Source of the DNA: a virus | Taxonomy: Duplodnaviria > Caudoviricetes | Length of the DNA: 52,593 nucleotides | Virus record (IMG/VR): IMGVR_UViG_3300017747_004549 | Location: 1 to 52,593 of that record | Reading direction: 5' to 3' (one strand) | In this document: in pieces, positions 1 through 52,593 of the stretch | Position numbering within the stretch: position 1 is the first letter of the stretch | Layout: each line of letters starts with the position of its first letter | Made by a program: the position numbers and the translations under genes | Notes under the pieces: generated by a model | Databases searched by the model: none | The model's input: the letters and a program-made list of their open reading frames with translations, nothing else | Told to the model about the DNA's origin: nothing

Positions 1-123
1 GGCGGCGCTTTCCTTGCTCGCCGGCATTGTGTAAGCCCAAGCGCCCGGCGGCCACGCCGCGAACGTCGGCTGCCACTGCGCGCCGGTTTCCTCATCCGCC
101 CATTCGCGCAGCCCCTCGCAGAA
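1..123. repeat. Terminal direct repeat (circular assembly overlap), copy 1
   Basis: Bases 1-123 are identical to 52471-52593. Confidence 0.97.
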
Positions 124-180
124 CGTCGAAAAACGGAACGCGATCAGATCGCCCACAATGCTTGCTTGGATCATCGCCAT
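1..180 (-). CDS. 5' part of the SNF2 helicase gene, spanning the circular junction
   Basis: ATG at 180 reads MAMIQASIVGDLIAFRFSTFCEGLREWADEETGAQWQPTFAAWPPGAWAYT then MPASKESAA, in frame with the ORF at 52497; it starts right after the stop of the upstream gene at 182-184. Confidence 0.85.
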   Translation of the reverse strand, partial: MAMIQASIVGDLIAFRFSTFCEGLREWADEETGAQWQPTFAAWPPGAWAYTMPASKESAA

Positions 181-181
181 T

Positions 182-802
182 TTATAGCCAGCTCCCGACG
201 GCGGCCTTGCCGACACAATCGGCGTAACAGTCGAGCAGCTTCCCGCCGGCGTCCAGAGCGCCGTCTAGTAGCCTTACCGTCGATGCTTTCGGGGGGCTCT
301 TGAGATTAGCCCGCAAGATCCCGTAAATCGTCGTTTCGCCGACGCCGCTCTTCTCGATCAGCTCCGCCACTTTGAGCACTCGCGCCGACTTCATCAGCCG
401 CGCCATCTTCCGGCCGAACACGGCCGCCGGATTGTCGCCGACGGCTTCGACCTCCGTCGGATTGCCGATAGCCGGCTTGGCTTTTTTCGCCGGCCGCGGC
501 CGGAGTGTCTTCGTTGCTGTCTTCGTTGCTGTTTTCTTCATGTCGAACCCCTCGAAAAATAATTGCCCGGCGACAGCGGGCGGTGAACGTCGCAGCCCCT
601 TACGGAGCCCAGTATCGCCGGCGAGCTGCCGGCGAACTTCATCCCGAAAAACCTTCTCAGGCCAGCAGCCTACATAGCTCCCGCAGTTGTGGAGGAACCA
701 TTGCCGGAGCTGCCGGCGTATCTCGCCGTCGCTCCGGCCGGCTTCCCGGCCGTTTTTAATTCGATTGGCGATCCGCTCCCGGAATCGATCGCGCCAGCTC
801 AT
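182..802 (-). CDS. XRE-type HTH DNA-binding protein; probable internal start at 541
   Basis: C-terminal half KVAELIEKSGVGETTIYGILR..P...TV..L..AL fits an XRE HTH; GAGGGG RBS precedes the in-frame ATG at 541 (MKKTATK). Confidence 0.65.
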   Translation of the reverse strand: MSWRDRFRERIANRIKNGREAGRSDGEIRRQLRQWFLHNCGSYVGCWPEKVFRDEVRRQLAGDTGLRKGLRRSPPAVAGQLFFEGFDMKKTATKTATKTLRPRPAKKAKPAIGNPTEVEAVGDNPAAVFGRKMARLMKSARVLKVAELIEKSGVGETTIYGILRANLKSPPKASTVRLLDGALDAGGKLLDCYADCVGKAAVGSWL

Positions 803-806
803 CGGC

Positions 807-1091
807 CTAGCCTTTCAACCAGTGACACAGGCCGGATTCGTCCGCCTGAGCCCCGGCGACATACCAGCGGCCGGTCTGAACTTCGACGGCGTCGATCGTC
901 CCCAGCGGATAGCCCAGGCGGGCAGCGACGCAAGCGGCCGCGATCGCTTGCTCTTCCGTTTCCATCCCGGCGAACGAAACGACCATGAACTCCGAAACGT
1001 TCCCGATGCTCGAATGGCTCATATTAAGCCGGATCCGGAACCCCCGGATCCATTGAGCATTTTCGATAAAGATCGCTTGCGAGTCGTACAC
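807..1091 (-). CDS. Small hypothetical protein (promoter-cassette gene)
   Basis: ORF preceded by AAAGGCTGAACAGTG and a cassette promoter. Confidence 0.7.
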   Translation of the reverse strand: MYDSQAIFIENAQWIRGFRIRLNMSHSSIGNVSEFMVVSFAGMETEEQAIAAACVAARLGYPLGTIDAVEVQTGRWYVAGAQADESGLCHWLKG

Positions 1092-1216
1092 TGTTCAGCC
1101 TTTCAATTCTGCCGGCCGTCTGTCGCCGCGATTTGCAGCGACCGGAAAAACAACCGACTTCCCGATTTTAGCAAGCCGCGATCGGCTTGCAACCCCAGAC
1201 CCCGAAAAATTCGGGA
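1092..1216 (-). promoter_or_regulatory. Promoter cassette 1
   Basis: TCCCGAATTTTTCGGGG palindrome, TTGCAA-16-TAAAAT, structured leader, GGCTGAA motif. Confidence 0.8.
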
Positions 1217-1420
1217 CTATTTCCGGCCGTAAGCCAGATCGGCGTCTTGCTTGATCCCGGCGACCAGTTGCCCGGCCTCGACTTCGCCGACGTTGGCGAT
1301 CAGCCGCCGCCGGCACTCTTCCAGCATCCGCCACTGAGCCGGCGTCAATTCGCTATCGTTCAGATCAGCGATCAGGCTTGCGAGAGTTGTCGGGGAAGCG
1401 ATCTTGTAAAATTCGTTCAT
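1217..1420 (-). CDS. Small hypothetical protein (cassette gene)
   Basis: 67 aa ORF after AAAGGGCTGAAACATG. Confidence 0.7.
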   Translation of the reverse strand: MNEFYKIASPTTLASLIADLNDSELTPAQWRMLEECRRRLIANVGEVEAGQLVAGIKQDADLAYGRK

Positions 1421-1550
1421 GTTTCAGCCCTTTCGATTCTGCCGGATGTTTCTCGCCGCGATTTGCGGCGAGCGGAAAAACAACCGACACACGTAATTTA
1501 TCGACTCCCGATAATTTCGGCAAGAGCAATTCCCGAAAATTTCGGGAATT
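1421..1550 (-). promoter_or_regulatory. Promoter cassette 2
   Basis: AATTCCCGAAATTTTCGGGAATT at 1528-1550; TTGCCG-17-TAAATT; structured leader 1441-1488. Confidence 0.85.
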
Positions 1551-1554
1551 ATTT

Positions 1555-1764
1555 TCAGATCAGCAGCGCGGCCCCGGAAACGTCGGCAATATTCCGGATC
1601 GACAGGACGGGATTCCGGATCCCCTCCGCGATCGCTCGCCGGCGATAAATGTCGGCGAGCTGTTCAGCGATCGCCGCGCTTGTCACGTGCCCCAGGAACG
1701 CCGGGCGGCCGTCCCGGGCGATCTGTTCCAGATCCGTCCGCTCGCAAATTACTTCCAGCAACAT
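1555..1764 (-). CDS. Small hypothetical protein
   Basis: 69 aa ORF with GAAAGGG upstream; fills the gap between cassettes. Confidence 0.55.
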   Translation of the reverse strand: MLLEVICERTDLEQIARDGRPAFLGHVTSAAIAEQLADIYRRRAIAEGIRNPVLSIRNIADVSGAALLI

Positions 1765-1783
1765 CGAAAAACCCTTTCATCCT

Positions 1784-1816
1784 AAAAGGAAGCCGGCCGG
1801 GGGAATCCCGGCCGGC
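1784..1816 (-). terminator. Intrinsic terminator
   Basis: GCCGGCCGGG-loop-CCCGGCCGGC followed by TTCCTTTT on the minus strand. Confidence 0.6.
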
Positions 1817-1825
1817 GTGATCGAC

Positions 1826-2116
1826 CTACTTCGCTTCCCAGATCTTGCGGGGGATCAGAAGAGCGTAATCGTCTCGGCATCGCTGGATCATTCCGCCGCC
1901 GGCGTACAGAATCCGGTTTGGTGATTTCGGATCCGGAGCGGCATACGTTGCGACGCCGCCCACAGTCCCCAGGATTTGCCCCTCGATCGACGCGACTTCC
2001 ATCCCGTGCGCGGCCGCCATCCGCTTACAATCGGTCAGCGTGCCGGACAGAACCACGTTGTCGAGCGTTGTCGCGATCAGGTCGAGCCCGTAATGCGAAG
2101 GATGGGTAATCAGCAT
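1826..2116 (-). CDS. Small hypothetical protein (cassette gene; starts MLITHPSHY)
   Basis: Start reassigned to the ATG after AAGGGCTGATTAAA; the longer ORF runs through the promoter. Confidence 0.7.
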   Translation of the reverse strand: MLITHPSHYGLDLIATTLDNVVLSGTLTDCKRMAAAHGMEVASIEGQILGTVGGVATYAAPDPKSPNRILYAGGGMIQRCRDDYALLIPRKIWEAK

Positions 2117-2247
2117 TTTAATCAGCCCTTGTCTTTGCCGGTCGTTTCTCGCCGCGATCGCGGCGAGCGGAAAAACAACCGACGGGCCAGATCTTAATCG
2201 AACCGCCGCGCGACTTGCAAGAGCAATTCCCGATATTTTCGGGAATT
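2117..2247 (-). promoter_or_regulatory. Promoter cassette 3
   Basis: AATTCCCGAAAATATCGGGAATT at 2225-2247; TTGCAA-18-TAAGAT; structured leader 2137-2183. Confidence 0.85.
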
Positions 2248-2258
2248 TATTTCCGCGC

Positions 2259-2293
2259 ATAAAAACGGCCGCGGGGTCGTCCTCCCGCGGCCG
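2259..2293 (-). terminator. Intrinsic terminator upstream of the cassette cluster
   Basis: CGGCCGCGGG-loop-CCCGCGGCCG followed by TTTTT. Confidence 0.75.
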
Positions 2294-2343
2294 CCGTTCC
2301 CGAACCGCGCCCAGGCCACGCGGTCGTTCTGCCGGTCGAAATT

Positions 2344-2991
2344 CTAGCCGGCTCGCTCTTCACTTTCCAGCCGGGCGAGCTCTTCCCTTTCCTCCGGAGT
2401 GTAGCCGGCGATTAGCTCATCCGCCGGGGGTTTCGCCTGGGGCTCCGCCGGGGGCGTATTGAGCCGCTGGGCGTTGCCGGGCAGCTCCGGCGACTCTCCG
2501 GCCGTTTTTTCGTCCCGGGGGCCCGGAACGGCCGTTTCCGGAGCTTTGGCGGGCAGCTTTTGCCCCTCCGTGCTGAACATCCGGCCGCCCAAGATCCGCT
2601 TCGCCTCTTCCAGCTTCTCCGCCCGGAACTTCTCCGGATCCGCCGCGAACCGCTTTGCTAGCTCGCCATTTTTCGCCGCCGCGAACATCGCCGCGGCATA
2701 TCTGGCCGCGCGAACCGCCTCCTCTTGCTTGGCTTTCGCCATCGCTTCCGCCTGGGCAGCTTCCGCGGCCGTCGGCACCTTCCACACGCCGGCGACGAAC
2801 ATCCACCCGCTGAGTGCCTGAGCAACCAGATCGACCGCCCAGCCCCTCCGCTCCGGATCTGTCCAATCTTGTTTGAGCTTCTCGACTTTCTGAACATCGA
2901 GCCACGATTCCTTCGCGATCTGCTCCGCCGTTCTCGCGTCGAGTTTCTCGACGTCAAAATCATCCGCCAAGTGCCCCAGGATCCTTGCCAT
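2344..2991 (-). CDS. Hypothetical protein (starts MARILGH)
   Basis: ORF with AGGAAAGG RBS; Ala/Glu-rich. Confidence 0.7.
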   Translation of the reverse strand: MARILGHLADDFDVEKLDARTAEQIAKESWLDVQKVEKLKQDWTDPERRGWAVDLVAQALSGWMFVAGVWKVPTAAEAAQAEAMAKAKQEEAVRAARYAAAMFAAAKNGELAKRFAADPEKFRAEKLEEAKRILGGRMFSTEGQKLPAKAPETAVPGPRDEKTAGESPELPGNAQRLNTPPAEPQAKPPADELIAGYTPEEREELARLESEERAG

Positions 2992-3041
2992 TGTGAAAAC
3001 CTTTCCTAAGAAACAACCAGCCCGCCGGCGAAGTGCCGGCG

Positions 3042-3455
3042 TCAATTCGATTTTTCAGCCCGCTCGATTGCTAGCCGGACCAGCCCGCCGGCCGGATCGA
3101 GCGGATCGATCGGCAGCCCGCCGGCGAGCGCCGCCGCGGCGGCCTTGATCGTCCCCAACCAGTCGGCCGCCGCCCCTTCGAGCAACCACCCGCGGATCGT
3201 CGCGAAATTTTCACGACAGCCGGCCGGGCCCCATTCGTTCATTTGTGCGATTCTCGCCGGACAGTCGCAGCCGGGGAAATCGCCAACCCCCAGATCCCGC
3301 AGGATCGCCCGGAGCTGCGACCCCGGCCCCGTCGTCAGCTTGCCGGAGCTGCAGCGCGCGACCACCTTCCGCGGCGGATGCTTCGTGATGATTTCGCGGC
3401 CGCACTTCCGGCAGCGAACCTTACCAGCTTCGAGCTGTTCAAAGTCGCATCGCAT
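3042..3455 (-). CDS. Cys-rich hypothetical protein at the end of the tail-tip cluster
   Basis: CRKC, GPGSQL..IL, GCDC..R..QMNEWG..GC; adjoins the upstream gene. Confidence 0.65.
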   Translation of the reverse strand: MRCDFEQLEAGKVRCRKCGREIITKHPPRKVVARCSSGKLTTGPGSQLRAILRDLGVGDFPGCDCPARIAQMNEWGPAGCRENFATIRGWLLEGAAADWLGTIKAAAAALAGGLPIDPLDPAGGLVRLAIERAEKSN

Positions 3456-3456
3456 T

Positions 3457-4158
3457 TTAGAGCGCCAAAACATCCAGGGGGGTTATCAGATCGTAATAGC
3501 AAGAGTCAACCAGATCTTCGATCGGCGTTCCCATAAACGTACCTTTTGAAACATACTCAGCGTCCGTGATCGCTTCGCTGATCGTCGTGCAGTCCGGCGC
3601 TGTGCTGCCTAGATTTTTCAGCCATTCATAGGACGTTCCGGAACCGCTCGCCGACGGAACAAAATCGGAAAATGTTAGCTTGATATACAAATAATAATCG
3701 CCGTCCGACGCCAGCGCGACCCGCACTTCCCAGCCGTAATACATCACGTCCGCGAAGGTGTTGGTGACGCAGGGGAGAGTTTCGGGATTGTCATCAATCG
3801 CCAGCTTCCAGCAGCAGGTATCCGCCCAATCAAATTCAGCCAGAACCGTTTCGACGCCGTCGGTTAGATAACTAACATCCCAGCTAGTGCCGGAGTCGCA
3901 AGCGGCGCGAGTTAAAACATAAGTCCCGGAAAGATCTTGGCAGTCGGCATCGTCGCAACCGTTGATTGTCGCCCCGGCGTTCCCAGTCGCGAGCGCGGCG
4001 TCAACGTCAAGCTGGATTTCGTCGGGGGAATCAGGGTCGCAGATTCCGCACGGCTCCGGCGGGCAAGTGTAGTTGCAACAAGGATCGTCTTCCGTCCCGT
4101 CGATCCAGTCGCCATCTTCGTTGGTCGCGGGGAGCTCATCAATTAGCATTACCGTCAT
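3457..4158 (-). CDS. Cys/Asp-rich putative virion tail-tip protein
   Basis: DDPCCNYTC..CGIC N-terminus, acidic and beta-rich; follows the large tail gene. Confidence 0.55.
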   Translation of the reverse strand: MTVMLIDELPATNEDGDWIDGTEDDPCCNYTCPPEPCGICDPDSPDEIQLDVDAALATGNAGATINGCDDADCQDLSGTYVLTRAACDSGTSWDVSYLTDGVETVLAEFDWADTCCWKLAIDDNPETLPCVTNTFADVMYYGWEVRVALASDGDYYLYIKLTFSDFVPSASGSGTSYEWLKNLGSTAPDCTTISEAITDAEYVSKGTFMGTPIEDLVDSCYYDLITPLDVLAL

Positions 4159-4169
4159 CGATCGTTATC

Positions 4170-6641
4170 CTATGGCGGAGTACATGGCGCGGCCGTCAAG
4201 ATCGTTTCCCAGGCCGGCGTTTCAGCGGAGCACAATTCGAGCGCCGCCGTGACGCGCTTCATTTCCAGTTTTCGCGAAGCGTAGCGGGCATCGATAACAA
4301 CGGCCGTCGGATGCAACGCCACGTCGACCACTTGCCACCCGCCCATCCAATTCAAAACCACTTGATCGCCGGCGATCCCGTAATGTCCTCGCGGATTTGT
4401 TGCCGTTGTCGGCAGCGGATCCGGCGCAAGATTGAACGGCGACGGGCTTGTCGGCAAAAATGAACCTTCGACCAGCGTCGCCGCGCTCCCGCACATATTT
4501 TCCGCCAGTGTCGCCGTTGCCGTGATGCAAATTTGCTGGCAGTTAGTCACTTTCCAGTAATTTTGCGATCCGGCAAACTCGCAGCGCGTCGCCTTGAACA
4601 GCGCGCCGTCCGCCCAGCGCGGAAAAAAACCTTGATCGTCGTGAAGCGTGATCGTCTCGCCGGGCCATTTTCCTTGCTCCCAGGCGGCCGTAACCGTTCC
4701 CGTTGCTATCGATCCCGACGGCGTCCCGGATATATAGCCCTCGCATTCCCAGGCCAGGGTTTCCATCCAGATAATTTCGTACGTCGGGAGCGTCTGAACC
4801 ACTCCGCCCGGGAGCGTTCCCCAGATCGTCGTCGGGCCCGTCGTCACCGTTGTATTGCTGCGGAACTGCGCGAAGCCCTCGATATAAACGGGATCATCTT
4901 CGCTGTCGGATCCCAGCAGCCCGGACCCAAGCGCCGGCGCTTGCCACATCCCGCGCGGCGTGGAATACCAGTCGGCGACGATGATATTCCCGCCGACGGC
5001 GTCGTAGTTGCCGGTCGTTGCGTTGTACTGGATTTGCGTCGCCAGCGCCGAACCGTTGGGCGTCAGCGGCGTAAGTAGCCGGAACTGGATTAGATTTGTT
5101 GGCGACGTGCTGCGCACGACATAAAGCGGCAGCCGAACGCCGCCGTATTCGTGCAAGCCGGACAATCTCGCCGGCCCGTAAAAATCCCCGTTTTTCGCGG
5201 GAACAGCTCCGCGCTTTGTGGCGTAGTCATCGACTAGCAAGATCCAGCATTTTTCCAGCCGTTCCATGCTGCCGGCGACCACCCGGCGAACGTAGCCCGG
5301 ATGAACGCCGGAGCTGTTCGCCTGAATCATCCCGCCGGATGTTTGCGAGCTATCGTAAACCTCGACAATATTCGGCAGCCGGGGGTAATTCGGCAACGTC
5401 CGCCGCGCGGTATCGAGCGGCGCAAAGTTTTCGCCCTCGAAATCGATCCCGCCGGCCCCGGCGTCGATCGCGAAGTCCGGCAGATCGACCGGCATTCCGG
5501 GATATTTGAGCACTTCCGTCAACAGCCCGTCGCCCAGATCCCGAATGATCGTTTCCCGGATCGAATCATTTGGCAGCCAGCTTTTTTGAATCCCCTTCAA
5601 GAGCACGTGGGCGCGGCTTAGGGCTTCCGCCCCGTTGGCGAGCAACCACCCGTCGGCGAGCTCTTGCGCCGTCGCTTTCATTTCCGGCAGATTCAGAAAC
5701 GTATCGCGCGTACGATGTTTGACGACGGCCGGCGTTGACGCCCACACTGTCGCGATTGTCCCTTTGATCGGCTCCGGCGTCCGCGTCGGAATGTCAAGCC
5801 ACGTGATCGAGTTGCTTGTCGCCCAGTTGCTCGCGGCCGTCGTGTCGGCTTCCGTCCCGTAGTCTTCCAGCCGCTTCGCGAAATAAACCCGGATTTTTTC
5901 GGGAGCAACGGCCGCCGGCGGGCTCCACGGCCGGGCGTCGTATTCCAGATCGGCCGCCACTTCCTTGTCGAGCGGCGTCGCGTCGATCGCCAGCTTCCGG
6001 ATTGAATAGGTATCGGCTTCCGGATCGTAAACGATCGTCCGGCTCGCCTGGGCGACCACTTCGTTCAGAAACCGCCAAGCATTATTCCCGGAGTTATACA
6101 GATCTTCCGGCGGCGGGCTTTTGATCCCGGCGACGTTGCGGAAAGCGCCCAGGCCGACAACGTCGCCCCATAGCAGCTTGAGTAGCTCGTTCCACGTGTA
6201 GGGCGTCCGCGCGGCCTTCACCGTTTCGCGGACGTAAAAACGATCGGGATCCCCGCCGGCCCAATTGCGACAATTCAGCGCCCGGACGCTAGTCGACCAC
6301 CGATTGAGGAAATATCGCCAGTCCACAACCCGGCATAGGTAAGCGGCGTCGGGATCGTCCGGCCGGCCGCCGGGATTCGCGCGGTGCGCAGCAATCACCC
6401 AGACCTTGCGAAGCTTGATTTTTTTTCCGCCGGCGCTGAACACCAGCTCGACCGGCCCGCCCTTGCGCAGTCCGGCTCGATTCAGATCCCGCCGGAGCAT
6501 CAGGACGTATCCCGATCCGTGCGACGCGCCGACCACGAACCGAAAGCTATTTGCCTTTCCGGCCGCCAGCGGATAAAGATCAGGATCCGCGACCAGCGCC
6601 GGAAAACCGCCCAGCGTCACCACGTTGGAAAACTCAGGCAT
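4170..6641 (-). CDS. Large putative tail-tip / baseplate-hub protein (823 aa)
   Basis: Length, Thr/Gly-rich beta C-terminus and context; no recognisable catalytic motif. Confidence 0.55.
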   Translation of the reverse strand: MPEFSNVVTLGGFPALVADPDLYPLAAGKANSFRFVVGASHGSGYVLMLRRDLNRAGLRKGGPVELVFSAGGKKIKLRKVWVIAAHRANPGGRPDDPDAAYLCRVVDWRYFLNRWSTSVRALNCRNWAGGDPDRFYVRETVKAARTPYTWNELLKLLWGDVVGLGAFRNVAGIKSPPPEDLYNSGNNAWRFLNEVVAQASRTIVYDPEADTYSIRKLAIDATPLDKEVAADLEYDARPWSPPAAVAPEKIRVYFAKRLEDYGTEADTTAASNWATSNSITWLDIPTRTPEPIKGTIATVWASTPAVVKHRTRDTFLNLPEMKATAQELADGWLLANGAEALSRAHVLLKGIQKSWLPNDSIRETIIRDLGDGLLTEVLKYPGMPVDLPDFAIDAGAGGIDFEGENFAPLDTARRTLPNYPRLPNIVEVYDSSQTSGGMIQANSSGVHPGYVRRVVAGSMERLEKCWILLVDDYATKRGAVPAKNGDFYGPARLSGLHEYGGVRLPLYVVRSTSPTNLIQFRLLTPLTPNGSALATQIQYNATTGNYDAVGGNIIVADWYSTPRGMWQAPALGSGLLGSDSEDDPVYIEGFAQFRSNTTVTTGPTTIWGTLPGGVVQTLPTYEIIWMETLAWECEGYISGTPSGSIATGTVTAAWEQGKWPGETITLHDDQGFFPRWADGALFKATRCEFAGSQNYWKVTNCQQICITATATLAENMCGSAATLVEGSFLPTSPSPFNLAPDPLPTTATNPRGHYGIAGDQVVLNWMGGWQVVDVALHPTAVVIDARYASRKLEMKRVTAALELCSAETPAWETILTAAPCTPP

Positions 6642-6912
6642 TTTTACCTCGGCTCAGAACACGAAAGCCGGCCGGCAAGTCGTCCGGGATTCCAGGGACC
6701 GGATCGCCGGCGGGATGGATTGCGAAACGCCCCTCGGTTCCGTCGGGGCTGCAAGCTGCCCCGTTCAGGTCAAGCCCAATCGGCAGACCTACAAAACGCA
6801 TCGGCTTCCCGCATTGCTCGCAGTGAATCTTAATGTCGACGGAAAATCGGCCTATATCTTCCAGGCGAGCAACCGACGCATTGACAAAAAACTGTTCATG
6901 TTTGCAAGTCAT
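6634..6912 (-). CDS. Small hypothetical protein with CxH and CxxC
   Basis: 92 aa ORF overlapping the start of the next gene. Confidence 0.6.
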   Translation of the reverse strand: MTCKHEQFFVNASVARLEDIGRFSVDIKIHCEQCGKPMRFVGLPIGLDLNGAACSPDGTEGRFAIHPAGDPVPGIPDDLPAGFRVLSRGKNA

Positions 6913-6939
6913 CAGATCGCCAAACTCCCCGGCGGATTG

Positions 6940-7137
6940 TCATAAGTTATTTTCTGCCGTTTCTTTCGCGGCTTCCGCGGCTTCCTTGCTGGAATGCGAA
7001 GATATTACCTTCCCAGTGATATCCTCGACCGTCCAGAGCAGCGTTGTTTCTTCCGGAGCATTTAGCCCGCCCTTGCGAAAATGCTCAGGATCGAGCGGCT
7101 CGACGATCAAAAACGGCCGGTAAAATTTCTTGCTCAT
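6940..7137 (-). CDS. Small hypothetical protein (starts MSKKFY)
   Basis: ATGA overlap with the MuF stop. Confidence 0.55.
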   Translation of the reverse strand: MSKKFYRPFLIVEPLDPEHFRKGGLNAPEETTLLWTVEDITGKVISSHSSKEAAEAAKETAENNL

Positions 7138-8138
7138 GCTGCAATTCTCCGCCAGCTTTCCGACGGCAGGAACGGGGGCCACTCGACAAATTGCCGCGGC
7201 GGCTCGATCCCCGTTTCGAGCCATTGTTGCGCAAACCGAACGCCCTTAGCGGCCGCCCGGCGAACCGTTAGCGGATTCCAGCCGCAACGACAATTCCAGT
7301 CCCATGGCGGCCGGAACATCGCCCAGACCGGATCTGATTTGTGATAAATATTTGTCCCGTCCAATCCCAGGAACTCCAGGGCTAAATGCTCCGGCCGGGC
7401 GCGATCGTCGCGGATCGGATAATAGGCGCGATACGGGAAAGCGTCGGCAACGAACGGATCCGCCAGGGCAGCTTCGCCGCCGTCGCTGTAGGCGCTGTTT
7501 ACATTGTTCCGAAAAACTTGCTCGACGTGATGTTCGGCAAGCGGCAACGTCGGGAGCTCATCCCGGACCCTCGCCAAAAAATCGGTCCGGCTCGTTTTCT
7601 CGAACACGTTTTCAGCCAGGATCCCGCGGAGCTGTTCGATCGTGTCGCGCTGGATCGCTCCGGAAACCGTGAACGCATTAGCGCGGGCGCTGGAAGCCAT
7701 GCTGTAGAAAGTTTGCGGCGCGAGTGCTTCGGCCGTCGTGAGCTTTTGGAACGCGCTGTCGATAATCGGAAAATCGACTTTCGGCCCGGGCCCGTCCGGC
7801 GGATAGAACGCGAACCGGACGTCCCGCGGGGGGATCAGCGGCGGCCCGCCGGGATTCGCTCGCGCGAGCGGCGCGACAATGCCGGAACTGCCCAGGACGT
7901 AGCCGGCGACAGTCGAATCATAAACCGCGGCTTCGAGCTCGAAAGAAAACCGGCGGACTATTTCGAGTAGCCCGTCGGTCAAGCTGATCGCCTGGGGATT
8001 CGCGAACCGATCCAGCGCCGCCAGGACAGCGGCCGCGAAGCCGCGCGCGATCGCCGCGCCGGCTTCGCTGCCGGCGTCGATCAGCTCGTCCGCTTTCGCA
8101 CTCCGCGCGCTCTTGGCCATTATTGAGACTCCGGCCAC
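7134..8138 (-). CDS. MuF / SPP1 gp7-like head morphogenesis protein
   Basis: AFTVSG, VFRNNVNSAY, PYRAY..IRDDRARPEH and PPWDWNCRC motifs. Confidence 0.88.
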   Translation of the reverse strand: MAGVSIMAKSARSAKADELIDAGSEAGAAIARGFAAAVLAALDRFANPQAISLTDGLLEIVRRFSFELEAAVYDSTVAGYVLGSSGIVAPLARANPGGPPLIPPRDVRFAFYPPDGPGPKVDFPIIDSAFQKLTTAEALAPQTFYSMASSARANAFTVSGAIQRDTIEQLRGILAENVFEKTSRTDFLARVRDELPTLPLAEHHVEQVFRNNVNSAYSDGGEAALADPFVADAFPYRAYYPIRDDRARPEHLALEFLGLDGTNIYHKSDPVWAMFRPPWDWNCRCGWNPLTVRRAAAKGVRFAQQWLETGIEPPRQFVEWPPFLPSESWRRIAA

Positions 8139-8380
8139 GTGCTGCGCTTGTGACGTAAAAGCGACTGGATCAGGTTGTCGACGGCGCGCGGCGTCTTGAG
8201 CCGAAAAACAAGATCGGCGACAACCCCGGGCGAGAATTCTACTTTTAGACTCAGGGCGACCGCTTCCGGCGGCCCCGATCCGTCCTGATTGTTACACCAA
8301 TCGCCGACGGTATAGCTAACAATTCGCAGCCCTTCGAGCGCGACGCGCCGCGAGCTTACGGGGGGGATTCGCTTAGCCAT
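8120..8380 (-). CDS. Small hypothetical protein
   Basis: 86 aa ORF coupled to its neighbours. Confidence 0.55.
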   Translation of the reverse strand: MAKRIPPVSSRRVALEGLRIVSYTVGDWCNNQDGSGPPEAVALSLKVEFSPGVVADLVFRLKTPRAVDNLIQSLLRHKRSTWPESQ

Positions 8381-8732
8381 TGCGTTCTTTCTCCGGCTTG
8401 CTAGTTTGACCGACCAGGGGCCCTTCGCCTAGATCGCAGAACCTTTCCCGTAGCTCCGGTGATCCCAGCCCGCCGGGCGTCGCGATCGCGACCGAACCCG
8501 GCCGGCAGCTCCGGAGCACAGCGCCCAGCGACGCGCCCGGCGTTTGGATCGCGATCTTCGACCCGCAGGCGAACAAAGTAAATTCCTGAGTAAACATCGC
8601 GCCGACGTTTGACCGGCCGCAAACCGGGCAGCGCAGGAACAGCTCCGACAGATACCAGCCGACCCGGACCCGATCGACCCAGCGATCCGGCAGGTTTGCG
8701 GCTTCGATCGATTCGCTTTGACCATCACTCAT
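8373..8732 (-). CDS. Hypothetical protein with CPVCG
   Basis: ATGA overlap with the MTase stop; start MSDGQ. Confidence 0.5.
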   Translation of the reverse strand: MSDGQSESIEAANLPDRWVDRVRVGWYLSELFLRCPVCGRSNVGAMFTQEFTLFACGSKIAIQTPGASLGAVLRSCRPGSVAIATPGGLGSPELRERFCDLGEGPLVGQTSKPEKERNG

Positions 8733-9694
8733 TTTCCGGATTCTCCCTGAGTTGTTGCCGCGCTGTCGAGCTCCGCGATCGCTTCGCCGATCCGCCGGTT
8801 TGATAGCTCGACTTGCGACGCGCGAGCGTCGAAACACAAATACCGACGGCCGGCGAGCACCGCGGCCGCGGCCGTCGTGCCGGATCCGCTGAACGGATCG
8901 CAGACCACTCCGCCCGGCGGACAGAACATCAACACAAATTCACGCGCGAGCGACTGGGGGAATGGGGCCTCGTTGTCATGCGCCAACGGGGATCCCATTA
9001 GCCCGCCGCCGACCTTATGCCAGCGGACGTTGCCGGGATTCGCTAGTTTCGGCTTAGCGTATTTTTTCGCCCGCGTCCGCTTGTCGCTCTTCGTGCGATT
9101 TGTCGCCACTCCGCCGGCTTCGTATTTCGGGGGCTCGCCGATCGCCGTTGGATCGCCGTAAGGAAGCTTGACCACGTCGCGCGACGTTGCGCAAACGATA
9201 AGCTCGTAATTGTCCCGCAACCAGTCCGGCCCACCGCTGCCGGGCGTCCCCCAGCGCGCGAATATTGGGGGCTTGCGTACCCGGAATGTGGGCCCGAACT
9301 TGTCGCAGCGGCAAGCGCAGAACGTGCCGGTCGCCCCCAGGGCAGAAAGTCGCCGCCCACAGCCGCGACACGATTTCGAGCGCTTCAGATCCGCGACCAG
9401 CATAAACGGCGTCGCGCTGTTCTCGAAATCCTTTGTAAACCCGTTCACCACGAACGCGACCAGCCCGCGGGATACCCGCGTCGCTTCCGTGAAAATTTCG
9501 AGCATCCAGGAAACCCAGGCTTCGCCGACCAGCGACGTAATGCCGGGCTCGCCGTTGTAGCGTCGCTGCGCTTCGTAGGGGGGCGAGCCGAAAATCAGAT
9601 CGATCGACTTGCTTTCCATCGCGCGGAGCGATCCCAGCGCGTCGCCTTGCGACACACTGCCAAGTCGAGTTATCAGGCTGTTTGTAAAGCTCAT
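8729..9694 (-). CDS. Beta-class DNA methyltransferase, likely N4-cytosine
   Basis: DLIFGSPPY catalytic motif before H.APFP and the DPFSGSGTT SAM-binding motif. Confidence 0.88.
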   Translation of the reverse strand: MSFTNSLITRLGSVSQGDALGSLRAMESKSIDLIFGSPPYEAQRRYNGEPGITSLVGEAWVSWMLEIFTEATRVSRGLVAFVVNGFTKDFENSATPFMLVADLKRSKSCRGCGRRLSALGATGTFCACRCDKFGPTFRVRKPPIFARWGTPGSGGPDWLRDNYELIVCATSRDVVKLPYGDPTAIGEPPKYEAGGVATNRTKSDKRTRAKKYAKPKLANPGNVRWHKVGGGLMGSPLAHDNEAPFPQSLAREFVLMFCPPGGVVCDPFSGSGTTAAAAVLAGRRYLCFDARASQVELSNRRIGEAIAELDSAATTQGESGK

Positions 9695-10116
9695 TCGGGC
9701 TTGCTCCTGGGATCGGCCGCGGGATATCGGAAACCGTAAACAAGTCGCTCCCGCGCGGCCGCCAGAACGTCGGCCGGCAGCAGATCCGGGAAATGGATCG
9801 CGGCGAGCTCTTCTGCCAGCAGCACCCAGGACGCGCCGACGCAGTCGCCGGGATCTGGCGCGGCGATCAGACAGTCATACTCGCCGAACATAAAGCAGCC
9901 GCTGGGCGCTGGGCGCTGGGCGCGAATATGTACGCGCGTCGCCGGCTCGCGAATCTTGTAAATCGAAACCGTTTCGCCGATCGCCGGCTCATCGCCGGTC
10001 TGATCGAGCGCGTCGAGCTCGCCGGATTTCGACAGCACCACCCGCAACAGCGCCGGAGCTCGCCGGAGCATTAGCGACCGGCCGTCGGCCGGCCCGCCGT
10101 GAAATTTGATCGTCAT
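9691..10116 (-). CDS. Hypothetical protein (starts MTIKFHGGPADG)
   Basis: GAGGGCTGAAAAAATG start motif; GGP.DG N-terminus. Confidence 0.7.
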   Translation of the reverse strand: MTIKFHGGPADGRSLMLRRAPALLRVVLSKSGELDALDQTGDEPAIGETVSIYKIREPATRVHIRAQRPAPSGCFMFGEYDCLIAAPDPGDCVGASWVLLAEELAAIHFPDLLPADVLAAARERLVYGFRYPAADPRSKPE

Positions 10117-10131
10117 TTTTTCAGCCCTCAC

Positions 10132-10168
10132 AAAAGAGAAAACGCCGCCGGCACAATGCCGGCGGCGG
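10132..10168 (-). terminator. Intrinsic terminator
   Basis: CGCCGCCGGCA-loop-TGCCGGCGGCG then TTTTCTCTTTT. Confidence 0.7.
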
Positions 10169-10216
10169 GCTCGCCGCGCACGACTCCGCGCGGCGAGCTG
10201 TTATTCGTTGCACCCA

Positions 10217-10504
10217 TTACGCAATCTCCATATCGGGGAACAAGTCGAGCTGCCCCCGGCAATCGCCCAGGCCACGCAGCAGGGGGAGTTGCTTCGCCGG
10301 CCGGGCGTCGATCAGGATCGGCCGGAGCTCCGCGGCCGCGGCCGGCTCTTCGTCGAGCTCGACTTCGCCGACCCCGTCGCAATCGCGGCAAGCAACGTAG
10401 CCCGTCCCGTTGCAAGCGTCGCAGATTCGCCGCTCGCCACCCGTCCCGCCACAGCGGCCGCAGGACAGCTTGCAACCTTCGCACGTTTCACAGATCGTCA
10501 ACAT
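10217..10504 (-). CDS. DnaJ-type zinc-finger protein with C-terminal QLDLF
   Basis: Four CxxCxG(xG) repeats, acidic linker, QLPLL and QLDLF. Confidence 0.75.
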   Translation of the reverse strand: MLTICETCEGCKLSCGRCGGTGGERRICDACNGTGYVACRDCDGVGEVELDEEPAAAAELRPILIDARPAKQLPLLRGLGDCRGQLDLFPDMEIA

Positions 10505-10608
10505 TGTTCAGCCCTTCGCGTTTGGTGTTTCGTGTCTCGTCTTCCCGATTTTACCGGGAAGCCGGCCGGCCGGCAAGAGGGATTCCCCGAATTTTTCGGG
10601 AAATCCCT
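10505..10608 (-). promoter_or_regulatory. Promoter cassette 4
   Basis: AGGGATTTCCCGAAAAATTCGGGGAATCCCT inverted repeat; TTGCCG-17-TAAAAT; AAGGGCTGAACAATG. Confidence 0.85.
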
Positions 10609-10621
10609 GGGCGGCCGGCCT

Positions 10622-10819
10622 TTAGCTTGCCGGCTTGCCGACAACAGTCAGCCGGCCAGTAAGCTTGCAGAACGTCACGCAGTAGCGGGAAGAGTGCATT
10701 GCGGCCGGGCCCCATGTTTCGGCGCTAAAAGCGGCGAGAGTGTATTGGGATTCCCAGCAGCCAGCGGACGGCGTGTACCCAGCTTCTACGACCGCGGCCT
10801 TGAGTTGTTCCAGCGTCAT
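10622..10819 (-). CDS. Small hypothetical protein (cassette gene)
   Basis: 65 aa ORF after AAGGGCTGAAAAATG. Confidence 0.7.
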   Translation of the reverse strand: MTLEQLKAAVVEAGYTPSAGCWESQYTLAAFSAETWGPAAMHSSRYCVTFCKLTGRLTVVGKPAS

Positions 10820-10951
10820 TTTTCAGCCCTTCGCTTGCGGCCGCGAATCCCGCGGGAGAAAGCCCCGCGGCGGAAGATTCACAACCGACACACGTAATTT
10901 ATCGACCGGCCGGCGGCCGGTCAATCCCAATTCCCGAAATTTTCGGGAATT
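10820..10951 (-). promoter_or_regulatory. Promoter cassette 5
   Basis: Palindrome 10929-10951; TTGACC-17-TAAATT; structured leader 10837-10889. Confidence 0.85.
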
Positions 10952-10962
10952 ATTTCGGGCAG

Positions 10963-11247
10963 CTATCGCGAATAATGCACACTGACAAGCCGGCGGAGTA
11001 ACTTGACAGCGGCGTCGGCGACCGGCTCGTCGGCCTCGCCGGCGGCCGCGCGTTCCAGGCTGCGGATTAGCCCGTTCCGATTTACTTCTAGGGTCGCGAT
11101 AATCCGCTTGGTGAGCTCGACAGTAGACGCCGCGCCAGTGACGTTCAGGCTTTCCAGATTCGCGAGCGTGCGAAACTGCAGCGCGAGCGACTTGTTCAGG
11201 CGGGCGATTTGCTTCCCAGTGATTTCGATCGATGTTTTCGTGATCAT
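10963..11247 (-). CDS. Small helical hypothetical protein
   Basis: 94 aa ORF after AAAGGCTGAAAAAAATG. Confidence 0.7.
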   Translation of the reverse strand: MITKTSIEITGKQIARLNKSLALQFRTLANLESLNVTGAASTVELTKRIIATLEVNRNGLIRSLERAAAGEADEPVADAAVKLLRRLVSVHYSR

Positions 11248-11313
11248 TTTTTCAGCCTTTGAAATGGATCCCAGGGGAACGGCCGGCGATCGCCGGCCGC
11301 GGAGCGAATGAAC

Positions 11314-11505
11314 CTAAGCGGCGGGGAAATTGTGTTCCCGGAGCGCGATCGCGAAGGCGACGTCCTCCGCGTAGCCCTCCGACTTGAGGACGCGAACCCG
11401 ATTAAAAATGAGCTCTTTCGTGAGCTCCGGAGCGTAACGGGTCTTGAGCCCGGCTTCCATGCGGGCCAGATTCTCTTCGATGTTTTGGCGGATGAAGTTT
11501 GTCAC
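11314..11505 (-). CDS. Small hypothetical protein (cassette gene)
   Basis: 63 aa ORF after AAAGGGCTGAACAGTG. Confidence 0.7.
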   Translation of the reverse strand: MTNFIRQNIEENLARMEAGLKTRYAPELTKELIFNRVRVLKSEGYAEDVAFAIALREHNFPAA

Positions 11506-11604
11506 TGTTCAGCCCTTTCGCGTTTGTGGTGATTGTCTCGACTCCCCGATTATATCGGGAAGCCGCGCTGCCGTCAATAGCAATTCCCGAAACTTTCGGG
11601 AATT
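11506..11604 (-). promoter_or_regulatory. Promoter cassette 6
   Basis: Palindrome 11582-11604; TTGACG-17-TATAAT. Confidence 0.9.
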
Positions 11605-11755
11605 ATTGGAAAAATACTGTCTTGGCGATTTCGCCGACGCAAACCACCCGCGAACATCCGCAGCGCTTCGCGATCCGCAACCAGCGATCGACCTCCGCGG
11701 CCGTGCTGCAAACCTTCGAGAAACCGTTCATCCCGTAAGCCGTAAGCGTTGTCAT
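11603..11755 (-). CDS. 50 aa hypothetical protein, absent from the ORF track
   Basis: Hand translation MTTLTAYGMNGFSKVCSTAAEVDRWLRIAKRCGCSRVVCVGEIAKTVFFQ; GGGGA RBS; fills the gap. Confidence 0.55.
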   Translation of the reverse strand: MTTLTAYGMNGFSKVCSTAAEVDRWLRIAKRCGCSRVVCVGEIAKTVFFQ

Positions 11756-11806
11756 TTTTCGATCCCCCAGGGGGCGGCCGGCGTCGCCGGCCGCCAGTGA
11801 TTGAAA

Positions 11807-12019
11807 CTAAACCGCCAGATCCGGGCCAGCGGCGACGATCGTCAGGAAGTAGCTGGCGATCGTCCGCGGGTCTTCGACCGACGCGAACCGGAACGAGCGG
11901 CCGAAAGCTTCGATAAAAAACCCGTCATTGGATCCCGCGACCACTTGGCACCACTTCCCCGGGATCGCCCGGATCGAGTCGCAAGAATTCAGAACTTCGG
12001 CAAGCGTGATCGTCTTCAT
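11807..12019 (-). CDS. Small hypothetical protein (cassette gene)
   Basis: 70 aa ORF after AAAGGGCTGAACAATG. Confidence 0.7.
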   Translation of the reverse strand: MKTITLAEVLNSCDSIRAIPGKWCQVVAGSNDGFFIEAFGRSFRFASVEDPRTIASYFLTIVAAGPDLAV

Positions 12020-12112
12020 TGTTCAGCCCTTTGTGTTGGTGATTGTCTCGACTCCCCGATTATATCGGGAAGTCGATCGATCGTCAACAGCAATTCCCGA
12101 AACTTTCGGGAA
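12020..12112 (-). promoter_or_regulatory. Promoter cassette 7
   Basis: Palindrome 12092-12112; TTGACG-17-TATAAT; nearly identical to cassette 6. Confidence 0.9.
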
Positions 12113-12155
12113 ATAATCCGGCGGGCTTCCTTGCCCGCCGGCGTCCGGCCCCGGC

Positions 12156-12674
12156 TTATCGCTTGCGCGGCTTCCCGTAGGCTGTCAGGCTTGCTTGGAA
12201 TTCCATCGCCCGCGACCATGTTTCGGCCGTCTTCGGATCGCCCTTGGCGTGCTGGATCCGAACCGCGGAGTCGAGCCCCAGGTGGGCGTGATGCTCGCCG
12301 CAATCGATGACCACCTGTTCCATTTCATAGGGAACCATTTTGTAAACGCCGTCAACATTCCGGAGCGACTCGCCGCGAACAATCTCCCGGCCCACAGCCA
12401 GCACGGTAAGGAACTTGTCGTAGGGCTTGCCGCCCATCGTGATACAACCACAGCGAACCACGTCGCCGGGCTGAACGTCGGCCGCCGGCTTGCTCCGGAT
12501 CGCTTCCAGGAAATTGCGGGTCGCGGCCCCGCGCTTGGTGAACTGCCGGCCGGATCCGCCGCAACCGAAACACGTTGTTCCGTATTGCTGGCAGTAAGAA
12601 TAATTCCCGGATCCCCCGCAACGGCTGCAGGTCTTCGTTTCGATCTTGTTCAGGATTTCGGCGACTTGCGACAT
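12156..12674 (-). CDS. Hypothetical protein with N-terminal CxxCxGxG zinc finger
   Basis: CSRCGGSG and CFGCGGSG. Confidence 0.75.
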   Translation of the reverse strand: MSQVAEILNKIETKTCSRCGGSGNYSYCQQYGTTCFGCGGSGRQFTKRGAATRNFLEAIRSKPAADVQPGDVVRCGCITMGGKPYDKFLTVLAVGREIVRGESLRNVDGVYKMVPYEMEQVVIDCGEHHAHLGLDSAVRIQHAKGDPKTAETWSRAMEFQASLTAYGKPRKR

Positions 12675-12808
12675 TGTTCAGCCCTTCGTTTGCGGCCGCG
12701 AATCCCGCGAGCTGATCAGCCCGCGGCGGAAAGATTCACAACCGACGCCCCTAATTTATCGGGAAGCCTCGCGGCTTGCAATAGCAATTCCCGAAATTTT
12801 CGGGAATT
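12675..12808 (-). promoter_or_regulatory. Promoter cassette 8
   Basis: Palindrome 12786-12808; TTGCAA-17-TAAATT; structured leader 12692-12746. Confidence 0.85.
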
Positions 12809-12822
12809 TATTTCCGCGCATG

Positions 12823-12853
12823 AAAAAGCCCGGCGGAATCCATTCCGCCGGGC
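12823..12853 (-). terminator. Intrinsic terminator
   Basis: GCCCGGCGGAAT-GG-ATTCCGCCGGGC then TTTTT. Confidence 0.8.
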
Positions 12854-12874
12854 GTCGGGCGTCGATCGACCAGA

Positions 12875-14119
12875 TTAAGCCGGGACCAGCAAGCCGGCGA
12901 ACTTCCGGTCGCTCATTGTGATAATTTCCCCGCCCAGCGTTTCGAGCTCGCTGGCTTCCGCCGCCCGGCCGTCCCGATCGGCGACGTGCGCGGCGGCCGT
13001 GATCGACTGACACAATCCGAACCGCGACAGATCCCCAGACCCCAGCAGATCCGCCAGGATCGCGGCCTTGCGTTCATCCGTGATCCCGTATTCCTCGCTG
13101 ACATTGGCGACAGCAACCCGGGCGTCCGGCAGCTCTTGCGTTGTCGCATTGTTCAGCGCCGCGATGTAGCCCGCGAATTTGCCGGCGTCGAACGCCGTCG
13201 CGATCGCGTCGTTCACCTTCGACCAAATTACCTGGGATTCAAGCCGGCGCGTTTCATCGCTCTTGACGATCAGCCCGTCGCCGGCGTCGTTGGTTTTGCC
13301 GGCGTGGATAATCGACACGCCGTCGGCCCATACGTTGAAATTCGCACAAACTCGCCGCATGATTGCCAGCTTGACATTCAAGCCACCTTGGCCCGTTTCG
13401 CTATTGTCGAGCCGGACCGCGGCGTTGTGCACGTCGCCCGATTGACCATACCAGCGCGATTGCCAACCGTCCCCAGGGTTAAACGTGCGATCGGTGGAGA
13501 CTTCCGCTTCGATATGCGGAGCCACTCCGAACATCTCGAACCCGCCGTCCCAGAGTCGCGCCTTCCAGAGCTGCGCGCCGACTTCCCGGAACTTCGTCGC
13601 CGCACAGAAAAACAGATCCGAATTGTCGAGCGCCCGGTATTTGTCCGACAGCACAGCGCGAACCCGGCCGTCGAGCGTCCGGACCAAAAACCGCTTGCCG
13701 GCTTGCCGGGAAAGGATCCCGCGGACCAGATCGCCAAGAAGATCGTTGTACTCCCGGCCGGCGAGATTGTCGGCGAACTTGACCGGCACTTCCAAGCGCC
13801 CCAGGAGCTGCGAGCTCGCCGTTCGCGAAAGCGGCATCGCCCCGACCCCGGCCTTGAGCGCGATCCCGTTCGGTCGGTCGCTCTTGCTGGCTTCATCCGC
13901 GGCCCGTTCGGCATCTTCCCAGGACAGATACAACCGGCCGTCGACTTCAAACGTGCGATCGCTGCCGGCGAAGACCAGCAGCCCGTCGTCGGTATAGCTG
14001 AGTTTCTCGACTGGATAGATCAAGTCGCGCTTCGCGGCTTTTTGTCGCTCGATTTCAGCAACCACGCCGGCGATAGCAGAACGATCGAAAGTCAACCCCA
14101 TGAACTCGTGAACAGCCAT
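12875..14119 (-). CDS. DUF932-like phage/plasmid protein
   Basis: RAVLSDKYR.LDN, NSETG.G, R.VCAN and IIHAG motifs as I recall them for this family. Confidence 0.7.
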   Translation of the reverse strand: MAVHEFMGLTFDRSAIAGVVAEIERQKAAKRDLIYPVEKLSYTDDGLLVFAGSDRTFEVDGRLYLSWEDAERAADEASKSDRPNGIALKAGVGAMPLSRTASSQLLGRLEVPVKFADNLAGREYNDLLGDLVRGILSRQAGKRFLVRTLDGRVRAVLSDKYRALDNSDLFFCAATKFREVGAQLWKARLWDGGFEMFGVAPHIEAEVSTDRTFNPGDGWQSRWYGQSGDVHNAAVRLDNSETGQGGLNVKLAIMRRVCANFNVWADGVSIIHAGKTNDAGDGLIVKSDETRRLESQVIWSKVNDAIATAFDAGKFAGYIAALNNATTQELPDARVAVANVSEEYGITDERKAAILADLLGSGDLSRFGLCQSITAAAHVADRDGRAAEASELETLGGEIITMSDRKFAGLLVPA

Positions 14120-14256
14120 TTTTCAGCCCTTCAAAATTTCGCGGCCGTTGATTGCCGCGGGAAATCCCGCGGCGGAAACAACCAACAACCGACAAGGGAG
14201 AATATCGCATGGCGGCAAAATCATTGCAACCCCAATTCCCGAAATTTTCGGGAATT
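14120..14256 (-). promoter_or_regulatory. Promoter cassette 9
   Basis: Palindrome 14234-14256; TTGCAA-19-TATTCT; structured leader 14142-14193. Confidence 0.8.
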
Positions 14257-14267
14257 CTCTCAAGTTT

Positions 14268-16568
14268 TTACCGGGCCCCGGAAAATGGCAATTCGTCGCC
14301 GTAGGATCCCACCGCAACGGGCTCATCGTCCGCGGGCATATCGGGATTCGGGGGCGACCAGTTGTCGCCGGCTTCCTTCATCAGTGACGCGAGCCGCTCG
14401 TCGATCTTATCGTGAAACTCCCGGGAAGTCCGGCTCGGTTCCCTTTGTCTTCCTTCAATGATAAGGTTCCAAACAGCTTTCTCCGCATTGTCCGTGTTCA
14501 TAAATTGCGGATAGTTGCTTTCTAAATACTCCGCGGCAACATCCATCCCGACAACGTGATCATAGTCGCCGCCGCGGCCGTCCTTGCCGCCGCGGTTTTC
14601 AACCCGCTTCAAGTCGCCGGCGTCCTTGCCGAGCATTTTTCGCAACGAGTCTTTCAGATTCTCGCGGTCCCGAAAATCTTGGATATGCTCGCCCCAAACT
14701 TCATCCATGAATTGCGCGTATGTCTCTTCACTCATTCCCCATTGTTCAGCCTGATAAGCCATAATTTTTTTCAGGCTGCGCGTATTTCCAGGAGCTCGAT
14801 CAAGCGCGTCCTTCTCCGCGGCCGTCTTCGCTTCCTTTTTGGCGGCCGTCACTTCCTCGCGCTTCTCATCAAAAAAATCAGCGACGCCGGCGAACTTGTC
14901 CTCGCCGCTCTTCTCACGCGTCGCTTTCTGTTCCGCGAAGTAGCTCCCGGATTTTGTGACGTGCATCCCGCGCATCCCTCGCGGACCGCCGGCGATAATG
15001 TTCCCGTCCTTGTCGAGCTTGACCGGGAAGCCTCCGACGTGCTCGCCGCCGTCGCCCTTCCGGCCCCCGATCGTCACCCAGCGCTCGCCGTTGCTGGATC
15101 CGCCGCCGTCGCCGGCGAGCTGCAAGAGCTCCGCGTCGCTCGCGAACTGCAGCGCCGCCGGGCTGATCCATTCCCCAGGACGATAGTAAACGCCGCCCAC
15201 AGTCGAGCCGCAGAGCGGCCGGGCTTGCCTGGGCGTCAATCGGTCCCGCCAATTACACGTGCGGGCGCGAGAGTCGCCGGCGCTGAATTGAGAATTTCCG
15301 TAGCCTTCCGCCGATGCACCAACAGGCGGGGAGTCCCCCGCGGATTGTGGGCTCGCCGGCGGGCGCTGAAAACCGAATCCACTAAAGATCGAGCTGGATC
15401 CGCGGCCGCCGTCCTCTTTCTCGCCGCCGCCCATAAGCTGCTGAATTGTCTCGATCAGCGGCTTGACCTTGATTTGATAGGATGGGGCGCAGCCGAATTC
15501 CCAGCGGACAAGCGGCCGGATAATTTGCTGATCGACTTGCCGCGCGTAGCCCTCTCCCTCAGTCTGCAGCGCCGCGAGCAATCCAACCATCGGAATCGTA
15601 CGGCCGTTGTAAGCGTTGCCGCCCTCCGCCGTTTCGAGAACTTCCCCAGGCACTTCGAGCCCCTCGACAATCTCAAGATCGAGCTCCTTCTTGTATTCAT
15701 GGATCGGCGTCGCGCCTTCGACGGCCGTCGGGCCCGTGTATTCCCATTCGTAGTTACCATCGGCCGTGCGATCGCTGGGGATCCCCATCACTCCGCCCGA
15801 TTGCCGGAGCTGGATAATCTCGCGCGCTACGTCGCGCCAGCTAACGACTTCGCCCCCGGGCGTCAGCGTGCGCCGATTTGTGGGATATCGCAAAATGTCA
15901 CCTACCCAGGCGTCCTTCATCATCCGGAGCTGCCGGAGCTTGATCGCGCCGCCGCGCTGCCACTTTTCATGCCAGGGCGCGTAAGCGTGCTCGACAAGAG
16001 ATTGCCCGTAGTAATTGGAATAGCGATCTTTGTACGTGATCCAACAGCCCTTGGGCGCAAATAGCGCGAGCTTCCCGCCGGCCCCGTTTTGGCAATTGTT
16101 CAGCGTCAACCCGACAATCTTCCCCTCGCTAACCAGCGGGCGTATGTCGCGGGGATGAAAATCCCGATACCCGCAAAACATCGCCCGGCCGGCGTCCGGG
16201 CTGTTTGCGTCGCCGGGCTCAAACATCGGCTCGAAGCCAGTCCAGCCAATATGCTTGGCCTCGACAATAACGGGCCCGGCGAGCGTCCAGATTTTTTCCC
16301 ATTGCCGCGCGACATATTCCCGGATTCCAGGCGGACCTCCGACAACCTCAATTTCCATCTGCGCGAGTAGCCCGTTCCGGATCGCAAGCGCCAGCGTCAC
16401 CTTGTGATCGAACATCATCAATTCGGCCGTAACCGCGGAAAATGGCGGCCGGTCTTCATAGTGGAACAGCGCCCCAGGATTGCCGACCCGCCGCTTGTAT
16501 TCCTCCGATTGAGCCCGCTCGCTTGTTAGCTGATCGTGAGACAATTTAGGCCACTGAAACCATCCCAT
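14268..16568 (-). CDS. Portal protein (Mu gp29/DUF935-like) with a long C-terminal extension
   Basis: M..D..V..AL..R, G..GFE, YYGQSL...AY.PW..K and QIIRPLVRWEFG pattern over the first ~380 aa; no other portal candidate. Confidence 0.72.
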   Translation of the reverse strand: MGWFQWPKLSHDQLTSERAQSEEYKRRVGNPGALFHYEDRPPFSAVTAELMMFDHKVTLALAIRNGLLAQMEIEVVGGPPGIREYVARQWEKIWTLAGPVIVEAKHIGWTGFEPMFEPGDANSPDAGRAMFCGYRDFHPRDIRPLVSEGKIVGLTLNNCQNGAGGKLALFAPKGCWITYKDRYSNYYGQSLVEHAYAPWHEKWQRGGAIKLRQLRMMKDAWVGDILRYPTNRRTLTPGGEVVSWRDVAREIIQLRQSGGVMGIPSDRTADGNYEWEYTGPTAVEGATPIHEYKKELDLEIVEGLEVPGEVLETAEGGNAYNGRTIPMVGLLAALQTEGEGYARQVDQQIIRPLVRWEFGCAPSYQIKVKPLIETIQQLMGGGEKEDGGRGSSSIFSGFGFQRPPASPQSAGDSPPVGASAEGYGNSQFSAGDSRARTCNWRDRLTPRQARPLCGSTVGGVYYRPGEWISPAALQFASDAELLQLAGDGGGSSNGERWVTIGGRKGDGGEHVGGFPVKLDKDGNIIAGGPRGMRGMHVTKSGSYFAEQKATREKSGEDKFAGVADFFDEKREEVTAAKKEAKTAAEKDALDRAPGNTRSLKKIMAYQAEQWGMSEETYAQFMDEVWGEHIQDFRDRENLKDSLRKMLGKDAGDLKRVENRGGKDGRGGDYDHVVGMDVAAEYLESNYPQFMNTDNAEKAVWNLIIEGRQREPSRTSREFHDKIDERLASLMKEAGDNWSPPNPDMPADDEPVAVGSYGDELPFSGAR

Positions 16569-16585
16569 CGCTCATTCTCCCCTCG

Positions 16586-16714
16586 AAAGTAACGGGCCGA
16601 GTCTACTTTTAATCCGCGCAAGTCGTTGCGGGGTCTAATGTAGTAACAAGTAAAGTAAAACGCCCCGGCGCGCATAAAAAAACCGGCCGGGCCTCGCGCA
16701 CGTGTATATTACTT
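16586..16714. repeat. Dispersed origin-like element, copy A
   Basis: Shares four blocks at identical spacing with 46077-46205. Confidence 0.8.
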
Positions 16715-16757
16715 GCGCGAACCCCGGCCGGCGATAGTTGGGCCAGCTTGCCGGATC

Positions 16758-17012
16758 CTAAGCGATCGCGGCGAGCGGATCCACGTCGCAACCGCCAGCG
16801 CCGCAACCACCGCGGCGGCCGCCGCCGCGGCGACGCCGGAACGGCCAGATCGCCAGGGCTTCGCCCGGATCGCGGCCCTCGATCAGCTCGCCATCGATCG
16901 GCCGCGGGAATTCAACCGGCTTCGCCGCCGCCGCCGCGCCGATCCCCAGCGGGAAAAACAGCGACGCGCCCAGCAACAGCAGCAAACCAAAAACGCACAG
17001 AAAACGAAACAT
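16758..17012 (-). CDS. Small membrane or exported protein with a basic Gly/Cys tail
   Basis: Hydrophobic N-terminus; WPFRRRRGGGRRGGCGAGGC; GAGGG RBS. Confidence 0.6.
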   Translation of the reverse strand: MFRFLCVFGLLLLLGASLFFPLGIGAAAAAKPVEFPRPIDGELIEGRDPGEALAIWPFRRRRGGGRRGGCGAGGCDVDPLAAIA

Positions 17013-17066
17013 CGGGAAACCCCTCGAACAAGATCCCGGCCGGAAATAGCGGCGGCCGGATCCGCT

Positions 17067-17570
17067 TTACTTCCGCTGCGCCGACAGCTCCCGGTCGAGC
17101 TGATCGGACCGCTGAACGCCGGTAAGCGACTTAATCACCTTGCCATCCGGCCCCAGAATGATCGTTGTCGGCCAAAGTCGGATCCCGTATTTTTCCCGGG
17201 CTTCGCGATCGGTCAGCGTGATGTATTGAAAATCGTCGCCGTCAGTCTTGCCGACTTTATACCCCTTGGCTGTCAGCTTGTCGGCCTCTTGCTTTTGCGT
17301 CCCACAGTGCGGGCAGTGCCACGTCGGGGAACAGATCAGCGCCCGGGCTTTCGGCTTCGCTGCCGGAGCTGCCGGAGCTGCCGGAGCTGCCGCCGGCTTG
17401 GCGGCCTCGACAAGCTGCCGGGCGTCGCTCGCGAGCGCAGAACGGGCCAGGACGCCGGCCGCCGCGCTCTTCAAGTGCCCGGTTTGCCGCTCTTCAACCG
17501 TCGGACCGCTGGGGGAAAATGCGGCGGCCGCAACCGCCAGAAACAAAACGATCGCAATTGCGCGAAACAT
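17067..17570 (-). CDS. Exported thioredoxin-fold protein
   Basis: Signal peptide MFRAIAIVLFLAVAAAA, AP linker, WHCPHC, YGI..WPT.II...DGK......G. Confidence 0.8.
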   Translation of the reverse strand: MFRAIAIVLFLAVAAAAFSPSGPTVEERQTGHLKSAAAGVLARSALASDARQLVEAAKPAAAPAAPAAPAAKPKARALICSPTWHCPHCGTQKQEADKLTAKGYKVGKTDGDDFQYITLTDREAREKYGIRLWPTTIILGPDGKVIKSLTGVQRSDQLDRELSAQRK

Positions 17571-17635
17571 CCTTGAACCCCTAAAAAAACGCGAGCCCCG
17601 GCAGCGGACGAACCGACCCCGCCAGGGCTCGCAGA

Positions 17636-17935
17636 CTAGAATCCTTCGCCGTGATCGATCAGCGGGAAGCCGTCGGGCCCCGTTTTGCGCTGGGGCGGCC
17701 GGTTTGCGTATGCGGCGTGCCATTCGTCCGTTGTGTACCGACGTTCGGCCGGCGGCGCGTCTTCCTTGAACAAGTGCCGATGATCGAACAGCCAGACCTT
17801 GACAGCGACCACCGTCCGCTCAAACAAGTTTTCGCGCGGGGGCTGCCCCGGAGCGCCGGCCGGCCGATCGAACAGCGCGACGGCTGCAACCACCAACAAT
17901 AGCAACCACGGTAGAAACGAGCTTTTAGTTTTCAT
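17636..17935 (-). CDS. Small membrane-anchored protein
   Basis: N-terminal TM FLPWLLLLVVAAVALF; GAAGGGGG RBS. Confidence 0.65.
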   Translation of the reverse strand: MKTKSSFLPWLLLLVVAAVALFDRPAGAPGQPPRENLFERTVVAVKVWLFDHRHLFKEDAPPAERRYTTDEWHAAYANRPPQRKTGPDGFPLIDHGEGF

Positions 17936-19208
17936 GCTGAACCCCCTTCAAAATCGCTGGCAGGCTGTTTTGCCGGAAGATCGCCGCGGCGCGCGCATCA
18001 TAGGCCTCAGGCCGGAAATTGTCACCCCTAGATAGCGGCAAATTCAGCGCCGCGAGCCCTCGCTCCCGGCCGGATTTTTCGTAATGTACCCAGTCACCAT
18101 GCTTTAGATCGCGCCACTTGAACCCGCCGACGCCGGCCAGCGCGAAGCTGTCCCGGCCGCGGAGCATCCGCGTCGCTACGTCGGCGTCCACCCAGAAAGA
18201 TCCTTCCGGCTGATCGTCCGGCCACTTCGGACCGCCGACCCAGGACGGGCCCCAGGAATTCAGACACAGCAAGCCCGGCCGATCGTAGCGCACCCCGATA
18301 AAACACATGCAATGCGACCAGGATCCCGACGGCCGGCTGAACCCGTCGGCGTCGCGCTGGCTGCTGAATCCTTGCCCAGAACAAACGGGAACAGGGTAGC
18401 CCGACTTGATCGCGGCCGCGGCTTCCTCGAAATCGACCACTAGCGAAACATTTCGGACCGGATGCTTCTTCGCCTCATTGTCGAACCGGCCGTTATCGCC
18501 TTGCCCGCCGCAACCGTAGTTTCCCCAGTCCTTCGCGCGGCGCGAACTGTATTGAGTCAGATCGAAACCAAATTCAGGGTAATCGACCCGGAACGCGACG
18601 CCGTAGTCGTGCAGGAACTTCGACGCCCCGCCGCCGTAGCTGCCATCGCCCCAGCCGCCGTTCGGGGGCGGCCCGCCGTGCGCTTCGACTCGCGACCCGC
18701 CATAAATCGACTCTGTCGCCGCTTCAATCCAAGAATCTTTCGGGACAACCCCGAGCTCGCAATCAACAGCAAGAGTGATATCGCAACCGTGCTTGTATCC
18801 CCAGGAAACACAATCCCCGATCCCCTGGGATCCGACCACAAAATCGCGGCCGTACTTCGCGCGGTATCGCTTATACATCGCGCGATAAAGCAACACTTGC
18901 GTTTTGTCATCGTCGCGAAACAACCCGGGGGCGGCCGTCGAAAGCGATCGGCCGGGGAGAGTAGCAACGAAAGCTTCGGTCCGATTTTTCTGGGGAACCC
19001 AGCCGAATTGCCCGGCCGGCGTGCCGGTCGCATATTCGCCGATCGACGCCGGCGCTTGCGTGATCCGGACGAGCTCGCCGTCCCTCCGGATCGCCGGCCC
19101 GACGGGCTCAAGCTTCCGCCATTGCTCGATCGCCACGCCCGCGACGATCGCAACCGCTGCGACCCCCAACAGCGCCCAGGCCAGCGGATGCTTTTTTTTG
19201 CTCGACAT
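17925..19208 (-). CDS. Membrane-anchored papain-like (C1-type) cysteine peptidase
   Basis: N-terminal TM; QGIGDCVSW (oxyanion Gln and catalytic Cys), SHCMCFIG (His), LNSWG (Asn). Confidence 0.85.
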   Translation of the reverse strand: MSSKKKHPLAWALLGVAAVAIVAGVAIEQWRKLEPVGPAIRRDGELVRITQAPASIGEYATGTPAGQFGWVPQKNRTEAFVATLPGRSLSTAAPGLFRDDDKTQVLLYRAMYKRYRAKYGRDFVVGSQGIGDCVSWGYKHGCDITLAVDCELGVVPKDSWIEAATESIYGGSRVEAHGGPPPNGGWGDGSYGGGASKFLHDYGVAFRVDYPEFGFDLTQYSSRRAKDWGNYGCGGQGDNGRFDNEAKKHPVRNVSLVVDFEEAAAAIKSGYPVPVCSGQGFSSQRDADGFSRPSGSWSHCMCFIGVRYDRPGLLCLNSWGPSWVGGPKWPDDQPEGSFWVDADVATRMLRGRDSFALAGVGGFKWRDLKHGDWVHYEKSGRERGLAALNLPLSRGDNFRPEAYDARAAAIFRQNSLPAILKGVQHEN

Positions 19209-19238
19209 TCTTACCCCTTAGAATTGCAACCCGCGGCC

Positions 19239-19721
19239 TTAATGCTCCGCGGCGTATTTCGCGCAAGCCGCGGCCGTGCGCGTCGCCTTGATCCAGCTCT
19301 TGACGTCCTCATCCGTGAGCGGCCCGCCTCCAGTGCCGACCTGGGATTCCATCCATTTTTCCGTTTCGGCCGCAACCCCGGGGTATTTCGACATAAACGA
19401 CCAGCCGCCCATTCTGTATTCCCGGAGCGCGATCCGAAAATCGTCGATCTGAACGCCGGTAGAAAACCGCCGCTCTTTTTTGGATTGATCGTATTCGATC
19501 CCGTCGGCCAGCGCCTCGAGGATCGTTTCAAAGTCGTGCGCGTGCCGGCGAGCTTCGGCGCGATCGTCATTTGTTGCGAAAGCCGCAACATAATCCGGGC
19601 CCTCCGCCGGCCGCGGCGCAGGCGCTGGAACGATCGCGGATCCCTTGAACAGCTCGCCGGCGAACAAGATCGCGCAGCCGATCATTGCAGCCACGATCAG
19701 ATTGCTATTGTTGTTTTGCAT
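19239..19721 (-). CDS. Membrane-anchored or exported helical protein
   Basis: Hydrophobic N-terminus followed by a PAPAP linker. Confidence 0.65.
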   Translation of the reverse strand: MQNNNSNLIVAAMIGCAILFAGELFKGSAIVPAPAPRPAEGPDYVAAFATNDDRAEARRHAHDFETILEALADGIEYDQSKKERRFSTGVQIDDFRIALREYRMGGWSFMSKYPGVAAETEKWMESQVGTGGGPLTDEDVKSWIKATRTAAACAKYAAEH

Positions 19722-19756
19722 CAGCTCGCCACCTTGAAAAAAACGCGAAGCCAGAA

Positions 19757-20044
19757 CTAGGCGGGCGGCGGGCTGTAAAGCTTCGCCGCGACGCCGGCAA
19801 TCGTCGCTTGGATTTCGGCCTCCGGGACGCCCTTCGATCGCAGCGCCGCAACCACCACGTCGAGCGCCGCGAATGCTTCGCCCGACGTTCGCACTTTCGC
19901 GACTGGGACGATCGTCGGCAATTGCCGCGGAACATCGGCCGCCAAGCTGCCGGAACTGCCGGAGCTCTTGAACGTGAGAAGCAAGTAGCCGACGACGGCC
20001 GCGATCGCCATCGCTGCCATCGGGTTAGATTTGATAAATTCCAT
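19757..20044 (-). CDS. Small single-TM protein
   Basis: MAAMAIAAVVGYLLL; GAGGAG RBS. Confidence 0.7.
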   Translation of the reverse strand: MEFIKSNPMAAMAIAAVVGYLLLTFKSSGSSGSLAADVPRQLPTIVPVAKVRTSGEAFAALDVVVAALRSKGVPEAEIQATIAGVAAKLYSPPPA

Positions 20045-20090
20045 GACCAGCAGCTCCTCGAAAGTGAAATAAGATCAGCAGCGCCGGAAA

Positions 20091-20423
20091 CTATCGCGAC
20101 GCCGCGGCGTGTTTCAGCGCTTCGTATTGGGCTTCGACTTGCGCGGAAAGGTAATTCAAAATTGCTTTCTTGAGCGCCCAGACGATCCAGTTAAACGGCA
20201 TCGGCAGCGCCGGCGTGAGCTGATCGATCAGATCGCTTACCCATTGCATGACCAGCGCCTTTTTCTCCGGCCCGGGATTCGACAGGCGGAAAGCGCTGCG
20301 CACGCAGAGCGCGACGAACCGCGAAACAATCAGGCCGGCTTCCGCGATCGACAACCCGTCGGCAGCTTGCCGGACCGCGTCGTCGTAAAAAGCTTTCACG
20401 TCCTCATCGAAAGTCGTTGGCAT
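20091..20423 (-). CDS. Possible holin-like amphipathic protein
   Basis: G.EKK..V motif, amphipathic helices, first gene of the membrane-protein cluster. Confidence 0.4.
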   Translation of the reverse strand: MPTTFDEDVKAFYDDAVRQAADGLSIAEAGLIVSRFVALCVRSAFRLSNPGPEKKALVMQWVSDLIDQLTPALPMPFNWIVWALKKAILNYLSAQVEAQYEALKHAAASR

Positions 20424-20486
20424 TTTTGAGCTCCAAGAGTGGGGAATGTTCGCCTATTCTTACAGCCAGCTCGATCCCCGTCTAGC

Positions 20487-20754
20487 TTAGAACTGTTCCA
20501 GATCGCCGCCCTCAAGTCGCGCCCGGTAAATTTGCATTGTGTAGTTGTGGGCGGCCTCATTGTCGCCGAAAGACAGTCGCGCGAGCGCCTGAATCCGTTT
20601 CATTTTCTCTTGAGACAGATCCCCGAACCTGAGCTCCCATTCTGCTTGCAGCCGCGGGATACAATCCAGCAGCGCGCGACGATCGAGCGAATTCAATCCT
20701 CTTGCGTCAATGTTGAGCCAGAACCCGATCCGGGCGATAGGGTAATTTTTTTTT
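20487..20754 (-). CDS. Probable -1 frameshift extension of the tail assembly chaperone (GT-like)
   Basis: Open -1 frame (NYPIARIGFWL...) beginning at the A9 run, with no independent start. Confidence 0.6.
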
Positions 20755-21133
20755 GAGCGTCGCGAACCGATGACACAATCGCGTTGTAGAACTTCGCGGC
20801 CTCTTGCCGGGCGCAGCGATTCACGCCGAATCGATCTTTTAGGAGCTGCGCAACGTCGTCGAGATACTTGCGCGATGGGCGGATGAACTCGCCACCCTGC
20901 GCCCCGCAATGCGGACAAGTGTAATCGTCGAGCTTTCCGAAAACGTCATCATCGGGAACGTGATCGCGCCCACACTTCAAGCAGTGATTCGGGTCGAGTC
21001 GATGCGCTGAGTCGATATCGACAAGCCAGTCCTGGGCGTCGTAAATCTCGACTTCAAACGTGATCCCGTTGATCGTGAATTCAGCCCAAACGCTATCGGA
21101 ATCGAGTGCGATCGCGTCGCTTTTATCTGCCAT
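20693..21133 (-). CDS. Putative tail assembly chaperone with an internal zinc ribbon
   Basis: CLKC and CPHC; slippery A AAA AAA near the 3' end (QKK). Confidence 0.55.
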   Translation of the reverse strand: MADKSDAIALDSDSVWAEFTINGITFEVEIYDAQDWLVDIDSAHRLDPNHCLKCGRDHVPDDDVFGKLDDYTCPHCGAQGGEFIRPSRKYLDDVAQLLKDRFGVNRCARQEAAKFYNAIVSSVRDAQKKITLSPGSGSGSTLTQED

Positions 21134-22838
21134 CTTCTTCTCCGTCCTTCATGCAAAATTCTTTGATCTTCGGCGCTTTCACGCCGTACAACTGCCCCTT
21201 CACACGGTATAGGATCGCCCAGCGTGCGCCGATCAGGGGGCAGTCGAAATAGGAAACGAGCGGCTCGACTTTGATCGATCGACCCATTTCCTCGACCTTG
21301 ACGCCGGCCACCGTTTTTAGCGCGGGGATTTCGGGATTCCACTTGAGCCGCATCGCGCGGCCCGTCATCAATATATAATCGTCCGTTTTTCCTTCGAGCT
21401 GAACAACGTGATCCTTCGCGGCGACTTCCCCAGGGCTGCCGCTGATCGCCGTCGGAAAGGGCGACGATGTTCCGTCCCCCGTCGGCGAATCGCCGGGCAA
21501 TTTCCAGTCTTGCATAATGCGGTGAATGATCGCGTTTTGCGACTGAGTCCCCATGATCGAGTTGCGAAAATCCAGATACGAATTTTCTTTGGTAACGTCC
21601 GGACAAGTCAGCCGGAGCGAAGTATTTTCGTAGGGCTGGGGGCGGCCGCCGCCGTCATTTCCTAGATTGAATTTTGCCGGAGCCGCGCACAGATCGACAA
21701 TCACGTCGTCGTTGGCGCTGAATTTTAAGCCAGCGCCGCCACGCGGGGAGAACACGCCGGCCGCTTCCATTGACGTTCGCCATTGTTGATAGTTCGTCCC
21801 CGGCACCGCGGACCATAGCCCGGCCTTTGATAAGATTTCATGCAAGCAAGCGGTCATTCGCCACTGAACAGAAAACCGCGACGATCGGTCGAACAGCTTG
21901 CTCCCGAATTTGATTCGCTCCGGAATTACAACACCTTTCGGCCCGGCCGTCGCTTTGAGCTTCGCCGCAATATCAAACATGATAATAAAGAATTTGTCGG
22001 CCGCGACTTTCTTAGGTACTCCCGGCGCAACCTTGAGCGTTCCCGACAGTGATCCCGCCCATTGCAGAAAGCCGGGCGGCCGGTTTTCCAGATCGTAGTC
22101 AAGATCGGCTTCGATGATTCCGGCGGGGAAAGCGTCGCCGGTCAGCTCTTCGTGAACCACCATAAACTCGACTTTGTTTCGCTTGCGATCGAACCGCCGG
22201 CGAAACGTGACGGGCTTAAAATATTGCGGACAGTTAAACCGGATCCTATCGAAAGCCGCTTCCGGATTCGCCGCGATCTTGTTCCCGTTTCGGAATTGCA
22301 CAATACCGAGCTCGCCATTGATCGCGCGAGTCAGAAGCCCTTCCGGATTTGTCGCGTACTCAATATCGTATTCAAACGACATTACGTCGCCGGCGCTGAT
22401 CGACGCGCTCGCGCACTTGGGCGGGATAGTAAAGCGACATTCCCAGACCACGTTCCAGCACAGATCCGCGCCCCAGGGAGTACAGGCCAGCAGCGCCGGC
22501 CGCGGCCCCATATCGATATCCGGCGTTGTCCCGTTGCGGCTTGTGTTGATCGTCCCCCCGAGCCCGATATCTGAAATGATCAGCGTCGATCCCGGGCGCG
22601 TCAGCGCAGCCACGACAGAATCCATCCGCGTTTGCTGCCGGGCAACCGTCGATTCGGTCGCGTCGCTGCCGTGAATTTTTCCAGTGACGGACAAAAAACA
22701 ATCGATCGCAATCACCGCGCGCTGCGCGGTATCGTATCGCGGCTCGTACCGGAATTGAACATTCCGCAGCGCGCTAAACGTGTAGGCCCCGTAAGACAGC
22801 GTTCCGAAACCCGTTGTAAGATCTTTGACCTTAGTCAT
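21123..22838 (-). CDS. Putative tail protein (distal tail / hub)
   Basis: 571 aa, beta-rich, immediately after the tape-measure-like gene. Confidence 0.55.
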   Translation of the reverse strand: MTKVKDLTTGFGTLSYGAYTFSALRNVQFRYEPRYDTAQRAVIAIDCFLSVTGKIHGSDATESTVARQQTRMDSVVAALTRPGSTLIISDIGLGGTINTSRNGTTPDIDMGPRPALLACTPWGADLCWNVVWECRFTIPPKCASASISAGDVMSFEYDIEYATNPEGLLTRAINGELGIVQFRNGNKIAANPEAAFDRIRFNCPQYFKPVTFRRRFDRKRNKVEFMVVHEELTGDAFPAGIIEADLDYDLENRPPGFLQWAGSLSGTLKVAPGVPKKVAADKFFIIMFDIAAKLKATAGPKGVVIPERIKFGSKLFDRSSRFSVQWRMTACLHEILSKAGLWSAVPGTNYQQWRTSMEAAGVFSPRGGAGLKFSANDDVIVDLCAAPAKFNLGNDGGGRPQPYENTSLRLTCPDVTKENSYLDFRNSIMGTQSQNAIIHRIMQDWKLPGDSPTGDGTSSPFPTAISGSPGEVAAKDHVVQLEGKTDDYILMTGRAMRLKWNPEIPALKTVAGVKVEEMGRSIKVEPLVSYFDCPLIGARWAILYRVKGQLYGVKAPKIKEFCMKDGEEDGR

Positions 22839-24298
22839 CGTAGCCCAACATTCGGCAGCGCTTGGCGGAATTCCAGCTTGCCGAAATTGGCTTCGCCGTT
22901 CCCGCTAAAAATGCGGCCGTTGAAATTGACCGTAAGATCCGGAAGAGAATTGAACGCGCCCAAAATATCGGCTTCCGGCGGGAGCTCGTTTGCTTCATCC
23001 TGGGCGAACCCCAGGAGCCGGTTTTGTACTTCGAGCAACCGGATAAAAGTCGGCTTGAAAAATCCCAGGGCGTTAAGTACCTCAGTCACGCCAGCGAAGA
23101 TCTTCCCGCCGACTTCGACCACGCCGGCGACGTGTTCAACTAACGGCGTCACCGCGTCAAGGAGCGGACCTTCGACGGCCGCCGCGATCCGTGACAAGCC
23201 GCGATCGAGCCGAGATTGCGCCTCTTGAAACCGCGCAACCCGGCCGCCGTTCGCGTTGGCTTGCTCGATATCTTGCCGGAGCTGCGCGACTTCGATCCGG
23301 GCGCTTGCCGCTTGAATTTCGGCGCTGAACGGCCGGAGCCGCTCCGCCACTTCGGCGATATGCTTCCGGAGCGCGTCGTTTGCCGCGATCAGCCCGCGGA
23401 TCGCGACCACCGCGGCCCCGACCACCGCGACGCCGGCCAGGATCGCTACCCCGACGGGCCCCAGCAGCGCCGCCGCTCCGGCCGCAGCGCCAGCAGCTCC
23501 GCCGCCAGCAGCTCCGGCAGCGCCAGGAGCCGCCAGGGCCCCAGCTCCGCCGCCAGCGGCCGCCAAGCCCCCGGCAGCCCCGCGAGCTCCGCCGGCGACC
23601 GTCAGGGCCCCCTGGGCGTTCCCGGCGGCCGTCGCTCCGCCGGCCGGGCGAACGATAATCTCGCGCGATAGGGCTTCGCCGCGCAGCCCGGGGAACCGGG
23701 GAACCGTCAGCCGATCGTCGTCGCCGTCATCCCCGGGCGATGGCAGCAGGGGCGGCCGGCTCGCCGGCAGCCGGCCGGCAGGTTCCACGTCCCGGCGGGT
23801 CTTGTTGAATCCGCGGACGAAACTCTCCGCGGCCGCCTGGGCGCTTTCGACGATCGTCCGCCCCCCGGCGGCGCTGGCTTGCCCGGCAGCCGTTGCCGCC
23901 GCGGCCGTTGTCCGGGCGGCCGTTTCGGCGAATGTTCGCGACAGCAATTCGCGCAAGAATCCGCCGCCGGTCTTGAACGCCTCGAAAGCCCGGGACGCCG
24001 TCGCGATTTCGGTCAGCAGCCGGAGCGCTTGGCCGAAAAATGGCAGCCGTTCGAGCTGTCGCCCCAGGGCGTTGACCAGCGCGTCGCCGACAGCCTGGGA
24101 AGTCGATCGAGCGGCCCCGGCCGGCTCGCTGGGGGACGGGCTCGCCGTCGATCGCGATCGGCCGCCAGCTTGTCGCGTCGCTTCTCCGGCGACGGGATCC
24201 GGACCGCCCGCCGGCGATTGTGGGCGCGCGGGCTCAGTCGCTCCGCCGCCGCCCGGGGAATCGTCCTGAAAAACGAATTTGAGCGTTGTTTCTGCCAT
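22835..24298 (-). CDS. Tape-measure-like protein
   Basis: Ala/Gly-rich, GPVGVAI hydrophobic stretch, helical, follows the tail tube gene. Confidence 0.65.
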   Translation of the reverse strand: MAETTLKFVFQDDSPGGGGATEPARPQSPAGGPDPVAGEATRQAGGRSRSTASPSPSEPAGAARSTSQAVGDALVNALGRQLERLPFFGQALRLLTEIATASRAFEAFKTGGGFLRELLSRTFAETAARTTAAAATAAGQASAAGGRTIVESAQAAAESFVRGFNKTRRDVEPAGRLPASRPPLLPSPGDDGDDDRLTVPRFPGLRGEALSREIIVRPAGGATAAGNAQGALTVAGGARGAAGGLAAAGGGAGALAAPGAAGAAGGGAAGAAAGAAALLGPVGVAILAGVAVVGAAVVAIRGLIAANDALRKHIAEVAERLRPFSAEIQAASARIEVAQLRQDIEQANANGGRVARFQEAQSRLDRGLSRIAAAVEGPLLDAVTPLVEHVAGVVEVGGKIFAGVTEVLNALGFFKPTFIRLLEVQNRLLGFAQDEANELPPEADILGAFNSLPDLTVNFNGRIFSGNGEANFGKLEFRQALPNVGLR

Positions 24299-24304
24299 CG
24301 GCTT

Positions 24305-24805
24305 TTATGCTGGATTGGTGATCGAGAACCACCGCAACGTCCCCGAATCATCGTACGGGATAAGCTGGAACAGAACCTGGACGTCCCGTTGCAAATTGCC
24401 CAACAAGAATTCCATATCGTTGTCGGCCGCCGTGATCGCTTGGCTTGCCGTGATCGTCACCGGGCCCGCGGCCGCCGCGGGGGATCCCGCCTGAGCCGTG
24501 AGAACGAGCGCCTTGGCGAAATTGGTAATCAGCTCGCCGACTTCGCCCACAGCCCCCAGATCTGCCGGGACGAACATATTTGCGATCAGCGTCGAGACTG
24601 GATCCTTCCATTCCTTGAACACGACGGACAAAAAGCAATCGCCGCCGCGATACACGCCGTCAATTGTCGTGTCGCCCCATTTGTCCGCGCGGATCGGTTC
24701 CCACTTAAACCGCCGGCGAAGTCGCCGGACGCCTTCGACGAGCCCGCAATCGTCGCCGTCGAGCGTTTGCGTGTAATAGCCCGGCGCGAATGTTCCCAGT
24801 GCCAT
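24305..24805 (-). CDS. Putative major tail tube protein
   Basis: 166 aa; G...G...R....I.AD.WG.T.ID.VY.G pattern; position. Confidence 0.6.
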   Translation of the reverse strand: MALGTFAPGYYTQTLDGDDCGLVEGVRRLRRRFKWEPIRADKWGDTTIDGVYRGGDCFLSVVFKEWKDPVSTLIANMFVPADLGAVGEVGELITNFAKALVLTAQAGSPAAAAGPVTITASQAITAADNDMEFLLGNLQRDVQVLFQLIPYDDSGTLRWFSITNPA

Positions 24806-24816
24806 ACGTCACCCCT

Positions 24817-25377
24817 TTATGCAATTTCCGAACTGTACTCGATTCGATCGAAACCCTCGAATGGCAAGCGCCGAACTAGCCACCCCACAACCTCGCCTTC
24901 GTCGCCGGTATTCTCTTCGTGCGACCATCCGGCGTCGTGTACTTCCGTCCCCGTCCGACCTTGATAGTAGGGCGGATATAAAAACGGCTCTTCGCCCGAG
25001 TCGAGATTGGCAACCGCCGCCGCGCGTAGCGTTTGATTGTCGTGCAGCGCCGCAATAATTTGCGACTCTAGCAGATCCATTCCCCCGGATGCTCGATTAT
25101 AGATTTCCTCGATCTGATCGGGATGATAGACACCCGTCCGGCAGGAAATGAACGCGACAAAAGCGAATTTTCTTTCAAGCAAGTTTTGTGGATACCCGTC
25201 GCGGGATCCCTTGGTTCGCGTCGCCGGCTCATTCAGGCTGACATAAACCTGGGGAGCTCGCGGCGGGGGCTTGCCGTCTTGCTCGATCCCGGAGCTATAC
25301 ACGTCGAGCGTGACGTGCGTCACCTGAGAGCGAAGCCGCGCGAGAACGGCCGCGGCGATGGCGCTGGGCGCTTTCAT
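24817..25377 (-). CDS. Putative tail terminator / completion protein
   Basis: Size and position between the neck and tube genes. Confidence 0.5.
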   Translation of the reverse strand: MKAPSAIAAAVLARLRSQVTHVTLDVYSSGIEQDGKPPPRAPQVYVSLNEPATRTKGSRDGYPQNLLERKFAFVAFISCRTGVYHPDQIEEIYNRASGGMDLLESQIIAALHDNQTLRAAAVANLDSGEEPFLYPPYYQGRTGTEVHDAGWSHEENTGDEGEVVGWLVRRLPFEGFDRIEYSSEIA

Positions 25378-26165
25378 GCGAATAAGCTCCCGATATTTTC
25401 CAGCCCGCTTGCGCCGACTTCCGTAATTTCAGCCACCCAAGCGGCCGGCAAATTTCCGTCAACCGGCCAGAGCGGCCGCGCGGGAACGCCGATCCCCAGG
25501 TGGTGCCGCGCGGCATATTCGACATTTGTCCCGCACAGCAGCCCGTCGCCGAGCTCGCGCACGACTTGCTCCGGAGCCGGCGGAGCATAATCCGCGTCAC
25601 AAGCCAGGACAGTAAGAACGCCGGGCGAAAGCGAGTTGTACAAAACCCCGCGATCGCGCAAAATCTCGACTTGGCGGTTCCCGAAAACTTCCAGCTTAGT
25701 CCGGACGCCGGCGGCCTTGCTCTTGTTCCACGCGCTCGCGGCCGCCCGGGCTTTCGCTTCTCCAAGCGGCATTTGCAGCGCCAGATATTTCAGCGCCGAA
25801 CCGTACCAGCGCCGCCACTGTTTGAGCTGCGCATCCGACATAAAGCCATCGCGGCCGCCCGGGCTTAATTTGCCGGCCCGCGGGGGCTGCCGACTGCCGG
25901 AGCCGTTGCGACCCATCGGGCGCGTATAGGCTAGATATTGCGGCGAGAGGGGCGGCCAGCGGATCCCGGCTTCGTCTGTTCCTCCCCGACTTTTGACAAT
26001 GAAATTTTCCCGAATGATCGAAAAAAACGCGAACGCCACCCGCAGCTTGAACCCGCGAACGATCCCGTAAGCGTCGGGGATCTTCCCGGCGAGCATAGCG
26101 GGCAGGGAGCGGATAAGCCGCTCGATTTCCTCCCGTCGGCTTGCTTTGGTGTAGAAAGTTGGCAT
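25374..26165 (-). CDS. Virion morphogenesis protein (Mu gpG-like)
   Basis: G..WPPLS..Y, ILRDRG.LYNSL, GTNVEYAARH..G..VPARP. Confidence 0.82.
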   Translation of the reverse strand: MPTFYTKASRREEIERLIRSLPAMLAGKIPDAYGIVRGFKLRVAFAFFSIIRENFIVKSRGGTDEAGIRWPPLSPQYLAYTRPMGRNGSGSRQPPRAGKLSPGGRDGFMSDAQLKQWRRWYGSALKYLALQMPLGEAKARAAASAWNKSKAAGVRTKLEVFGNRQVEILRDRGVLYNSLSPGVLTVLACDADYAPPAPEQVVRELGDGLLCGTNVEYAARHHLGIGVPARPLWPVDGNLPAAWVAEITEVGASGLENIGSLFA

Positions 26166-26167
26166 TG

Positions 26168-26719
26168 TTAGAACGTGAACGGATATTGATCGAGATTGCC
26201 CAGCGTGTAGTTCTTGCGCTTGCTTTCGGCCGGCGGCGGCGCTCCGCTGCTGATCTGAGTTAGCGCCCGGACCTTAACGCCGTGCGAAGCGCCGGCGATC
26301 GTAAGGTTTGTCATAAACGGCAACGTTTCGTAGCTGTCGGCAACGTCCGGGAGTTGCAACCGACCCAACTGGATTTCCTTGAGATACTCAAGAACGCGCT
26401 CGTACTCCGCTTGCAGCGCCTTGCTAACGGGACACATTCGCCGGCCGCAGCTAAAGAACGTGTAAATGATCGCGGCGCAATGCCGGACGAATGGGGGCGT
26501 ATTCGTTGGCGGATTCGTCCCGGAAAAATCGGCCGTAGTGTAGCGCGTCGCCAAGTGTACCGCGACCACGCCGGACGCCCTCGCGATCAGCCGGTCAGCA
26601 ATCGCGGATTCGCCGGCGTCGTAATCTTGCCCCAGATCGTCATCCATGCGCGAGCGAAGACCAGTTTCCGAAATCCAGTCGCTTGCGTCGGCCTGAGTAC
26701 AAAGGATGATATCCGTCAT
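26168..26719 (-). CDS. Head-tail adaptor (Mu gp36/DUF1320-like)
   Basis: IARAS..V...L..RY and YE.....L.EI..G...L; follows the capsid gene. Confidence 0.7.
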   Translation of the reverse strand: MTDIILCTQADASDWISETGLRSRMDDDLGQDYDAGESAIADRLIARASGVVAVHLATRYTTADFSGTNPPTNTPPFVRHCAAIIYTFFSCGRRMCPVSKALQAEYERVLEYLKEIQLGRLQLPDVADSYETLPFMTNLTIAGASHGVKVRALTQISSGAPPPAESKRKNYTLGNLDQYPFTF

Positions 26720-26731
26720 TCCGCGAGCTCC

Positions 26732-26776
26732 AAAAAATCAGGGCGGGCGAAGTCTGAATCGACCAGCCCGCCCTTG
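26732..26776 (-). terminator. Intrinsic terminator after the major capsid gene
   Basis: AGGGCGGGC...GCCCGCCCT then GATTTTTT. Confidence 0.7.
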
Positions 26777-26817
26777 ATCTTGTTCGCAATAGGCCACGCG
26801 CCCCGTTCGCGAATCGA

Positions 26818-27900
26818 TTACGGCGTCACGTCCGCGATGAACAAGCAAGAGGGATTGTAAAGCGCCGGGATCCCGTTCATCACGCCGGCGAGCTCATACC
26901 CGGCCGGCTTCGTTGTCGGTTCCGCCCAGAAGTAAGCGCCGAACCGCTCCGTCGGCGTCGCGCCCGGATATTCGACCACGACTTCGGAGCCTTGCATGTA
27001 CTGAACCCAGCTCGAATCTGGCTGAGGGGTGAACAAAACCAGATCGTCGCTGAACAGTGCCGTTGTCGTGCCGTCCAGATCGACAACCCCGTTCGTCACG
27101 TGCCACGTGAGCCAGGGGATTGCCGTCAGCACGTACACAAAATCGTTATCGCCCATCCGCTCGTAACGATCCCAAGGGCGATTTACCGAACCGGCGAGCG
27201 ATCGGATCTTGTCGTTGTTCAAAATGTAATTCATCCGCGTCGCATTGCACCACGCATGACGGATCGGGCGGCCGGTCAGCACTTCCGACGCCTTATCGAT
27301 GTTCGATACGTGCAACGGGATATCGGTGCTCGCCGTGTTCCACGTCACCGAAATAATATCGCCGGTCCCCAGCGCGTCGAGCTGATCCTTGTTGCCGGCC
27401 GGAACCTGGAAGTCGATCGACAAGCTTCCGGACGTGAGCGACGGGATCAGCCGGTCACCCGTGCGGGTGTACCAGTATTTTCCGCGCGTCATGCCGAGAA
27501 ACTGAAATTCCCGATGGTTCACCGCGCGCTGCGCCAAGTAGGCTTCCTGTCGGGTAATGTAGCTTTCCCCGGCAATATCGGGATTCAGCGAACCGACTTG
27601 CCGCATATTGTGAATTTTTTCGTACAACAGCGGAATCGATTCATGCCAGCGCGGGAACTCGCCGGTAACGTTGCCGACGGGATTCGGCGCGATCCGGTTT
27701 GGCGGAGTGCCAGGGGCGCGACCCTCGCCGACGGCCCGCGAATCGTTGTAGATATCCCAGGAGAAGTAACGGCCGCTGCGCGTTTCCGTGCCGCCGCCGC
27801 CGATGAAAAAATTCTGCAACCGATCGTTGATAACGTTGAGCTGCGAAATCGTTTGATTGATCGCGCCCGGCTGCAAAATGGTTGGAAGTGCAACAGTCAT
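26818..27900 (-). CDS. Major capsid protein (lambda gpE-like)
   Basis: About 360 aa from MTVALP; IDFQVPAGNK and TWN.....IP motifs; lies after protease and decoration genes and before a terminator. Confidence 0.8.
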   Translation of the reverse strand: MTVALPTILQPGAINQTISQLNVINDRLQNFFIGGGGTETRSGRYFSWDIYNDSRAVGEGRAPGTPPNRIAPNPVGNVTGEFPRWHESIPLLYEKIHNMRQVGSLNPDIAGESYITRQEAYLAQRAVNHREFQFLGMTRGKYWYTRTGDRLIPSLTSGSLSIDFQVPAGNKDQLDALGTGDIISVTWNTASTDIPLHVSNIDKASEVLTGRPIRHAWCNATRMNYILNNDKIRSLAGSVNRPWDRYERMGDNDFVYVLTAIPWLTWHVTNGVVDLDGTTTALFSDDLVLFTPQPDSSWVQYMQGSEVVVEYPGATPTERFGAYFWAEPTTKPAGYELAGVMNGIPALYNPSCLFIADVTP

Positions 27901-28011
27901 TTGTAAACTCTCTTGAAATTGTCGCGGATAAAGTTTGCAGCGAAGGGAGCGAAGCAAGGCTGCCGGCGGATCCGGCCCCGCTGAAAAACCGGATCCGCCG
28001 GAGCTGTTTTG

Positions 28012-28797
28012 TTACGTCAGCGTAACCGCGGCAGTACCGGCGGAAACGTTTTCAATGATCCACTTATCGCCCGCGGCGTTGCTGTAGACGATCGCGGCCG
28101 CGCCGATCATCTGGGACGCCGTTTGAAACGTGTAAGTGCTCGCCGCGGCGTCGTGAAGGGCGACAATGTTGTTTCCCTCCGCGCTCGCGATCCCCATCGC
28201 GGCATTCACTTCGGAACGGAACTTGAACCGATAGCCCTTACCGATCGCCGGCAACGTGAAGACGCCGGTCGCCGTCGTCAACACAAATTCGGTAAAGTTG
28301 TCGGCCGCTACCACCGTGTAATTGGTGATCTTCGTCACTTCCCGCAACCAGCCGCCGCCCCAGTCGTATCCCGGAACCGCGTCGTCGAAAACGAACCGCT
28401 TGGCGAGCTGCCGGCGGGCGTTTGCGTCCAGCCCGTAAAGCTTCGACGCCATCAACAGACCGCCGACCATGACCAGCCCGCCCGGCTTGTCTTCAACGAC
28501 ACCCGTCACAAGGTTGAGCATATTGATCGTTTCGACCAGCACGCCCCGCGCGACTTCGCGGCCGTCGGTTTGCGTGACGTCATACTCCGCCCATTTGCCG
28601 GTCGCCGTCACTTGCCCCAGGACCAGCCCGGCGCGTAGGACAGAAGTCGGGGTCGCCCCGGCGTCGATCGCCGTCGAAACGATCAGGGGATTGGCGTCGA
28701 AAATCCGGAGATTTTCGTGCCCCCACCAAAATTGGTTTTCCGCCGAAAATCGGCTCGCCGAAATTCCCGGCCCGCCGCCAACGTTGAAACGTCCCAT
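28012..28797 (-). CDS. Head decoration protein with a C-terminal extension
   Basis: LRAGLVLG.VTATGK..EYD....DG...A.GVL, lambda gpD-like; added NYTVVAADN...FTLP domain. Confidence 0.75.
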   Translation of the reverse strand: MGRFNVGGGPGISASRFSAENQFWWGHENLRIFDANPLIVSTAIDAGATPTSVLRAGLVLGQVTATGKWAEYDVTQTDGREVARGVLVETINMLNLVTGVVEDKPGGLVMVGGLLMASKLYGLDANARRQLAKRFVFDDAVPGYDWGGGWLREVTKITNYTVVAADNFTEFVLTTATGVFTLPAIGKGYRFKFRSEVNAAMGIASAEGNNIVALHDAAASTYTFQTASQMIGAAAIVYSNAAGDKWIIENVSAGTAAVTLT

Positions 28798-28856
28798 TGT
28801 CTGAACCCCTCGAAAAATTGTGCTGCTGAAAAATTGGCGGACCGAAACCGGGAAGC

Positions 28857-30614
28857 TTAGGCGCGGCTTGCTTCCGTCGCGTTGATTGAAATCCGTTGCC
28901 GCGAAACTTGCTTGGCCGATCCGTCGGCGTTCATGCTGGATCCGTGCCCAGTCCGTTCGAGCACGCTGTTAGCGAATTGGATCGCCTCTTTCGAGCCGGC
29001 GACGATCTGTTCCGGCTTGCCCATCGTGTACCGCTCGCCGGCCGGATGCTCCGGCGTGACGATCGCGCCGGATAGTTGTTGGTAAGCTTTCGACTGATCG
29101 ACAAACAGCGCGCCGAGCGACTGGCCCGCGGCTTCGTACTGCGCGACCAGCCCGGACAGCGAAACACCCCCGGCGGCGACTTCCTTCCCGTCGGCGCTGA
29201 ACTGAACCGCGCCGACCTTCGCCAGCAAGTTGTCCGCGATCCCCGGCGGGATCGCCTGAGCTTCTTTGAGCCGGCGGATCCGCTCGACCAGATTCGCCTG
29301 GGGCGATCCGCTCGAAAACTGAACCGCTTGATCTTCGTACATTGCCAGCAGATCGCCGATCGTCATCGCGCCCGGCAGTCGCTTTTCCGTGCCGCCGCTG
29401 AACTGGACAGCGCCGGCGTTGACAAGCAACGTTTCGCGCATCGCGGGCGGCAGTTGCTTGCAGCCCTTGATACGTGCGACCAGCGCGGCGCGAGCCGCGG
29501 CGTCGTCAACCGGGAGCGTGGGCTTGCCGCCCGACATTTGCGAACTATTCATCGGCGAAAACTCCTGCGCTTTCCCGCCGCCGCCAGGACCGCCGCCGGG
29601 CGTCGCTTGCGCGGCGTCTTCGGCTTCGTTCATTGCGTCGGCTTCGTTTAGCGTCATAAATGCGGTGAGCAACCGCGAAACCAGATTGTCGAGCGTCGTA
29701 TCCGCGGGCATAACGATCCCGCGGCGTTTTGCGTGAGCCAACAGCGCCTCGAGTTGCATCGCGTCGCCGTCTGCGCCTTGCGGCATATCGGGATTGCTGG
29801 GCGGAGCGTTGGCGATTGGCGGCATTCCGCCGCCGCCGGCCCCGGCGTCGTTCCCCCCGGCCGGATTCCCGGCGGGTCGATTATCGGCCCCCGGCCGGGG
29901 ATCTTTGTCGTCGTCTTCGCGCTCTTCGTCGTCGTTTCCGAACGCGAGCTGTACAGCGATCGTCCGCAAAAATTGTTGATCGGCTGCCGACAGGCTGCCG
30001 GGCTTGCGGGTCTTGATTGGCGTCGTTTTCACGTGCGGACCTTTGATTAGATCGGCCGCCGACAGTTGCAACGTTTGCCCGTTCAGCCGACCGAAAGGGA
30101 CAGAGGACAGTTGAGCGAATCCCGGGCGCTGATCGGTTTGGATCGGGTGGTGAGTCAGGGCGATATGCGAAACCATTTCGGGAAACACGTTGCCCGTCCG
30201 CGGATCTTCCCAATAGTGCCGCAGCTCCGGCGAAACAAATTCGATCGAGCCGCTCGCGAGCTGCGCGGCCGCGTGGGGATCCCCGATTTCGAGAACCACG
30301 TCCAGCCCGCCATTGGCGTTGATAACACAGCTCCGCGAATCGTCGGCGCAAGTTTTTCCGACAGTGAGCGGCATCAGATCGTTGGCGTCGAGCTCTTGAG
30401 CCGGAGCCGGGACGCCCTCGATTTGACCGGGAGCCGGATCGACGTGCTCGTAAATAACGGGAGCGCGGAGCCCCGCGGCGTGCAAACTGATTAGGCTTTC
30501 GCGGCGCTTGGCAACGTCTTCGGCCGTGACAACGATCCGCTTCCCGTGCTTGAAATAGATCCCGGGCCTCAAGATTTCCTTGACGAACCGCGCGGGATTG
30601 ATCGTTGCTGGCAT
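28857..30614 (-). CDS. Prohead protease-scaffold fusion (Mu gpI-like)
   Basis: EILRPG.Y, PVIYEH, FVSPEL and HIALTHHP, then a low-complexity helical scaffold. Confidence 0.75.
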   Translation of the reverse strand: MPATINPARFVKEILRPGIYFKHGKRIVVTAEDVAKRRESLISLHAAGLRAPVIYEHVDPAPGQIEGVPAPAQELDANDLMPLTVGKTCADDSRSCVINANGGLDVVLEIGDPHAAAQLASGSIEFVSPELRHYWEDPRTGNVFPEMVSHIALTHHPIQTDQRPGFAQLSSVPFGRLNGQTLQLSAADLIKGPHVKTTPIKTRKPGSLSAADQQFLRTIAVQLAFGNDDEEREDDDKDPRPGADNRPAGNPAGGNDAGAGGGGMPPIANAPPSNPDMPQGADGDAMQLEALLAHAKRRGIVMPADTTLDNLVSRLLTAFMTLNEADAMNEAEDAAQATPGGGPGGGGKAQEFSPMNSSQMSGGKPTLPVDDAAARAALVARIKGCKQLPPAMRETLLVNAGAVQFSGGTEKRLPGAMTIGDLLAMYEDQAVQFSSGSPQANLVERIRRLKEAQAIPPGIADNLLAKVGAVQFSADGKEVAAGGVSLSGLVAQYEAAGQSLGALFVDQSKAYQQLSGAIVTPEHPAGERYTMGKPEQIVAGSKEAIQFANSVLERTGHGSSMNADGSAKQVSRQRISINATEASRA

Positions 30615-30666
30615 CGGGCCATCCCTGAAAAATTGAAACTACTTCCCAAAAGCTTATCGGGCACAA

Positions 30667-30696
30667 TTGAGAAAACAAGAGCCTGGGGCGTATGAT
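30667..30696 (+). promoter_or_regulatory. Possible sigma70 promoter for the plus-strand operon
   Basis: TTGAGA-18-TATGAT in the divergent AT-rich gap. Confidence 0.35.
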
Positions 30697-30741
30697 GCTC
30701 CGGATCTGCAATTTTTCCAACCCGCGCGGGAGTTATGCGAA

Positions 30742-32121
30742 ATGGCCATGAATTACATTACTTCGCCCAACGGCTTGTTCATTCAACTGGGCGCGATCGC
30801 GAAGCAGTACTTCTTACAGAAGACCGACGCCACGGACCTTGATACTGACCTTTCCGCGATCCTGAACACGTTTGAGGCAATGACCAGCGGCGCGCCGGCG
30901 CTCATGGTTGAGGGATTCGCAACCAGTGTGGAAGCTTGGAAAGCGCAGCACACCGCGCGGCGGGATACCCTCGCGACCCTCGCGGAAACTCGCTTGCAAG
31001 ATCGCGTCACCGTGTTAGATGAACTGGGATTGACCTCGACCGAAATCGCCGACGTGCTCCGCGCGCTGATTATCAAAATGCGCGAAGACACCGAGAGCGT
31101 TGACGCCTCAGTCGTGACGATCGGAGCTGTCTCCGCCGCGGCGAGCAACACCGGCGACGGCACCGTCTTAACGACGGCTTACCTTGACGGCGTTACGTCG
31201 CCGGGATCCGGAGCGGCCGGCGTCTTCGCCGCGCATCCCGACTACAACGGCCAGCTAACGCAGCTCGCCGTTCCGTCTGAGACAATGCGGATCGTCTGCA
31301 ATTCGGACAGCTTCGCCGATGGCGAAACAGAGGGCGACGAAGTCTTCGCCTGGTCCGGCCGGCTTGCCGATGTTCAGTATGGCTACGCGAGCGAAGGCAC
31401 CGGCGACGTTGGAACGTTGACGCCCATCAACGGCGTTCAGGCTAACATCCTGAGTAATGCCGATTTTGAAACCTGGGAATCCGATGAACCGACGGGCTGG
31501 ACGATCGTCGCCGGAACCGCCGCAACCCATATCGTGCAAGAGGCAACCGGCGCGGACGTTTACCACGGCACTTATTCGCTTCGCTACGATGGCGACGGCG
31601 CGCAGGCTAATATCGAAATTTCGCAGGCTGTCTCGCCCACAGTCTTGACGGCCGGCAAGCGCTATTGCGTCGCGTGCCGAATCAAGGCAAGCGCGACGAT
31701 CGCGGCCGGGGATCTGCTGATTTCCTTTGAGGGAACAGGATACACCGCGGCGAGCTCCGAAAAAATCGCGATCGCGCCGGGATCGCTGCCGACGGCCTGG
31801 GCGCTTCATCATTTTTTCATCAACCTTCCCGACGTGATCCCGTCGGATTGGGAGCTGGTGATTCGCTGGAACGGGACGCCGACAAACGCGAAATCTCTTT
31901 GGATCGACGACCTAGCTTTCGGGCCCGTCACCTATGGCGGCGGCGTCGGCGCTGTCATCGTCCGCGGCGCGACGCCGTTTATCCGGGACGACTATTTCAC
32001 CTTCACCGTAGCGAACAACGACGCCGGGACGTTTCAAAGATTTTTCCGCGAGCTGTTCGGGGTACAATTACCGAGCGACGCCGGCGGAACCGAAACAATT
32101 GACGACGCGCTCGCGTCGTAG
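30742..32121 (+). CDS. Putative virion protein with a CBM4/9-like carbohydrate-binding domain
   Basis: NILSNADFETW....P.GW, G.YSL, L.AGKRY and LWIDD motifs. Confidence 0.65.
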   Translation: MAMNYITSPNGLFIQLGAIAKQYFLQKTDATDLDTDLSAILNTFEAMTSGAPALMVEGFATSVEAWKAQHTARRDTLATLAETRLQDRVTVLDELGLTSTEIADVLRALIIKMREDTESVDASVVTIGAVSAAASNTGDGTVLTTAYLDGVTSPGSGAAGVFAAHPDYNGQLTQLAVPSETMRIVCNSDSFADGETEGDEVFAWSGRLADVQYGYASEGTGDVGTLTPINGVQANILSNADFETWESDEPTGWTIVAGTAATHIVQEATGADVYHGTYSLRYDGDGAQANIEISQAVSPTVLTAGKRYCVACRIKASATIAAGDLLISFEGTGYTAASSEKIAIAPGSLPTAWALHHFFINLPDVIPSDWELVIRWNGTPTNAKSLWIDDLAFGPVTYGGGVGAVIVRGATPFIRDDYFTFTVANNDAGTFQRFFRELFGVQLPSDAGGTETIDDALAS

Positions 32122-32155
32122 CGCCCGGCGTTCCCGTTTTAACTGGGGGCATGAA

Positions 32156-32557
32156 ATGAACGATGTTCGGACAATCTTAATCGTCGCGATCTTGTCGATC
32201 GCCGGAACCGCGGCCGTAACGATGAACTGGGGCGACAATCGCGGCGGCCGCAACCCGCCCGGCTGTGAGTGCTCGCCGGAGTGCAATTGCCCGGAGTGCC
32301 ATTGCGGGGATCATGGGCTCGACAGTCGATCGCCGGCCGTTCAGCAATGGCCCGCCGGCGCGACAAACTTTCGCAACGTCGGGAGCGGGTGGTGGATCTT
32401 CGACGCCGAGATTGGCGGCCGATCGCGAACGTTTTTGAGCGGCCGCGGCGGATTGATCGAGCTCGACAACGTCCCGCCGGGATCCCCGACGCCCGGCCGG
32501 CCGCCAGGATCCGCCGGAGCTCCGCCACCGGCAGCGCCGGCACCCGTCACGAAATAG
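32156..32557 (+). CDS. Exported or membrane protein with a Cys cluster
   Basis: N-terminal hydrophobic stretch; CECSPECNCPECHC; Pro-rich tail. Confidence 0.6.
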   Translation: MNDVRTILIVAILSIAGTAAVTMNWGDNRGGRNPPGCECSPECNCPECHCGDHGLDSRSPAVQQWPAGATNFRNVGSGWWIFDAEIGGRSRTFLSGRGGLIELDNVPPGSPTPGRPPGSAGAPPPAAPAPVTK

Positions 32558-32580
32558 GGCCCCGATGGGCGACTGCGGGA

Positions 32581-32669
32581 TCCCCCGGGCGTGTCTGCGT
32601 GGAATCGCCCGGGGGATTTTTTTGCGCAAATAGAAAGCCCCCGGACCGCTTCCGACAATCCGGGGGCTT
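32581..32669. terminator. Back-to-back terminators between convergent operons
   Basis: TCCCCCGGGCG..CGCCCGGGGGA-T7 on plus; AAGCCCCCGGA..TCCGGGGGCTTT on minus. Confidence 0.8.
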
Positions 32670-32728
32670 ATTCGCTGGGGCTGAATCCAGCAAGCTTGCG
32701 TGATCCTATCACGCCGCGGCCGAAAATT

Positions 32729-33130
32729 TCAAGCCCCCGCCGTCGCCGGCTGCTTTTGGCGTTGCTGTCTCTTGCCGCCGCCCTTCGATTCGGGCCCGTC
32801 GTCTTCGACGGCCGGCGGAGCGACGCCCAGCAGCGCAGCCAGGGCGGCATGCTGCCGGCGCGACAGCCCGTCGCGACTGGCCTCGAGGATCGCTTGCCGC
32901 TCTTGCATCACGTCGCCCGCGCCGACTTCGACGCCGACGGCCTCGCGAGCGATCGCGAGCGTTTGCCGGATCATCCGGATACATTCGTCGCGCCAGTGCG
33001 AATCCGGCAGCCCCTGGTGAACGACGGCCGCGAAGCCCGTCGCCGCTTGGCGGATCGCGGCGAGCCGCTCCGCTTGCTCGACAGTCAACGGTGTTTCCTG
33101 AAACGACTTCAACAGCTCGACAATTTGCAC
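32729..33130 (-). CDS. Helical protein loosely resembling the Acb2/Tad1 hairpin fold
   Basis: F....T.EQ.ER...IR.AA..FA.......PDS spacing; GGAG RBS. Confidence 0.4.
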   Translation of the reverse strand: MQIVELLKSFQETPLTVEQAERLAAIRQAATGFAAVVHQGLPDSHWRDECIRMIRQTLAIAREAVGVEVGAGDVMQERQAILEASRDGLSRRQHAALAALLGVAPPAVEDDGPESKGGGKRQQRQKQPATAGA

Positions 33131-33151
33131 GTGAGAAACTCCGGCGGCCCG

Positions 33152-33817
33152 TTAGACTAGATCGCTTCCAAATATCGCCCCCAGGCGATCGCGAAACAAG
33201 GGCGCGGCTGCCCACAGCTCGCCGTCGGGCAAGAGCTCCGCCCGACGGTAGTCGCCGGCGATTGCGTAACCGTGCCGGAGCATGAACCGGCATAAATCGC
33301 GTTCAAGAGCGACGTGCCGAGTGCACTCGAAAGCCGCGGCGAGAATGCCGGCCGGGGATCCCTCGCGGATCATATCCGGCAGCGCGGCGCTGTCGAGCAT
33401 CTTCCCGCCGGCCGCCTGGATCCCCAGCGTCGCGACCGCTGTCGCGTCCAGATTTGTGCCGGCCCCCGTCGCTCCGCCGTTCGGATTCAGCCCCAGCCCC
33501 GACATAAGCAACCGACGCGCGTCGAGAATTAGCGAATTTCCGCGCAGCCAGGAAGCTTGCGAGCTCGCCGGCCAGTCGCGCTTGTCAATCCCATAAATAA
33601 CGGGAAGATCGAAAGCCCAGATATTAAACCCGGCGACAATGTCCGCCCATCGGATTCGATCCTTTAGCGCTTCGACGTCGTCTTGCCCGTAGCACGTGAA
33701 CCGATCGCGGCGGGATTCATAAACGACAGCGACGCCGACGCCCAGTCCAGAAGTAGCCCAGCCGATCGCGCTGGGATTATTGAGCGTTTCAACGTCGAGA
33801 ACAATTGCGTCGATCAT
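33152..33817 (-). CDS. DEDD / RNase H-like (YprB-type) exonuclease homologue
   Basis: VLDVET, GFNIWAFDLP and LDATA.ATLG; ExoIII motif atypical. Confidence 0.75.
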   Translation of the reverse strand: MIDAIVLDVETLNNPSAIGWATSGLGVGVAVVYESRRDRFTCYGQDDVEALKDRIRWADIVAGFNIWAFDLPVIYGIDKRDWPASSQASWLRGNSLILDARRLLMSGLGLNPNGGATGAGTNLDATAVATLGIQAAGGKMLDSAALPDMIREGSPAGILAAAFECTRHVALERDLCRFMLRHGYAIAGDYRRAELLPDGELWAAAPLFRDRLGAIFGSDLV

Positions 33818-33948
33818 GTTCGCTTGACCCTAAAGAGCATCCCGGGCGGATCCGGCGGATCGAATGGGCCCCAAGCAATGAAAACTTCGTAAGCTTCCGG
33901 CGTGAGCCCGTCGTGACAAACGCCCAAACAGAGTTGCAACAAGATCAT
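33814..33948 (-). CDS. Small hypothetical protein (MILLQL)
   Basis: ATGA overlaps at both ends. Confidence 0.35.
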   Translation of the reverse strand: MILLQLCLGVCHDGLTPEAYEVFIAWGPFDPPDPPGMLFRVKRT

Positions 33949-34106
33949 CCGACACCCCAGAGCGCCAACACAACCCCGAAGTGCCCCCAGTGATCCCCGG
34001 GGATCGCGGGGATCAGATCGCAAGCGCCGGCGGCGCTTGTTTGCAGCTCCCAGGCGATCGGGTCGAACTCGATCGCCGACCCCAGCGGGAAAATATACCT
34101 TGCCAT
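33945..34106 (-). CDS. 53 aa hypothetical protein, absent from the ORF track
   Basis: AAGGCTGAACAATG start motif; hand translation MARYIFPLGS...LALWGVG. Confidence 0.45.
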   Translation of the reverse strand: MARYIFPLGSAIEFDPIAWELQTSAAGACDLIPAIPGDHWGHFGVVLALWGVG

Positions 34107-34221
34107 TGTTCAGCCTTAGAAAAACGGCCGCCCGGCCGAGTCTGCTTAATGAAGGCAGAGAGGACCGGAGCGACCTACACTAGCCCGCGGCGGATCCGCT
34201 CGCTTGCTGTTCCCGATAGTA

Positions 34222-35772
34222 TCACGCCCCCAGGTCAAAAACAATATCGCCGATCAGCCGGCCGTCCACTTTGAGCATCGCCGCATAACTTAGCGTGTCG
34301 AGCTGATCGCAAACCTCGTCGCTTGTCCCTTGCCACGTGAAGAGCTCCGCCTCGAGCGCCGGCAGCCAGGGCGCATAGTCCGGCAGGAAAAGACGCCCTT
34401 CGCTCGACTCATGGGTAGCATCGGCCGCGCGGACTAGCTTGTCCTTTCCTTCCGTCGTGATCCCGACAACCGGGAGCCGCAGGCTTTGCAAGTGCTGAAA
34501 ATAGGGGCGGCCGATCCCGTCCTTCTCGACAAAAATCGCCCGCGGCCGTTGCTGTTCATTCACGCCGCAAACCATCTTGACCACGTCGGGGAACTCGCCT
34601 TGAATCCGATCGACAGCCCGCCAGAACATGAACCCGGGCCCCGTCGTCACAATGTCCCAGGTGCTCGCGACTGACCAGGAAGGATCTTTCTTTTTCTTGG
34701 CGATCGCGTTTTGCTCGCGCTCCGTACCGGCGGGGTCGAAAGTCACGAACCGATAGCATTCCCTTTCGTGAAAAACTTTCCAGATCGACCCGTCCCGGTT
34801 TGCGATCTTGTAATATCCCGCAAGCCCGGGATCGTATCCCGGATGCCTGAACCGCCGCTCGAACCACTCCGGCTTATATCGGCCGGCGGCGCTAATTACC
34901 CAATTGCCCGCCATGAGTTGTTCGCGCGTGACAACGTCGAGCTGCCGGAGCCCGCCGCGATATTCCTTCGCGTCGAGCGACGGATTGTCGCGCAGCTTCG
35001 CCGGAACGAACACGCGCCGGCATTGATCGACCTCGCCAGTTTCGGGATCCGCGTAAGAATCATCGCGCAGAAACGCCGGCGGATTTGTGCCGCTCAAAAT
35101 CGCTTTCGCATAGTCGAGCGACATGAACCGATCGCGCAAAAAGTTATGCAGGACGCCGCCCGGATTGCCGGCTCCGCGCATCCGTAGCGGGATCGCAGGA
35201 AGCCCGGCTTCCGCTTTCAGTCGCCGGAGTCGCGAAAACATATAAAGATATTGCCGCGCGGCAAATTGCCCCAGCTCATCGAATCCAATGAAGTGCCAAG
35301 CGCCGCCTTGATATTGCCGCTCTTCGTCGCCGACGTTGTTCGCGTGCCCAAACTCACAAGTCGCGCCGCTGGGGAACGTGAACCGCTTTCCCTTCGCGGC
35401 GTAGGTGATGCCGGATCCCGGCCGGAGCCACCACGACTTCGCGCGGTCGAGGATCGCTTCGCTCCGCTCTAAGTCTACCGAGCTCCGCCGCAGGATCAGC
35501 CCGCGATAGTGGGGAAGGTCGATGAACTGTAGGAAAGCCATCAAGATCAGATCGCTTTTGCCGCCGCCGGCCGCCCCGCCGTAGAACAATTCGCGATCGT
35601 CAAACGACAGGCAAAAATTTTGCTTCGCGTGCGGGACGTGCGGACAGAACCGCGGGTCAATCCGCGGCCCCAGCAATTGATTCAGCCGCTCGCGCTCGTG
35701 CGGCTTCAAGTAGGGCCAGAGCGTCGTCAATTCGGCCGGCGTGGGTAAGCGGGATAAAGGGCTTGCGATCAT
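34222..35772 (-). CDS. terL: Terminase large subunit
   Basis: FYGGAAGGGKS Walker A, FIGFDE Walker B, GNPGG, FDPA and DQLDTLSYA nuclease motifs. Confidence 0.95.
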   Translation of the reverse strand: MIASPLSRLPTPAELTTLWPYLKPHERERLNQLLGPRIDPRFCPHVPHAKQNFCLSFDDRELFYGGAAGGGKSDLILMAFLQFIDLPHYRGLILRRSSVDLERSEAILDRAKSWWLRPGSGITYAAKGKRFTFPSGATCEFGHANNVGDEERQYQGGAWHFIGFDELGQFAARQYLYMFSRLRRLKAEAGLPAIPLRMRGAGNPGGVLHNFLRDRFMSLDYAKAILSGTNPPAFLRDDSYADPETGEVDQCRRVFVPAKLRDNPSLDAKEYRGGLRQLDVVTREQLMAGNWVISAAGRYKPEWFERRFRHPGYDPGLAGYYKIANRDGSIWKVFHERECYRFVTFDPAGTEREQNAIAKKKKDPSWSVASTWDIVTTGPGFMFWRAVDRIQGEFPDVVKMVCGVNEQQRPRAIFVEKDGIGRPYFQHLQSLRLPVVGITTEGKDKLVRAADATHESSEGRLFLPDYAPWLPALEAELFTWQGTSDEVCDQLDTLSYAAMLKVDGRLIGDIVFDLGA

Positions 35773-36304
35773 TATCGGGCGTGCCGCCAGTGTGTTGAGT
35801 TTCCGTGATAGTTTCGGGCTCGCCGAGCGCAGTCCGTTCGAGCTTCGCGGATTCGATAAAGAATTTTAGCAGATCCCCGGCTTTCATCGTTTCGGCCGTG
35901 ATCTTCTCGAACCGCTCGCCAAATATCGCTTTCATTGCGGCAACGGCCGCCGTCTGCAGCGCGACAGCCTGGGAAGCGTGCCGCTTCGCCATCGCCTTGC
36001 GCTGCTCGCGCAAGTCAGCTTGATAAAGCCGGTCTTGCTCGCGATCCCATTCCTCGACGCGCCGGACCCATTGCCAGCGCGTTGACCATCGTTCCATTTG
36101 CGTTTTTGATTTGCCTACTTCCCGCCCGACTTTCGCCAAGCTCCGCTTGCCGCCCAGATCGCGGTAAATCACGAACGCCTCGAAAGCGCCGACGCCCTCG
36201 CCCGATTGTCGATCCCAGGGCTCGCCCACAAACGCGAACCGCTTCGCCGGCGTTGCGTCCTCTTCTGAGTCGAGCGGATCGATCTGTTCGTCTTGCTGCG
36301 CCAT
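35657..36304 (-). CDS. terS: Terminase small subunit
   Basis: W.RQ.GE...AFEAF..YRDLG..RSL..V and WS.RW.W..R; directly upstream of terL. Confidence 0.8.
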   Translation of the reverse strand: MAQQDEQIDPLDSEEDATPAKRFAFVGEPWDRQSGEGVGAFEAFVIYRDLGGKRSLAKVGREVGKSKTQMERWSTRWQWVRRVEEWDREQDRLYQADLREQRKAMAKRHASQAVALQTAAVAAMKAIFGERFEKITAETMKAGDLLKFFIESAKLERTALGEPETITETQHTGGTPDNDRKPFIPLTHAGRIDDALALLEAARARAAESIAGAAD

Positions 36305-36423
36305 CTATACACGTGCGGGGAAAGTGTGCCGAGCTCCGCCGTTTTCAAAATCCCGTAGCGTTCAGCGGATAGCCAATGTGGGAAATCCTACCCGCCGCTT
36401 GTGGGGCTGCTCAATCGGGCGAC

Positions 36424-36609
36424 TCAATAGCCCAGCTCGCGAAACCAGTCGCTTAGTCGCATGACGATCAGACAGAACACGCAACCAGCCAGGAAGCCCG
36501 GCAAAATTCCGTACAAAAAGCCGGAGCTGAAAAACGCCTCATTCAGTCGCTTTCGATCGGCCGAAAGATCATCGACGCCGATCGGGGATTCGTAGGGATT
36601 CGGGCCCAT
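36424..36609 (-). CDS. Small membrane protein with NPYESP
   Basis: MGPNPYESP plus a C-terminal TM; GGAG RBS. Confidence 0.55.
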   Translation of the reverse strand: MGPNPYESPIGVDDLSADRKRLNEAFFSSGFLYGILPGFLAGCVFCLIVMRLSDWFRELGY

Positions 36610-36613
36610 CGTG

Positions 36614-36799
36614 TTATCTCCAAAATTTCGGGATCGCATCGGCCGGCGTCCGCTCGCGATCGCGGCGATTTTGCTCCGCTCGCTCGTGTCTGTCATTCAG
36701 GCACCCGACCGTCCGGATCGTGAGCCCAAGCAAGAGCAATGCCACAGCGAAGAAAGCTACGGTGGCTGTGCTGTCTGTCGCTTTTTCGATAAAGCTCAT
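36614..36799 (-). CDS. Small membrane protein
   Basis: One TM; ATGA overlap with the MTase stop. Confidence 0.5.
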   Translation of the reverse strand: MSFIEKATDSTATVAFFAVALLLLGLTIRTVGCLNDRHERAEQNRRDRERTPADAIPKFWR

Positions 36800-38004
36800 T
36801 TGCGTTTCGCTTTCTTGCCGGTCACTCGCTGCCACCTATTCACGATAACATCGCAGTACCCAGGATCAATCTCCAAAGCGTAGCAAGTCCGCGCGAGCTG
36901 ATCGGCCGCGATCAGCGTCGATCCGGATCCCGCGAAGGGCTCATAGACCAGCCCGTCGGGCTGACAGCTATTAGCGATCGCCCTCGCTGCCAGGGCGACC
37001 GGCTTTTGTGTCGGGTGCTCATAATCTTTCGAGTGATCGCGATTGATCGCCCACACGTCGGAAGCTTCTGCCATCGATCGACCCGCGAACCATTTGTTGA
37101 GCCCGCCGCCCCGCGGCTTGAATCCGTGGAAGATCAGCTCGTATTGATTGTGATAGCCATTCGGCTTGAGCGCGAAATTTTCCTTGACCCAAACGAGCAT
37201 CCGCGGGAGCTGCCGGCAGTAGAGCTCGAACAATTTCCCGTATAGCGGAATGTTCCCTTCTCCGCCGCAAAAATACAGCCGGGCGTCGGGCGTTGTCGCG
37301 ACCCGAATCGCGAGCTCGAACGCAAACGGGATCGCGGTTTGCGTCACGTCGCCGGCGATCGTCTTGTTTTGGTTCCCGCCTTGAATGTTCACGCCGTAGG
37401 GCGGATCGGTAAAAACGCAATCAGCTTTCCGCTTGCCCATCAGCGCCAGAACGTCGGCTTCCTTTGTGGCGTCGCCGCATAGCAGCCGATGCTCGCCCAG
37501 CTTCCAGATATCGCCCGGCTTCGTGATCGGATCGGCCGCCGGCGCTGAATCGTCGATCTGTTCGACTTCCGGCGCTGGATCCTCGACAGTCAGCGACGCC
37601 CACAGATCCAGGGCTCCGACTTGTTGCTCGAACATGCCGGCGAAGGGCTCGCGATCCTGGGGGACGGATCCGATTAGATCCTCGAGCGCCGCAACGTCGA
37701 AACTCTTGAGCGTTGTAGTCCAATCGAAAGACGCCGTAACGGCGTTCATTTCCTCTTCGCTTAGATCCGTGATAATTACGGGGACCACTTCATCGCCCGC
37801 GATATCCCGCCGCAAGTGTCCATCCCAGATCTGAACCCGGCCGTCGGGGAGCTCGATCCCTTTCAGGGCGTCAACCATGCCGACGTCGTTCATTAGCCGG
37901 CCGACGATCGCCCTTTGCTGATCGGTATGAATCGACGGATTCCGGGGATGCTCGACAAGCTGCGACGCCGGCAGCTCGACAATCTTCAAAATACGATTGC
38001 GCAT
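36796..38004 (-). CDS. ParB-N / DNA amino-methyltransferase fusion (beta class, DPPY)
   Basis: HPRNP..H and DGHLR; HRLLCGDAT, VFTDPPY, HPTQKP, YEPFAGSGST. Confidence 0.92.
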   Translation of the reverse strand: MRNRILKIVELPASQLVEHPRNPSIHTDQQRAIVGRLMNDVGMVDALKGIELPDGRVQIWDGHLRRDIAGDEVVPVIITDLSEEEMNAVTASFDWTTTLKSFDVAALEDLIGSVPQDREPFAGMFEQQVGALDLWASLTVEDPAPEVEQIDDSAPAADPITKPGDIWKLGEHRLLCGDATKEADVLALMGKRKADCVFTDPPYGVNIQGGNQNKTIAGDVTQTAIPFAFELAIRVATTPDARLYFCGGEGNIPLYGKLFELYCRQLPRMLVWVKENFALKPNGYHNQYELIFHGFKPRGGGLNKWFAGRSMAEASDVWAINRDHSKDYEHPTQKPVALAARAIANSCQPDGLVYEPFAGSGSTLIAADQLARTCYALEIDPGYCDVIVNRWQRVTGKKAKRK

Positions 38005-38009
38005 GTTTT

Positions 38010-39347
38010 TTAGAGTCCAACCCCGATAATGACGTCGGTCGATGTTGCCGACTGTAGAGCAAGCGACGCGATCAGCGTCAGCCCGTCGGTTTGGTAAACA
38101 TCCAGATCTGTGCCGCTTACTTCCGCCGCTTGGATTTGCTGGATCATCCCATATTCCGAACCCAGGCTGAGCGCGTCGCCGTCGCCTGATGCTTCGACAT
38201 TGGCTTGCGTCCGCCGGCGATTGTGATCGGCGATCTTGTTCGCCGCGGCCGCCGCGATCGACGCCGCGCTGATTACATTCGTCCCGATGCTCGACACCGC
38301 GACGCCGGCCGCGGCCGTGATGTTCGTTGTGCTCGCGACAGTCCCGGGGAACGTTGCCGCCAGGAAGCCCGTCGGCTGAGTATAGGTAGCCATTCGCGTT
38401 GACGTTGCTACGTCGGTGTTTGTGTAGATATTGTTTGCCGTCGTCTGCAACGTCATTTGACTAGCCGACGTAGCGAGCCCGTTTTGTAGCTCCGTTGTAA
38501 CGTCCGCCGCCAGCTTCGCGGCCGTGATCGTATCGGCCGCCAGCGCCGCGGCGTCGATCGCTCCGGCCGCAAAGACGCCGTTCGCTAGTGCACCCGTAGC
38601 AAACTTCGCGCTAGTGAACGCCGAGCTCGCGATGGCCGCGGCCGTGATCGCTCCGGATCCCCAGGCCGTTCCCGCGGCGTGCGTCGTGTTCACTTCCGGC
38701 CGGCCGGCGCTAAACGTTCCAGCCGTGCCGCCAAAATGCGAAACGTTCACTTCCGGCCGGCCGCCTGAGAATGTTCCAGCCGTGCCGCCGTATCGCGTGA
38801 TGTTCGCCGCAACAGCGCTATTGGCTATCGTGAGCGTATTGAAATTGTTGGGGTAATCGGTCCCCTCTCCCGTCCCGCCGTCGATATACCCGCGGGCGAC
38901 AACGTTCGGAACTCCGAGCTCCGTATTGACCTCGACCGCCGCGGAGTCGCCATCCCAGGAGTAAACATCAACCCGCGGGACGCCGGTCGTTGCTTCCGCG
39001 ATCGTCAACCGAAACCAGTAAGTAAAGCGGACAGTTTGACCGTCAACCGTGATCGCGTTCACGTGCACCCAGTAAGTCGATCCCGCGGCGTAGAAACTCG
39101 CGTCGCTATTGTCGGCCAGATCGATCGAAAAACCGTGCAAGCCCGTTGATCCGTCGAAATCGATCCCGTCAGTATCCAACAGCGCATAGCCGTTATCGCT
39201 GCTCCGTTGCGTGATGCTCCCGTTTTTGTAAATCTCGATATCAGTCACCGCTAAGCCGGTGATCGTGACCGACGCGCCGGAGCTGTTATAGGTATCAAAC
39301 GGCAGATATAGCACGATTCCGGCGGGAACGTTTCCCAAAACGATCAT
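38010..39347 (-). CDS. Putative virion fibre / structural protein
   Basis: Ala/Thr/Gly-rich; 19 aa internal repeat GGTAGTFSxGRPEVN; repeated AITAA-like units. Confidence 0.55.
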   Translation of the reverse strand: MIVLGNVPAGIVLYLPFDTYNSSGASVTITGLAVTDIEIYKNGSITQRSSDNGYALLDTDGIDFDGSTGLHGFSIDLADNSDASFYAAGSTYWVHVNAITVDGQTVRFTYWFRLTIAEATTGVPRVDVYSWDGDSAAVEVNTELGVPNVVARGYIDGGTGEGTDYPNNFNTLTIANSAVAANITRYGGTAGTFSGGRPEVNVSHFGGTAGTFSAGRPEVNTTHAAGTAWGSGAITAAAIASSAFTSAKFATGALANGVFAAGAIDAAALAADTITAAKLAADVTTELQNGLATSASQMTLQTTANNIYTNTDVATSTRMATYTQPTGFLAATFPGTVASTTNITAAAGVAVSSIGTNVISAASIAAAAANKIADHNRRRTQANVEASGDGDALSLGSEYGMIQQIQAAEVSGTDLDVYQTDGLTLIASLALQSATSTDVIIGVGL

Positions 39348-39353
39348 TGTTTG

Positions 39354-40070
39354 TCATCCTACAAGAGAAGTCCGTGCGAGCTTCGGCGAGCGAAACAAGC
39401 CGCCGCCGACAGTCGCCAGCGGATAGGTGCGGCCGTTGCCGGAGTTGTATAGGTAGGTTAGTTCGGCGCTTGTTAAAAGTCGCTTGGCGAAAAAAACTTC
39501 GTCGATCAGCCCGTTCCAATAAACGCCGGCCGTCGATCTTGCCCCAATCCTAAAATCCGATGTTCCGTTTCGTACTCCGCCACTGTGAGCGGTAGCGTCC
39601 GGCGTTCCATCGTTGACCCGAATCCGGATTTCGTCGGCGTCGGCGTCATGCTCGCAAACAACAAAATACCATGTAGCGGTCGACGGGCTGCCGAGAGTGT
39701 CAGCCGAAACAGATGCCGCGACGGCCGTCCCGTTCGTTGAAACTTGAAACTGGAACCGATCGGCAGTATTAAAATAAAGCAGCTCGTATTCGCGCTGGCT
39801 CGACGTATTCCACTTGCTGAGCATCGACATAGCGGCGGATTTTGTGGTCGCCCGAAACCACCCGCCCATCGTGAAATTGATATCAGCAACCGACAGCGGA
39901 GCATTGTCGGCGATCGTCAGATATTGCGAGCTCGCCGACGCTAGACTTACCCCGTTGTTCACCTTCGCCGCTGAAAACGTCGCCGTGTTAACGTTTGTTA
40001 GCGTGTTTGATCCGTGAGAATCATTCACGTTTTCGAGTGCCCAGTAGGCTTGAAAATCGGTCAGATCCAC
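39354..40070 (-). CDS. LamG / concanavalin A-like lectin domain virion protein
   Basis: AYWAL...DS.GSNTLT, FT..GWF, TWYFV, FRIG, WNGLIDEV....R.LT..E...LYN.G. Confidence 0.85.
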   Translation of the reverse strand: MDLTDFQAYWALENVNDSHGSNTLTNVNTATFSAAKVNNGVSLASASSQYLTIADNAPLSVADINFTMGGWFRATTKSAAMSMLSKWNTSSQREYELLYFNTADRFQFQVSTNGTAVAASVSADTLGSPSTATWYFVVCEHDADADEIRIRVNDGTPDATAHSGGVRNGTSDFRIGARSTAGVYWNGLIDEVFFAKRLLTSAELTYLYNSGNGRTYPLATVGGGLFRSPKLARTSLVG

Positions 40071-40083
40071 GGCCGCCCCCTAA

Positions 40084-40608
40084 CTATTCCGCCGCCAGCA
40101 GCGGCGCGACTTTCGCACTCAGATCGCCGGCGAATTTTAGCAGATCCGCCAAGCAATCGCGGCGGGCTTTCGCCAGTCGCGTTGCAGCCTGCGCCTCGAT
40201 CGTCGTCTGGTTGAGTCGATCGCGAACCGTCGCGAGCTCTTGCCGGAGCTTGCCGAGCTCATCCGCCGCCGCTCGATCCGCTTGCGCCATCTTCTCCATC
40301 GCCCGGGCGACTTCGGCCGATGTTTGCGCGATCAGATCCCGGGCTTCTTTGAGCTGCGCCGTGAGCGACTCCGCCCCCAGGTTTAGCGCGGTGATCGTCT
40401 TCCCTTGCTCGCCAAGCGCGACGTCCCGGGCTTTCGCGTCCAGTCGAGCGCGAACGAACCGCTCGAACAGCTCCGGCAGCGCCAGGGGACGTAAGTCGCC
40501 GGCCATCCTCGATTGTTCGGCGAGCTCGCCGAATTCCTTGATTAGCTCCGGCAGCTTGGCCTTGAGCTCCGCCGCCCCCAGGTTTTCGATTTCGCGATAA
40601 GTCAACAT
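40084..40608 (-). CDS. Coiled-coil hypothetical protein
   Basis: Heptad-like Ala/Leu/Glu; AAGGGG RBS. Confidence 0.7.
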   Translation of the reverse strand: MLTYREIENLGAAELKAKLPELIKEFGELAEQSRMAGDLRPLALPELFERFVRARLDAKARDVALGEQGKTITALNLGAESLTAQLKEARDLIAQTSAEVARAMEKMAQADRAAADELGKLRQELATVRDRLNQTTIEAQAATRLAKARRDCLADLLKFAGDLSAKVAPLLAAE

Positions 40609-40627
40609 AGATTCCCCTTTTGAAAAA

Positions 40628-40843
40628 TTACGGTTTACCGTTCACACCGAAAAACATCGCCCAGGCACCCCGGAACCCATACGTCGCCGGGGGCGGCGGG
40701 GGCCCTCCGCCGCCGCCAGTGCCGGGCTGGAACGGGCCCGTCGATTGCCCGATCCGCCGGGCCTTGTCCCGGATCGCGAACCCGCCGCGCAGGCTTGCCC
40801 CGATCCTCGACTTCGTGGAATTTTGCGGATCGGCCGTAGCCAT
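40628..40843 (-). CDS. Small Gly/Pro-rich hypothetical protein
   Basis: 71 aa ORF in the operon; GGAG upstream. Confidence 0.5.
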   Translation of the reverse strand: MATADPQNSTKSRIGASLRGGFAIRDKARRIGQSTGPFQPGTGGGGGPPPPPATYGFRGAWAMFFGVNGKP

Positions 40844-40847
40844 GCGA

Positions 40848-41489
40848 TCAGCTCCAGATGATTTTCATCGCGCCAGCGCCGCCGATCCCGCCGGCCCCGG
40901 CGACTAAACCAGCGCCGCCGCCGCCGCCGCCGCCTGGGGCGTTGCCGTTGCCGCCAGCGCCGCCGGATCCGCCAGCGCCGCCGTTGCCATCGCCGACGCC
41001 GATCATCCCGGCCCCGGCCCCGCCAGCGCCGCCAGCGTCGCCGCCAGTGCCGCCGCCGCCGGATCCCGACGCCCCGCCGCCGCCGCCGGATCCTTGAACG
41101 CCGGGCGCTCCTGCCGCTCCGCCGGTTTCAGTGATTTCCGGGATCCCGGCTTCGACCGATCCGCCGGCCGGAGCTCGAACGAGCACCGTTGCCCCGCGGC
41201 GGAGCTCCGCGTGACTGTCGAGATTGATCGTGAGCACTTCGCCGGGCGTGACGGCAACCGTTGTCAGCGTCGCATTGCCGCCAGCGCCGCCAGCGCCGCC
41301 GTTCAGCCCGACGCCGGGGGATCCGTCTTGCCCGCGGCCGATCGCCTCGACAGCGATCGACGTTTGTCCGCTGGGGATCTGAATCGTCGAATTGACGGCG
41401 TGGATTGTCTCGCCAGCGATCGCGGCGACAATCCCGACCGAATCAGCCGAGCGGATCCCGTAATTTCCGATTGAGTTAGGGCGCATCAC
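40848..41489 (-). CDS. Glycine-rich putative virion protein
   Basis: VEAIG.G, GGAGG....T.VAVTPG, GGGGGG and final ..IIW, typical of glycine-rich fibre domains. Confidence 0.7.
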   Translation of the reverse strand: MMRPNSIGNYGIRSADSVGIVAAIAGETIHAVNSTIQIPSGQTSIAVEAIGRGQDGSPGVGLNGGAGGAGGNATLTTVAVTPGEVLTINLDSHAELRRGATVLVRAPAGGSVEAGIPEITETGGAAGAPGVQGSGGGGGASGSGGGGTGGDAGGAGGAGAGMIGVGDGNGGAGGSGGAGGNGNAPGGGGGGGAGLVAGAGGIGGAGAMKIIWS

Positions 41490-41490
41490 T

Positions 41491-41811
41491 TTACACCGAT
41501 GCTTGGCGCTGCCAGCGCATTACTTCCAGGATTTGCCCGGCGTTGTCACTCGAAACGAACAACGTCGTTCCGCCGGGCGTTGAAATTTTTTCTGGGCTGT
41601 TCAGAACTTGCCCGCTCTTGCACGTCATATAGGGCCCGGTAGGGGCGGCCCCATCGGCAAGCCCCGTAGCCCAGGCGAACCGGAAGTCCGCGGCCGTGCG
41701 GGATTGAATCGAAAAATGATGAACGCCGCCCAGATCGATTTCGTATTCCTGATCGGCGACAGCCAGGGCAACCGTGACAATCGGCAGGGGCGTTAAAACT
41801 TCGCTTGACAT
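41491..41811 (-). CDS. Small beta-rich putative virion protein (MSSEVL)
   Basis: GGGAG RBS; heads the structural-like operon. Confidence 0.6.
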   Translation of the reverse strand: MSSEVLTPLPIVTVALAVADQEYEIDLGGVHHFSIQSRTAADFRFAWATGLADGAAPTGPYMTCKSGQVLNSPEKISTPGGTTLFVSSDNAGQILEVMRWQRQASV

Positions 41812-41876
41812 TGGCAGCACTCCCGACAGTGACAGAAAACAGATAGCCGATAACATACCCGCCCAGCGTGGGCGCG

Positions 41877-42230
41877 TCATTCCCACAGTTTACCGGCTTC
41901 CGGCTCGAGGATTACTTCGCGGCCGGCGGACAGCTCCGCCAGATCCTCCGGCGTCAGATCGCCGGCGAGCATTTGCCGCGGACCATCGACCACCGACCAG
42001 CCGTTGCCATACTCGCGCCCGCAGCGGGGGCAGTAGTTGCGCTGCTCGACAAACGCCGAAATATTCCGGGCGGAAACTCCCCAGCCCAAGATCCGGATCC
42101 GATGGCGAAAGTCGGGGACGTGCCGGCCCCGATTGCAAGGATGCAACCAGGGACACAGAAACGCGACGATAGTCGGCAGGAACGGCAGGACAGCAGCACA
42201 GACCAGAGCGGCGACAGCGATCGCGATCAT
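41877..42230 (-). CDS. Hypothetical membrane protein with CPRC
   Basis: Hydrophobic N-terminus; overlaps the VRR-NUC stop. Confidence 0.5.
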   Translation of the reverse strand: MIAIAVAALVCAAVLPFLPTIVAFLCPWLHPCNRGRHVPDFRHRIRILGWGVSARNISAFVEQRNYCPRCGREYGNGWSVVDGPRQMLAGDLTPEDLAELSAGREVILEPEAGKLWE

Positions 42231-42595
42231 TTTACGGGCTCCAAAATCGGGCGATAAATTTCCAGGCCAGCGGCGGAGTGTAGTTCAGAAAATCGGAACT
42301 CCCAGGCTTCGAGCAAGATTTCGCGAACCCGCTCGACAGTGCAAGCGACCGCGCAATATCCGCCGGCGGCCTCGATTTGCTTCATCCGGGCAAGCTGGAT
42401 CTTCGTCGGCTCGCCGGCGGCCGTCGCCTTTAGTTCGATGAAAACGGGAACGCCGTAGAACACGACGCACAGATCCGGGATCCCCATTTTTTGCATCCCG
42501 GAACCGTGCACCTTATAGAACCATAGCTTGTGCCGCGGCTGCAATCGTTTCAGATACTTGGCGACCCGATCTTTCAAGTTTGTTTCCGCCCCCAT
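42227..42595 (-). CDS. VRR-NUC (PD-(D/E)xK) nuclease
   Basis: E, GIPDL, FIELK and PT..Q motifs. Confidence 0.9.
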   Translation of the reverse strand: MGAETNLKDRVAKYLKRLQPRHKLWFYKVHGSGMQKMGIPDLCVVFYGVPVFIELKATAAGEPTKIQLARMKQIEAAGGYCAVACTVERVREILLEAWEFRFSELHSAAGLEIYRPILEPVK

Positions 42596-42597
42596 TT

Positions 42598-42915
42598 TTA
42601 GTTACTCCCTCGCTTTGCCGTTTTTGTGGCTTGCAGAATTACCCGATTGAGTAGGGCGATCGTTACTTCGTTGGCGGCCTTGATCGACTCCCTCAAGATC
42701 GGATGCAAACCGCCGCCGATCGCCACCGAGCTCACCGCGAAAATCTTGTCTTCGTGCGCTCGAACAGCCCGGACAAGATCGGCCGCATTGACCCACACGT
42801 CGCCGCCGGGCTCGTTATTCCCGCGGGCGTCCGTTTCGTCATCGTGAGTAAAAAACCGGATTTCGTCGATCTGTTCGATCGGCACCCCGGTTTGCGTTGC
42901 TTTCGTTTTTGCCAT
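42598..42915 (-). CDS. Hypothetical protein
   Basis: ORF in the operon, start MAKTKA. Confidence 0.6.
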   Translation of the reverse strand: MAKTKATQTGVPIEQIDEIRFFTHDDETDARGNNEPGGDVWVNAADLVRAVRAHEDKIFAVSSVAIGGGLHPILRESIKAANEVTIALLNRVILQATKTAKRGSN

Positions 42916-42917
42916 TG

Positions 42918-43493
42918 TTACCCCGGATAATCCCAAGTCCCGAAACCAGCGCGGAGGAAAAATTCGACGTTTTGCAAGCTGGGCGGGCAGTCGTCGGGCT
43001 CGCCTTCGCTGTTAGCGAATACCCCGCGGATCCTCTCGCCCGATTTTAACGGCCGGCAGAGCGCGCAAAATTCGAGCCCGGCTTCCGTGCGATAGAACAA
43101 CCGACGGCCGCACTCGAAACAGCAAGCCGGGCAGCTCGCCGGCCCGGCGGGATCCCCGTCGCGGCGGAGCTCCGCGAAGTGCCAGTGCGGGATCGCCGTT
43201 GAATACTCCGCCAGATCCCAGCAACCGCCGCGCCCGGGCGTGTACCAGTGATCCAGGTACTCGACATACCGGGGGACGCCCATTTCGCCCCAGGGCAGCC
43301 GATCGACGGCCGCAGGGAACGCCGGCAGCCGGCGAAGTCGCCACAGTCCCGGCCGGAGCTCCGCGGCCGCGGCGTCGATCCTGGGCGGCAACGTCCGGAG
43401 CTTCGCCGGGGGCGATTGCCGGACGGCCGGCAGCTCCCGGGGAGCGTCCGGCGCTTGCAGTTGTGCGGCGAGCTGTTCCAGGATGCTAGGCAT
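42918..43493 (-). CDS. Hypothetical protein with a C4 zinc finger
   Basis: CFECG...FCALC; coupled to neighbours. Confidence 0.5.
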   Translation of the reverse strand: MPSILEQLAAQLQAPDAPRELPAVRQSPPAKLRTLPPRIDAAAAELRPGLWRLRRLPAFPAAVDRLPWGEMGVPRYVEYLDHWYTPGRGGCWDLAEYSTAIPHWHFAELRRDGDPAGPASCPACCFECGRRLFYRTEAGLEFCALCRPLKSGERIRGVFANSEGEPDDCPPSLQNVEFFLRAGFGTWDYPG

Positions 43494-44040
43494 TTTCCCC
43501 CCTGAAAAATTCCGCGGCGTCGGCTTCCGCCTGGGCGGCCTCTTCCGGCGTGTACTCCCGCCGGCTTCGATTCGCGTCGATCGTCCGGATCCGCAGATTG
43601 CGGCCGCGATTGTTCGAGCGGTTCAGGTCTTCGTGATCCACGTCAAGGCAGAGCGGCAGCTCGATAAAATTCGCTTGCCAGTTGTCCGCGTATTTTTCGA
43701 TCGCCCGGAGCTTGGCGACAACCAGCCGGTGAACGAGCACATACTGCCGCCGCCGCCAGCGTTTGACGGGCTTCCCGTGGTGATTGCCGCTAAACGTCGG
43801 CCGGCCCCGCGGCGTCCGCTCGACATTCAGCGTAAAGCCGGCGTAGCCGTCTCGATCGATATGCAACCGCCGCTTCACTCGCCGGCGGAAATTGGTGAAC
43901 ACTTCTCCCGTCTCGCAGCGCACGTCAAGCGTCCCGTTGCGGACGCATTCAGTAACGAGCGACAGCGCCGGGGGGTCGCTTCGATGCACTCGCCGGCGGC
44001 CGGTCGAGTACGGGCTTGGGCTTCGTTTTTTTCGGGCCAT
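43486..44040 (-). CDS. HNH endonuclease
   Basis: DRDGY, LVHRLV, DVDHEDLNRSNN...NLR.....N. Confidence 0.88.
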   Translation of the reverse strand: MARKKRSPSPYSTGRRRVHRSDPPALSLVTECVRNGTLDVRCETGEVFTNFRRRVKRRLHIDRDGYAGFTLNVERTPRGRPTFSGNHHGKPVKRWRRRQYVLVHRLVVAKLRAIEKYADNWQANFIELPLCLDVDHEDLNRSNNRGRNLRIRTIDANRSRREYTPEEAAQAEADAAEFFRGENA

Positions 44041-44291
44041 TATGTTTTTCCTCCCGGCAGCTTCTGGGGATCGGGCAAGAGCTCGCGACGATCTTCCACA
44101 GTCAGCGCGTCGCTTGTCACTTCGCCGCGCAGCTCCGCAAAATTGACACCTTGCCGGAGCTCGACCTCGACCCGCCGGCCCCTCCCGTAATGGCTCGCGA
44201 AATTGGCAAGCCGGACGATCAGCAGCTCCAGGTCTCGCGATCGCCTTTCGGCGCTTTCAAATTCGATCCGCTCAAAATACACGGCTTTCAT
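44040..44291 (-). CDS. Small hypothetical protein
   Basis: Fills the gap between helicase and HNH; start uncertain. Confidence 0.5.
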   Translation of the reverse strand: MKAVYFERIEFESAERRSRDLELLIVRLANFASHYGRGRRVEVELRQGVNFAELRGEVTSDALTVEDRRELLPDPQKLPGGKT

Positions 44292-44293
44292 GT

Positions 44294-45991
44294 TCACTCG
44301 CTCCACCTGATCGCCATCGAGCTTGAATTCTGACATAGCAAAAGCGTTTCTTTCGCGCGAGTCATTGCGACATAAAAAGACCGATACAGGCTGTTCGGAT
44401 TGTGCCCGAATGTTTCGCAACCCTCCGGCGACAGATCCGGGAACAGCAACACAACGTCGGCCTCTCCGCCCTTGACGCTATGAATTGTCCCCAGGATTAG
44501 CCTGGGTTTTTCAGTCAGCCCGCGCGGCCCCTTCCGGCCGATAACCGCGAAGGGAAAATCGAAAGCTTTCTTTCGCGATCCGTTCAGCCGGGCCCGATAC
44601 CACCCCAGCGGATCCCCAGTTAGCGCCGCCAGCTCCGATAAGCCGGTTTCGGGATGCAAGAGCGGCCGGAGCTGAGCAACATCGACCACCGCTTCACCGC
44701 GGGACGTTGCCAGGGCTGCCAGTTGTTTTTTTGCCCCTCGCGCCATGAACCCGTCCAGCGTCAGCGGATCCGCCCAGCTTTCGAGCTCTTTCCACGTCCA
44801 CAGCCGCGCGGCGTCGCCGTAGAATTTTTCGCTGCAGCGCAGGAACGCCAGCAGCCGTTGCGGCGACGTGATCCCGTTTCTATCGGCCAGGGGATTGAAA
44901 TTACCGCGGTTTGGCGCGTAGGGATTGTGAAAAGGAATCCCGGCTTCGCGCAGGAACTTGACCAGCCCCGCGAGCATATATTCGCAGCTCGCCAGGATCA
45001 TTACCGATTTGCCGGCGTCGGCGAACTCCATCGCCTTCGCGACAATCTTGTGCTGATCCCTTACCCGGATCCACTCCCGGCGAACTTCGCCCGGCTCTTG
45101 CTTCGGTAGGTACTCCACAACCCGGCGATTCTCCACCCGCCCTATCATCCCCATCGCCGCGGCGTGAACCGCGATCGGCACCCGCCAGGATTGCTTCAAA
45201 ACAACGTAATGGGATTCGGGGATTTCCTGAGCATAGAAAGCTTCCGGCTCCGCCCCGCGAAACTCGTACAAATTCTGATCCGGATCCCCGCAGACGATCA
45301 GCCGGTCGACGCCGGCGGACCACTTGCGCACAAGCGACAATTCTAAGCGATCGTGATCCTGCGCCTCGTCAACAAAAATCACATCGGGATTGTAGGGCGC
45401 TGCCGGAACGTCGCGGAGGCATGTTTCGACCAGATCGGTAAAGTCGAACAAGCCGGCGAGCGTTTTCCATTCCCGAAACTTCTGGGCGAAAGCTTGTATC
45501 TCGACAGGCCAGAAAGAATCGGCGACCATCTTCGCCCGCAGCGCTGAGTAGGTCGCATAAGTCCCGTCCCCCATCCCCGCGCGTTGCCTACCCTCTTCGC
45601 TGGAACTCACGAACGCCGACGGGGACAATTCCCAGGCTGGATTTAGTTTTGCAACAAACTTGTTCCAGTCGTCGGTGTGCTCTTGCTTCGCAATCATTTG
45701 CGGAGCACCCAGGGAGCGAAAGCAATGGGCGTGGAGCGTCCCGACTTGCTCGTCGCTGAATGGATAACTAGGGGTCGAGCTGTCGAACTCGCCGTCGTCA
45801 TCCCCGACGGTATCGGCCGGGCGGAAATCCAGCCGGCCGGCGATTTCCGCCGCCGCGGCCTTGGTAAGCGACGTGATCAGCGGCCGCCGATTGTTCTCGA
45901 TCGCTCGCTTTACTTGTCGCGATAGATATTCGGTTTTGCCCGTTCCAGGCGGACCGATTACGCGAAACTCGTTTGATTCTTGTTCAGCCAT
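44294..45991 (-). CDS. UvrD/Rep-like SF1 helicase
   Basis: GPPGTGKT, FVDEAQD, GDPDQ, QSWR, TIHSVKGGE, YVAMTRA. Confidence 0.93.
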   Translation of the reverse strand: MAEQESNEFRVIGPPGTGKTEYLSRQVKRAIENNRRPLITSLTKAAAAEIAGRLDFRPADTVGDDDGEFDSSTPSYPFSDEQVGTLHAHCFRSLGAPQMIAKQEHTDDWNKFVAKLNPAWELSPSAFVSSSEEGRQRAGMGDGTYATYSALRAKMVADSFWPVEIQAFAQKFREWKTLAGLFDFTDLVETCLRDVPAAPYNPDVIFVDEAQDHDRLELSLVRKWSAGVDRLIVCGDPDQNLYEFRGAEPEAFYAQEIPESHYVVLKQSWRVPIAVHAAAMGMIGRVENRRVVEYLPKQEPGEVRREWIRVRDQHKIVAKAMEFADAGKSVMILASCEYMLAGLVKFLREAGIPFHNPYAPNRGNFNPLADRNGITSPQRLLAFLRCSEKFYGDAARLWTWKELESWADPLTLDGFMARGAKKQLAALATSRGEAVVDVAQLRPLLHPETGLSELAALTGDPLGWYRARLNGSRKKAFDFPFAVIGRKGPRGLTEKPRLILGTIHSVKGGEADVVLLFPDLSPEGCETFGHNPNSLYRSFYVAMTRAKETLLLCQNSSSMAIRWSE

Positions 45992-46076
45992 TTTTTAACC
46001 AGTGCAAAACTTTCCGGCGATCGAAAAACCACCCAACCGGGGGCTGTCGCGAGCTCGCCGGCCGAAAATCAGCTCC

Positions 46077-46205
46077 AAAGTAACGGCTAGCCGTTACTAT
46101 CTCTCCGCGCAAGTCCTTATGGGGCCTCATGTAGTAACAAGTAAAGTAACGGGGGGGTCGAGTTGCTTTTTAGATTGCCTGGGGGGTCGCACGTGTACTA
46201 TTACT
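46077..46205. other. Putative replication origin (dispersed element, copy B)
   Basis: At the 3' end of the primase gene; perfect palindrome AGTAACGGCTAGCCGTTACT at 46079-46098; AGTAA repeats. Confidence 0.55.
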
Positions 46206-47993
46206 GCGGCGCAAGTCGGCGTCACGGACCGGCGTCTTGTCGGGGGCGTCGGCGATGCAAAAACCTTCGGCGCTGTTCGCCCAGTAGCTCCGCGAAGTCT
46301 TCCGGCTTGGTATCTGGATCGTCACTTGCACGAACCCGCTTTGCTTTAGACCAACATACAGATCAGCGCCGGCAACCCCGCGATCGATTTCGCTAGCTAG
46401 CCGCTTTAGCGCGGATCCCATCACGTGCAAGCGGCCGTCGCAAATGAACGGCCGGCCGTTCATCGCGGCCTTGATCCGTCCGGTATCGTCTTCGACGTGA
46501 TACCCGCCGGAGTGCCGCGAAAGATGCTCTTCGATAATCGATCGAACTCGATCGCTGAGCTCCGCTTCCTGAACGTCGTGAAAATCCCGGATCGCGATCA
46601 GCCCGGAAACGATCGCGCCCCATTCTTTTTTGAGCTTGCCCGAAACAGCGACGAACCGGCCGGCTTCCGCCATTAACCGCTCGCACAGTCTTTGCGGGCT
46701 CGAATGGATCGCCCCGGCGTTGCCGATGATGATTTCCAGTACCTTGTCGTGCTGTTTGATCAGCAAGCTATACAGCTCTTCACGCCGGCCCGTCTGCCGG
46801 AACCCAACCACTTGAACGCCCAGGAAGCTACTCACATTCTCTAAGACGATCGCGCGACTCACGTCCCGGCCCTCGCGATCCGCCGCGCGGACCTCGACAG
46901 CTAGTTGATCTATCGCCTGATCGTTTTTGGCGGCGCTGGCATCGACCACCCGCTTGTCGTGAGCCTTGCCAACCGTGAGCTTCAAATAATCTTGAACCCC
47001 GTTAGTCACTCGCAACAGCTTTTCGACGTGATCGGGAAACTTGTCGCGAGCGAACGCGACCAGCAGCGCCGCGGCTTCCTGGTCGGTCCAGCCGGCATTG
47101 ATCGCATAGTTGGCGAGGGCCATATCGTATTCCGACGGGCTCGCCTTGCTTTCCTTCCCCTGAAACAGCTTGCAGAATTCCGGGCTTGCCGCCATCAGAT
47201 TAGAAAGCTTCACCGCGGGGGGCTCGCTTGTCGCCGTCGCGTATGTTGCCACGGCCGGAGCTGCCGGCGTCGCTGGCTTCGCCTTCTTAGGGGCCCCGGG
47301 CGTCGCGGCGGGCTGCAAGAGGGATCCCGTCTGAACGTACCCCTCGATCGCCTCGAACGTATAGCGGACCAGCTCGCCGGCCTTAGCGGGCGGATCGACG
47401 GCAACCAGCCGGCCCGGATGCTTCGTATGGGGCGTGCCGGGGATCCGGAGCACTCGCGCCAGGTCGAACGTTGAATCTAGCCCGTACCCGCCCAGCTTGA
47501 GAAGCTTCGTTTTTAGCATCCCCTGCCAAGCTTTCACCAGCTCGCCGGCTCGCGCCCGATCGTCGTCGCTTGTGATCGGGAACGGCTTATCAAACAACCA
47601 ATAAACATGCACCCCGCCGCCAGTGACAACCCGAAGCGTGGGCGGCGCTGGCATCGCCGCAATTACCCGCTCGACAACGTCCGCCGGCGGATAGTTTTTT
47701 TTGGCGTTTGGCTTCCCTTCGTTTGGCTTGGTCGCGTAGTCGATATCGGCCCACACGCCCGGCACACTGGAAACGTCCGCGATGGATCCGCGGCCGGCGG
47801 CCGGCTTGCCCATCAGGCAAACAGAGTAGTAAGCATCGAACGGGCCAGCGGCCGCCGCCGCCGCGAACTTGTCGACGGCCTTATCGTCGCCGGGCTTCGC
47901 CCAGATCGTCGCTTTTGTATCGGATCGCCAGAGAGCAACGACGCCCTCTTGATCCGCGCCAAACATGGCGCGCAGAAATTCCGCCGGCTTCAT
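46170..47993 (-). CDS. AEP (RepB'-type) primase-domain replication protein
   Basis: WADID, TGGGVHVYW, D..RVLRIPGT..K; S.SEYD.ALA helical domain. Confidence 0.85.
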   Translation of the reverse strand: MKPAEFLRAMFGADQEGVVALWRSDTKATIWAKPGDDKAVDKFAAAAAAGPFDAYYSVCLMGKPAAGRGSIADVSSVPGVWADIDYATKPNEGKPNAKKNYPPADVVERVIAAMPAPPTLRVVTGGGVHVYWLFDKPFPITSDDDRARAGELVKAWQGMLKTKLLKLGGYGLDSTFDLARVLRIPGTPHTKHPGRLVAVDPPAKAGELVRYTFEAIEGYVQTGSLLQPAATPGAPKKAKPATPAAPAVATYATATSEPPAVKLSNLMAASPEFCKLFQGKESKASPSEYDMALANYAINAGWTDQEAAALLVAFARDKFPDHVEKLLRVTNGVQDYLKLTVGKAHDKRVVDASAAKNDQAIDQLAVEVRAADREGRDVSRAIVLENVSSFLGVQVVGFRQTGRREELYSLLIKQHDKVLEIIIGNAGAIHSSPQRLCERLMAEAGRFVAVSGKLKKEWGAIVSGLIAIRDFHDVQEAELSDRVRSIIEEHLSRHSGGYHVEDDTGRIKAAMNGRPFICDGRLHVMGSALKRLASEIDRGVAGADLYVGLKQSGFVQVTIQIPSRKTSRSYWANSAEGFCIADAPDKTPVRDADLRRSNSTRATPQAI

Positions 47994-48074
47994 GCGCTCG
48001 CCCCAATCGTCTAGCCAACCACGTAGACCCATCCGGCGGGCCACATACCCGCCGGAGTTGCTAGATCCGGCGGG

Positions 48075-48905
48075 CTACTCGACAACCGCGCCGTCCACCG
48101 TATCGGGCTCATCCTCCGGCAGCTCCGGCGCTTCGAGCTCTTCCTCTTCGTCGATGAAGTCGCCGGAAACTGGGGCCTTGCCGACAATTACTTTCTTGAG
48201 CGTTTCGGCATACTTCTGCAAGCCCTTTGCGGCTTCCGGCGAAATCGCCCCGACATATTCGGGGATCAGCTTAGAGTATGCGATTCCGTCGTTGTTCTTG
48301 TCCGCTTGCAGGCGCAACCGCAGAACGGCTTGAAACATATAAACCGGCAGCCGCATTAGCCACTGTTTGATCCCTTTGATCGACGCCGGCGGAGCCAGGA
48401 CGACAAGCGGCAGCCGATCTTCCGGCCGAATGATCAGCAAAACGCGCATCTCCCGGCATCGCTTGCCGCGGCCTTGCTTGCCGTTGGCGTTCACCGCGCT
48501 TCCGAACTGGTTAAACGGACAAGCCCCACAGTCGCCGCCTGGGGATCCGATCCCGATCAGCCCGTCGACGGAATAGCATTGCGGCGGGACGCCCGTCGGA
48601 TTCGGATCTTCCCAGTAGCTCCGGCGGATCCCGATATGCAAGACGATCCCCTCGATCGACTCCGCCGGCTTGATCCCTTCGAGCGTCGGGACGTTGAAAA
48701 ACATTCCGCCGCCGGCGGGGATCTTCACGCGATCCAGATCAAATTCGCTGATCTGTTCGCCTTGTAGATTGTAAATCATCGATTTTAGCGACGCGCTGTC
48801 GTTGATCAGCGCGTAATTGCTTGCGTCAATCATCGCGAGCGACCGGGATTCGGGGGCAACATTCGCGGGAGTTTGAGCGGCCGCGGCCGCAGTTTTCTTA
48901 GCCAT
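48075..48905 (-). CDS. Putative ssDNA-binding / replication protein
   Basis: P.CYS.DG..G, C..CP.NQFGS, GK.C; acidic C-terminus. Confidence 0.65.
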   Translation of the reverse strand: MAKKTAAAAAQTPANVAPESRSLAMIDASNYALINDSASLKSMIYNLQGEQISEFDLDRVKIPAGGGMFFNVPTLEGIKPAESIEGIVLHIGIRRSYWEDPNPTGVPPQCYSVDGLIGIGSPGGDCGACPFNQFGSAVNANGKQGRGKRCREMRVLLIIRPEDRLPLVVLAPPASIKGIKQWLMRLPVYMFQAVLRLRLQADKNNDGIAYSKLIPEYVGAISPEAAKGLQKYAETLKKVIVGKAPVSGDFIDEEEELEAPELPEDEPDTVDGAVVE

Positions 48906-48966
48906 TATTTCAACACCTTAAAAACGGAACAAAAAACGAAACAAGATACACGGTTTCAACGGGGAT

Positions 48967-49425
48967 TCACTTCACGGCCGGCGGATCGTCGACGACGCCT
49001 TCCATCTTGTCGTCGGCGTAATCGTCCGGCAGCCGGCGAGCGATCGCGCGGATCAGATCAGCCCGCTTAAGCCCGGCCGTTTCGGGCTCGCCGTCGATCG
49101 TCGCGATCTGCTTGCGGTGAATTTCCTTGAGCTCCGCAACGGACAGGGACGAAAGCCGGATTTTTTCGGGGGACGGACCGGGCCCGCGCGCTGCATCCTT
49201 GGGCGCGAGCTGATCGCGGCAAGCTTGCAAAATCAGATCCAGGGGGACCGCTCCGGCTTCCGCGCCTAAGTGCCGGAGCACGGCCGCCAGGGCTGAATCC
49301 AGATCGTCGGCAAGCGTAAAGTATTCCTTGGCCTTGAACTTGACGATCAGCAATTGCCGATCGTCGCCGGGCTTCACTTCCGCGACAGCTTCGGCGAGCG
49401 TAGAAAATAGGATCTTAGACGACAT
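48967..49425 (-). CDS. Hypothetical protein with a Rho N-terminal-like (HeH) C-domain
   Basis: LS.LSV.ELKEI...GLKRADLI.AI. Confidence 0.55.
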   Translation of the reverse strand: MSSKILFSTLAEAVAEVKPGDDRQLLIVKFKAKEYFTLADDLDSALAAVLRHLGAEAGAVPLDLILQACRDQLAPKDAARGPGPSPEKIRLSSLSVAELKEIHRKQIATIDGEPETAGLKRADLIRAIARRLPDDYADDKMEGVVDDPPAVK

Positions 49426-49463
49426 AGCAAAACCTTTATGAAAACGGGAACAGGCAGAAACCG

Positions 49464-50180
49464 CTAAGCGCTCCGCGCGCCCAGCTTGTATTGTTTTTCG
49501 ACGTACAGAACCGCGCGGAGCTCCGCCGGGATCCCGTCGATTACTTTCGCCAGGAGCTCCGGCCGATCGCCTTGATACCGATCGTCCAGACAGCCGGCCG
49601 GACAAGCCCGGCCCACAGCTTCGACGCCGTGAAATGTCGAACACTGGCGACAGTAAGCGCGATCGCCCAGGGCGTCAGCCAGTCCGGCCGTCGCCATGAA
49701 CTGCTTGACGGTAGCCTTGAGCGTGTTCGCGTTCACCGCTTGCCCGATCAGCTCCGGCATTTGAATAACCTTGAGCACGTCGGCAAGCTGTTCCGTGTCG
49801 ATCCCCTTCGCCTTGCTTACAATCCAGTCCTCCGCGACCGAAAATGTTTTTCGCGCGCCCGACTCGCCCGCGACAGTGAACCGCGGGACGCCGGCCGTGC
49901 GCATTGCTTCGAGCATCCACTCTTCGCGGTGTTTCATCTTGGCCTTGAGCTTGTCGGCTTTTGTTTCGAGCTCGTCGAGCTCTTCCATGAATCCGACATA
50001 TTCCCGCCCGACGCCGGTCAAGTCAGCGCCGGCCAGATTGGCGTCGCCGCCGGCAGCTTCCGGCCGGATCGCGTTTAGTTCGGCGTTTGCGTCGTCGATC
50101 GACTTCGCAAGCCGGGGATCCGCGGCCGCCGGGGATCCGCTGGGGCGGAGTGTCTTGACCGCCGTTGCTTTCTTTGCCAT
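49464..50180 (-). CDS. Replication-module coiled-coil protein with an inserted Cys cluster
   Basis: Coiled coil then VNANTLKA.VK; CRQC..CPAGC insert; AAAGGCTGAACAATG. Confidence 0.65.
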   Translation of the reverse strand: MAKKATAVKTLRPSGSPAAADPRLAKSIDDANAELNAIRPEAAGGDANLAGADLTGVGREYVGFMEELDELETKADKLKAKMKHREEWMLEAMRTAGVPRFTVAGESGARKTFSVAEDWIVSKAKGIDTEQLADVLKVIQMPELIGQAVNANTLKATVKQFMATAGLADALGDRAYCRQCSTFHGVEAVGRACPAGCLDDRYQGDRPELLAKVIDGIPAELRAVLYVEKQYKLGARSA

Positions 50181-50261
50181 TGTTCAGCCTTTCAGATTTT
50201 GCCCCGCGCCGAAACACGGGTCGGAAACTTACCACCCGCCGCAACGTGCGGCAAGTCGTCT

Positions 50262-50486
50262 TTACTCCACGCCAGTTGCGCAGGCTTCGCAGCGATCGAC
50301 GGCCGCGCCATGAACGCAGCGACGCGCAGCCGCGGCCGCCTGGGCGTTGGCGGCCTCGAGGAGCACTTGCGCCGCGAACTGCCCAATCGGCATCCCGGCC
50401 GCCCGGGCCATCTTGACAATCCGGCCGTGCAGCTCGCGCGCTAGATGGATCGTGAGAAACTTCGTTTTGCGGTTTGCTTGTCTCAT
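50262..50486 (-). CDS. Ribbon-helix-helix-like DNA-binding protein
   Basis: KFLTIHL..ELH.RI...A...GM.I..F...VL. Confidence 0.55.
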   Translation of the reverse strand: MRQANRKTKFLTIHLARELHGRIVKMARAAGMPIGQFAAQVLLEAANAQAAAAARRCVHGAAVDRCEACATGVE

Positions 50487-50824
50487 CGGGACAGCTCCGG
50501 CTTGTACTTGTTCAACAGATCGCGGATTACGTGAGCGACGCGCAGGCATCCGACTTGACAGAGCGGCATACCGTCAGCATCAACCACCCATTTGCCCTTG
50601 CTTTGCTGAGTCAAAAACTCGCCGAACATGAAAAATTTCCCGTCGGCGTCGCACTTCTGCGCAAGCCATTTGCAAAAATGCTGGGGATCCGCGACATAGA
50701 CCAGCGCGACAAGAGAATCCTCTTCCTTGAACGCGAACGGCCGGAGCGGTAACAGGGCTTCGTTATATTCGGGCCCCGGGACCGCCGCGCGGCAAGGATA
50801 AGCTATTTTGGCGATTGTGTTCAT
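50483..50824 (-). CDS. Hypothetical protein
   Basis: ATGA-coupled to the helicase and to the next gene. Confidence 0.6.
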   Translation of the reverse strand: MNTIAKIAYPCRAAVPGPEYNEALLPLRPFAFKEEDSLVALVYVADPQHFCKWLAQKCDADGKFFMFGEFLTQQSKGKWVVDADGMPLCQVGCLRVAHVIRDLLNKYKPELSR

Positions 50825-52593
50825 TCGTCTTCCGTCCATTGCCGGAGCGTCCCGGCGCTGATTGCTTCTGAAATGGAATCGACAACCCGCTTTCGCGCCG
50901 CCAGGGCTTGCCGGATCTTCCGGTCAACAGTCCGGCGGGCGATCAGATGATAAAACCGGACCGGGCGCGACTGCCCCGGGCGATTGAGCCGCGCGAGAAT
51001 TTGCTCGTAATTCCCCAGGCTGAACCCGATCGAATACATGAACGCGATACAGCTTCGCGTGAAGTCCACCCCGACGCCGCCGGATTGCTCCTGAACCGCG
51101 AAGACCGCGAACCCCTCCGGCAGCTTGCTTTCGCTGGTTAGATCTTTCCGCGTCCCGGAAACTTCACCGCAAGCAAACGGCCGCCATTCGCCGGCCGCGA
51201 TCAGCTTCGCCTTCTTGGCCTCGCGAGCTGCCGGCGTCATGTTCGCCGTACCGTTGCGCTCATTCTCGATTTTTTCGGCCACGCGCCGGACAGAATCTAA
51301 GTCATATCGGTACTTGCAGAACACGCAGACGGGCTCGCCCTCCGGCAGATCCCGCAAACGATCGGCCAGCAATGCTTCCTTCGCGTCGTTCAGAATTTCG
51401 ATCTTCGGCCGCGGCGTCGCCGTCGGGTCGAGCTCTTCGCCGATGGCCTCATCGAGCGGCAAAAATCCGCTTGTAATCTGCTGCGCCCGCAGGAGCTTAA
51501 CCAGGGCGTTGTCGACAGTGACAACGCCGCCGGCCGTGATCGTGCAAAACTCTTCCCAGAGCTCTTGGTAGATCGCTTGCGACTTTTTGGGAAGATCGAA
51601 CTCGATTTCAATATGCTGGACCGGCGGCAGATCGAGCACTTCGGACCCGATTACGATTGCTCCCGTATGGTATCGTTTGCGCAGATCCGCTTTCCTGCGC
51701 CACCCCAGGAACTCGCCGAATTGTCCCGTTATCGCATAGCGTTTCTTGAACGCGAAAAAATTGTCCCCGAAAATGCTGGGATCGACGAACCGGAACGGGC
51801 TGAACAGATCCGCCGGGCTGTGCGGCATGAACGTACCCGACAGCGCCAACCGCATATTCGACCGCAATCGCAGCTTGGCGATCAGCTTCCCAGTGACGCC
51901 GTCGGGATTTTTCGCGCGGTGCGCTTCGTCGCAGATAACGGCGTCCCATTGTTGCAGCAGCGCCCAGGCGCTGAACTCCGGCCGGATCGCGCTTTCATAG
52001 TTGATACACGTAACGAAATTGCGACCGGCCGCGGAAACGTACCCCGCCGCCATCGCGAACGCCGTCGCCCTCTCCCGTTTCTGTTTGACTGTCATTCGAT
52101 CATCCAGGATCAGCACGTCGCATTGTGGGCCATGCTGCCGGAACTGTCCCCGCCACACGCCGAGCACCGTCGCCGGGCAGAGAATCAGGACGCGCCGGGC
52201 GTTGGCGTTCACGATGGCATCGATAGCAACCTTGCTCTTGCCCGTCCCCATTCCCATTGCTAGCCCGGCTCGCCAGTTGCGCCGCCGGGCGAAATGGTAG
52301 CCCCTGAGCTGATGGTGCCACTGATCGAAAACCCGCCGCTCCGGCTGCAAGAGCTCGCCGGCTTCGAGCGCGCTGGACGCCGCGAAAAAATCCGAATCGT
52401 CGATCGTGCCGACCAGCGCCCGCAGCTCCGGCGAGCAATCAACGGGCATCGGCGCAGACAGCAGCAGCCGGGCGGCGCTTTCCTTGCTCGCCGGCATTGT
52501 GTAAGCCCAAGCGCCCGGCGGCCACGCCGCGAACGTCGGCTGCCACTGCGCGCCGGTTTCCTCATCCGCCCATTCGCGCAGCCCCTCGCAGAA
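50821..52593 (-). CDS. SNF2-family (SF2) helicase; true start at 180 across the junction, about 609 aa
   Basis: MGMGTGKS, INYE, CDEAH, LSGT, GGVGVDF, Q...RLNRPGQ. Confidence 0.93.
   Translation of the reverse strand, partial: FCEGLREWADEETGAQWQPTFAAWPPGAWAYTMPASKESAARLLLSAPMPVDCSPELRALVGTIDDSDFFAASSALEAGELLQPERRVFDQWHHQLRGYHFARRRNWRAGLAMGMGTGKSKVAIDAIVNANARRVLILCPATVLGVWRGQFRQHGPQCDVLILDDRMTVKQKRERATAFAMAAGYVSAAGRNFVTCINYESAIRPEFSAWALLQQWDAVICDEAHRAKNPDGVTGKLIAKLRLRSNMRLALSGTFMPHSPADLFSPFRFVDPSIFGDNFFAFKKRYAITGQFGEFLGWRRKADLRKRYHTGAIVIGSEVLDLPPVQHIEIEFDLPKKSQAIYQELWEEFCTITAGGVVTVDNALVKLLRAQQITSGFLPLDEAIGEELDPTATPRPKIEILNDAKEALLADRLRDLPEGEPVCVFCKYRYDLDSVRRVAEKIENERNGTANMTPAAREAKKAKLIAAGEWRPFACGEVSGTRKDLTSESKLPEGFAVFAVQEQSGGVGVDFTRSCIAFMYSIGFSLGNYEQILARLNRPGQSRPVRFYHLIARRTVDRKIRQALAARKRVVDSISEAISAGTLRQWTEDE
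52471..52593. repeat. Terminal direct repeat, copy 2
   Basis: Identical to 1-123. Confidence 0.97.

Follow-up and report, generated by a model that had tools for sequence, protein, structure and literature searches.

A repeated 5' leader hairpin with an invariant bulge in the early promoter cassettes of an uncultivated freshwater phage

Six early leaders share one bulged hairpin

Six leader elements on the minus strand of this phage genome share one fold, and each forms the predicted first 48-55 nt of an early mRNA. The genome, that of an uncultivated freshwater phage, is complete and circularly assembled, and the window analyzed here is this entire 52.6-kb sequence; its genes all lie on one strand, and no cultured phage has a terminase more than about 37% identical to its own. 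In the shared (class-A) fold, the lower stem comprises 11-13 bp (10 bp and a single U.U mismatch in copy A5) and is followed by a (U)UUCCG segment that is unpaired on the 5' side while the 3' side has no unpaired bases; the upper stem comprises 7-9 bp and is capped by a 4-5-nt loop. The two helices together span 19-21 bp, or about two helical turns.

The copies fall into three subfamilies. Subfamily 3 contains A1 (14141-14193; lower stem 13 bp, UUUCCG unpaired, upper stem 7 bp, loop AUUU). Subfamily 2 comprises A2 (12692-12746; 12 bp, UUUCCG, 9 bp, loop GAUC) and A3 (10837-10889; 12 bp, UUCCG, 8 bp, loop CUUUC), and subfamily 1 comprises A4 (2137-2183; 11 bp, UUCCG, 8 bp, loop GAUC), A5 (1441-1488; lower stem as above, UUCCG, 8 bp) and A6 (1111-1158; 11 bp, UUCCG, 8 bp, with five G.U pairs across the entire fold). 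The loops vary from copy to copy (AAAUC, GAUC, CUUUC, AUUU). Pairing begins at nucleotide 1 or 3 counted from the predicted +1, with nucleotides 1-2 unpaired or U2 bulged in subfamilies 2 and 3. All six hairpins end 17-21 nt before the start codon, and none is followed by a U-tract.

Free energies of the six leaders ranged from -27.4 to -33.0 kcal/mol (z-scores -3.15 to -5.35), and the native fold was matched or beaten by 0, 0, 0, 1, 0 and 0 of 200 shuffles per copy. The motif GTCGGTTG occurs 11 times in the window, always on the minus strand, where about 2 occurrences would be expected; a count of 11 was reached in 0 of 100 shuffles. Six of these occurrences coincide with the leaders, and the remaining five (6877, 26364, 33516, 39894 and 43105) lie within coding sequence, without a promoter or UUCCG. 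The folding results and motif positions bear out the initial annotation, which had placed six leaders with a common fold at these coordinates and had quoted their stem sequences correctly. Scanning both strands of the window with a strict descriptor, which required a perfect stem on either side of UUCCG, returned five sites, all within cassettes, and no site outside them; the A5 copy, with its U.U mismatch, was missed.

A degenerate seventh copy had also been suggested at 50190-50230. This segment lacks both GTCGGTTG and the upstream palindrome of the cassettes, and it folds no better than its shuffles (-12.4 kcal/mol, z +0.11, 104 of 200 as good); we therefore do not count it as a copy. It carries a promoter-like TTGCCG-17-TAAGTT and the ribosome-binding motif common to the cassettes.

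The hairpin is one module of a promoter cassette

The repeated unit is a larger promoter cassette, of which the hairpin forms one module. Nine homologous sigma70-type cassettes are present, six of class A with the hairpin and three with an unstructured leader. Each cassette runs from a 19-bp palindrome centered near -51 through a -35 box, a 16-18-bp spacer and a -10 box to a +1 GTCG 6-7 nt further on. In 6/6 class-A cassettes GTCGGTTG stands 6-7 nt past a -10-like hexamer, in agreement with the earlier remark that the element starts close behind the -10 box, and a -35-like hexamer lies 16-18 bp further upstream. A consensus scan recovered four of the nine cassettes at 11/12 or 9/12 matches, plus B3.

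All nine cassettes are on the minus strand. A1 (14117-14254) consists of a 19-bp palindrome (14236-14254), TTGCAA-17-GATATT, 7 nt, a predicted +1 G at 14193, the leader, AAGGGCTGAAAAATG and the start of a 414-aa gene. A2 (12672-12806; palindrome 12788-12806, TTGCAA-17-TAAATT, predicted +1 12746) leads into a 172-aa Zn-ribbon gene, A3 (10817-10949; palindrome 10931-10949, TTGACC-17-TAAATT, predicted +1 10889) into a 65-aa gene and A4 (2114-2245; palindrome 2227-2245, TTGCAA / TAAGAT, predicted +1 2183) into a 96-aa gene. A5 (1418-1548; palindrome 1530-1548, TTGCCG-17-TAAATT, predicted +1 1488) reaches the start of a 67-aa gene, and A6 (1089-1217; degenerate palindrome 1201-1215, TTGCAA-16-TAAAAT, predicted +1 1158) the GTG start of a 94-aa gene. 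The class-B cassette B1 (12017-12112) has the cassette palindrome upstream, TTGACG-17-TATAAT, a second palindrome over the -10 box and a CA-rich unstructured leader beginning GTCGAGACA at 12052. B2 (11503-11602; predicted +1 11542) has the same anatomy, while the class-B-like B3 (10502-10602) has a slightly degenerate palindrome, TTGCCG-17-TAAAAT and an unstructured leader, GACGAGACA, from 10541. The three class-B leaders fold at only -1.5 to -2.6 kcal/mol.

This arrangement resembles the PeSL (promoter-early stem-loop) of T4-type phages, described as repeated cassettes of about 100 bp, each combining a strong sigma70-like early promoter, A/T-rich DNA on the upstream side of its -35 box and at least one stem-loop with a Shine-Dalgarno sequence and start codon ahead of small function-unassigned genes, with signs of cassette exchange (PMC2839356, PMC4122927); the cassettes of this phage have these features too, including the A/T-rich DNA. 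It is conceivable, if quite improbable, that the hairpin has no leader-specific RNA function and is simply the stem-loop of a mobile promoter/terminator cassette that attenuates incoming transcription and provides homology for small-gene shuffling. The nine cassettes of about 100-130 bp, with strong-looking promoters, stem-loops, Shine-Dalgarno sequences and start codons, fit this description, and the genes behind them are mostly small and without family matches. The stem-loop positions reported for T4-type phages (upstream of -35, over -10 or downstream of -10; PMC2839356) are all occupied by inverted repeats here. Moreover, A5 and A3 are identical over a 26-nt promoter-proximal stretch yet differ in hairpin type, a pattern suggestive of cassettes having exchanged parts, and module swapping may be the source of part of the stem variation. 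On the other hand, the hairpin lacks a U-tract in every copy while proper terminators with U-tracts already lie upstream of several cassettes, and neither attenuation nor recombination needs G.U pairs, a one-sided invariant bulge or an invariant 5' strand. Compared to PeSL, the hairpin of this 52.6-kb phage, with its distant terminase, is a two-helix structure contained entirely within the transcript, and the terminators are separate from it.

The stems vary while the bulge and the first nine bases do not

Across the six class-A hairpins 117 base pairs are predicted, 19 of them G.U. Folding energies are -25.7 to -32.2 kcal/mol for the sense RNA as compared to -14.1 to -24.0 for the antisense, a difference of 2.9-12.7 kcal/mol in favor of the sense strand. 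A hairpin's own strands pair at 7/7 positions, whereas strands combined across subfamilies pair at 1-3/7 (upper stem) or 2-5/7 (lower stem). That the class-A fold is under selection at the RNA level is indicated by its G.U pairs, by the difference between the strands and by stems that cannot be interchanged. These data agree with two earlier proposals, that the stems differ in sequence while keeping their pairing and that an RNA is favored over a DNA cruciform. All of the covariation is seen within a single genome, among six paralogues that form three subfamilies, with about two upper-stem and three lower-stem types.

Sequence conservation is confined to particular parts. Averaged over pairs of copies, identity is 0.32 for the promoter spacers and 0.34 for the discriminators but 1.0 in both +1 to +9 and UUCCG, so that the invariance claimed for the bulge stands out against a diverged promoter background (spacers about 32%). 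The distance of the bulge from +1 varies (positions 12-16 up to 16-21) while its place between the two helices is constant.

The invariance of the first nine transcribed bases, whose RNA partners vary, could reflect a contact made in DNA, by the escaping polymerase or by a regulator; on this view the element might be a cruciform, or a DNA-binding protein might use the initially transcribed region as its operator. We consider this very unlikely indeed: a single DNA-binding protein could not read all of the stems because their sequences differ between subfamilies, each G.U pair is an A.C mismatch on the opposite strand, whose fold is weaker, and the bulge keeps its position relative to the helices and not to the promoter.

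An invariant bulge on variable stems, at a fixed spacing of 17-21 nt from the start codon, could also serve as a translational operator. In the manner of coat-protein or RegA-type repressors, a later-made phage protein would bind the hairpin at the edge of the ribosome footprint and so shut off or tune the six class-A genes at the level of translation, and the ribosome-binding motif AAGGGCTGAAmAATG is indeed conserved well past what a Shine-Dalgarno sequence requires. However, the Shine-Dalgarno sequence and start codon lie outside the hairpin, and no candidate RNA-binding protein was recognized among 20 early-region proteins scanned against Pfam or 19 of the same 20 scanned against PHROGs. 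An operator role is therefore improbable.

Terminators and possible read-through in the early region

The early region spans 14 kb and contains strong, clustered intrinsic terminators at 12828-12853 (adjoining cassette A2 on its upstream side), 12118-12141, 10143-10167 and 1792-1816; a further terminator-like hairpin with a T-run was read from the sequence at about 2261-2293, upstream of A4. Two of them directly precede genes with no promoter between: 10143-10167 is followed by a 7.8-kb operon starting at 10116, and 1792-1816 by a 69-aa gene at 1764. The last three promoters ahead of the replication/structural block are all class A, and sigma70-like matches in 16-52.6 kb are not above chance (8 versus 4.7 expected and 4 versus 4.4 expected).

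These features, together with the single coding strand, would be expected if the bulge and 5' strand bound the transcribing RNA polymerase, either directly, as HK022 put does, or through a small phage protein, as in lambda nut/N and HIV TAR/Tat, and so allowed read-through of the early-region terminators and beyond. Invariant unpaired bases on covarying stems resemble a binding surface, and the location is that of putL, a bulged, structured RNA that begins at nucleotide 3 of the early PL transcript, from a sigma70 promoter with terminators downstream (PMC9378689). Several observations nevertheless make processive antitermination rather doubtful. The put RNA is described as about 70 nt long with two stem-loops and an RNA triplex (PMC9378689), as opposed to a single interrupted stem-loop of 48-55 nt here, and no sequence likeness between the two was seen. 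There is no boxB-like loop, since the loops differ between copies, and neither an N-like nor a Q-like protein was identified; the sole hint is a phrog_6060 match (E 0.0033) to the zinc-ribbon part of the 172-aa protein, no stretch of which passes alone. Leaky termination would equally explain the genes behind terminators, class-B units also have terminators behind them, and the late block contains at least one promoter-like site (32703-32732).

Cassettes A3, A5 and A6 have no upstream terminator and would be transcribed through from upstream. Host RNase III might then cut the coaxial helices, as in T7 early mRNAs, trimming the leader or separating read-through transcripts cassette by cassette. 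[quoted passage not shown] As in the T7 sites (R1.1), about two helical turns interrupted by unpaired bases are repeated along the early region, but those sites are described as two-sided internal loops between cistrons (PMC1540722), while the present element has a 5'-side bulge opposite a continuous 3' strand, at its predicted transcript start. An RNase III signal requires neither an invariant single-stranded pentamer nor an invariant 5' strand, and cleavage at the extreme 5' end of a transcript would separate little. We regard this role as unlikely.

The element in databases and relatives

A search of Rfam with the class-A leaders gave no family match, in keeping with the initial annotation, in which no named family had been recognized, and no copy of the element was found in about 3.4 Mb of related loci. 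The class-A leader looks like a new cis-acting leader element. Closer relatives, at 89-56% protein identity, were seen as proteins only.

In two distant relatives, the cassettes upstream of the homologue of the 414-aa gene have hairpins of unrelated sequence at the predicted +1, in 2/2 cassettes of one (L093) and in one strong and one weak case among the four cassettes of the other (L095/G001). These lend weak backing to a 5'-terminal stem-loop. Two more distant relatives, L253 and L254, have no hairpin at the corresponding place.

A proposed protective stem-loop with a recognition bulge

The explanation that we tentatively prefer, at a little under even chances, is that the leader is a 5'-terminal stem-loop with protective and insulating effects, whose bulge would also be presented to a putative partner for recognition; the serious alternatives are a put/nut-like antiterminator, a translational operator and an RNase III site. 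The T7 phi10 leader is a 5'-terminal stabilizer of the stem-loop type.

Bacterial mRNAs can be stabilized by 5'-terminal base pairing, and RppH is reported to require unpaired 5' nucleotides (PMC3997798). Like the ompA/papA-type stabilizers as described there, the class-A hairpin is short and G+C-rich, lies upstream of the ribosome-binding site and pairs at or within 2 nt of the (here predicted) 5' end. Those stabilizers are described as needing no conserved sequence (PMC3997798), whereas the present element occurs in six copies in one genome, all with an invariant pentamer bulge and nonamer strand. A purely stabilizing role leaves the invariant bulge and 5' strand unaccounted for. A docking surface is assumed because the invariant GUCGGUUGU strand and UUCCG exceed what a stabilizer needs; the initial annotation had likewise proposed the bulge as a putative recognition site for a protein or RNA.

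We infer the following mechanism. Six early mRNAs, transcribed from host-type (sigma70-like) cassettes, would begin with the hairpin. Because the stem starts at nucleotide 1-3, no single-stranded 5' end would be left, and the mRNA would be protected against 5'-end-dependent decay, in which RNase E or RNase J enters once pyrophosphate has been removed; with the unpaired nucleotides 1-2 or bulged U2 of subfamilies 2 and 3, such protection is borderline. The hairpin would also lock up the variable 5' sequence and leave the common ribosome-binding site downstream free. The three sister promoters without the structure imply that early expression as such does not require the hairpin. The invariant GUCGGUUGU strand and the UUCCG bulge would form a docking surface for a trans-acting partner, for which RNA polymerase or a phage or host protein is a candidate, and through this partner the fate of class-A transcripts would come to differ from that of the hairpin-less class-B transcripts.

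A bulged hairpin at the start of six predicted transcripts

The string GTCGGTTG occurs 11 times in the window, always on the minus strand, where about 2 occurrences are expected, and a count of 11 was reached in none of 100 shuffles. Six of the 11 occurrences fall in the leaders that the initial annotation had picked out, hairpins A1 to A6 (minus strand, at 14141-14193, 12692-12746, 10837-10889, 2137-2183, 1441-1488, and 1111-1158; copies are named below by their predicted +1). Folding confirmed the proposed arrangement of stem, 5'-side bulge, and stem in all six. The lower stem has 11-13 bp and begins at nucleotide 1 or 3; UUCCG or UUUCCG then remains unpaired on the 5' side, with no unpaired bases on the opposite strand, and is followed by an upper stem of 7-9 bp. 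The 4-5-nt loop varies among the copies (AAAUC, GAUC, CUUUC, or AUUU). As one interrupted stem-loop the whole element spans 47-55 nt, having 19-21 bp in two helices and a bulge of 5-6 nt between them.

The six folds have energies of -27.4 to -33.0 kcal/mol (z -3.15 to -5.35), and at most 1 of 200 shuffles was as good. A strict descriptor, requiring UUCCG between two perfect helices, found five sites in the window, all of them in the cassettes, and none elsewhere on either strand; copy 1488 was missed owing to one U.U mismatch. The hairpin is a real feature of the sequence, not an artefact.

Nine related promoters, six of them with the hairpin

The hairpins belong to a set of nine sister promoter cassettes: class A, the six that carry the hairpin, and class B, the three that lack it (cassettes B1 to B3, with predicted +1 at 12052, 11542, and 10541). 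A 19-bp palindrome, TTCCCGAAAnTTTCGGGAA, is found at all nine early promoters, centered near -51. It lies at 14236-14254, 12788-12806, 10931-10949, 2227-2245, 1530-1548, and 1201-1215 in class A, where the pattern is perfect in four of six copies, one base off in A4, and degenerate at 1201-1215, and at 12094-12112, 11584-11602, and 10584-10602 in class B. Two class-B cassettes carry a second copy (TTCCCGATATAATCGGGGA) over the -10 box (12055-12069 and 11545-11559). The palindrome resembles an operator of the kind bound by a dimeric DNA-binding protein. Folded as RNA it reaches -12.3 to -12.8 kcal/mol (z about -4.5), and a role as an attenuator is possible. No exact copy was found in IMG/VR.

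Class-A promoters have the -35-like hexamers TTGCAA, TTGACC, or TTGCCG, a spacer of 16-18 bp, and the -10-like hexamers TAAATT, TAAAAT, TAAGAT, or GATATT. The G of GTCGG, 6-7 nt past the -10 box, is the predicted +1. Downstream of the hairpin comes AAGGGCTGAAmAATG, whose start codon is 17-21 nt away from the base of the hairpin. The class-A hairpin thus lies directly after a well-formed host-type promoter and at a fixed short distance from a common ribosome-binding site. The transcription start is predicted from sequence, and all that we say below of function we infer.

The class-B cassettes (12017-12112, 11503-11602, and 10502-10602) have near-consensus promoters that are better than those of class A (TTGACG-17-TATAAT, an 11/12 match). 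Their leaders, which start G(T/A)CGAGACA, are CA-rich and unstructured (-1.5 to -2.6 kcal/mol), and these cassettes are natural controls for the class-A leader. A sigma54 promoter, seen by eye as GG-N10-GC upstream of -35, was dropped as class B has TTGAC there; good -10 boxes in all nine cassettes also contradict it.

The initial annotation had suggested a degenerate seventh hairpin at 50190-50230. We could not uphold it: the fold there is no better than chance (z +0.11), and both GTCGGTTG and the palindrome are missing, while a promoter-like TTGCCG-17-TAAGTT and the common ribosome-binding motif are present.

The extended ribosome-binding motif AAGG(G)CTGAAmAATG (minus strand) is common to more than 12 genes, most of them early. 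It precedes the starts at 14119, 12674, 12019, 11505, 10819, 10504, 10116, 2116, and 1420, and in a looser form those at 11247, 1091, 802, 50180, and ~34110. The motif is conserved far beyond Shine-Dalgarno needs and may be a target of translational control. Many replication and structural genes have another motif, TTTTTCGAGGGG or TTTTTCAGGG, 8-10 nt before them (for example at 548-559, 28806-28817, 30622-30632, 43499-43509, 16579-16589, and 17020-17030); the loose pattern gave 25 matches against 15 expected, a count that 2 of 100 shuffles reached.

Variable stems around an invariant bulge

Mean pairwise identity among the six class-A cassettes is 0.32 over the 16 nt before the -10 box, 0.74 within the -10 hexamer, and 0.34 in the discriminator, and rises to 1.0 over +1 to +9 (GTCGGTTGT). 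UUCCG is the same in all six copies. Because the promoter parts beside these invariant segments have diverged, recent duplication does not explain their identity. The partners of the invariant 5' strand vary: U6 stands opposite G, A, or U, U9 opposite A or G, and U2 opposite G or nothing. The bulge ranges in position from 12-16 to 16-21, counted from +1, and always falls between the helices, which argues that its placement is governed by RNA structure and not by distance from the promoter.

By their stems the copies form three subfamilies (1158, 1488, and 2183; 10889 and 12746; and 14193 alone). The strands of each copy pair with one another at 7/7 positions, as compared to 1-3/7 in the upper stem and 2-5/7 in the lower stem when strands from different subfamilies are combined. 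Subfamily 1 itself is split at the first pair of the upper stem, with G-C in one member and C-G in two. MAFFT alignments of six copies or of three misplaced the bulge, and the pair counts were instead taken from a purpose-written script. The initial annotation had described the stems as covarying and had read their many G-U pairs as a sign of selection on RNA and not on a DNA cruciform. The second claim agrees with the G.U pairs (19 of 117 predicted pairs) and with the weaker fold of the antisense strand (-14.1 to -24.0 kcal/mol, versus -25.7 to -32.2 kcal/mol for the sense RNA). Pairing is kept across unlike stems, though only in the transcribed strand, and the RNA fold is under selection; the stems are so unlike that one protein could not recognize them all as DNA.

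The first claim stands in that the helices are kept despite their sequence differences, but some of the stem variation may reflect exchange of modules and not stepwise compensation. The covariation comes from six copies in one genome, with about two types of upper stem and three of lower stem. In addition, A5 (1488) and A3 (10889) agree at every position of a 26-nt stretch running from the -10 region to +9, but their hairpins belong to different subfamilies, which hints at recombination between cassettes. The coordinates of this stretch are 1463-1488 and 10864-10889 plus 17 nt upstream of each.

Searches of databases and related phages

The initial annotation recognized no named family in the element, and this was borne out: at the gathering score, Rfam 15 gave no matches over the whole window, and at E<=5 over 1-14400 it gave six weak matches, none overlapping a leader. 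By eye, the sequence was judged not to fit a K-turn, a T-loop, or a bulge paired with the Shine-Dalgarno region. Covariance model R1, built from the three subfamily-1 copies, scored these at 75-78 bits and the other three, aligned in a shifted register, at 13.6-20.5 bits. The latter scores were equalled by plain G+C hairpins (8472-8502 and 6671-6711), and the model was dropped as too narrow. Pattern scans of IMG/VR (palindrome; leader plus ribosome-binding site) returned 0, 17, and 70 loci, each with one chance-like match; no locus had the leader or several palindromes.

To find relatives we used proteins. The 414-aa protein encoded behind hairpin A1 gave nothing in IMG/VR as a single query, and a terminase search gave one relative (38%). 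An alignment of the 414-aa family was searched in metagenomes, genomes, and IMG/VR, and one of a second hairpin-led family (172 aa) in IMG/VR. Homologues of the 414-aa protein that are 89, 83, 83, 74, and 67% identical are known as proteins alone, as are the 56% and 57% homologues held by a 52,702-bp contig. The relatives compared as nucleotide sequence, loci L093, L094, and L095, have 49-50% identical homologues; L095 is L333/G001 in IMG/VR, a 52.9-kb fragment rated 46% complete. G002 (L334), with a 43% identical homologue and a 47% identical terminase, shows no repeated cassettes across its 28 kb.

The UUCCG-bulge hairpin was absent from the loci of these relatives and from 80 loci found through the 172-aa family, and the strict descriptor gave one weak match in 2.38 Mb and none in 1.02 Mb of related loci. 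So far, this genome is the only one with the bulged form. L093 and L095 have repeated promoter cassettes of their own. Before its 414-aa homologue, the L093 cassette has a hairpin of unrelated sequence at the predicted +1 (-24.1 kcal/mol, z -3.55), and a second L093 cassette has such a hairpin too. The corresponding L095 cassette has an 8-bp stem at the predicted +1, beginning CGUUCCGC and again unrelated in sequence, while the other three cassettes of this fragment (G001) have one weak hairpin and two unstructured leaders. Nothing comparable was found in the more distant relatives L253 and L254. A 5'-proximal hairpin is therefore recurrent, but not universal, in this loose group. The marine relative L094 has a long, highly structured leader before its 414-aa homologue (9858-10000; -53.2 kcal/mol, z -2.84), in which the first bases of the predicted transcript are complementary to a segment inside a 15-bp terminator-like hairpin; a terminator/antiterminator alternative could result.

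The phage and its early region

The 52,593-bp record is classed in IMG/VR as having direct terminal repeats. The 123-bp repeat (1-123 and 52471-52593) lies within an SNF2-type helicase ORF that runs off both ends, so it is an assembly overlap of a circular or permuted genome and not a physical end; the map is circular as assembled. A greedy gene call over the whole window placed every gene on the minus strand, among them those for a large terminase subunit (34222-35772), a UvrD-like helicase (44294-45991), a primase/polymerase-like protein (46170-48044), the SNF2-type helicase (50821-52497), a DNA methylase (8729-9694), and a Mu-F-like protein (7134-8138). No tRNAs were found in the window. 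The terminase is at best 26-37% identical to those of cultured phages (of Stenotrophomonas, Xanthomonas, and Gordonia), so the phage has no close cultured relative, and blastn of 10000-14400 against cultured phages gave no match.

Read along the minus strand, the order runs from 14254 to 1, then across the junction into the replication genes, and then into the structural genes. The leaders therefore sit in what looks like the early region. No RNA sequencing run is listed as containing this phage; one DNA run does, and its contigs, compared at 80% likeness, held no leader variants. In one contig of that run, position 4656 is followed by 11956, so that 7,299 bp are skipped; its shorter side has only 21 letters, which is too weak to call as a deletion variant.

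The 414-aa protein matches phrog_1362, a family without assigned function, and PF06067 (DUF932) appears in 8 of its 63 listed homologues. The second hairpin-led gene encodes a 172-aa zinc-ribbon protein, for which a profile search of solved structures returned only anti-TRAP zinc-ribbon matches (E 0.096 and above). The other four hairpin-led proteins (65-96 aa) had no family match.

An ORF of 206 aa at 182-802 (minus strand) has a weak HTH_31 match (E 0.01) in its C-terminal part, which makes its product a candidate binder of the palindrome. Its three homologues (94, 57, and 51% identical) all begin at its Met88, and this internal start, the ATG at 541, has its own TTTTTCGAGGGG motif; two isoforms are possible. 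The 87-aa N-terminal extension is arginine-rich.

A possible stabilizing leader, and a proposed partner for the bulge

The anatomy best fits a 5'-terminal stem-loop. According to the excerpt of PMC3997798 available to us, 5'-terminal base pairing shields mRNAs from RNase E-dependent decay, and the pyrophosphohydrolase that triggers decay requires unpaired 5' nucleotides. Relative to the predicted +1, subfamily 1 has 0 such nucleotides and subfamilies 2 and 3 have 0-2. The hairpin would protect the early mRNA from decay and insulate the standard ribosome-binding site from a variable message start. As a stabilizer needs no invariant pentamer, and three sister promoters lack the structure, we think that the bulge is recognized by a specific partner. 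Of the candidates, the polymerase engaged in transcription, or a small phage protein attached to it, is the most interesting.

The best terminator-like sites in the early 16 kb (minus strand) are at 12828-12853, 12118-12141, 10143-10167, and 1792-1816, with a further hairpin and T-run at ~2261-2293, and two or three terminators lie directly upstream of a cassette. The site at 10143-10167 is followed at once by the ribosome-binding site of the gene at 10116, the head of a 7.8-kb operon, and that at 1792-1816 by a 69-aa gene at 1764. Neither leaves room for a promoter, so that expression of the 10116 operon and of the 1764 gene needs read-through. Across 16-52.6 kb, promoter-like and terminator-like counts did not exceed those of shuffles. 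One site there, at 32635-32732 (minus strand), has a promoter-like TTGAAA-18-TAGGAT, ~30 nt, and then a 15-bp hairpin with a T-rich tail; it adjoins the gene at 32629 and is a possible attenuator in the structural region. The string ATGCGCG follows the T-run of three terminators (12822-12828, ~2253-2265, and ~16680-16700), and TTTTTTATGCGC follows a terminator in L093 (9823-9835).

It could be speculated that the leader is a new kind of promoter-proximal antitermination RNA, made at the six class-A early promoters by a phage with no relation to the lambdoids. The UUCCG bulge and the GUCGGUUGU strand would dock on the polymerase, directly as in put or through a small arginine-rich phage protein as in nut/N and TAR/Tat, so that class-A transcription complexes read through the early terminators into the long single-strand gene block while class-B complexes stop. 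The early region is unusually rich in terminators, two of them directly before promoter-less genes, and terminators lie downstream of the leaders. HK022 putL offers a comparison: in the portion of PMC9378689 available to us, it is a bulged stem-loop RNA of an early transcript, starts at nucleotide 3 from PL, and renders polymerase insensitive to terminators. The put RNAs, which act without a protein factor, start close to the early transcription start; the stem here begins at nucleotide 1 or 3 counted from the predicted +1. However, put consists of two stem-loops over ~70 nt, unlike the single interrupted stem-loop here, no antiterminator protein was recognized in this phage, and leaky termination would also account for the genes behind terminators. 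We consider antitermination unlikely.

Lambda-type nut sites carry in the transcript a boxB hairpin with a conserved loop and an adjoining boxA. In contrast, the loops here differ between copies, which sets the element apart from nut. The string TGCTCTT, compared here with boxA, is not part of the leader but is located upstream of the -35 box.

A translational operator and an RNase III site are also possible. The RNase III signal in the excerpt of PMC1540722 has about two helical turns, possibly coaxially stacked, with unpaired bases shaping cleavage, and the predicted 19-21-bp helix with its bulge agrees with this T7-type signal. On the other hand, each of these two readings either accounts less well for the invariant bases or has no candidate protein.

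Taken as a unit, the cassette most resembles the promoter-early stem-loop (PeSL) cassettes of T4-type phages. As described in the available parts of the sources, these combine strong early promoters with stem-loops upstream of -35, over -10, or downstream of -10 (PMC2839356) and mediate gene shuffling (PMC2839356, PMC4122927). Here, too, a predicted sigma70-like promoter, inverted repeats, and a Shine-Dalgarno sequence with start codon lie within ~100 bp, repeated nine times. PeSL cassettes, however, reside in hyperplastic regions of T4-like myoviruses, and this 52.6-kb phage is not T4-like. In PeSL cassettes the stem-loop acts on transcription arriving from upstream, as a terminator or attenuator; here no U-tract follows the class-A hairpin in any of the six copies, and the hairpin has features that attenuation does not need. 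The element is a new structured leader motif within a PeSL-like promoter cassette of a novel phage, seen in one genome and at a predicted start.

To our knowledge, only a few model phages have yielded structured cis-acting RNAs in their early transcripts (nut, put, RNase III sites, and the PeSL stem-loops). The present element is compact (~50 nt), repeated six times, and clearly split into covarying and never-changing parts. This compactness and repetition, together with hairpin-less sister promoters as controls, lend it to simple reporter tests. A docking role for the bulge, if true, would add a new interaction of RNA with protein or with RNA polymerase, and a new means by which early transcripts are sorted into classes. 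If the hairpin is only a stabilizer and insulator, it would still be a ready-made, naturally standardized promoter-leader-ribosome-binding-site part, and would show that PeSL-like cassettes exist well outside the T4-like phages.

Follow-up and report, generated by a model that had tools for sequence, protein, structure and literature searches.

How a phage opens its host when none of its genes is recognisable as coding for a wall-cutting enzyme is the question raised by a run of seven genes (positions 16758–20423, minus strand) in IMG/VR record IMGVR_UViG_3300017747_004549. The whole stretch of 52,593 nucleotides that was analysed, referred to here as the window, is a complete phage genome, the host probably being a planctomycete. 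The original prediction had read the run as a candidate non-muralytic lysis module made up of an anchored papain-type peptidase, an exported thioredoxin and five small membrane proteins. Parts of this interpretation stand, i.e. the run as a functional unit, the lack of any tested lysin family and a protease-based function, whereas a conserved linkage to the thioredoxin, a DsbA signature and a conserved position behind the tail genes are weakened or lack support.

Seven predicted membrane or exported proteins, one of them a papain-type peptidase

ORF calling reproduced the seven-gene run within the predicted boundaries. The genes are tightly packed, and all seven show a coding-type codon-position pattern (GC3 0.71–0.78), a purine-rich Shine–Dalgarno-like motif ahead of the ATG and one N-terminal hydrophobic segment (7/7, Kyte–Doolittle scan); such segments occur in 15 of the 84 minus-strand ORFs, the run being the sole consecutive series. 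More small membrane ORFs are located at 36424–36835, just upstream of the terminase region, one of them with a weak match to Phage_holin_2_4 (Pfam, E 0.0093).

The enzyme of the run (17925–19208, minus strand, 427 aa) is a membrane-anchored, zymogen-like cysteine peptidase of the papain family (xylellain-type C1A), with a membrane helix (residues ~8–33), a pro-region-like segment (~61–100), a catalytic domain (~101–361) and a disordered tail (362–427). Alignment and predicted fold bear out the expected C1-type peptidase with intact Gln/Cys/His/Asn and an N-terminal anchor: Q128, C133, H299 and N317-S-W-G are invariant in 28/28 homologues, cysteines 276, 300, 302 and 315 are also invariant, and the NSWG motif falls on papain N175-S-W-G in a weak profile alignment. 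With an AlphaFold model from 28 homologues (pLDDT 77.8), Foldseek gave 247 matches at E ≤ 1e-3, C1A enzymes only, the best being xylellain (3ois, 8e-10), and VIA gave Z 20.5 with xylellain (rmsd 3.2, 239 residues) and Z 16–18 with procathepsins and pro-papain; mature C1A enzymes align from residue ~100 of the model and zymogens from ~22–35. At the sequence level, Pfam Peptidase_C1 did not match the window peptidase even at E ≤ 10, and phmmer against PDB sequences found nothing. Homologues of the peptidase number more than 1132, and soluble, anchor-free ones are encoded on the chromosomes of Mucilaginibacter and a Balneolaceae genome in non-phage contexts. These exclude a phage- or planctomycete-specific family and, being anchor-free chromosomal genes of Bacteroidota, indicate that the peptidase does not have the ancestry of a dedicated lysis enzyme. 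The lysines ahead of the helix (MSSKKKHP) suggest an N-in, C-out topology, and the catalytic domain is predicted from the sequence to lie outside the cytoplasmic membrane.

Among the small proteins, m3 (19239–19721, minus strand, 160 aa) is the peptidase's most constant neighbour, found by tblastn directly upstream in 80/84 loci; three of the four loci that lack it have the peptidase at a contig end. It consists of an N-terminal membrane helix, a Pro-rich linker and a four-helix bundle (AlphaFold pLDDT 89.5; helices 6–26, 54–79, 89–104, 114–128 and 137–159), and no known structure matched the model significantly (best values E 1.9 in Foldseek and Z 7.4 in VIA), with no lysozyme among the matches listed. 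Further upstream, m2 (19757–20044, minus strand, 95 aa) has an N-terminal membrane helix (hydrophobic segment 9–27), a linker and a helical domain of ~45 aa; it aligns at 18–25% identity with a protein family (cluster 19) occupying the same position in related loci, and Blastopirellula and Bremerella loci show, as judged by eye, an m2-like build at this position. The first cassette gene, m1 (20091–20423, minus strand, 110 aa), encodes a helical protein in which the motif G-x-EKK-x-x-V occurs and some segments are weakly hydrophobic, the scored one lying at 23–41; the gene is found ~1 kb upstream of the peptidase in 27/84 loci (tblastn). Its description as holin-like could not be confirmed: it has no match in Pfam or PHROGs, and Phage_holin_6_1, carried by 23% of the cluster to which an ESM-Atlas lead (of 0.82 only) pointed, was matched by 0/25 members of the m1 family at E ≤ 1. 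We regard m1 as a putative holin or regulator.

Downstream, the start of m5 (17636–17935, minus strand, 99 aa) overlaps the peptidase stop by 11 bases. The protein carries a membrane helix in its N-terminal part and, at the very C-terminus, the conserved motif DG-x4-DH-x-(R/E)-G-(W/F), and can be aligned with proteins encoded immediately downstream of the peptidase in related loci; BLAST clustering places its family in 37 of the 81 loci with at least three downstream ORFs, and since tblastn alone found it in 0/84 loci, this kinship is based on common build and end motif. The run ends with m7 (16758–17012, minus strand, 84 aa; GC3 0.78, Shine–Dalgarno-like GAGGGG), which has an N-terminal hydrophobic segment and an Arg/Gly-rich tail with CGAGGC and is a lineage-specific final gene, found by tblastn in 0/84 related loci and without a Pfam match. 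Its assignment to a Transgly_assoc-type family, which is present in some related cassettes, gave a weak, unconvincing alignment. None of the small proteins matched a holin, antiholin or spanin family in Pfam or PHROGs, and inspection by eye saw no lipoprotein signal in them. Overall, the cassette proteins are read as anchored in the inner membrane and facing the periplasm.

An exported minimal thioredoxin fold, as originally predicted for m6 (17067–17570, minus strand, 167 aa), is borne out by profile matches. A signal/anchor segment is followed by an Ala/Pro-rich linker and the thioredoxin domain (C80, C86-P-H-C89, W133-P134). A Shine–Dalgarno-like motif precedes the ATG at 17570; a longer reading of 218 aa (to 17723) is unlikely, with no such motif at 17723 and a non-coding codon pattern in the extension. 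Pfam Thioredoxin matched m6 alone with E 0.21 only, its three homologues in the protein collection matched Thioredoxin_2 with 8.8e-6 to 1.7e-3, all short of the curated cut-off, and the profile of all four matched thioredoxin folds of the PDB (2kuc, 3.6e-4; thioredoxin 6bkv, 1e-3; ResA, ~5e-3). The suggestion that CPHC marks a DsbA is weakened, as the dipeptide varies among the four closest sequences (CPHC twice, CTYC, CQYC), the domain has only ~90 residues, and the PDB profile matches listed are of the thioredoxin, ResA, DsbE and DsbD-C type rather than DsbA. The family also has an extra invariant cysteine six residues N-terminal to CxxC.

A mobile cassette with an exchangeable protease

The run is a real functional unit that moves as a cassette across phage backbones: it was found in at least 599 IMG/VR stretches belonging to three or more unrelated backbones, with a core of the small helical m1, the anchored m2 and m3, the peptidase and m5 with its DHxxGW end. 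The thioredoxin does not belong to this core. A conserved linkage to the peptidase is not supported by the relatives, in which tblastn found the window thioredoxin in 0/84 loci; a Cys-rich, non-thioredoxin protein (CxxCxGxG) occupies this variable slot in 38/81 loci and a different thioredoxin-like family in 7/81. The N-terminal anchor region is common to m6 and the Cys-rich family (hhalign probability 80.5%, E 1.3e-5, 38 columns). We take the thioredoxin for a redox helper specific to this lineage, and not for a universal part of the mechanism.

A place directly after the tail genes, as in the window, is not conserved either. Of the 105 loci in which the peptidase ORF was called, 25 carry genes for terminase, portal or prohead protease upstream and 22 a major capsid gene downstream (both in 15), 31 carry DNA-metabolism genes (RusA, exonucleases, metallophosphoesterase) upstream, and no locus (0/105) combines head-gene and DNA-metabolism contexts. 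One backbone has the cassette between its prohead-protease gene (phrog_80, E 4e-42) and the major capsid gene; lysis genes are not usually located there, and this speaks against a lysis function.

With the peptidase among structural genes in the window and beside the prohead protease in that backbone, processing of capsid or other virion proteins could be considered. This is highly improbable, however: the conserved anchor with its preceding lysines predicts export of the catalytic domain, and a catalytic domain outside the cytoplasmic membrane makes a role in virion maturation very unlikely; moreover, all neighbours of the peptidase are membrane or exported proteins, the head-adjacent backbone already has its canonical prohead protease, and in other backbones the cassette is distant from the head genes.

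The changing position also bears on a quite unlikely alternative, i.e. that the cassette is a ‘moron’ whose exported protease trims surface or periplasmic proteins of the host during infection or lysogeny for a purpose other than lysis, such as blocking superinfection, destroying receptors that would otherwise trap the progeny, or changing the cell surface. Morons shift genome position in this way, and the cassette is found near integrase genes in some temperate relatives, inside the head-gene block in one backbone and in prophage copies in Blastopirellula and Bremerella genomes, with no recognisable holin or spanin family. Yet the window phage, for which Pfam and PHROGs gave no integrase, carries the cassette as well, as do complete genomes in which no other lysis candidate was found. 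Moreover, among 25 further loci of the terminase–portal–protease backbone with downstream room, 23 have the C1 peptidase and the other two an exported trypsin-like serine peptidase in its slot (Trypsin_2, PF13365, E 1.1e-21), a distribution more in keeping with an essential function than with an optional one.

The m1 family heads the serine-peptidase version of the cassette in 5/7 loci examined. Since a papain-type enzyme is thus exchanged for a trypsin-like one in a single slot, proteolysis itself seems to be the selected activity; the swap, which is new here, strengthens a protease-based function.

Wall-cutting enzymes and the host envelope

Within the limits of Pfam, PHROG and six-frame searches, the claim that the genome encodes no lysozyme, amidase or M15/M23 endolysin holds. 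No common lysin family was found among the window's minus-strand ORFs (84, each 45 aa or longer; Pfam E ≤ 0.01, PHROGs E ≤ 1e-3) or in three relatives that are 97–100% complete (150/151 ORFs of at least 101 aa scanned, Pfam E ≤ 1e-4). Six-frame searches for Phage_lysozyme, Amidase_2, SLT and M15_4 gave 0/5 each, and one for GH19, run without a positive control, found none; for M23, CHAP, NlpC/P60, GH25 and GH108 the coverage is that of the ORF-level scans (Pfam and PHROGs) of the window and three relatives. Phage_lysozyme, Amidase_2, SLT and M15_4 were likewise each found in 0/12 further records, eight of them at least 90% complete and one with the serine-peptidase version. In all, the tested families were found neither in the window nor in the 11 records beyond it that are at least 90% complete, which represent three backbones and include compact genomes of 30–33 kb.

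These results have to be weighed against the possibility that the cassette is an accessory module that breaches outer protein layers while a muralytic endolysin encoded elsewhere cuts the wall; spanins and the mycobacteriophage LysB act in this manner after the wall is cut. Most ORFs, in the window as in its relatives, lack a family match and could hide a divergent muralytic enzyme, fold models cover two proteins only (the peptidase and m3), and the membrane ORFs at 36424–36835 include the weak holin match. Planctomycetes reportedly do possess peptidoglycan (Jeske 2015, van Teeseling 2015), and in the order of Blastopirellula marina Amidase_2 genes are present in 63 of the 201 sampled genomes, so that wall hydrolysis may well be needed. 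We nevertheless consider an accessory module unlikely: the tested lysin families are unmatched in the window and in the 11 further records, and the cassette enzyme, when swapped, gives way to another protease and not to a wall hydrolase.

The best reading, which we infer and hold to be somewhat probable, is that the cassette is the module by which a large group of phages infecting Pirellulales-type planctomycetes lyse their hosts. In its favour, the peptidase is found in 16 of the 201 genomes sampled from the order of Blastopirellula marina; Phage_lysozyme is found in 4 of them and M15_4 in 3. The membrane-tethered peptidase cassette is the best candidate for opening the host in phages without a recognisable wall-cutting enzyme; lysis may be non-muralytic, possibly with envelope disulfides as the target. 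In such a scheme, the genes would be made late, and the peptidase would be exported via its anchor and kept tethered to the membrane as an inactive precursor, with the thioredoxin either holding the catalytic cysteine reduced or sorting the other cysteines of the enzyme in an oxidising compartment. The trigger could be a membrane event brought about by a small protein (holin or pinholin), or a thiol–disulfide step by the thioredoxin or its Cys-rich counterpart, and might permit removal of the pro-region, which would at once render the enzyme active and detach it from the membrane. The freed peptidase would then cut load-bearing protein in the envelope, or else the peptide links in the wall, and the remaining anchored proteins with their Pro-rich linkers may aid the breach of the outer layers.

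Comparison with known systems

Xylellain of Xylella fastidiosa (3OIS), procathepsin B and pro-papain have the fold, the Gln/Cys/His/Asn-Ser-Trp-Gly set and a segment aligned with the pro-region in common with the phage peptidase, with C1A enzymes at 12–18% identity among the matches listed. In papain the Gln-to-Cys spacing is one residue longer, and its classical cysteine set differs from the invariant cysteines 276, 300, 302 and 315. According to the parts of a review that bear on them, xylellain-type short bacterial C1A peptidases have been acquired by tailed phages, with no function assigned there to the phage copies (PMC10380794). What distinguishes the phage peptidase from xylellain and other C1A enzymes is its membrane anchor and its conserved membrane-protein neighbours. 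The thioredoxin m6 resembles ResA/TlpA, CcmG/DsbE and the C-terminal domain of DsbD in its signal/anchor, linker, minimal fold, CxxC and cis-Pro-type WP, and differs from ResA/TlpA-type proteins in having three homologues only, the extra invariant cysteine, its coding in a phage cassette and a slot that in other lineages is taken by a Cys-rich non-thioredoxin domain.

Phage lysis enzymes adapted to an unusual envelope have precedents in the PeiW and PeiP proteins (MEROPS C71) of methanogen phages, pseudomurein endoisopeptidases, i.e. cysteine peptidases that cut a non-standard wall, and LysB of mycobacteriophages, a non-muralytic esterase that severs the attachment of the outer layer and acts together with the muralytic LysA. 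These enzymes belong to families and folds other than C1A and act on defined envelope bonds, whereas the action of the peptidase described here is predicted only, and no counterpart of LysA was found in its phages.

The general build of the cassette is that of lysis modules such as lambda S-R-Rz/Rz1 (holin, endolysin, spanin), i.e. a compact set in which small membrane proteins surround one exported enzyme, and its DNA-metabolism context resembles the gene order of lambda, where the lysis genes come after the nin region. The N-terminal signal-anchor has its parallel in the signal-anchor-release endolysins P1 Lyz and phage 21 R, in which the anchor is released, as is only proposed for the peptidase; P1 Lyz is in addition gated by a thiol–disulfide switch, which parallels the redox partner proposed for the cassette. 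In contrast to the lysozymes, amidases or transglycosylases of these systems, the enzyme here is a papain-fold or trypsin-fold protease, and instead of the three or four proteins of lambda-type cassettes there are five to six anchored ones, none matching holin or spanin families. Like holin–endolysin–spanin cassettes, however, the cassette is mosaic, hops between backbones and can exchange the class of its enzyme while keeping its first small gene.

The seven-gene run and its genomic setting

The window record is complete (52,593 bp) and carries direct terminal repeats; its G+C content is about 61%, a tRNA scan returned none, and essentially all genes lie on the minus strand. Pfam and PHROG scans covered the 84 ORFs on this strand that encode 45 aa or more. 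In the order of transcription, replication genes (SNF2 helicase, UvrD helicase, primase/polymerase) come first and are followed by a ParB-methyltransferase, the large terminase (34225-35772) and head and neck genes, i.e. a lambda-D-like decoration protein, an E-type major capsid protein, a Mu gp36-type adaptor and a neck protein. The run of interest (16758-20423), which comprises m1, m2, m3, the peptidase gene, m5, the thioredoxin-like m6 and m7, is preceded by genes for a 487-aa protein with a weak tape-measure match, a 571-aa protein and a 146-aa zinc-ribbon protein, and is followed by genes for a 766-aa protein with a weak portal match, a 414-aa protein (phrog_1362), a Mu-F-like minor head protein and an 823-aa protein, all on the minus strand. 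By this annotation, the run is placed within the late, structural half of the genome. That it directly follows the tail genes, as originally noted, is true only in part: the upstream genes look tail-related, on weak evidence, but virion genes are found on the other side as well. When the peptidase and the 766-aa and 571-aa flanking proteins were compared by tblastn with 50,697 GenBank phage records, no match was obtained, and this phage is thus without a cultured relative.

Several features elsewhere in the genome deserve mention. The portal match of the 766-aa protein (14268-16568, minus strand) is confined to residues 47-203 (phrog_113, E 1e-4), and a 585-aa protein (28857-30614, minus strand), encoded after the terminase where a portal gene is usually found, is without any match. 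Two N6/N4 DNA methyltransferases are encoded (8729-9694 and 36796-38004, minus strand), of which one carries a ParB-like N-terminal region as a fusion. The stretch from the ParB-methyltransferase to the terminase region contains two overlapping minus-strand ORFs (36424-36835; 90 and 73 aa), each encoding one strong hydrophobic segment; one of them weakly matches Phage_holin_2_4 (E 0.0093), and they may represent a separate holin-like gene.

The run itself was confirmed. All seven ORFs are as first described: their codon statistics are of the coding type, and each ATG is preceded by a Shine-Dalgarno-like motif. They are separated by gaps of 30-65 bases, except for an 11-base overlap of the peptidase stop with the start that follows, and for the thioredoxin gene a start at 17570 (167 aa) is most likely. 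Each of the seven proteins has one hydrophobic segment near its N-terminus, a feature present in 15/84 ORFs of the window, and these seven form its sole consecutive run of such ORFs. A promoter and terminator scan of 16200-21400 found no more sites than in shuffled sequences.

Among the small membrane proteins, m1, m2, m3, m5 and m7 have no Pfam or PHROG match, so no adjacent holin of a known family is recognisable. The first gene, m1 (110 aa), had been called holin-like; this did not hold up, with Phage_holin_6_1 found at E<=1 in 0/25 members of the m1 family, and the term now applies only by virtue of position and a lead of 0.82 to a holin-type family in the ESM Atlas. Holin_LLH was rejected on these grounds as the family of m1. 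For m3 (160 aa), the idea of a hidden wall hydrolase was discarded, since its predicted structure is a plain four-helix bundle; Foldseek gave a best E of 1.9, the VIA-wide best Z was 7.4 and within helical-bundle noise, an m3 profile found only chance-level matches to ribosomal protein eL31 among PDB sequences, and the best Atlas score (0.79) came without a named family. A complex prediction for peptidase residues 66-380 and the m3 periplasmic domain (residues 40-160), each with its alignment, scored 0.02 against a mark of 0.32, which bears neither way. Spanin families were not recognisable in the cassette and no lipobox was seen by eye in the proteins of the run; anchored proteins with Pro-rich linkers could act as spanins.

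A cassette shared by unrelated phage backbones

The peptidase and its small neighbours form a cassette that recurs widely. By an alignment-based scan, matching stretches in IMG/VR number at least 599. In the 84 loci fetched in all, tblastn places m3 immediately before the peptidase gene in 80/84 and m1 about 1 kb upstream in 27/84, and the other window proteins, including those of both flanking structural genes, were found in 0/84. Clustering and family alignment of 2005 ORFs from 118 loci and the window showed m2, m5 and the anchor part of m6 to be conserved too, at a divergence too high for BLAST. The common order is m1-like, m2-like, m3-like, peptidase, m5-like (with the end motif DHxxGW), in some loci a Transgly_assoc-type protein, and finally an anchor with a Cys domain. 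The Transgly_assoc-type membrane protein (PF04226) occurs in 9/81 loci between the m5-like and Cys-rich genes, and 8/12 aligned sequences match PF04226 (best E 2e-7); window m7 does not match it. It is an 85-aa GlsB/YeaQ/YmgE-type protein (e.g. L044:3033-3296 and L055:9392-9646 in two related loci), and the transporter classification lists its family among the putative holins.

At least three backbones carry the cassette. In backbone A (genomes of 30-33 kb) it follows genes for small terminase, large terminase, portal and a canonical prohead protease and precedes the major capsid gene. In backbone B it stands after DNA-metabolism genes (metallophosphoesterase, exonucleases, RusA, dGTP diphosphohydrolase-like) or, in lambda-like temperate phages, behind the last of the late genes, and backbone C is the arrangement of the window. 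Two neighbouring features were noted on the way. A Blastopirellula marina provirus encodes, directly upstream of the cassette, a 124-aa protein resembling the RNA polymerase alpha CTD (L004:1326-1697; PF03118, E 4.5e-9), which may be a late-gene regulator; and in record G004 a 1090-aa lambda gpA-type large terminase (L125:677-3946) includes a LAGLIDADG match (PF14528, E 1e-8) suggestive of an intein or homing-endonuclease insertion.

As a membrane-bound and exported unit transferred intact from one backbone to another, unrelated one, the cassette behaves as a lysis cassette or a moron would, and not like a part of virion assembly. Maturation of the virion by the peptidase, with which the position ahead of the capsid gene in backbone A could be reconciled, is highly improbable. 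A module for envelope remodelling or exclusion would share the mobility and the membrane location, and we nevertheless consider it rather unlikely. A lysis cassette built on a tethered papain-type protease is the reading we favour, with somewhat better than even confidence.

A predicted tethered protease and its exchangeable partners

The peptidase (427 aa, 17925-19208, minus strand) was modelled with AlphaFold at a pLDDT of 77.8. Foldseek found 247 PDB matches at E<=1e-3, and every one among the matches listed is a C1A enzyme; VIA gave a Z of 20.5 for xylellain (rmsd 3.2 over 239 residues) and of 15.7-18.2 for 49 further C1A entries. Q128, C133, H299 and N317-S-W-G are invariant in 28/28 homologues, and a weak profile alignment brings NSWG onto papain residues 175-178. 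The model thus predicts a two-lobe papain fold with the Cys-His dyad, oxyanion Gln and orienting Asn of family C1A. The sequence has no match to Pfam PF00112 at E<=10 and a profile of the 28 homologues reaches papain at E 1.7 only, so that membership in C1A rests on fold and motifs. According to one review, tailed phages have acquired xylellain-type C1A peptidases (PMC10380794).

A hydrophobic segment at residues 9-27 (Kyte-Doolittle 2.53; modelled helix 8-33) has its counterpart in nearly all of the 28 aligned homologues, and since lysines precede the helix, the catalytic domain is predicted to be exported. Mature C1A enzymes align from about residue 100 of the model, zymogens and xylellain from further upstream, and residues ~61-100 therefore behave like a pro-region. 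The resulting picture is that of a tethered, zymogen-like C1A enzyme with candidate peptidase activity, which also has four invariant cysteines beyond the catalytic one. More than 1132 homologues exist, a few of them labelled 'C1 family peptidase' by two database sources. Some are chromosomal, about 310 aa long, 43-47% identical and without anchor or signal (L104:9950-10873, L109:9839-10798, L099:9866-10798). Those of two Mucilaginibacter isolates lie just after a GT87-GT2-polysaccharide deacetylase cluster and one in Balneolaceae among metabolic genes, all of these surroundings being non-phage. The family is thus not phage-specific, and the anchor was evidently added to a soluble enzyme by the phage lineage.

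Through the portal of backbone A, 73 more loci were fetched, 25 of which extend at least 3.5 kb downstream of this gene: a C1 peptidase follows about 2 kb downstream of the portal in 23/25 and is missing in two (L180, L185). In these two loci, whose capsid gene is 83% identical to the others, the slot before it is taken by small membrane ORFs together with the gene for an exported protein of 244 aa. This protein (L180:7348-8079; also in L185 and L208-L220; 244-256 aa) combines a signal peptide, a CxxC...CxxCxGxG motif and a Trypsin_2 domain (PF13365, E 1.1e-21, over the cut-off) with visible His, Asp and GDSGGP motifs. It was found in 13 viral loci; among seven examined, an m1-family gene comes first in 5/7, the capsid gene lies downstream in 4/7, and 1/7 has a different backbone. 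One complete 30-kb genome of this version is without Phage_lysozyme, Amidase_2, SLT and M15_4. The alternation of proteases from two unrelated classes in a single slot, together with a common first gene and Cys motif, argues that proteolysis outside the cytoplasmic membrane is the selected activity. We know of no trypsin-fold peptidoglycan hydrolase, and a protein substrate is therefore favoured.

In 6/7 of these loci the serine-peptidase gene is directly preceded by that for a highly conserved 290-aa protein without signal peptide (L212:5126-5995; also L213, L214, L215, L216 and L220), whose motifs (NQNPTHECTCHS, GRNGHAVPW) recall a Cys/His enzyme. A divergent papain-like enzyme was considered for it and rejected, as hmmsearch with the peptidase-family profile and Pfam gave nothing and the hhalign probability was 0.3%.

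The last position of the cassette is similarly variable. The window protein m6 (17067-17570, minus strand) has three homologues only, one of them on a 52,702-bp contig; a 79%-identical homologue of the peptidase likewise lies on a 52,702-bp contig. Across the four sequences the CxxC (C86-P-H-C89) and W133-P134 positions are invariant, and the dipeptide within CxxC varies (PH, PH, TY, QY). All three homologues match Thioredoxin_2 just under the cut-off (m6 alone, E 0.21), and a profile of m6 and its homologues finds thioredoxin-fold chains in the PDB at 3.6e-4 to 5e-3. By its CxxC, cis-Pro loop and predicted thioredoxin fold, m6 would belong to the thioredoxin superfamily; for its domain of about 90 residues after the linker, the PDB matches listed are thioredoxin, ResA, DsbE and DsbD-C. 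The proposal that CPHC is a DsbA signature is weakened, as it is unconserved among the four sequences and nothing points specifically to DsbA. Nor is there a fixed linkage of peptidase and thioredoxin, which is one of at least two interchangeable Cys domains in a fixed slot: a Cys-rich CxxCxGxG-type domain fills it in 38/81 loci and a thioredoxin-like domain in 7/81, the latter all in Blastopirellula/Bremerella-type loci (6/6 tested match Thioredoxin_7). By this clustering 36/81 loci have neither type; among these are the non-phage loci, and noisy ORF calls are the probable explanation for some others. The anchor is common to m6 and the Cys-rich slot proteins (hhalign probability 80.5%, E 1.3e-5).

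The poor conservation of the thioredoxin argues against a universal mechanistic role. Where present, it might reduce envelope disulfides, uncage or protect the catalytic cysteine, or help to fold an enzyme with four extra cysteines. DnaJ-type CxxCxGxG fingers have thiol-disulfide activity in some proteins, which by analogy would fit a common redox role for both slot domains. Assignment of the Cys-rich slot protein to the DnaJ-type zinc-finger family itself was rejected: Pfam matched 0/9 representatives and the likeness is at motif level only.

Proposed lysis by an exported protease and known lysis systems

The expectation that a conventional endolysin is absent stands within the scans made, since Pfam, PHROGs and six-frame searches found no lysin family in the cassette or the window genome. 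In three relatives (60, 44 and 42 kb; 97-100% complete), Pfam scanning of 150/151 ORFs of at least 101 aa revealed no lysozyme, amidase, M15 or M23, and no SLT, CHAP, NlpC/P60 or GH19/25/108. Six-frame searches gave 0/5 for Phage_lysozyme in five relatives' records and 0/5 each for Amidase_2, SLT, M15_4 and GH19 (the last without a positive control) in the window and four relatives' records; in 12 further records, eight of them at least 90% complete, Phage_lysozyme, Amidase_2, SLT and M15_4 were each found in 0/12. A wall hydrolase hidden elsewhere, to which the cassette would be accessory, is made improbable by these results, though not strongly so: the six-frame searches covered four or five families, two proteins were folded, and most ORFs have no match of any kind. 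Among 201 sampled genomes from the order of Blastopirellula marina, the peptidase was found in 16 (eight above 260 bits), Phage_lysozyme in four, M15_4 in three and Amidase_2 in 63; the Amidase_2 matches, mostly single copies of ~65-90 bits, are taken to be putative housekeeping genes.

Overall, the lysis interpretation is supported in part, in that a lysis cassette is the best reading of the run, but a universal role of the thioredoxin and a DsbA-type activity have gained no support and no known holin is recognisable. A stronger version, which we put forward tentatively and with less than even confidence, is that no peptidoglycan hydrolase at all takes part when phages of Pirellulales-type planctomycetes lyse their hosts. 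A protease tethered to the membrane (of papain type in most lineages, of trypsin type in some) would be exported, then released and activated at the end of infection with the help of a dedicated thiol-disulfide or Cys-rich partner, and would digest a load-bearing layer of protein in the envelope. Older planctomycete cell-wall chemistry suggested a protein-based envelope. Planctomycetes do contain peptidoglycan, however, and the term 'non-muralytic' therefore describes a hypothesis and not a consequence.

To our knowledge, no lysis system is on record in which a tailed phage of a walled bacterium dispenses with a peptidoglycan (or pseudomurein) hydrolase, and our literature search found no paper describing this cassette or protease-based phage lysis in planctomycetes. 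If true, lysis by an exported protease in a widespread phage group would represent a new kind of lytic enzyme, would imply that protein makes up at least part of what bears the stress in these cells, and would provide a direct handle on the basis of envelope cohesion in planctomycetes. The cassette is common and present in prophages of culturable Blastopirellula marina and Bremerella cremea, and genetic tools exist for planctomycetes, which makes the question testable at the bench, with the C1-to-S1 protease swap as a built-in comparative control. Even if accessory, the module would define several conserved families working with a tethered zymogen-like protease.

Lysis enzymes fitted to an odd envelope have precedents in the pseudomurein endoisopeptidases of methanogen phages and in mycobacteriophage LysB. 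The peptidase resembles xylellain-type C1A enzymes in fold and catalytic residues, but fails the family sequence profile. With SAR-endolysin systems the cassette shares the N-terminal signal-anchor on its enzyme; in contrast to holin-endolysin(-spanin) systems, its only enzyme has a papain fold without a muralytic domain, and no known holin or spanin family is recognisable in it. We thus file it as a new variant of phage lysis cassette and not under a described type, one that, by analogy and with a putative function in lysis, would work like a holin-endolysin cassette with a signal-anchored enzyme.
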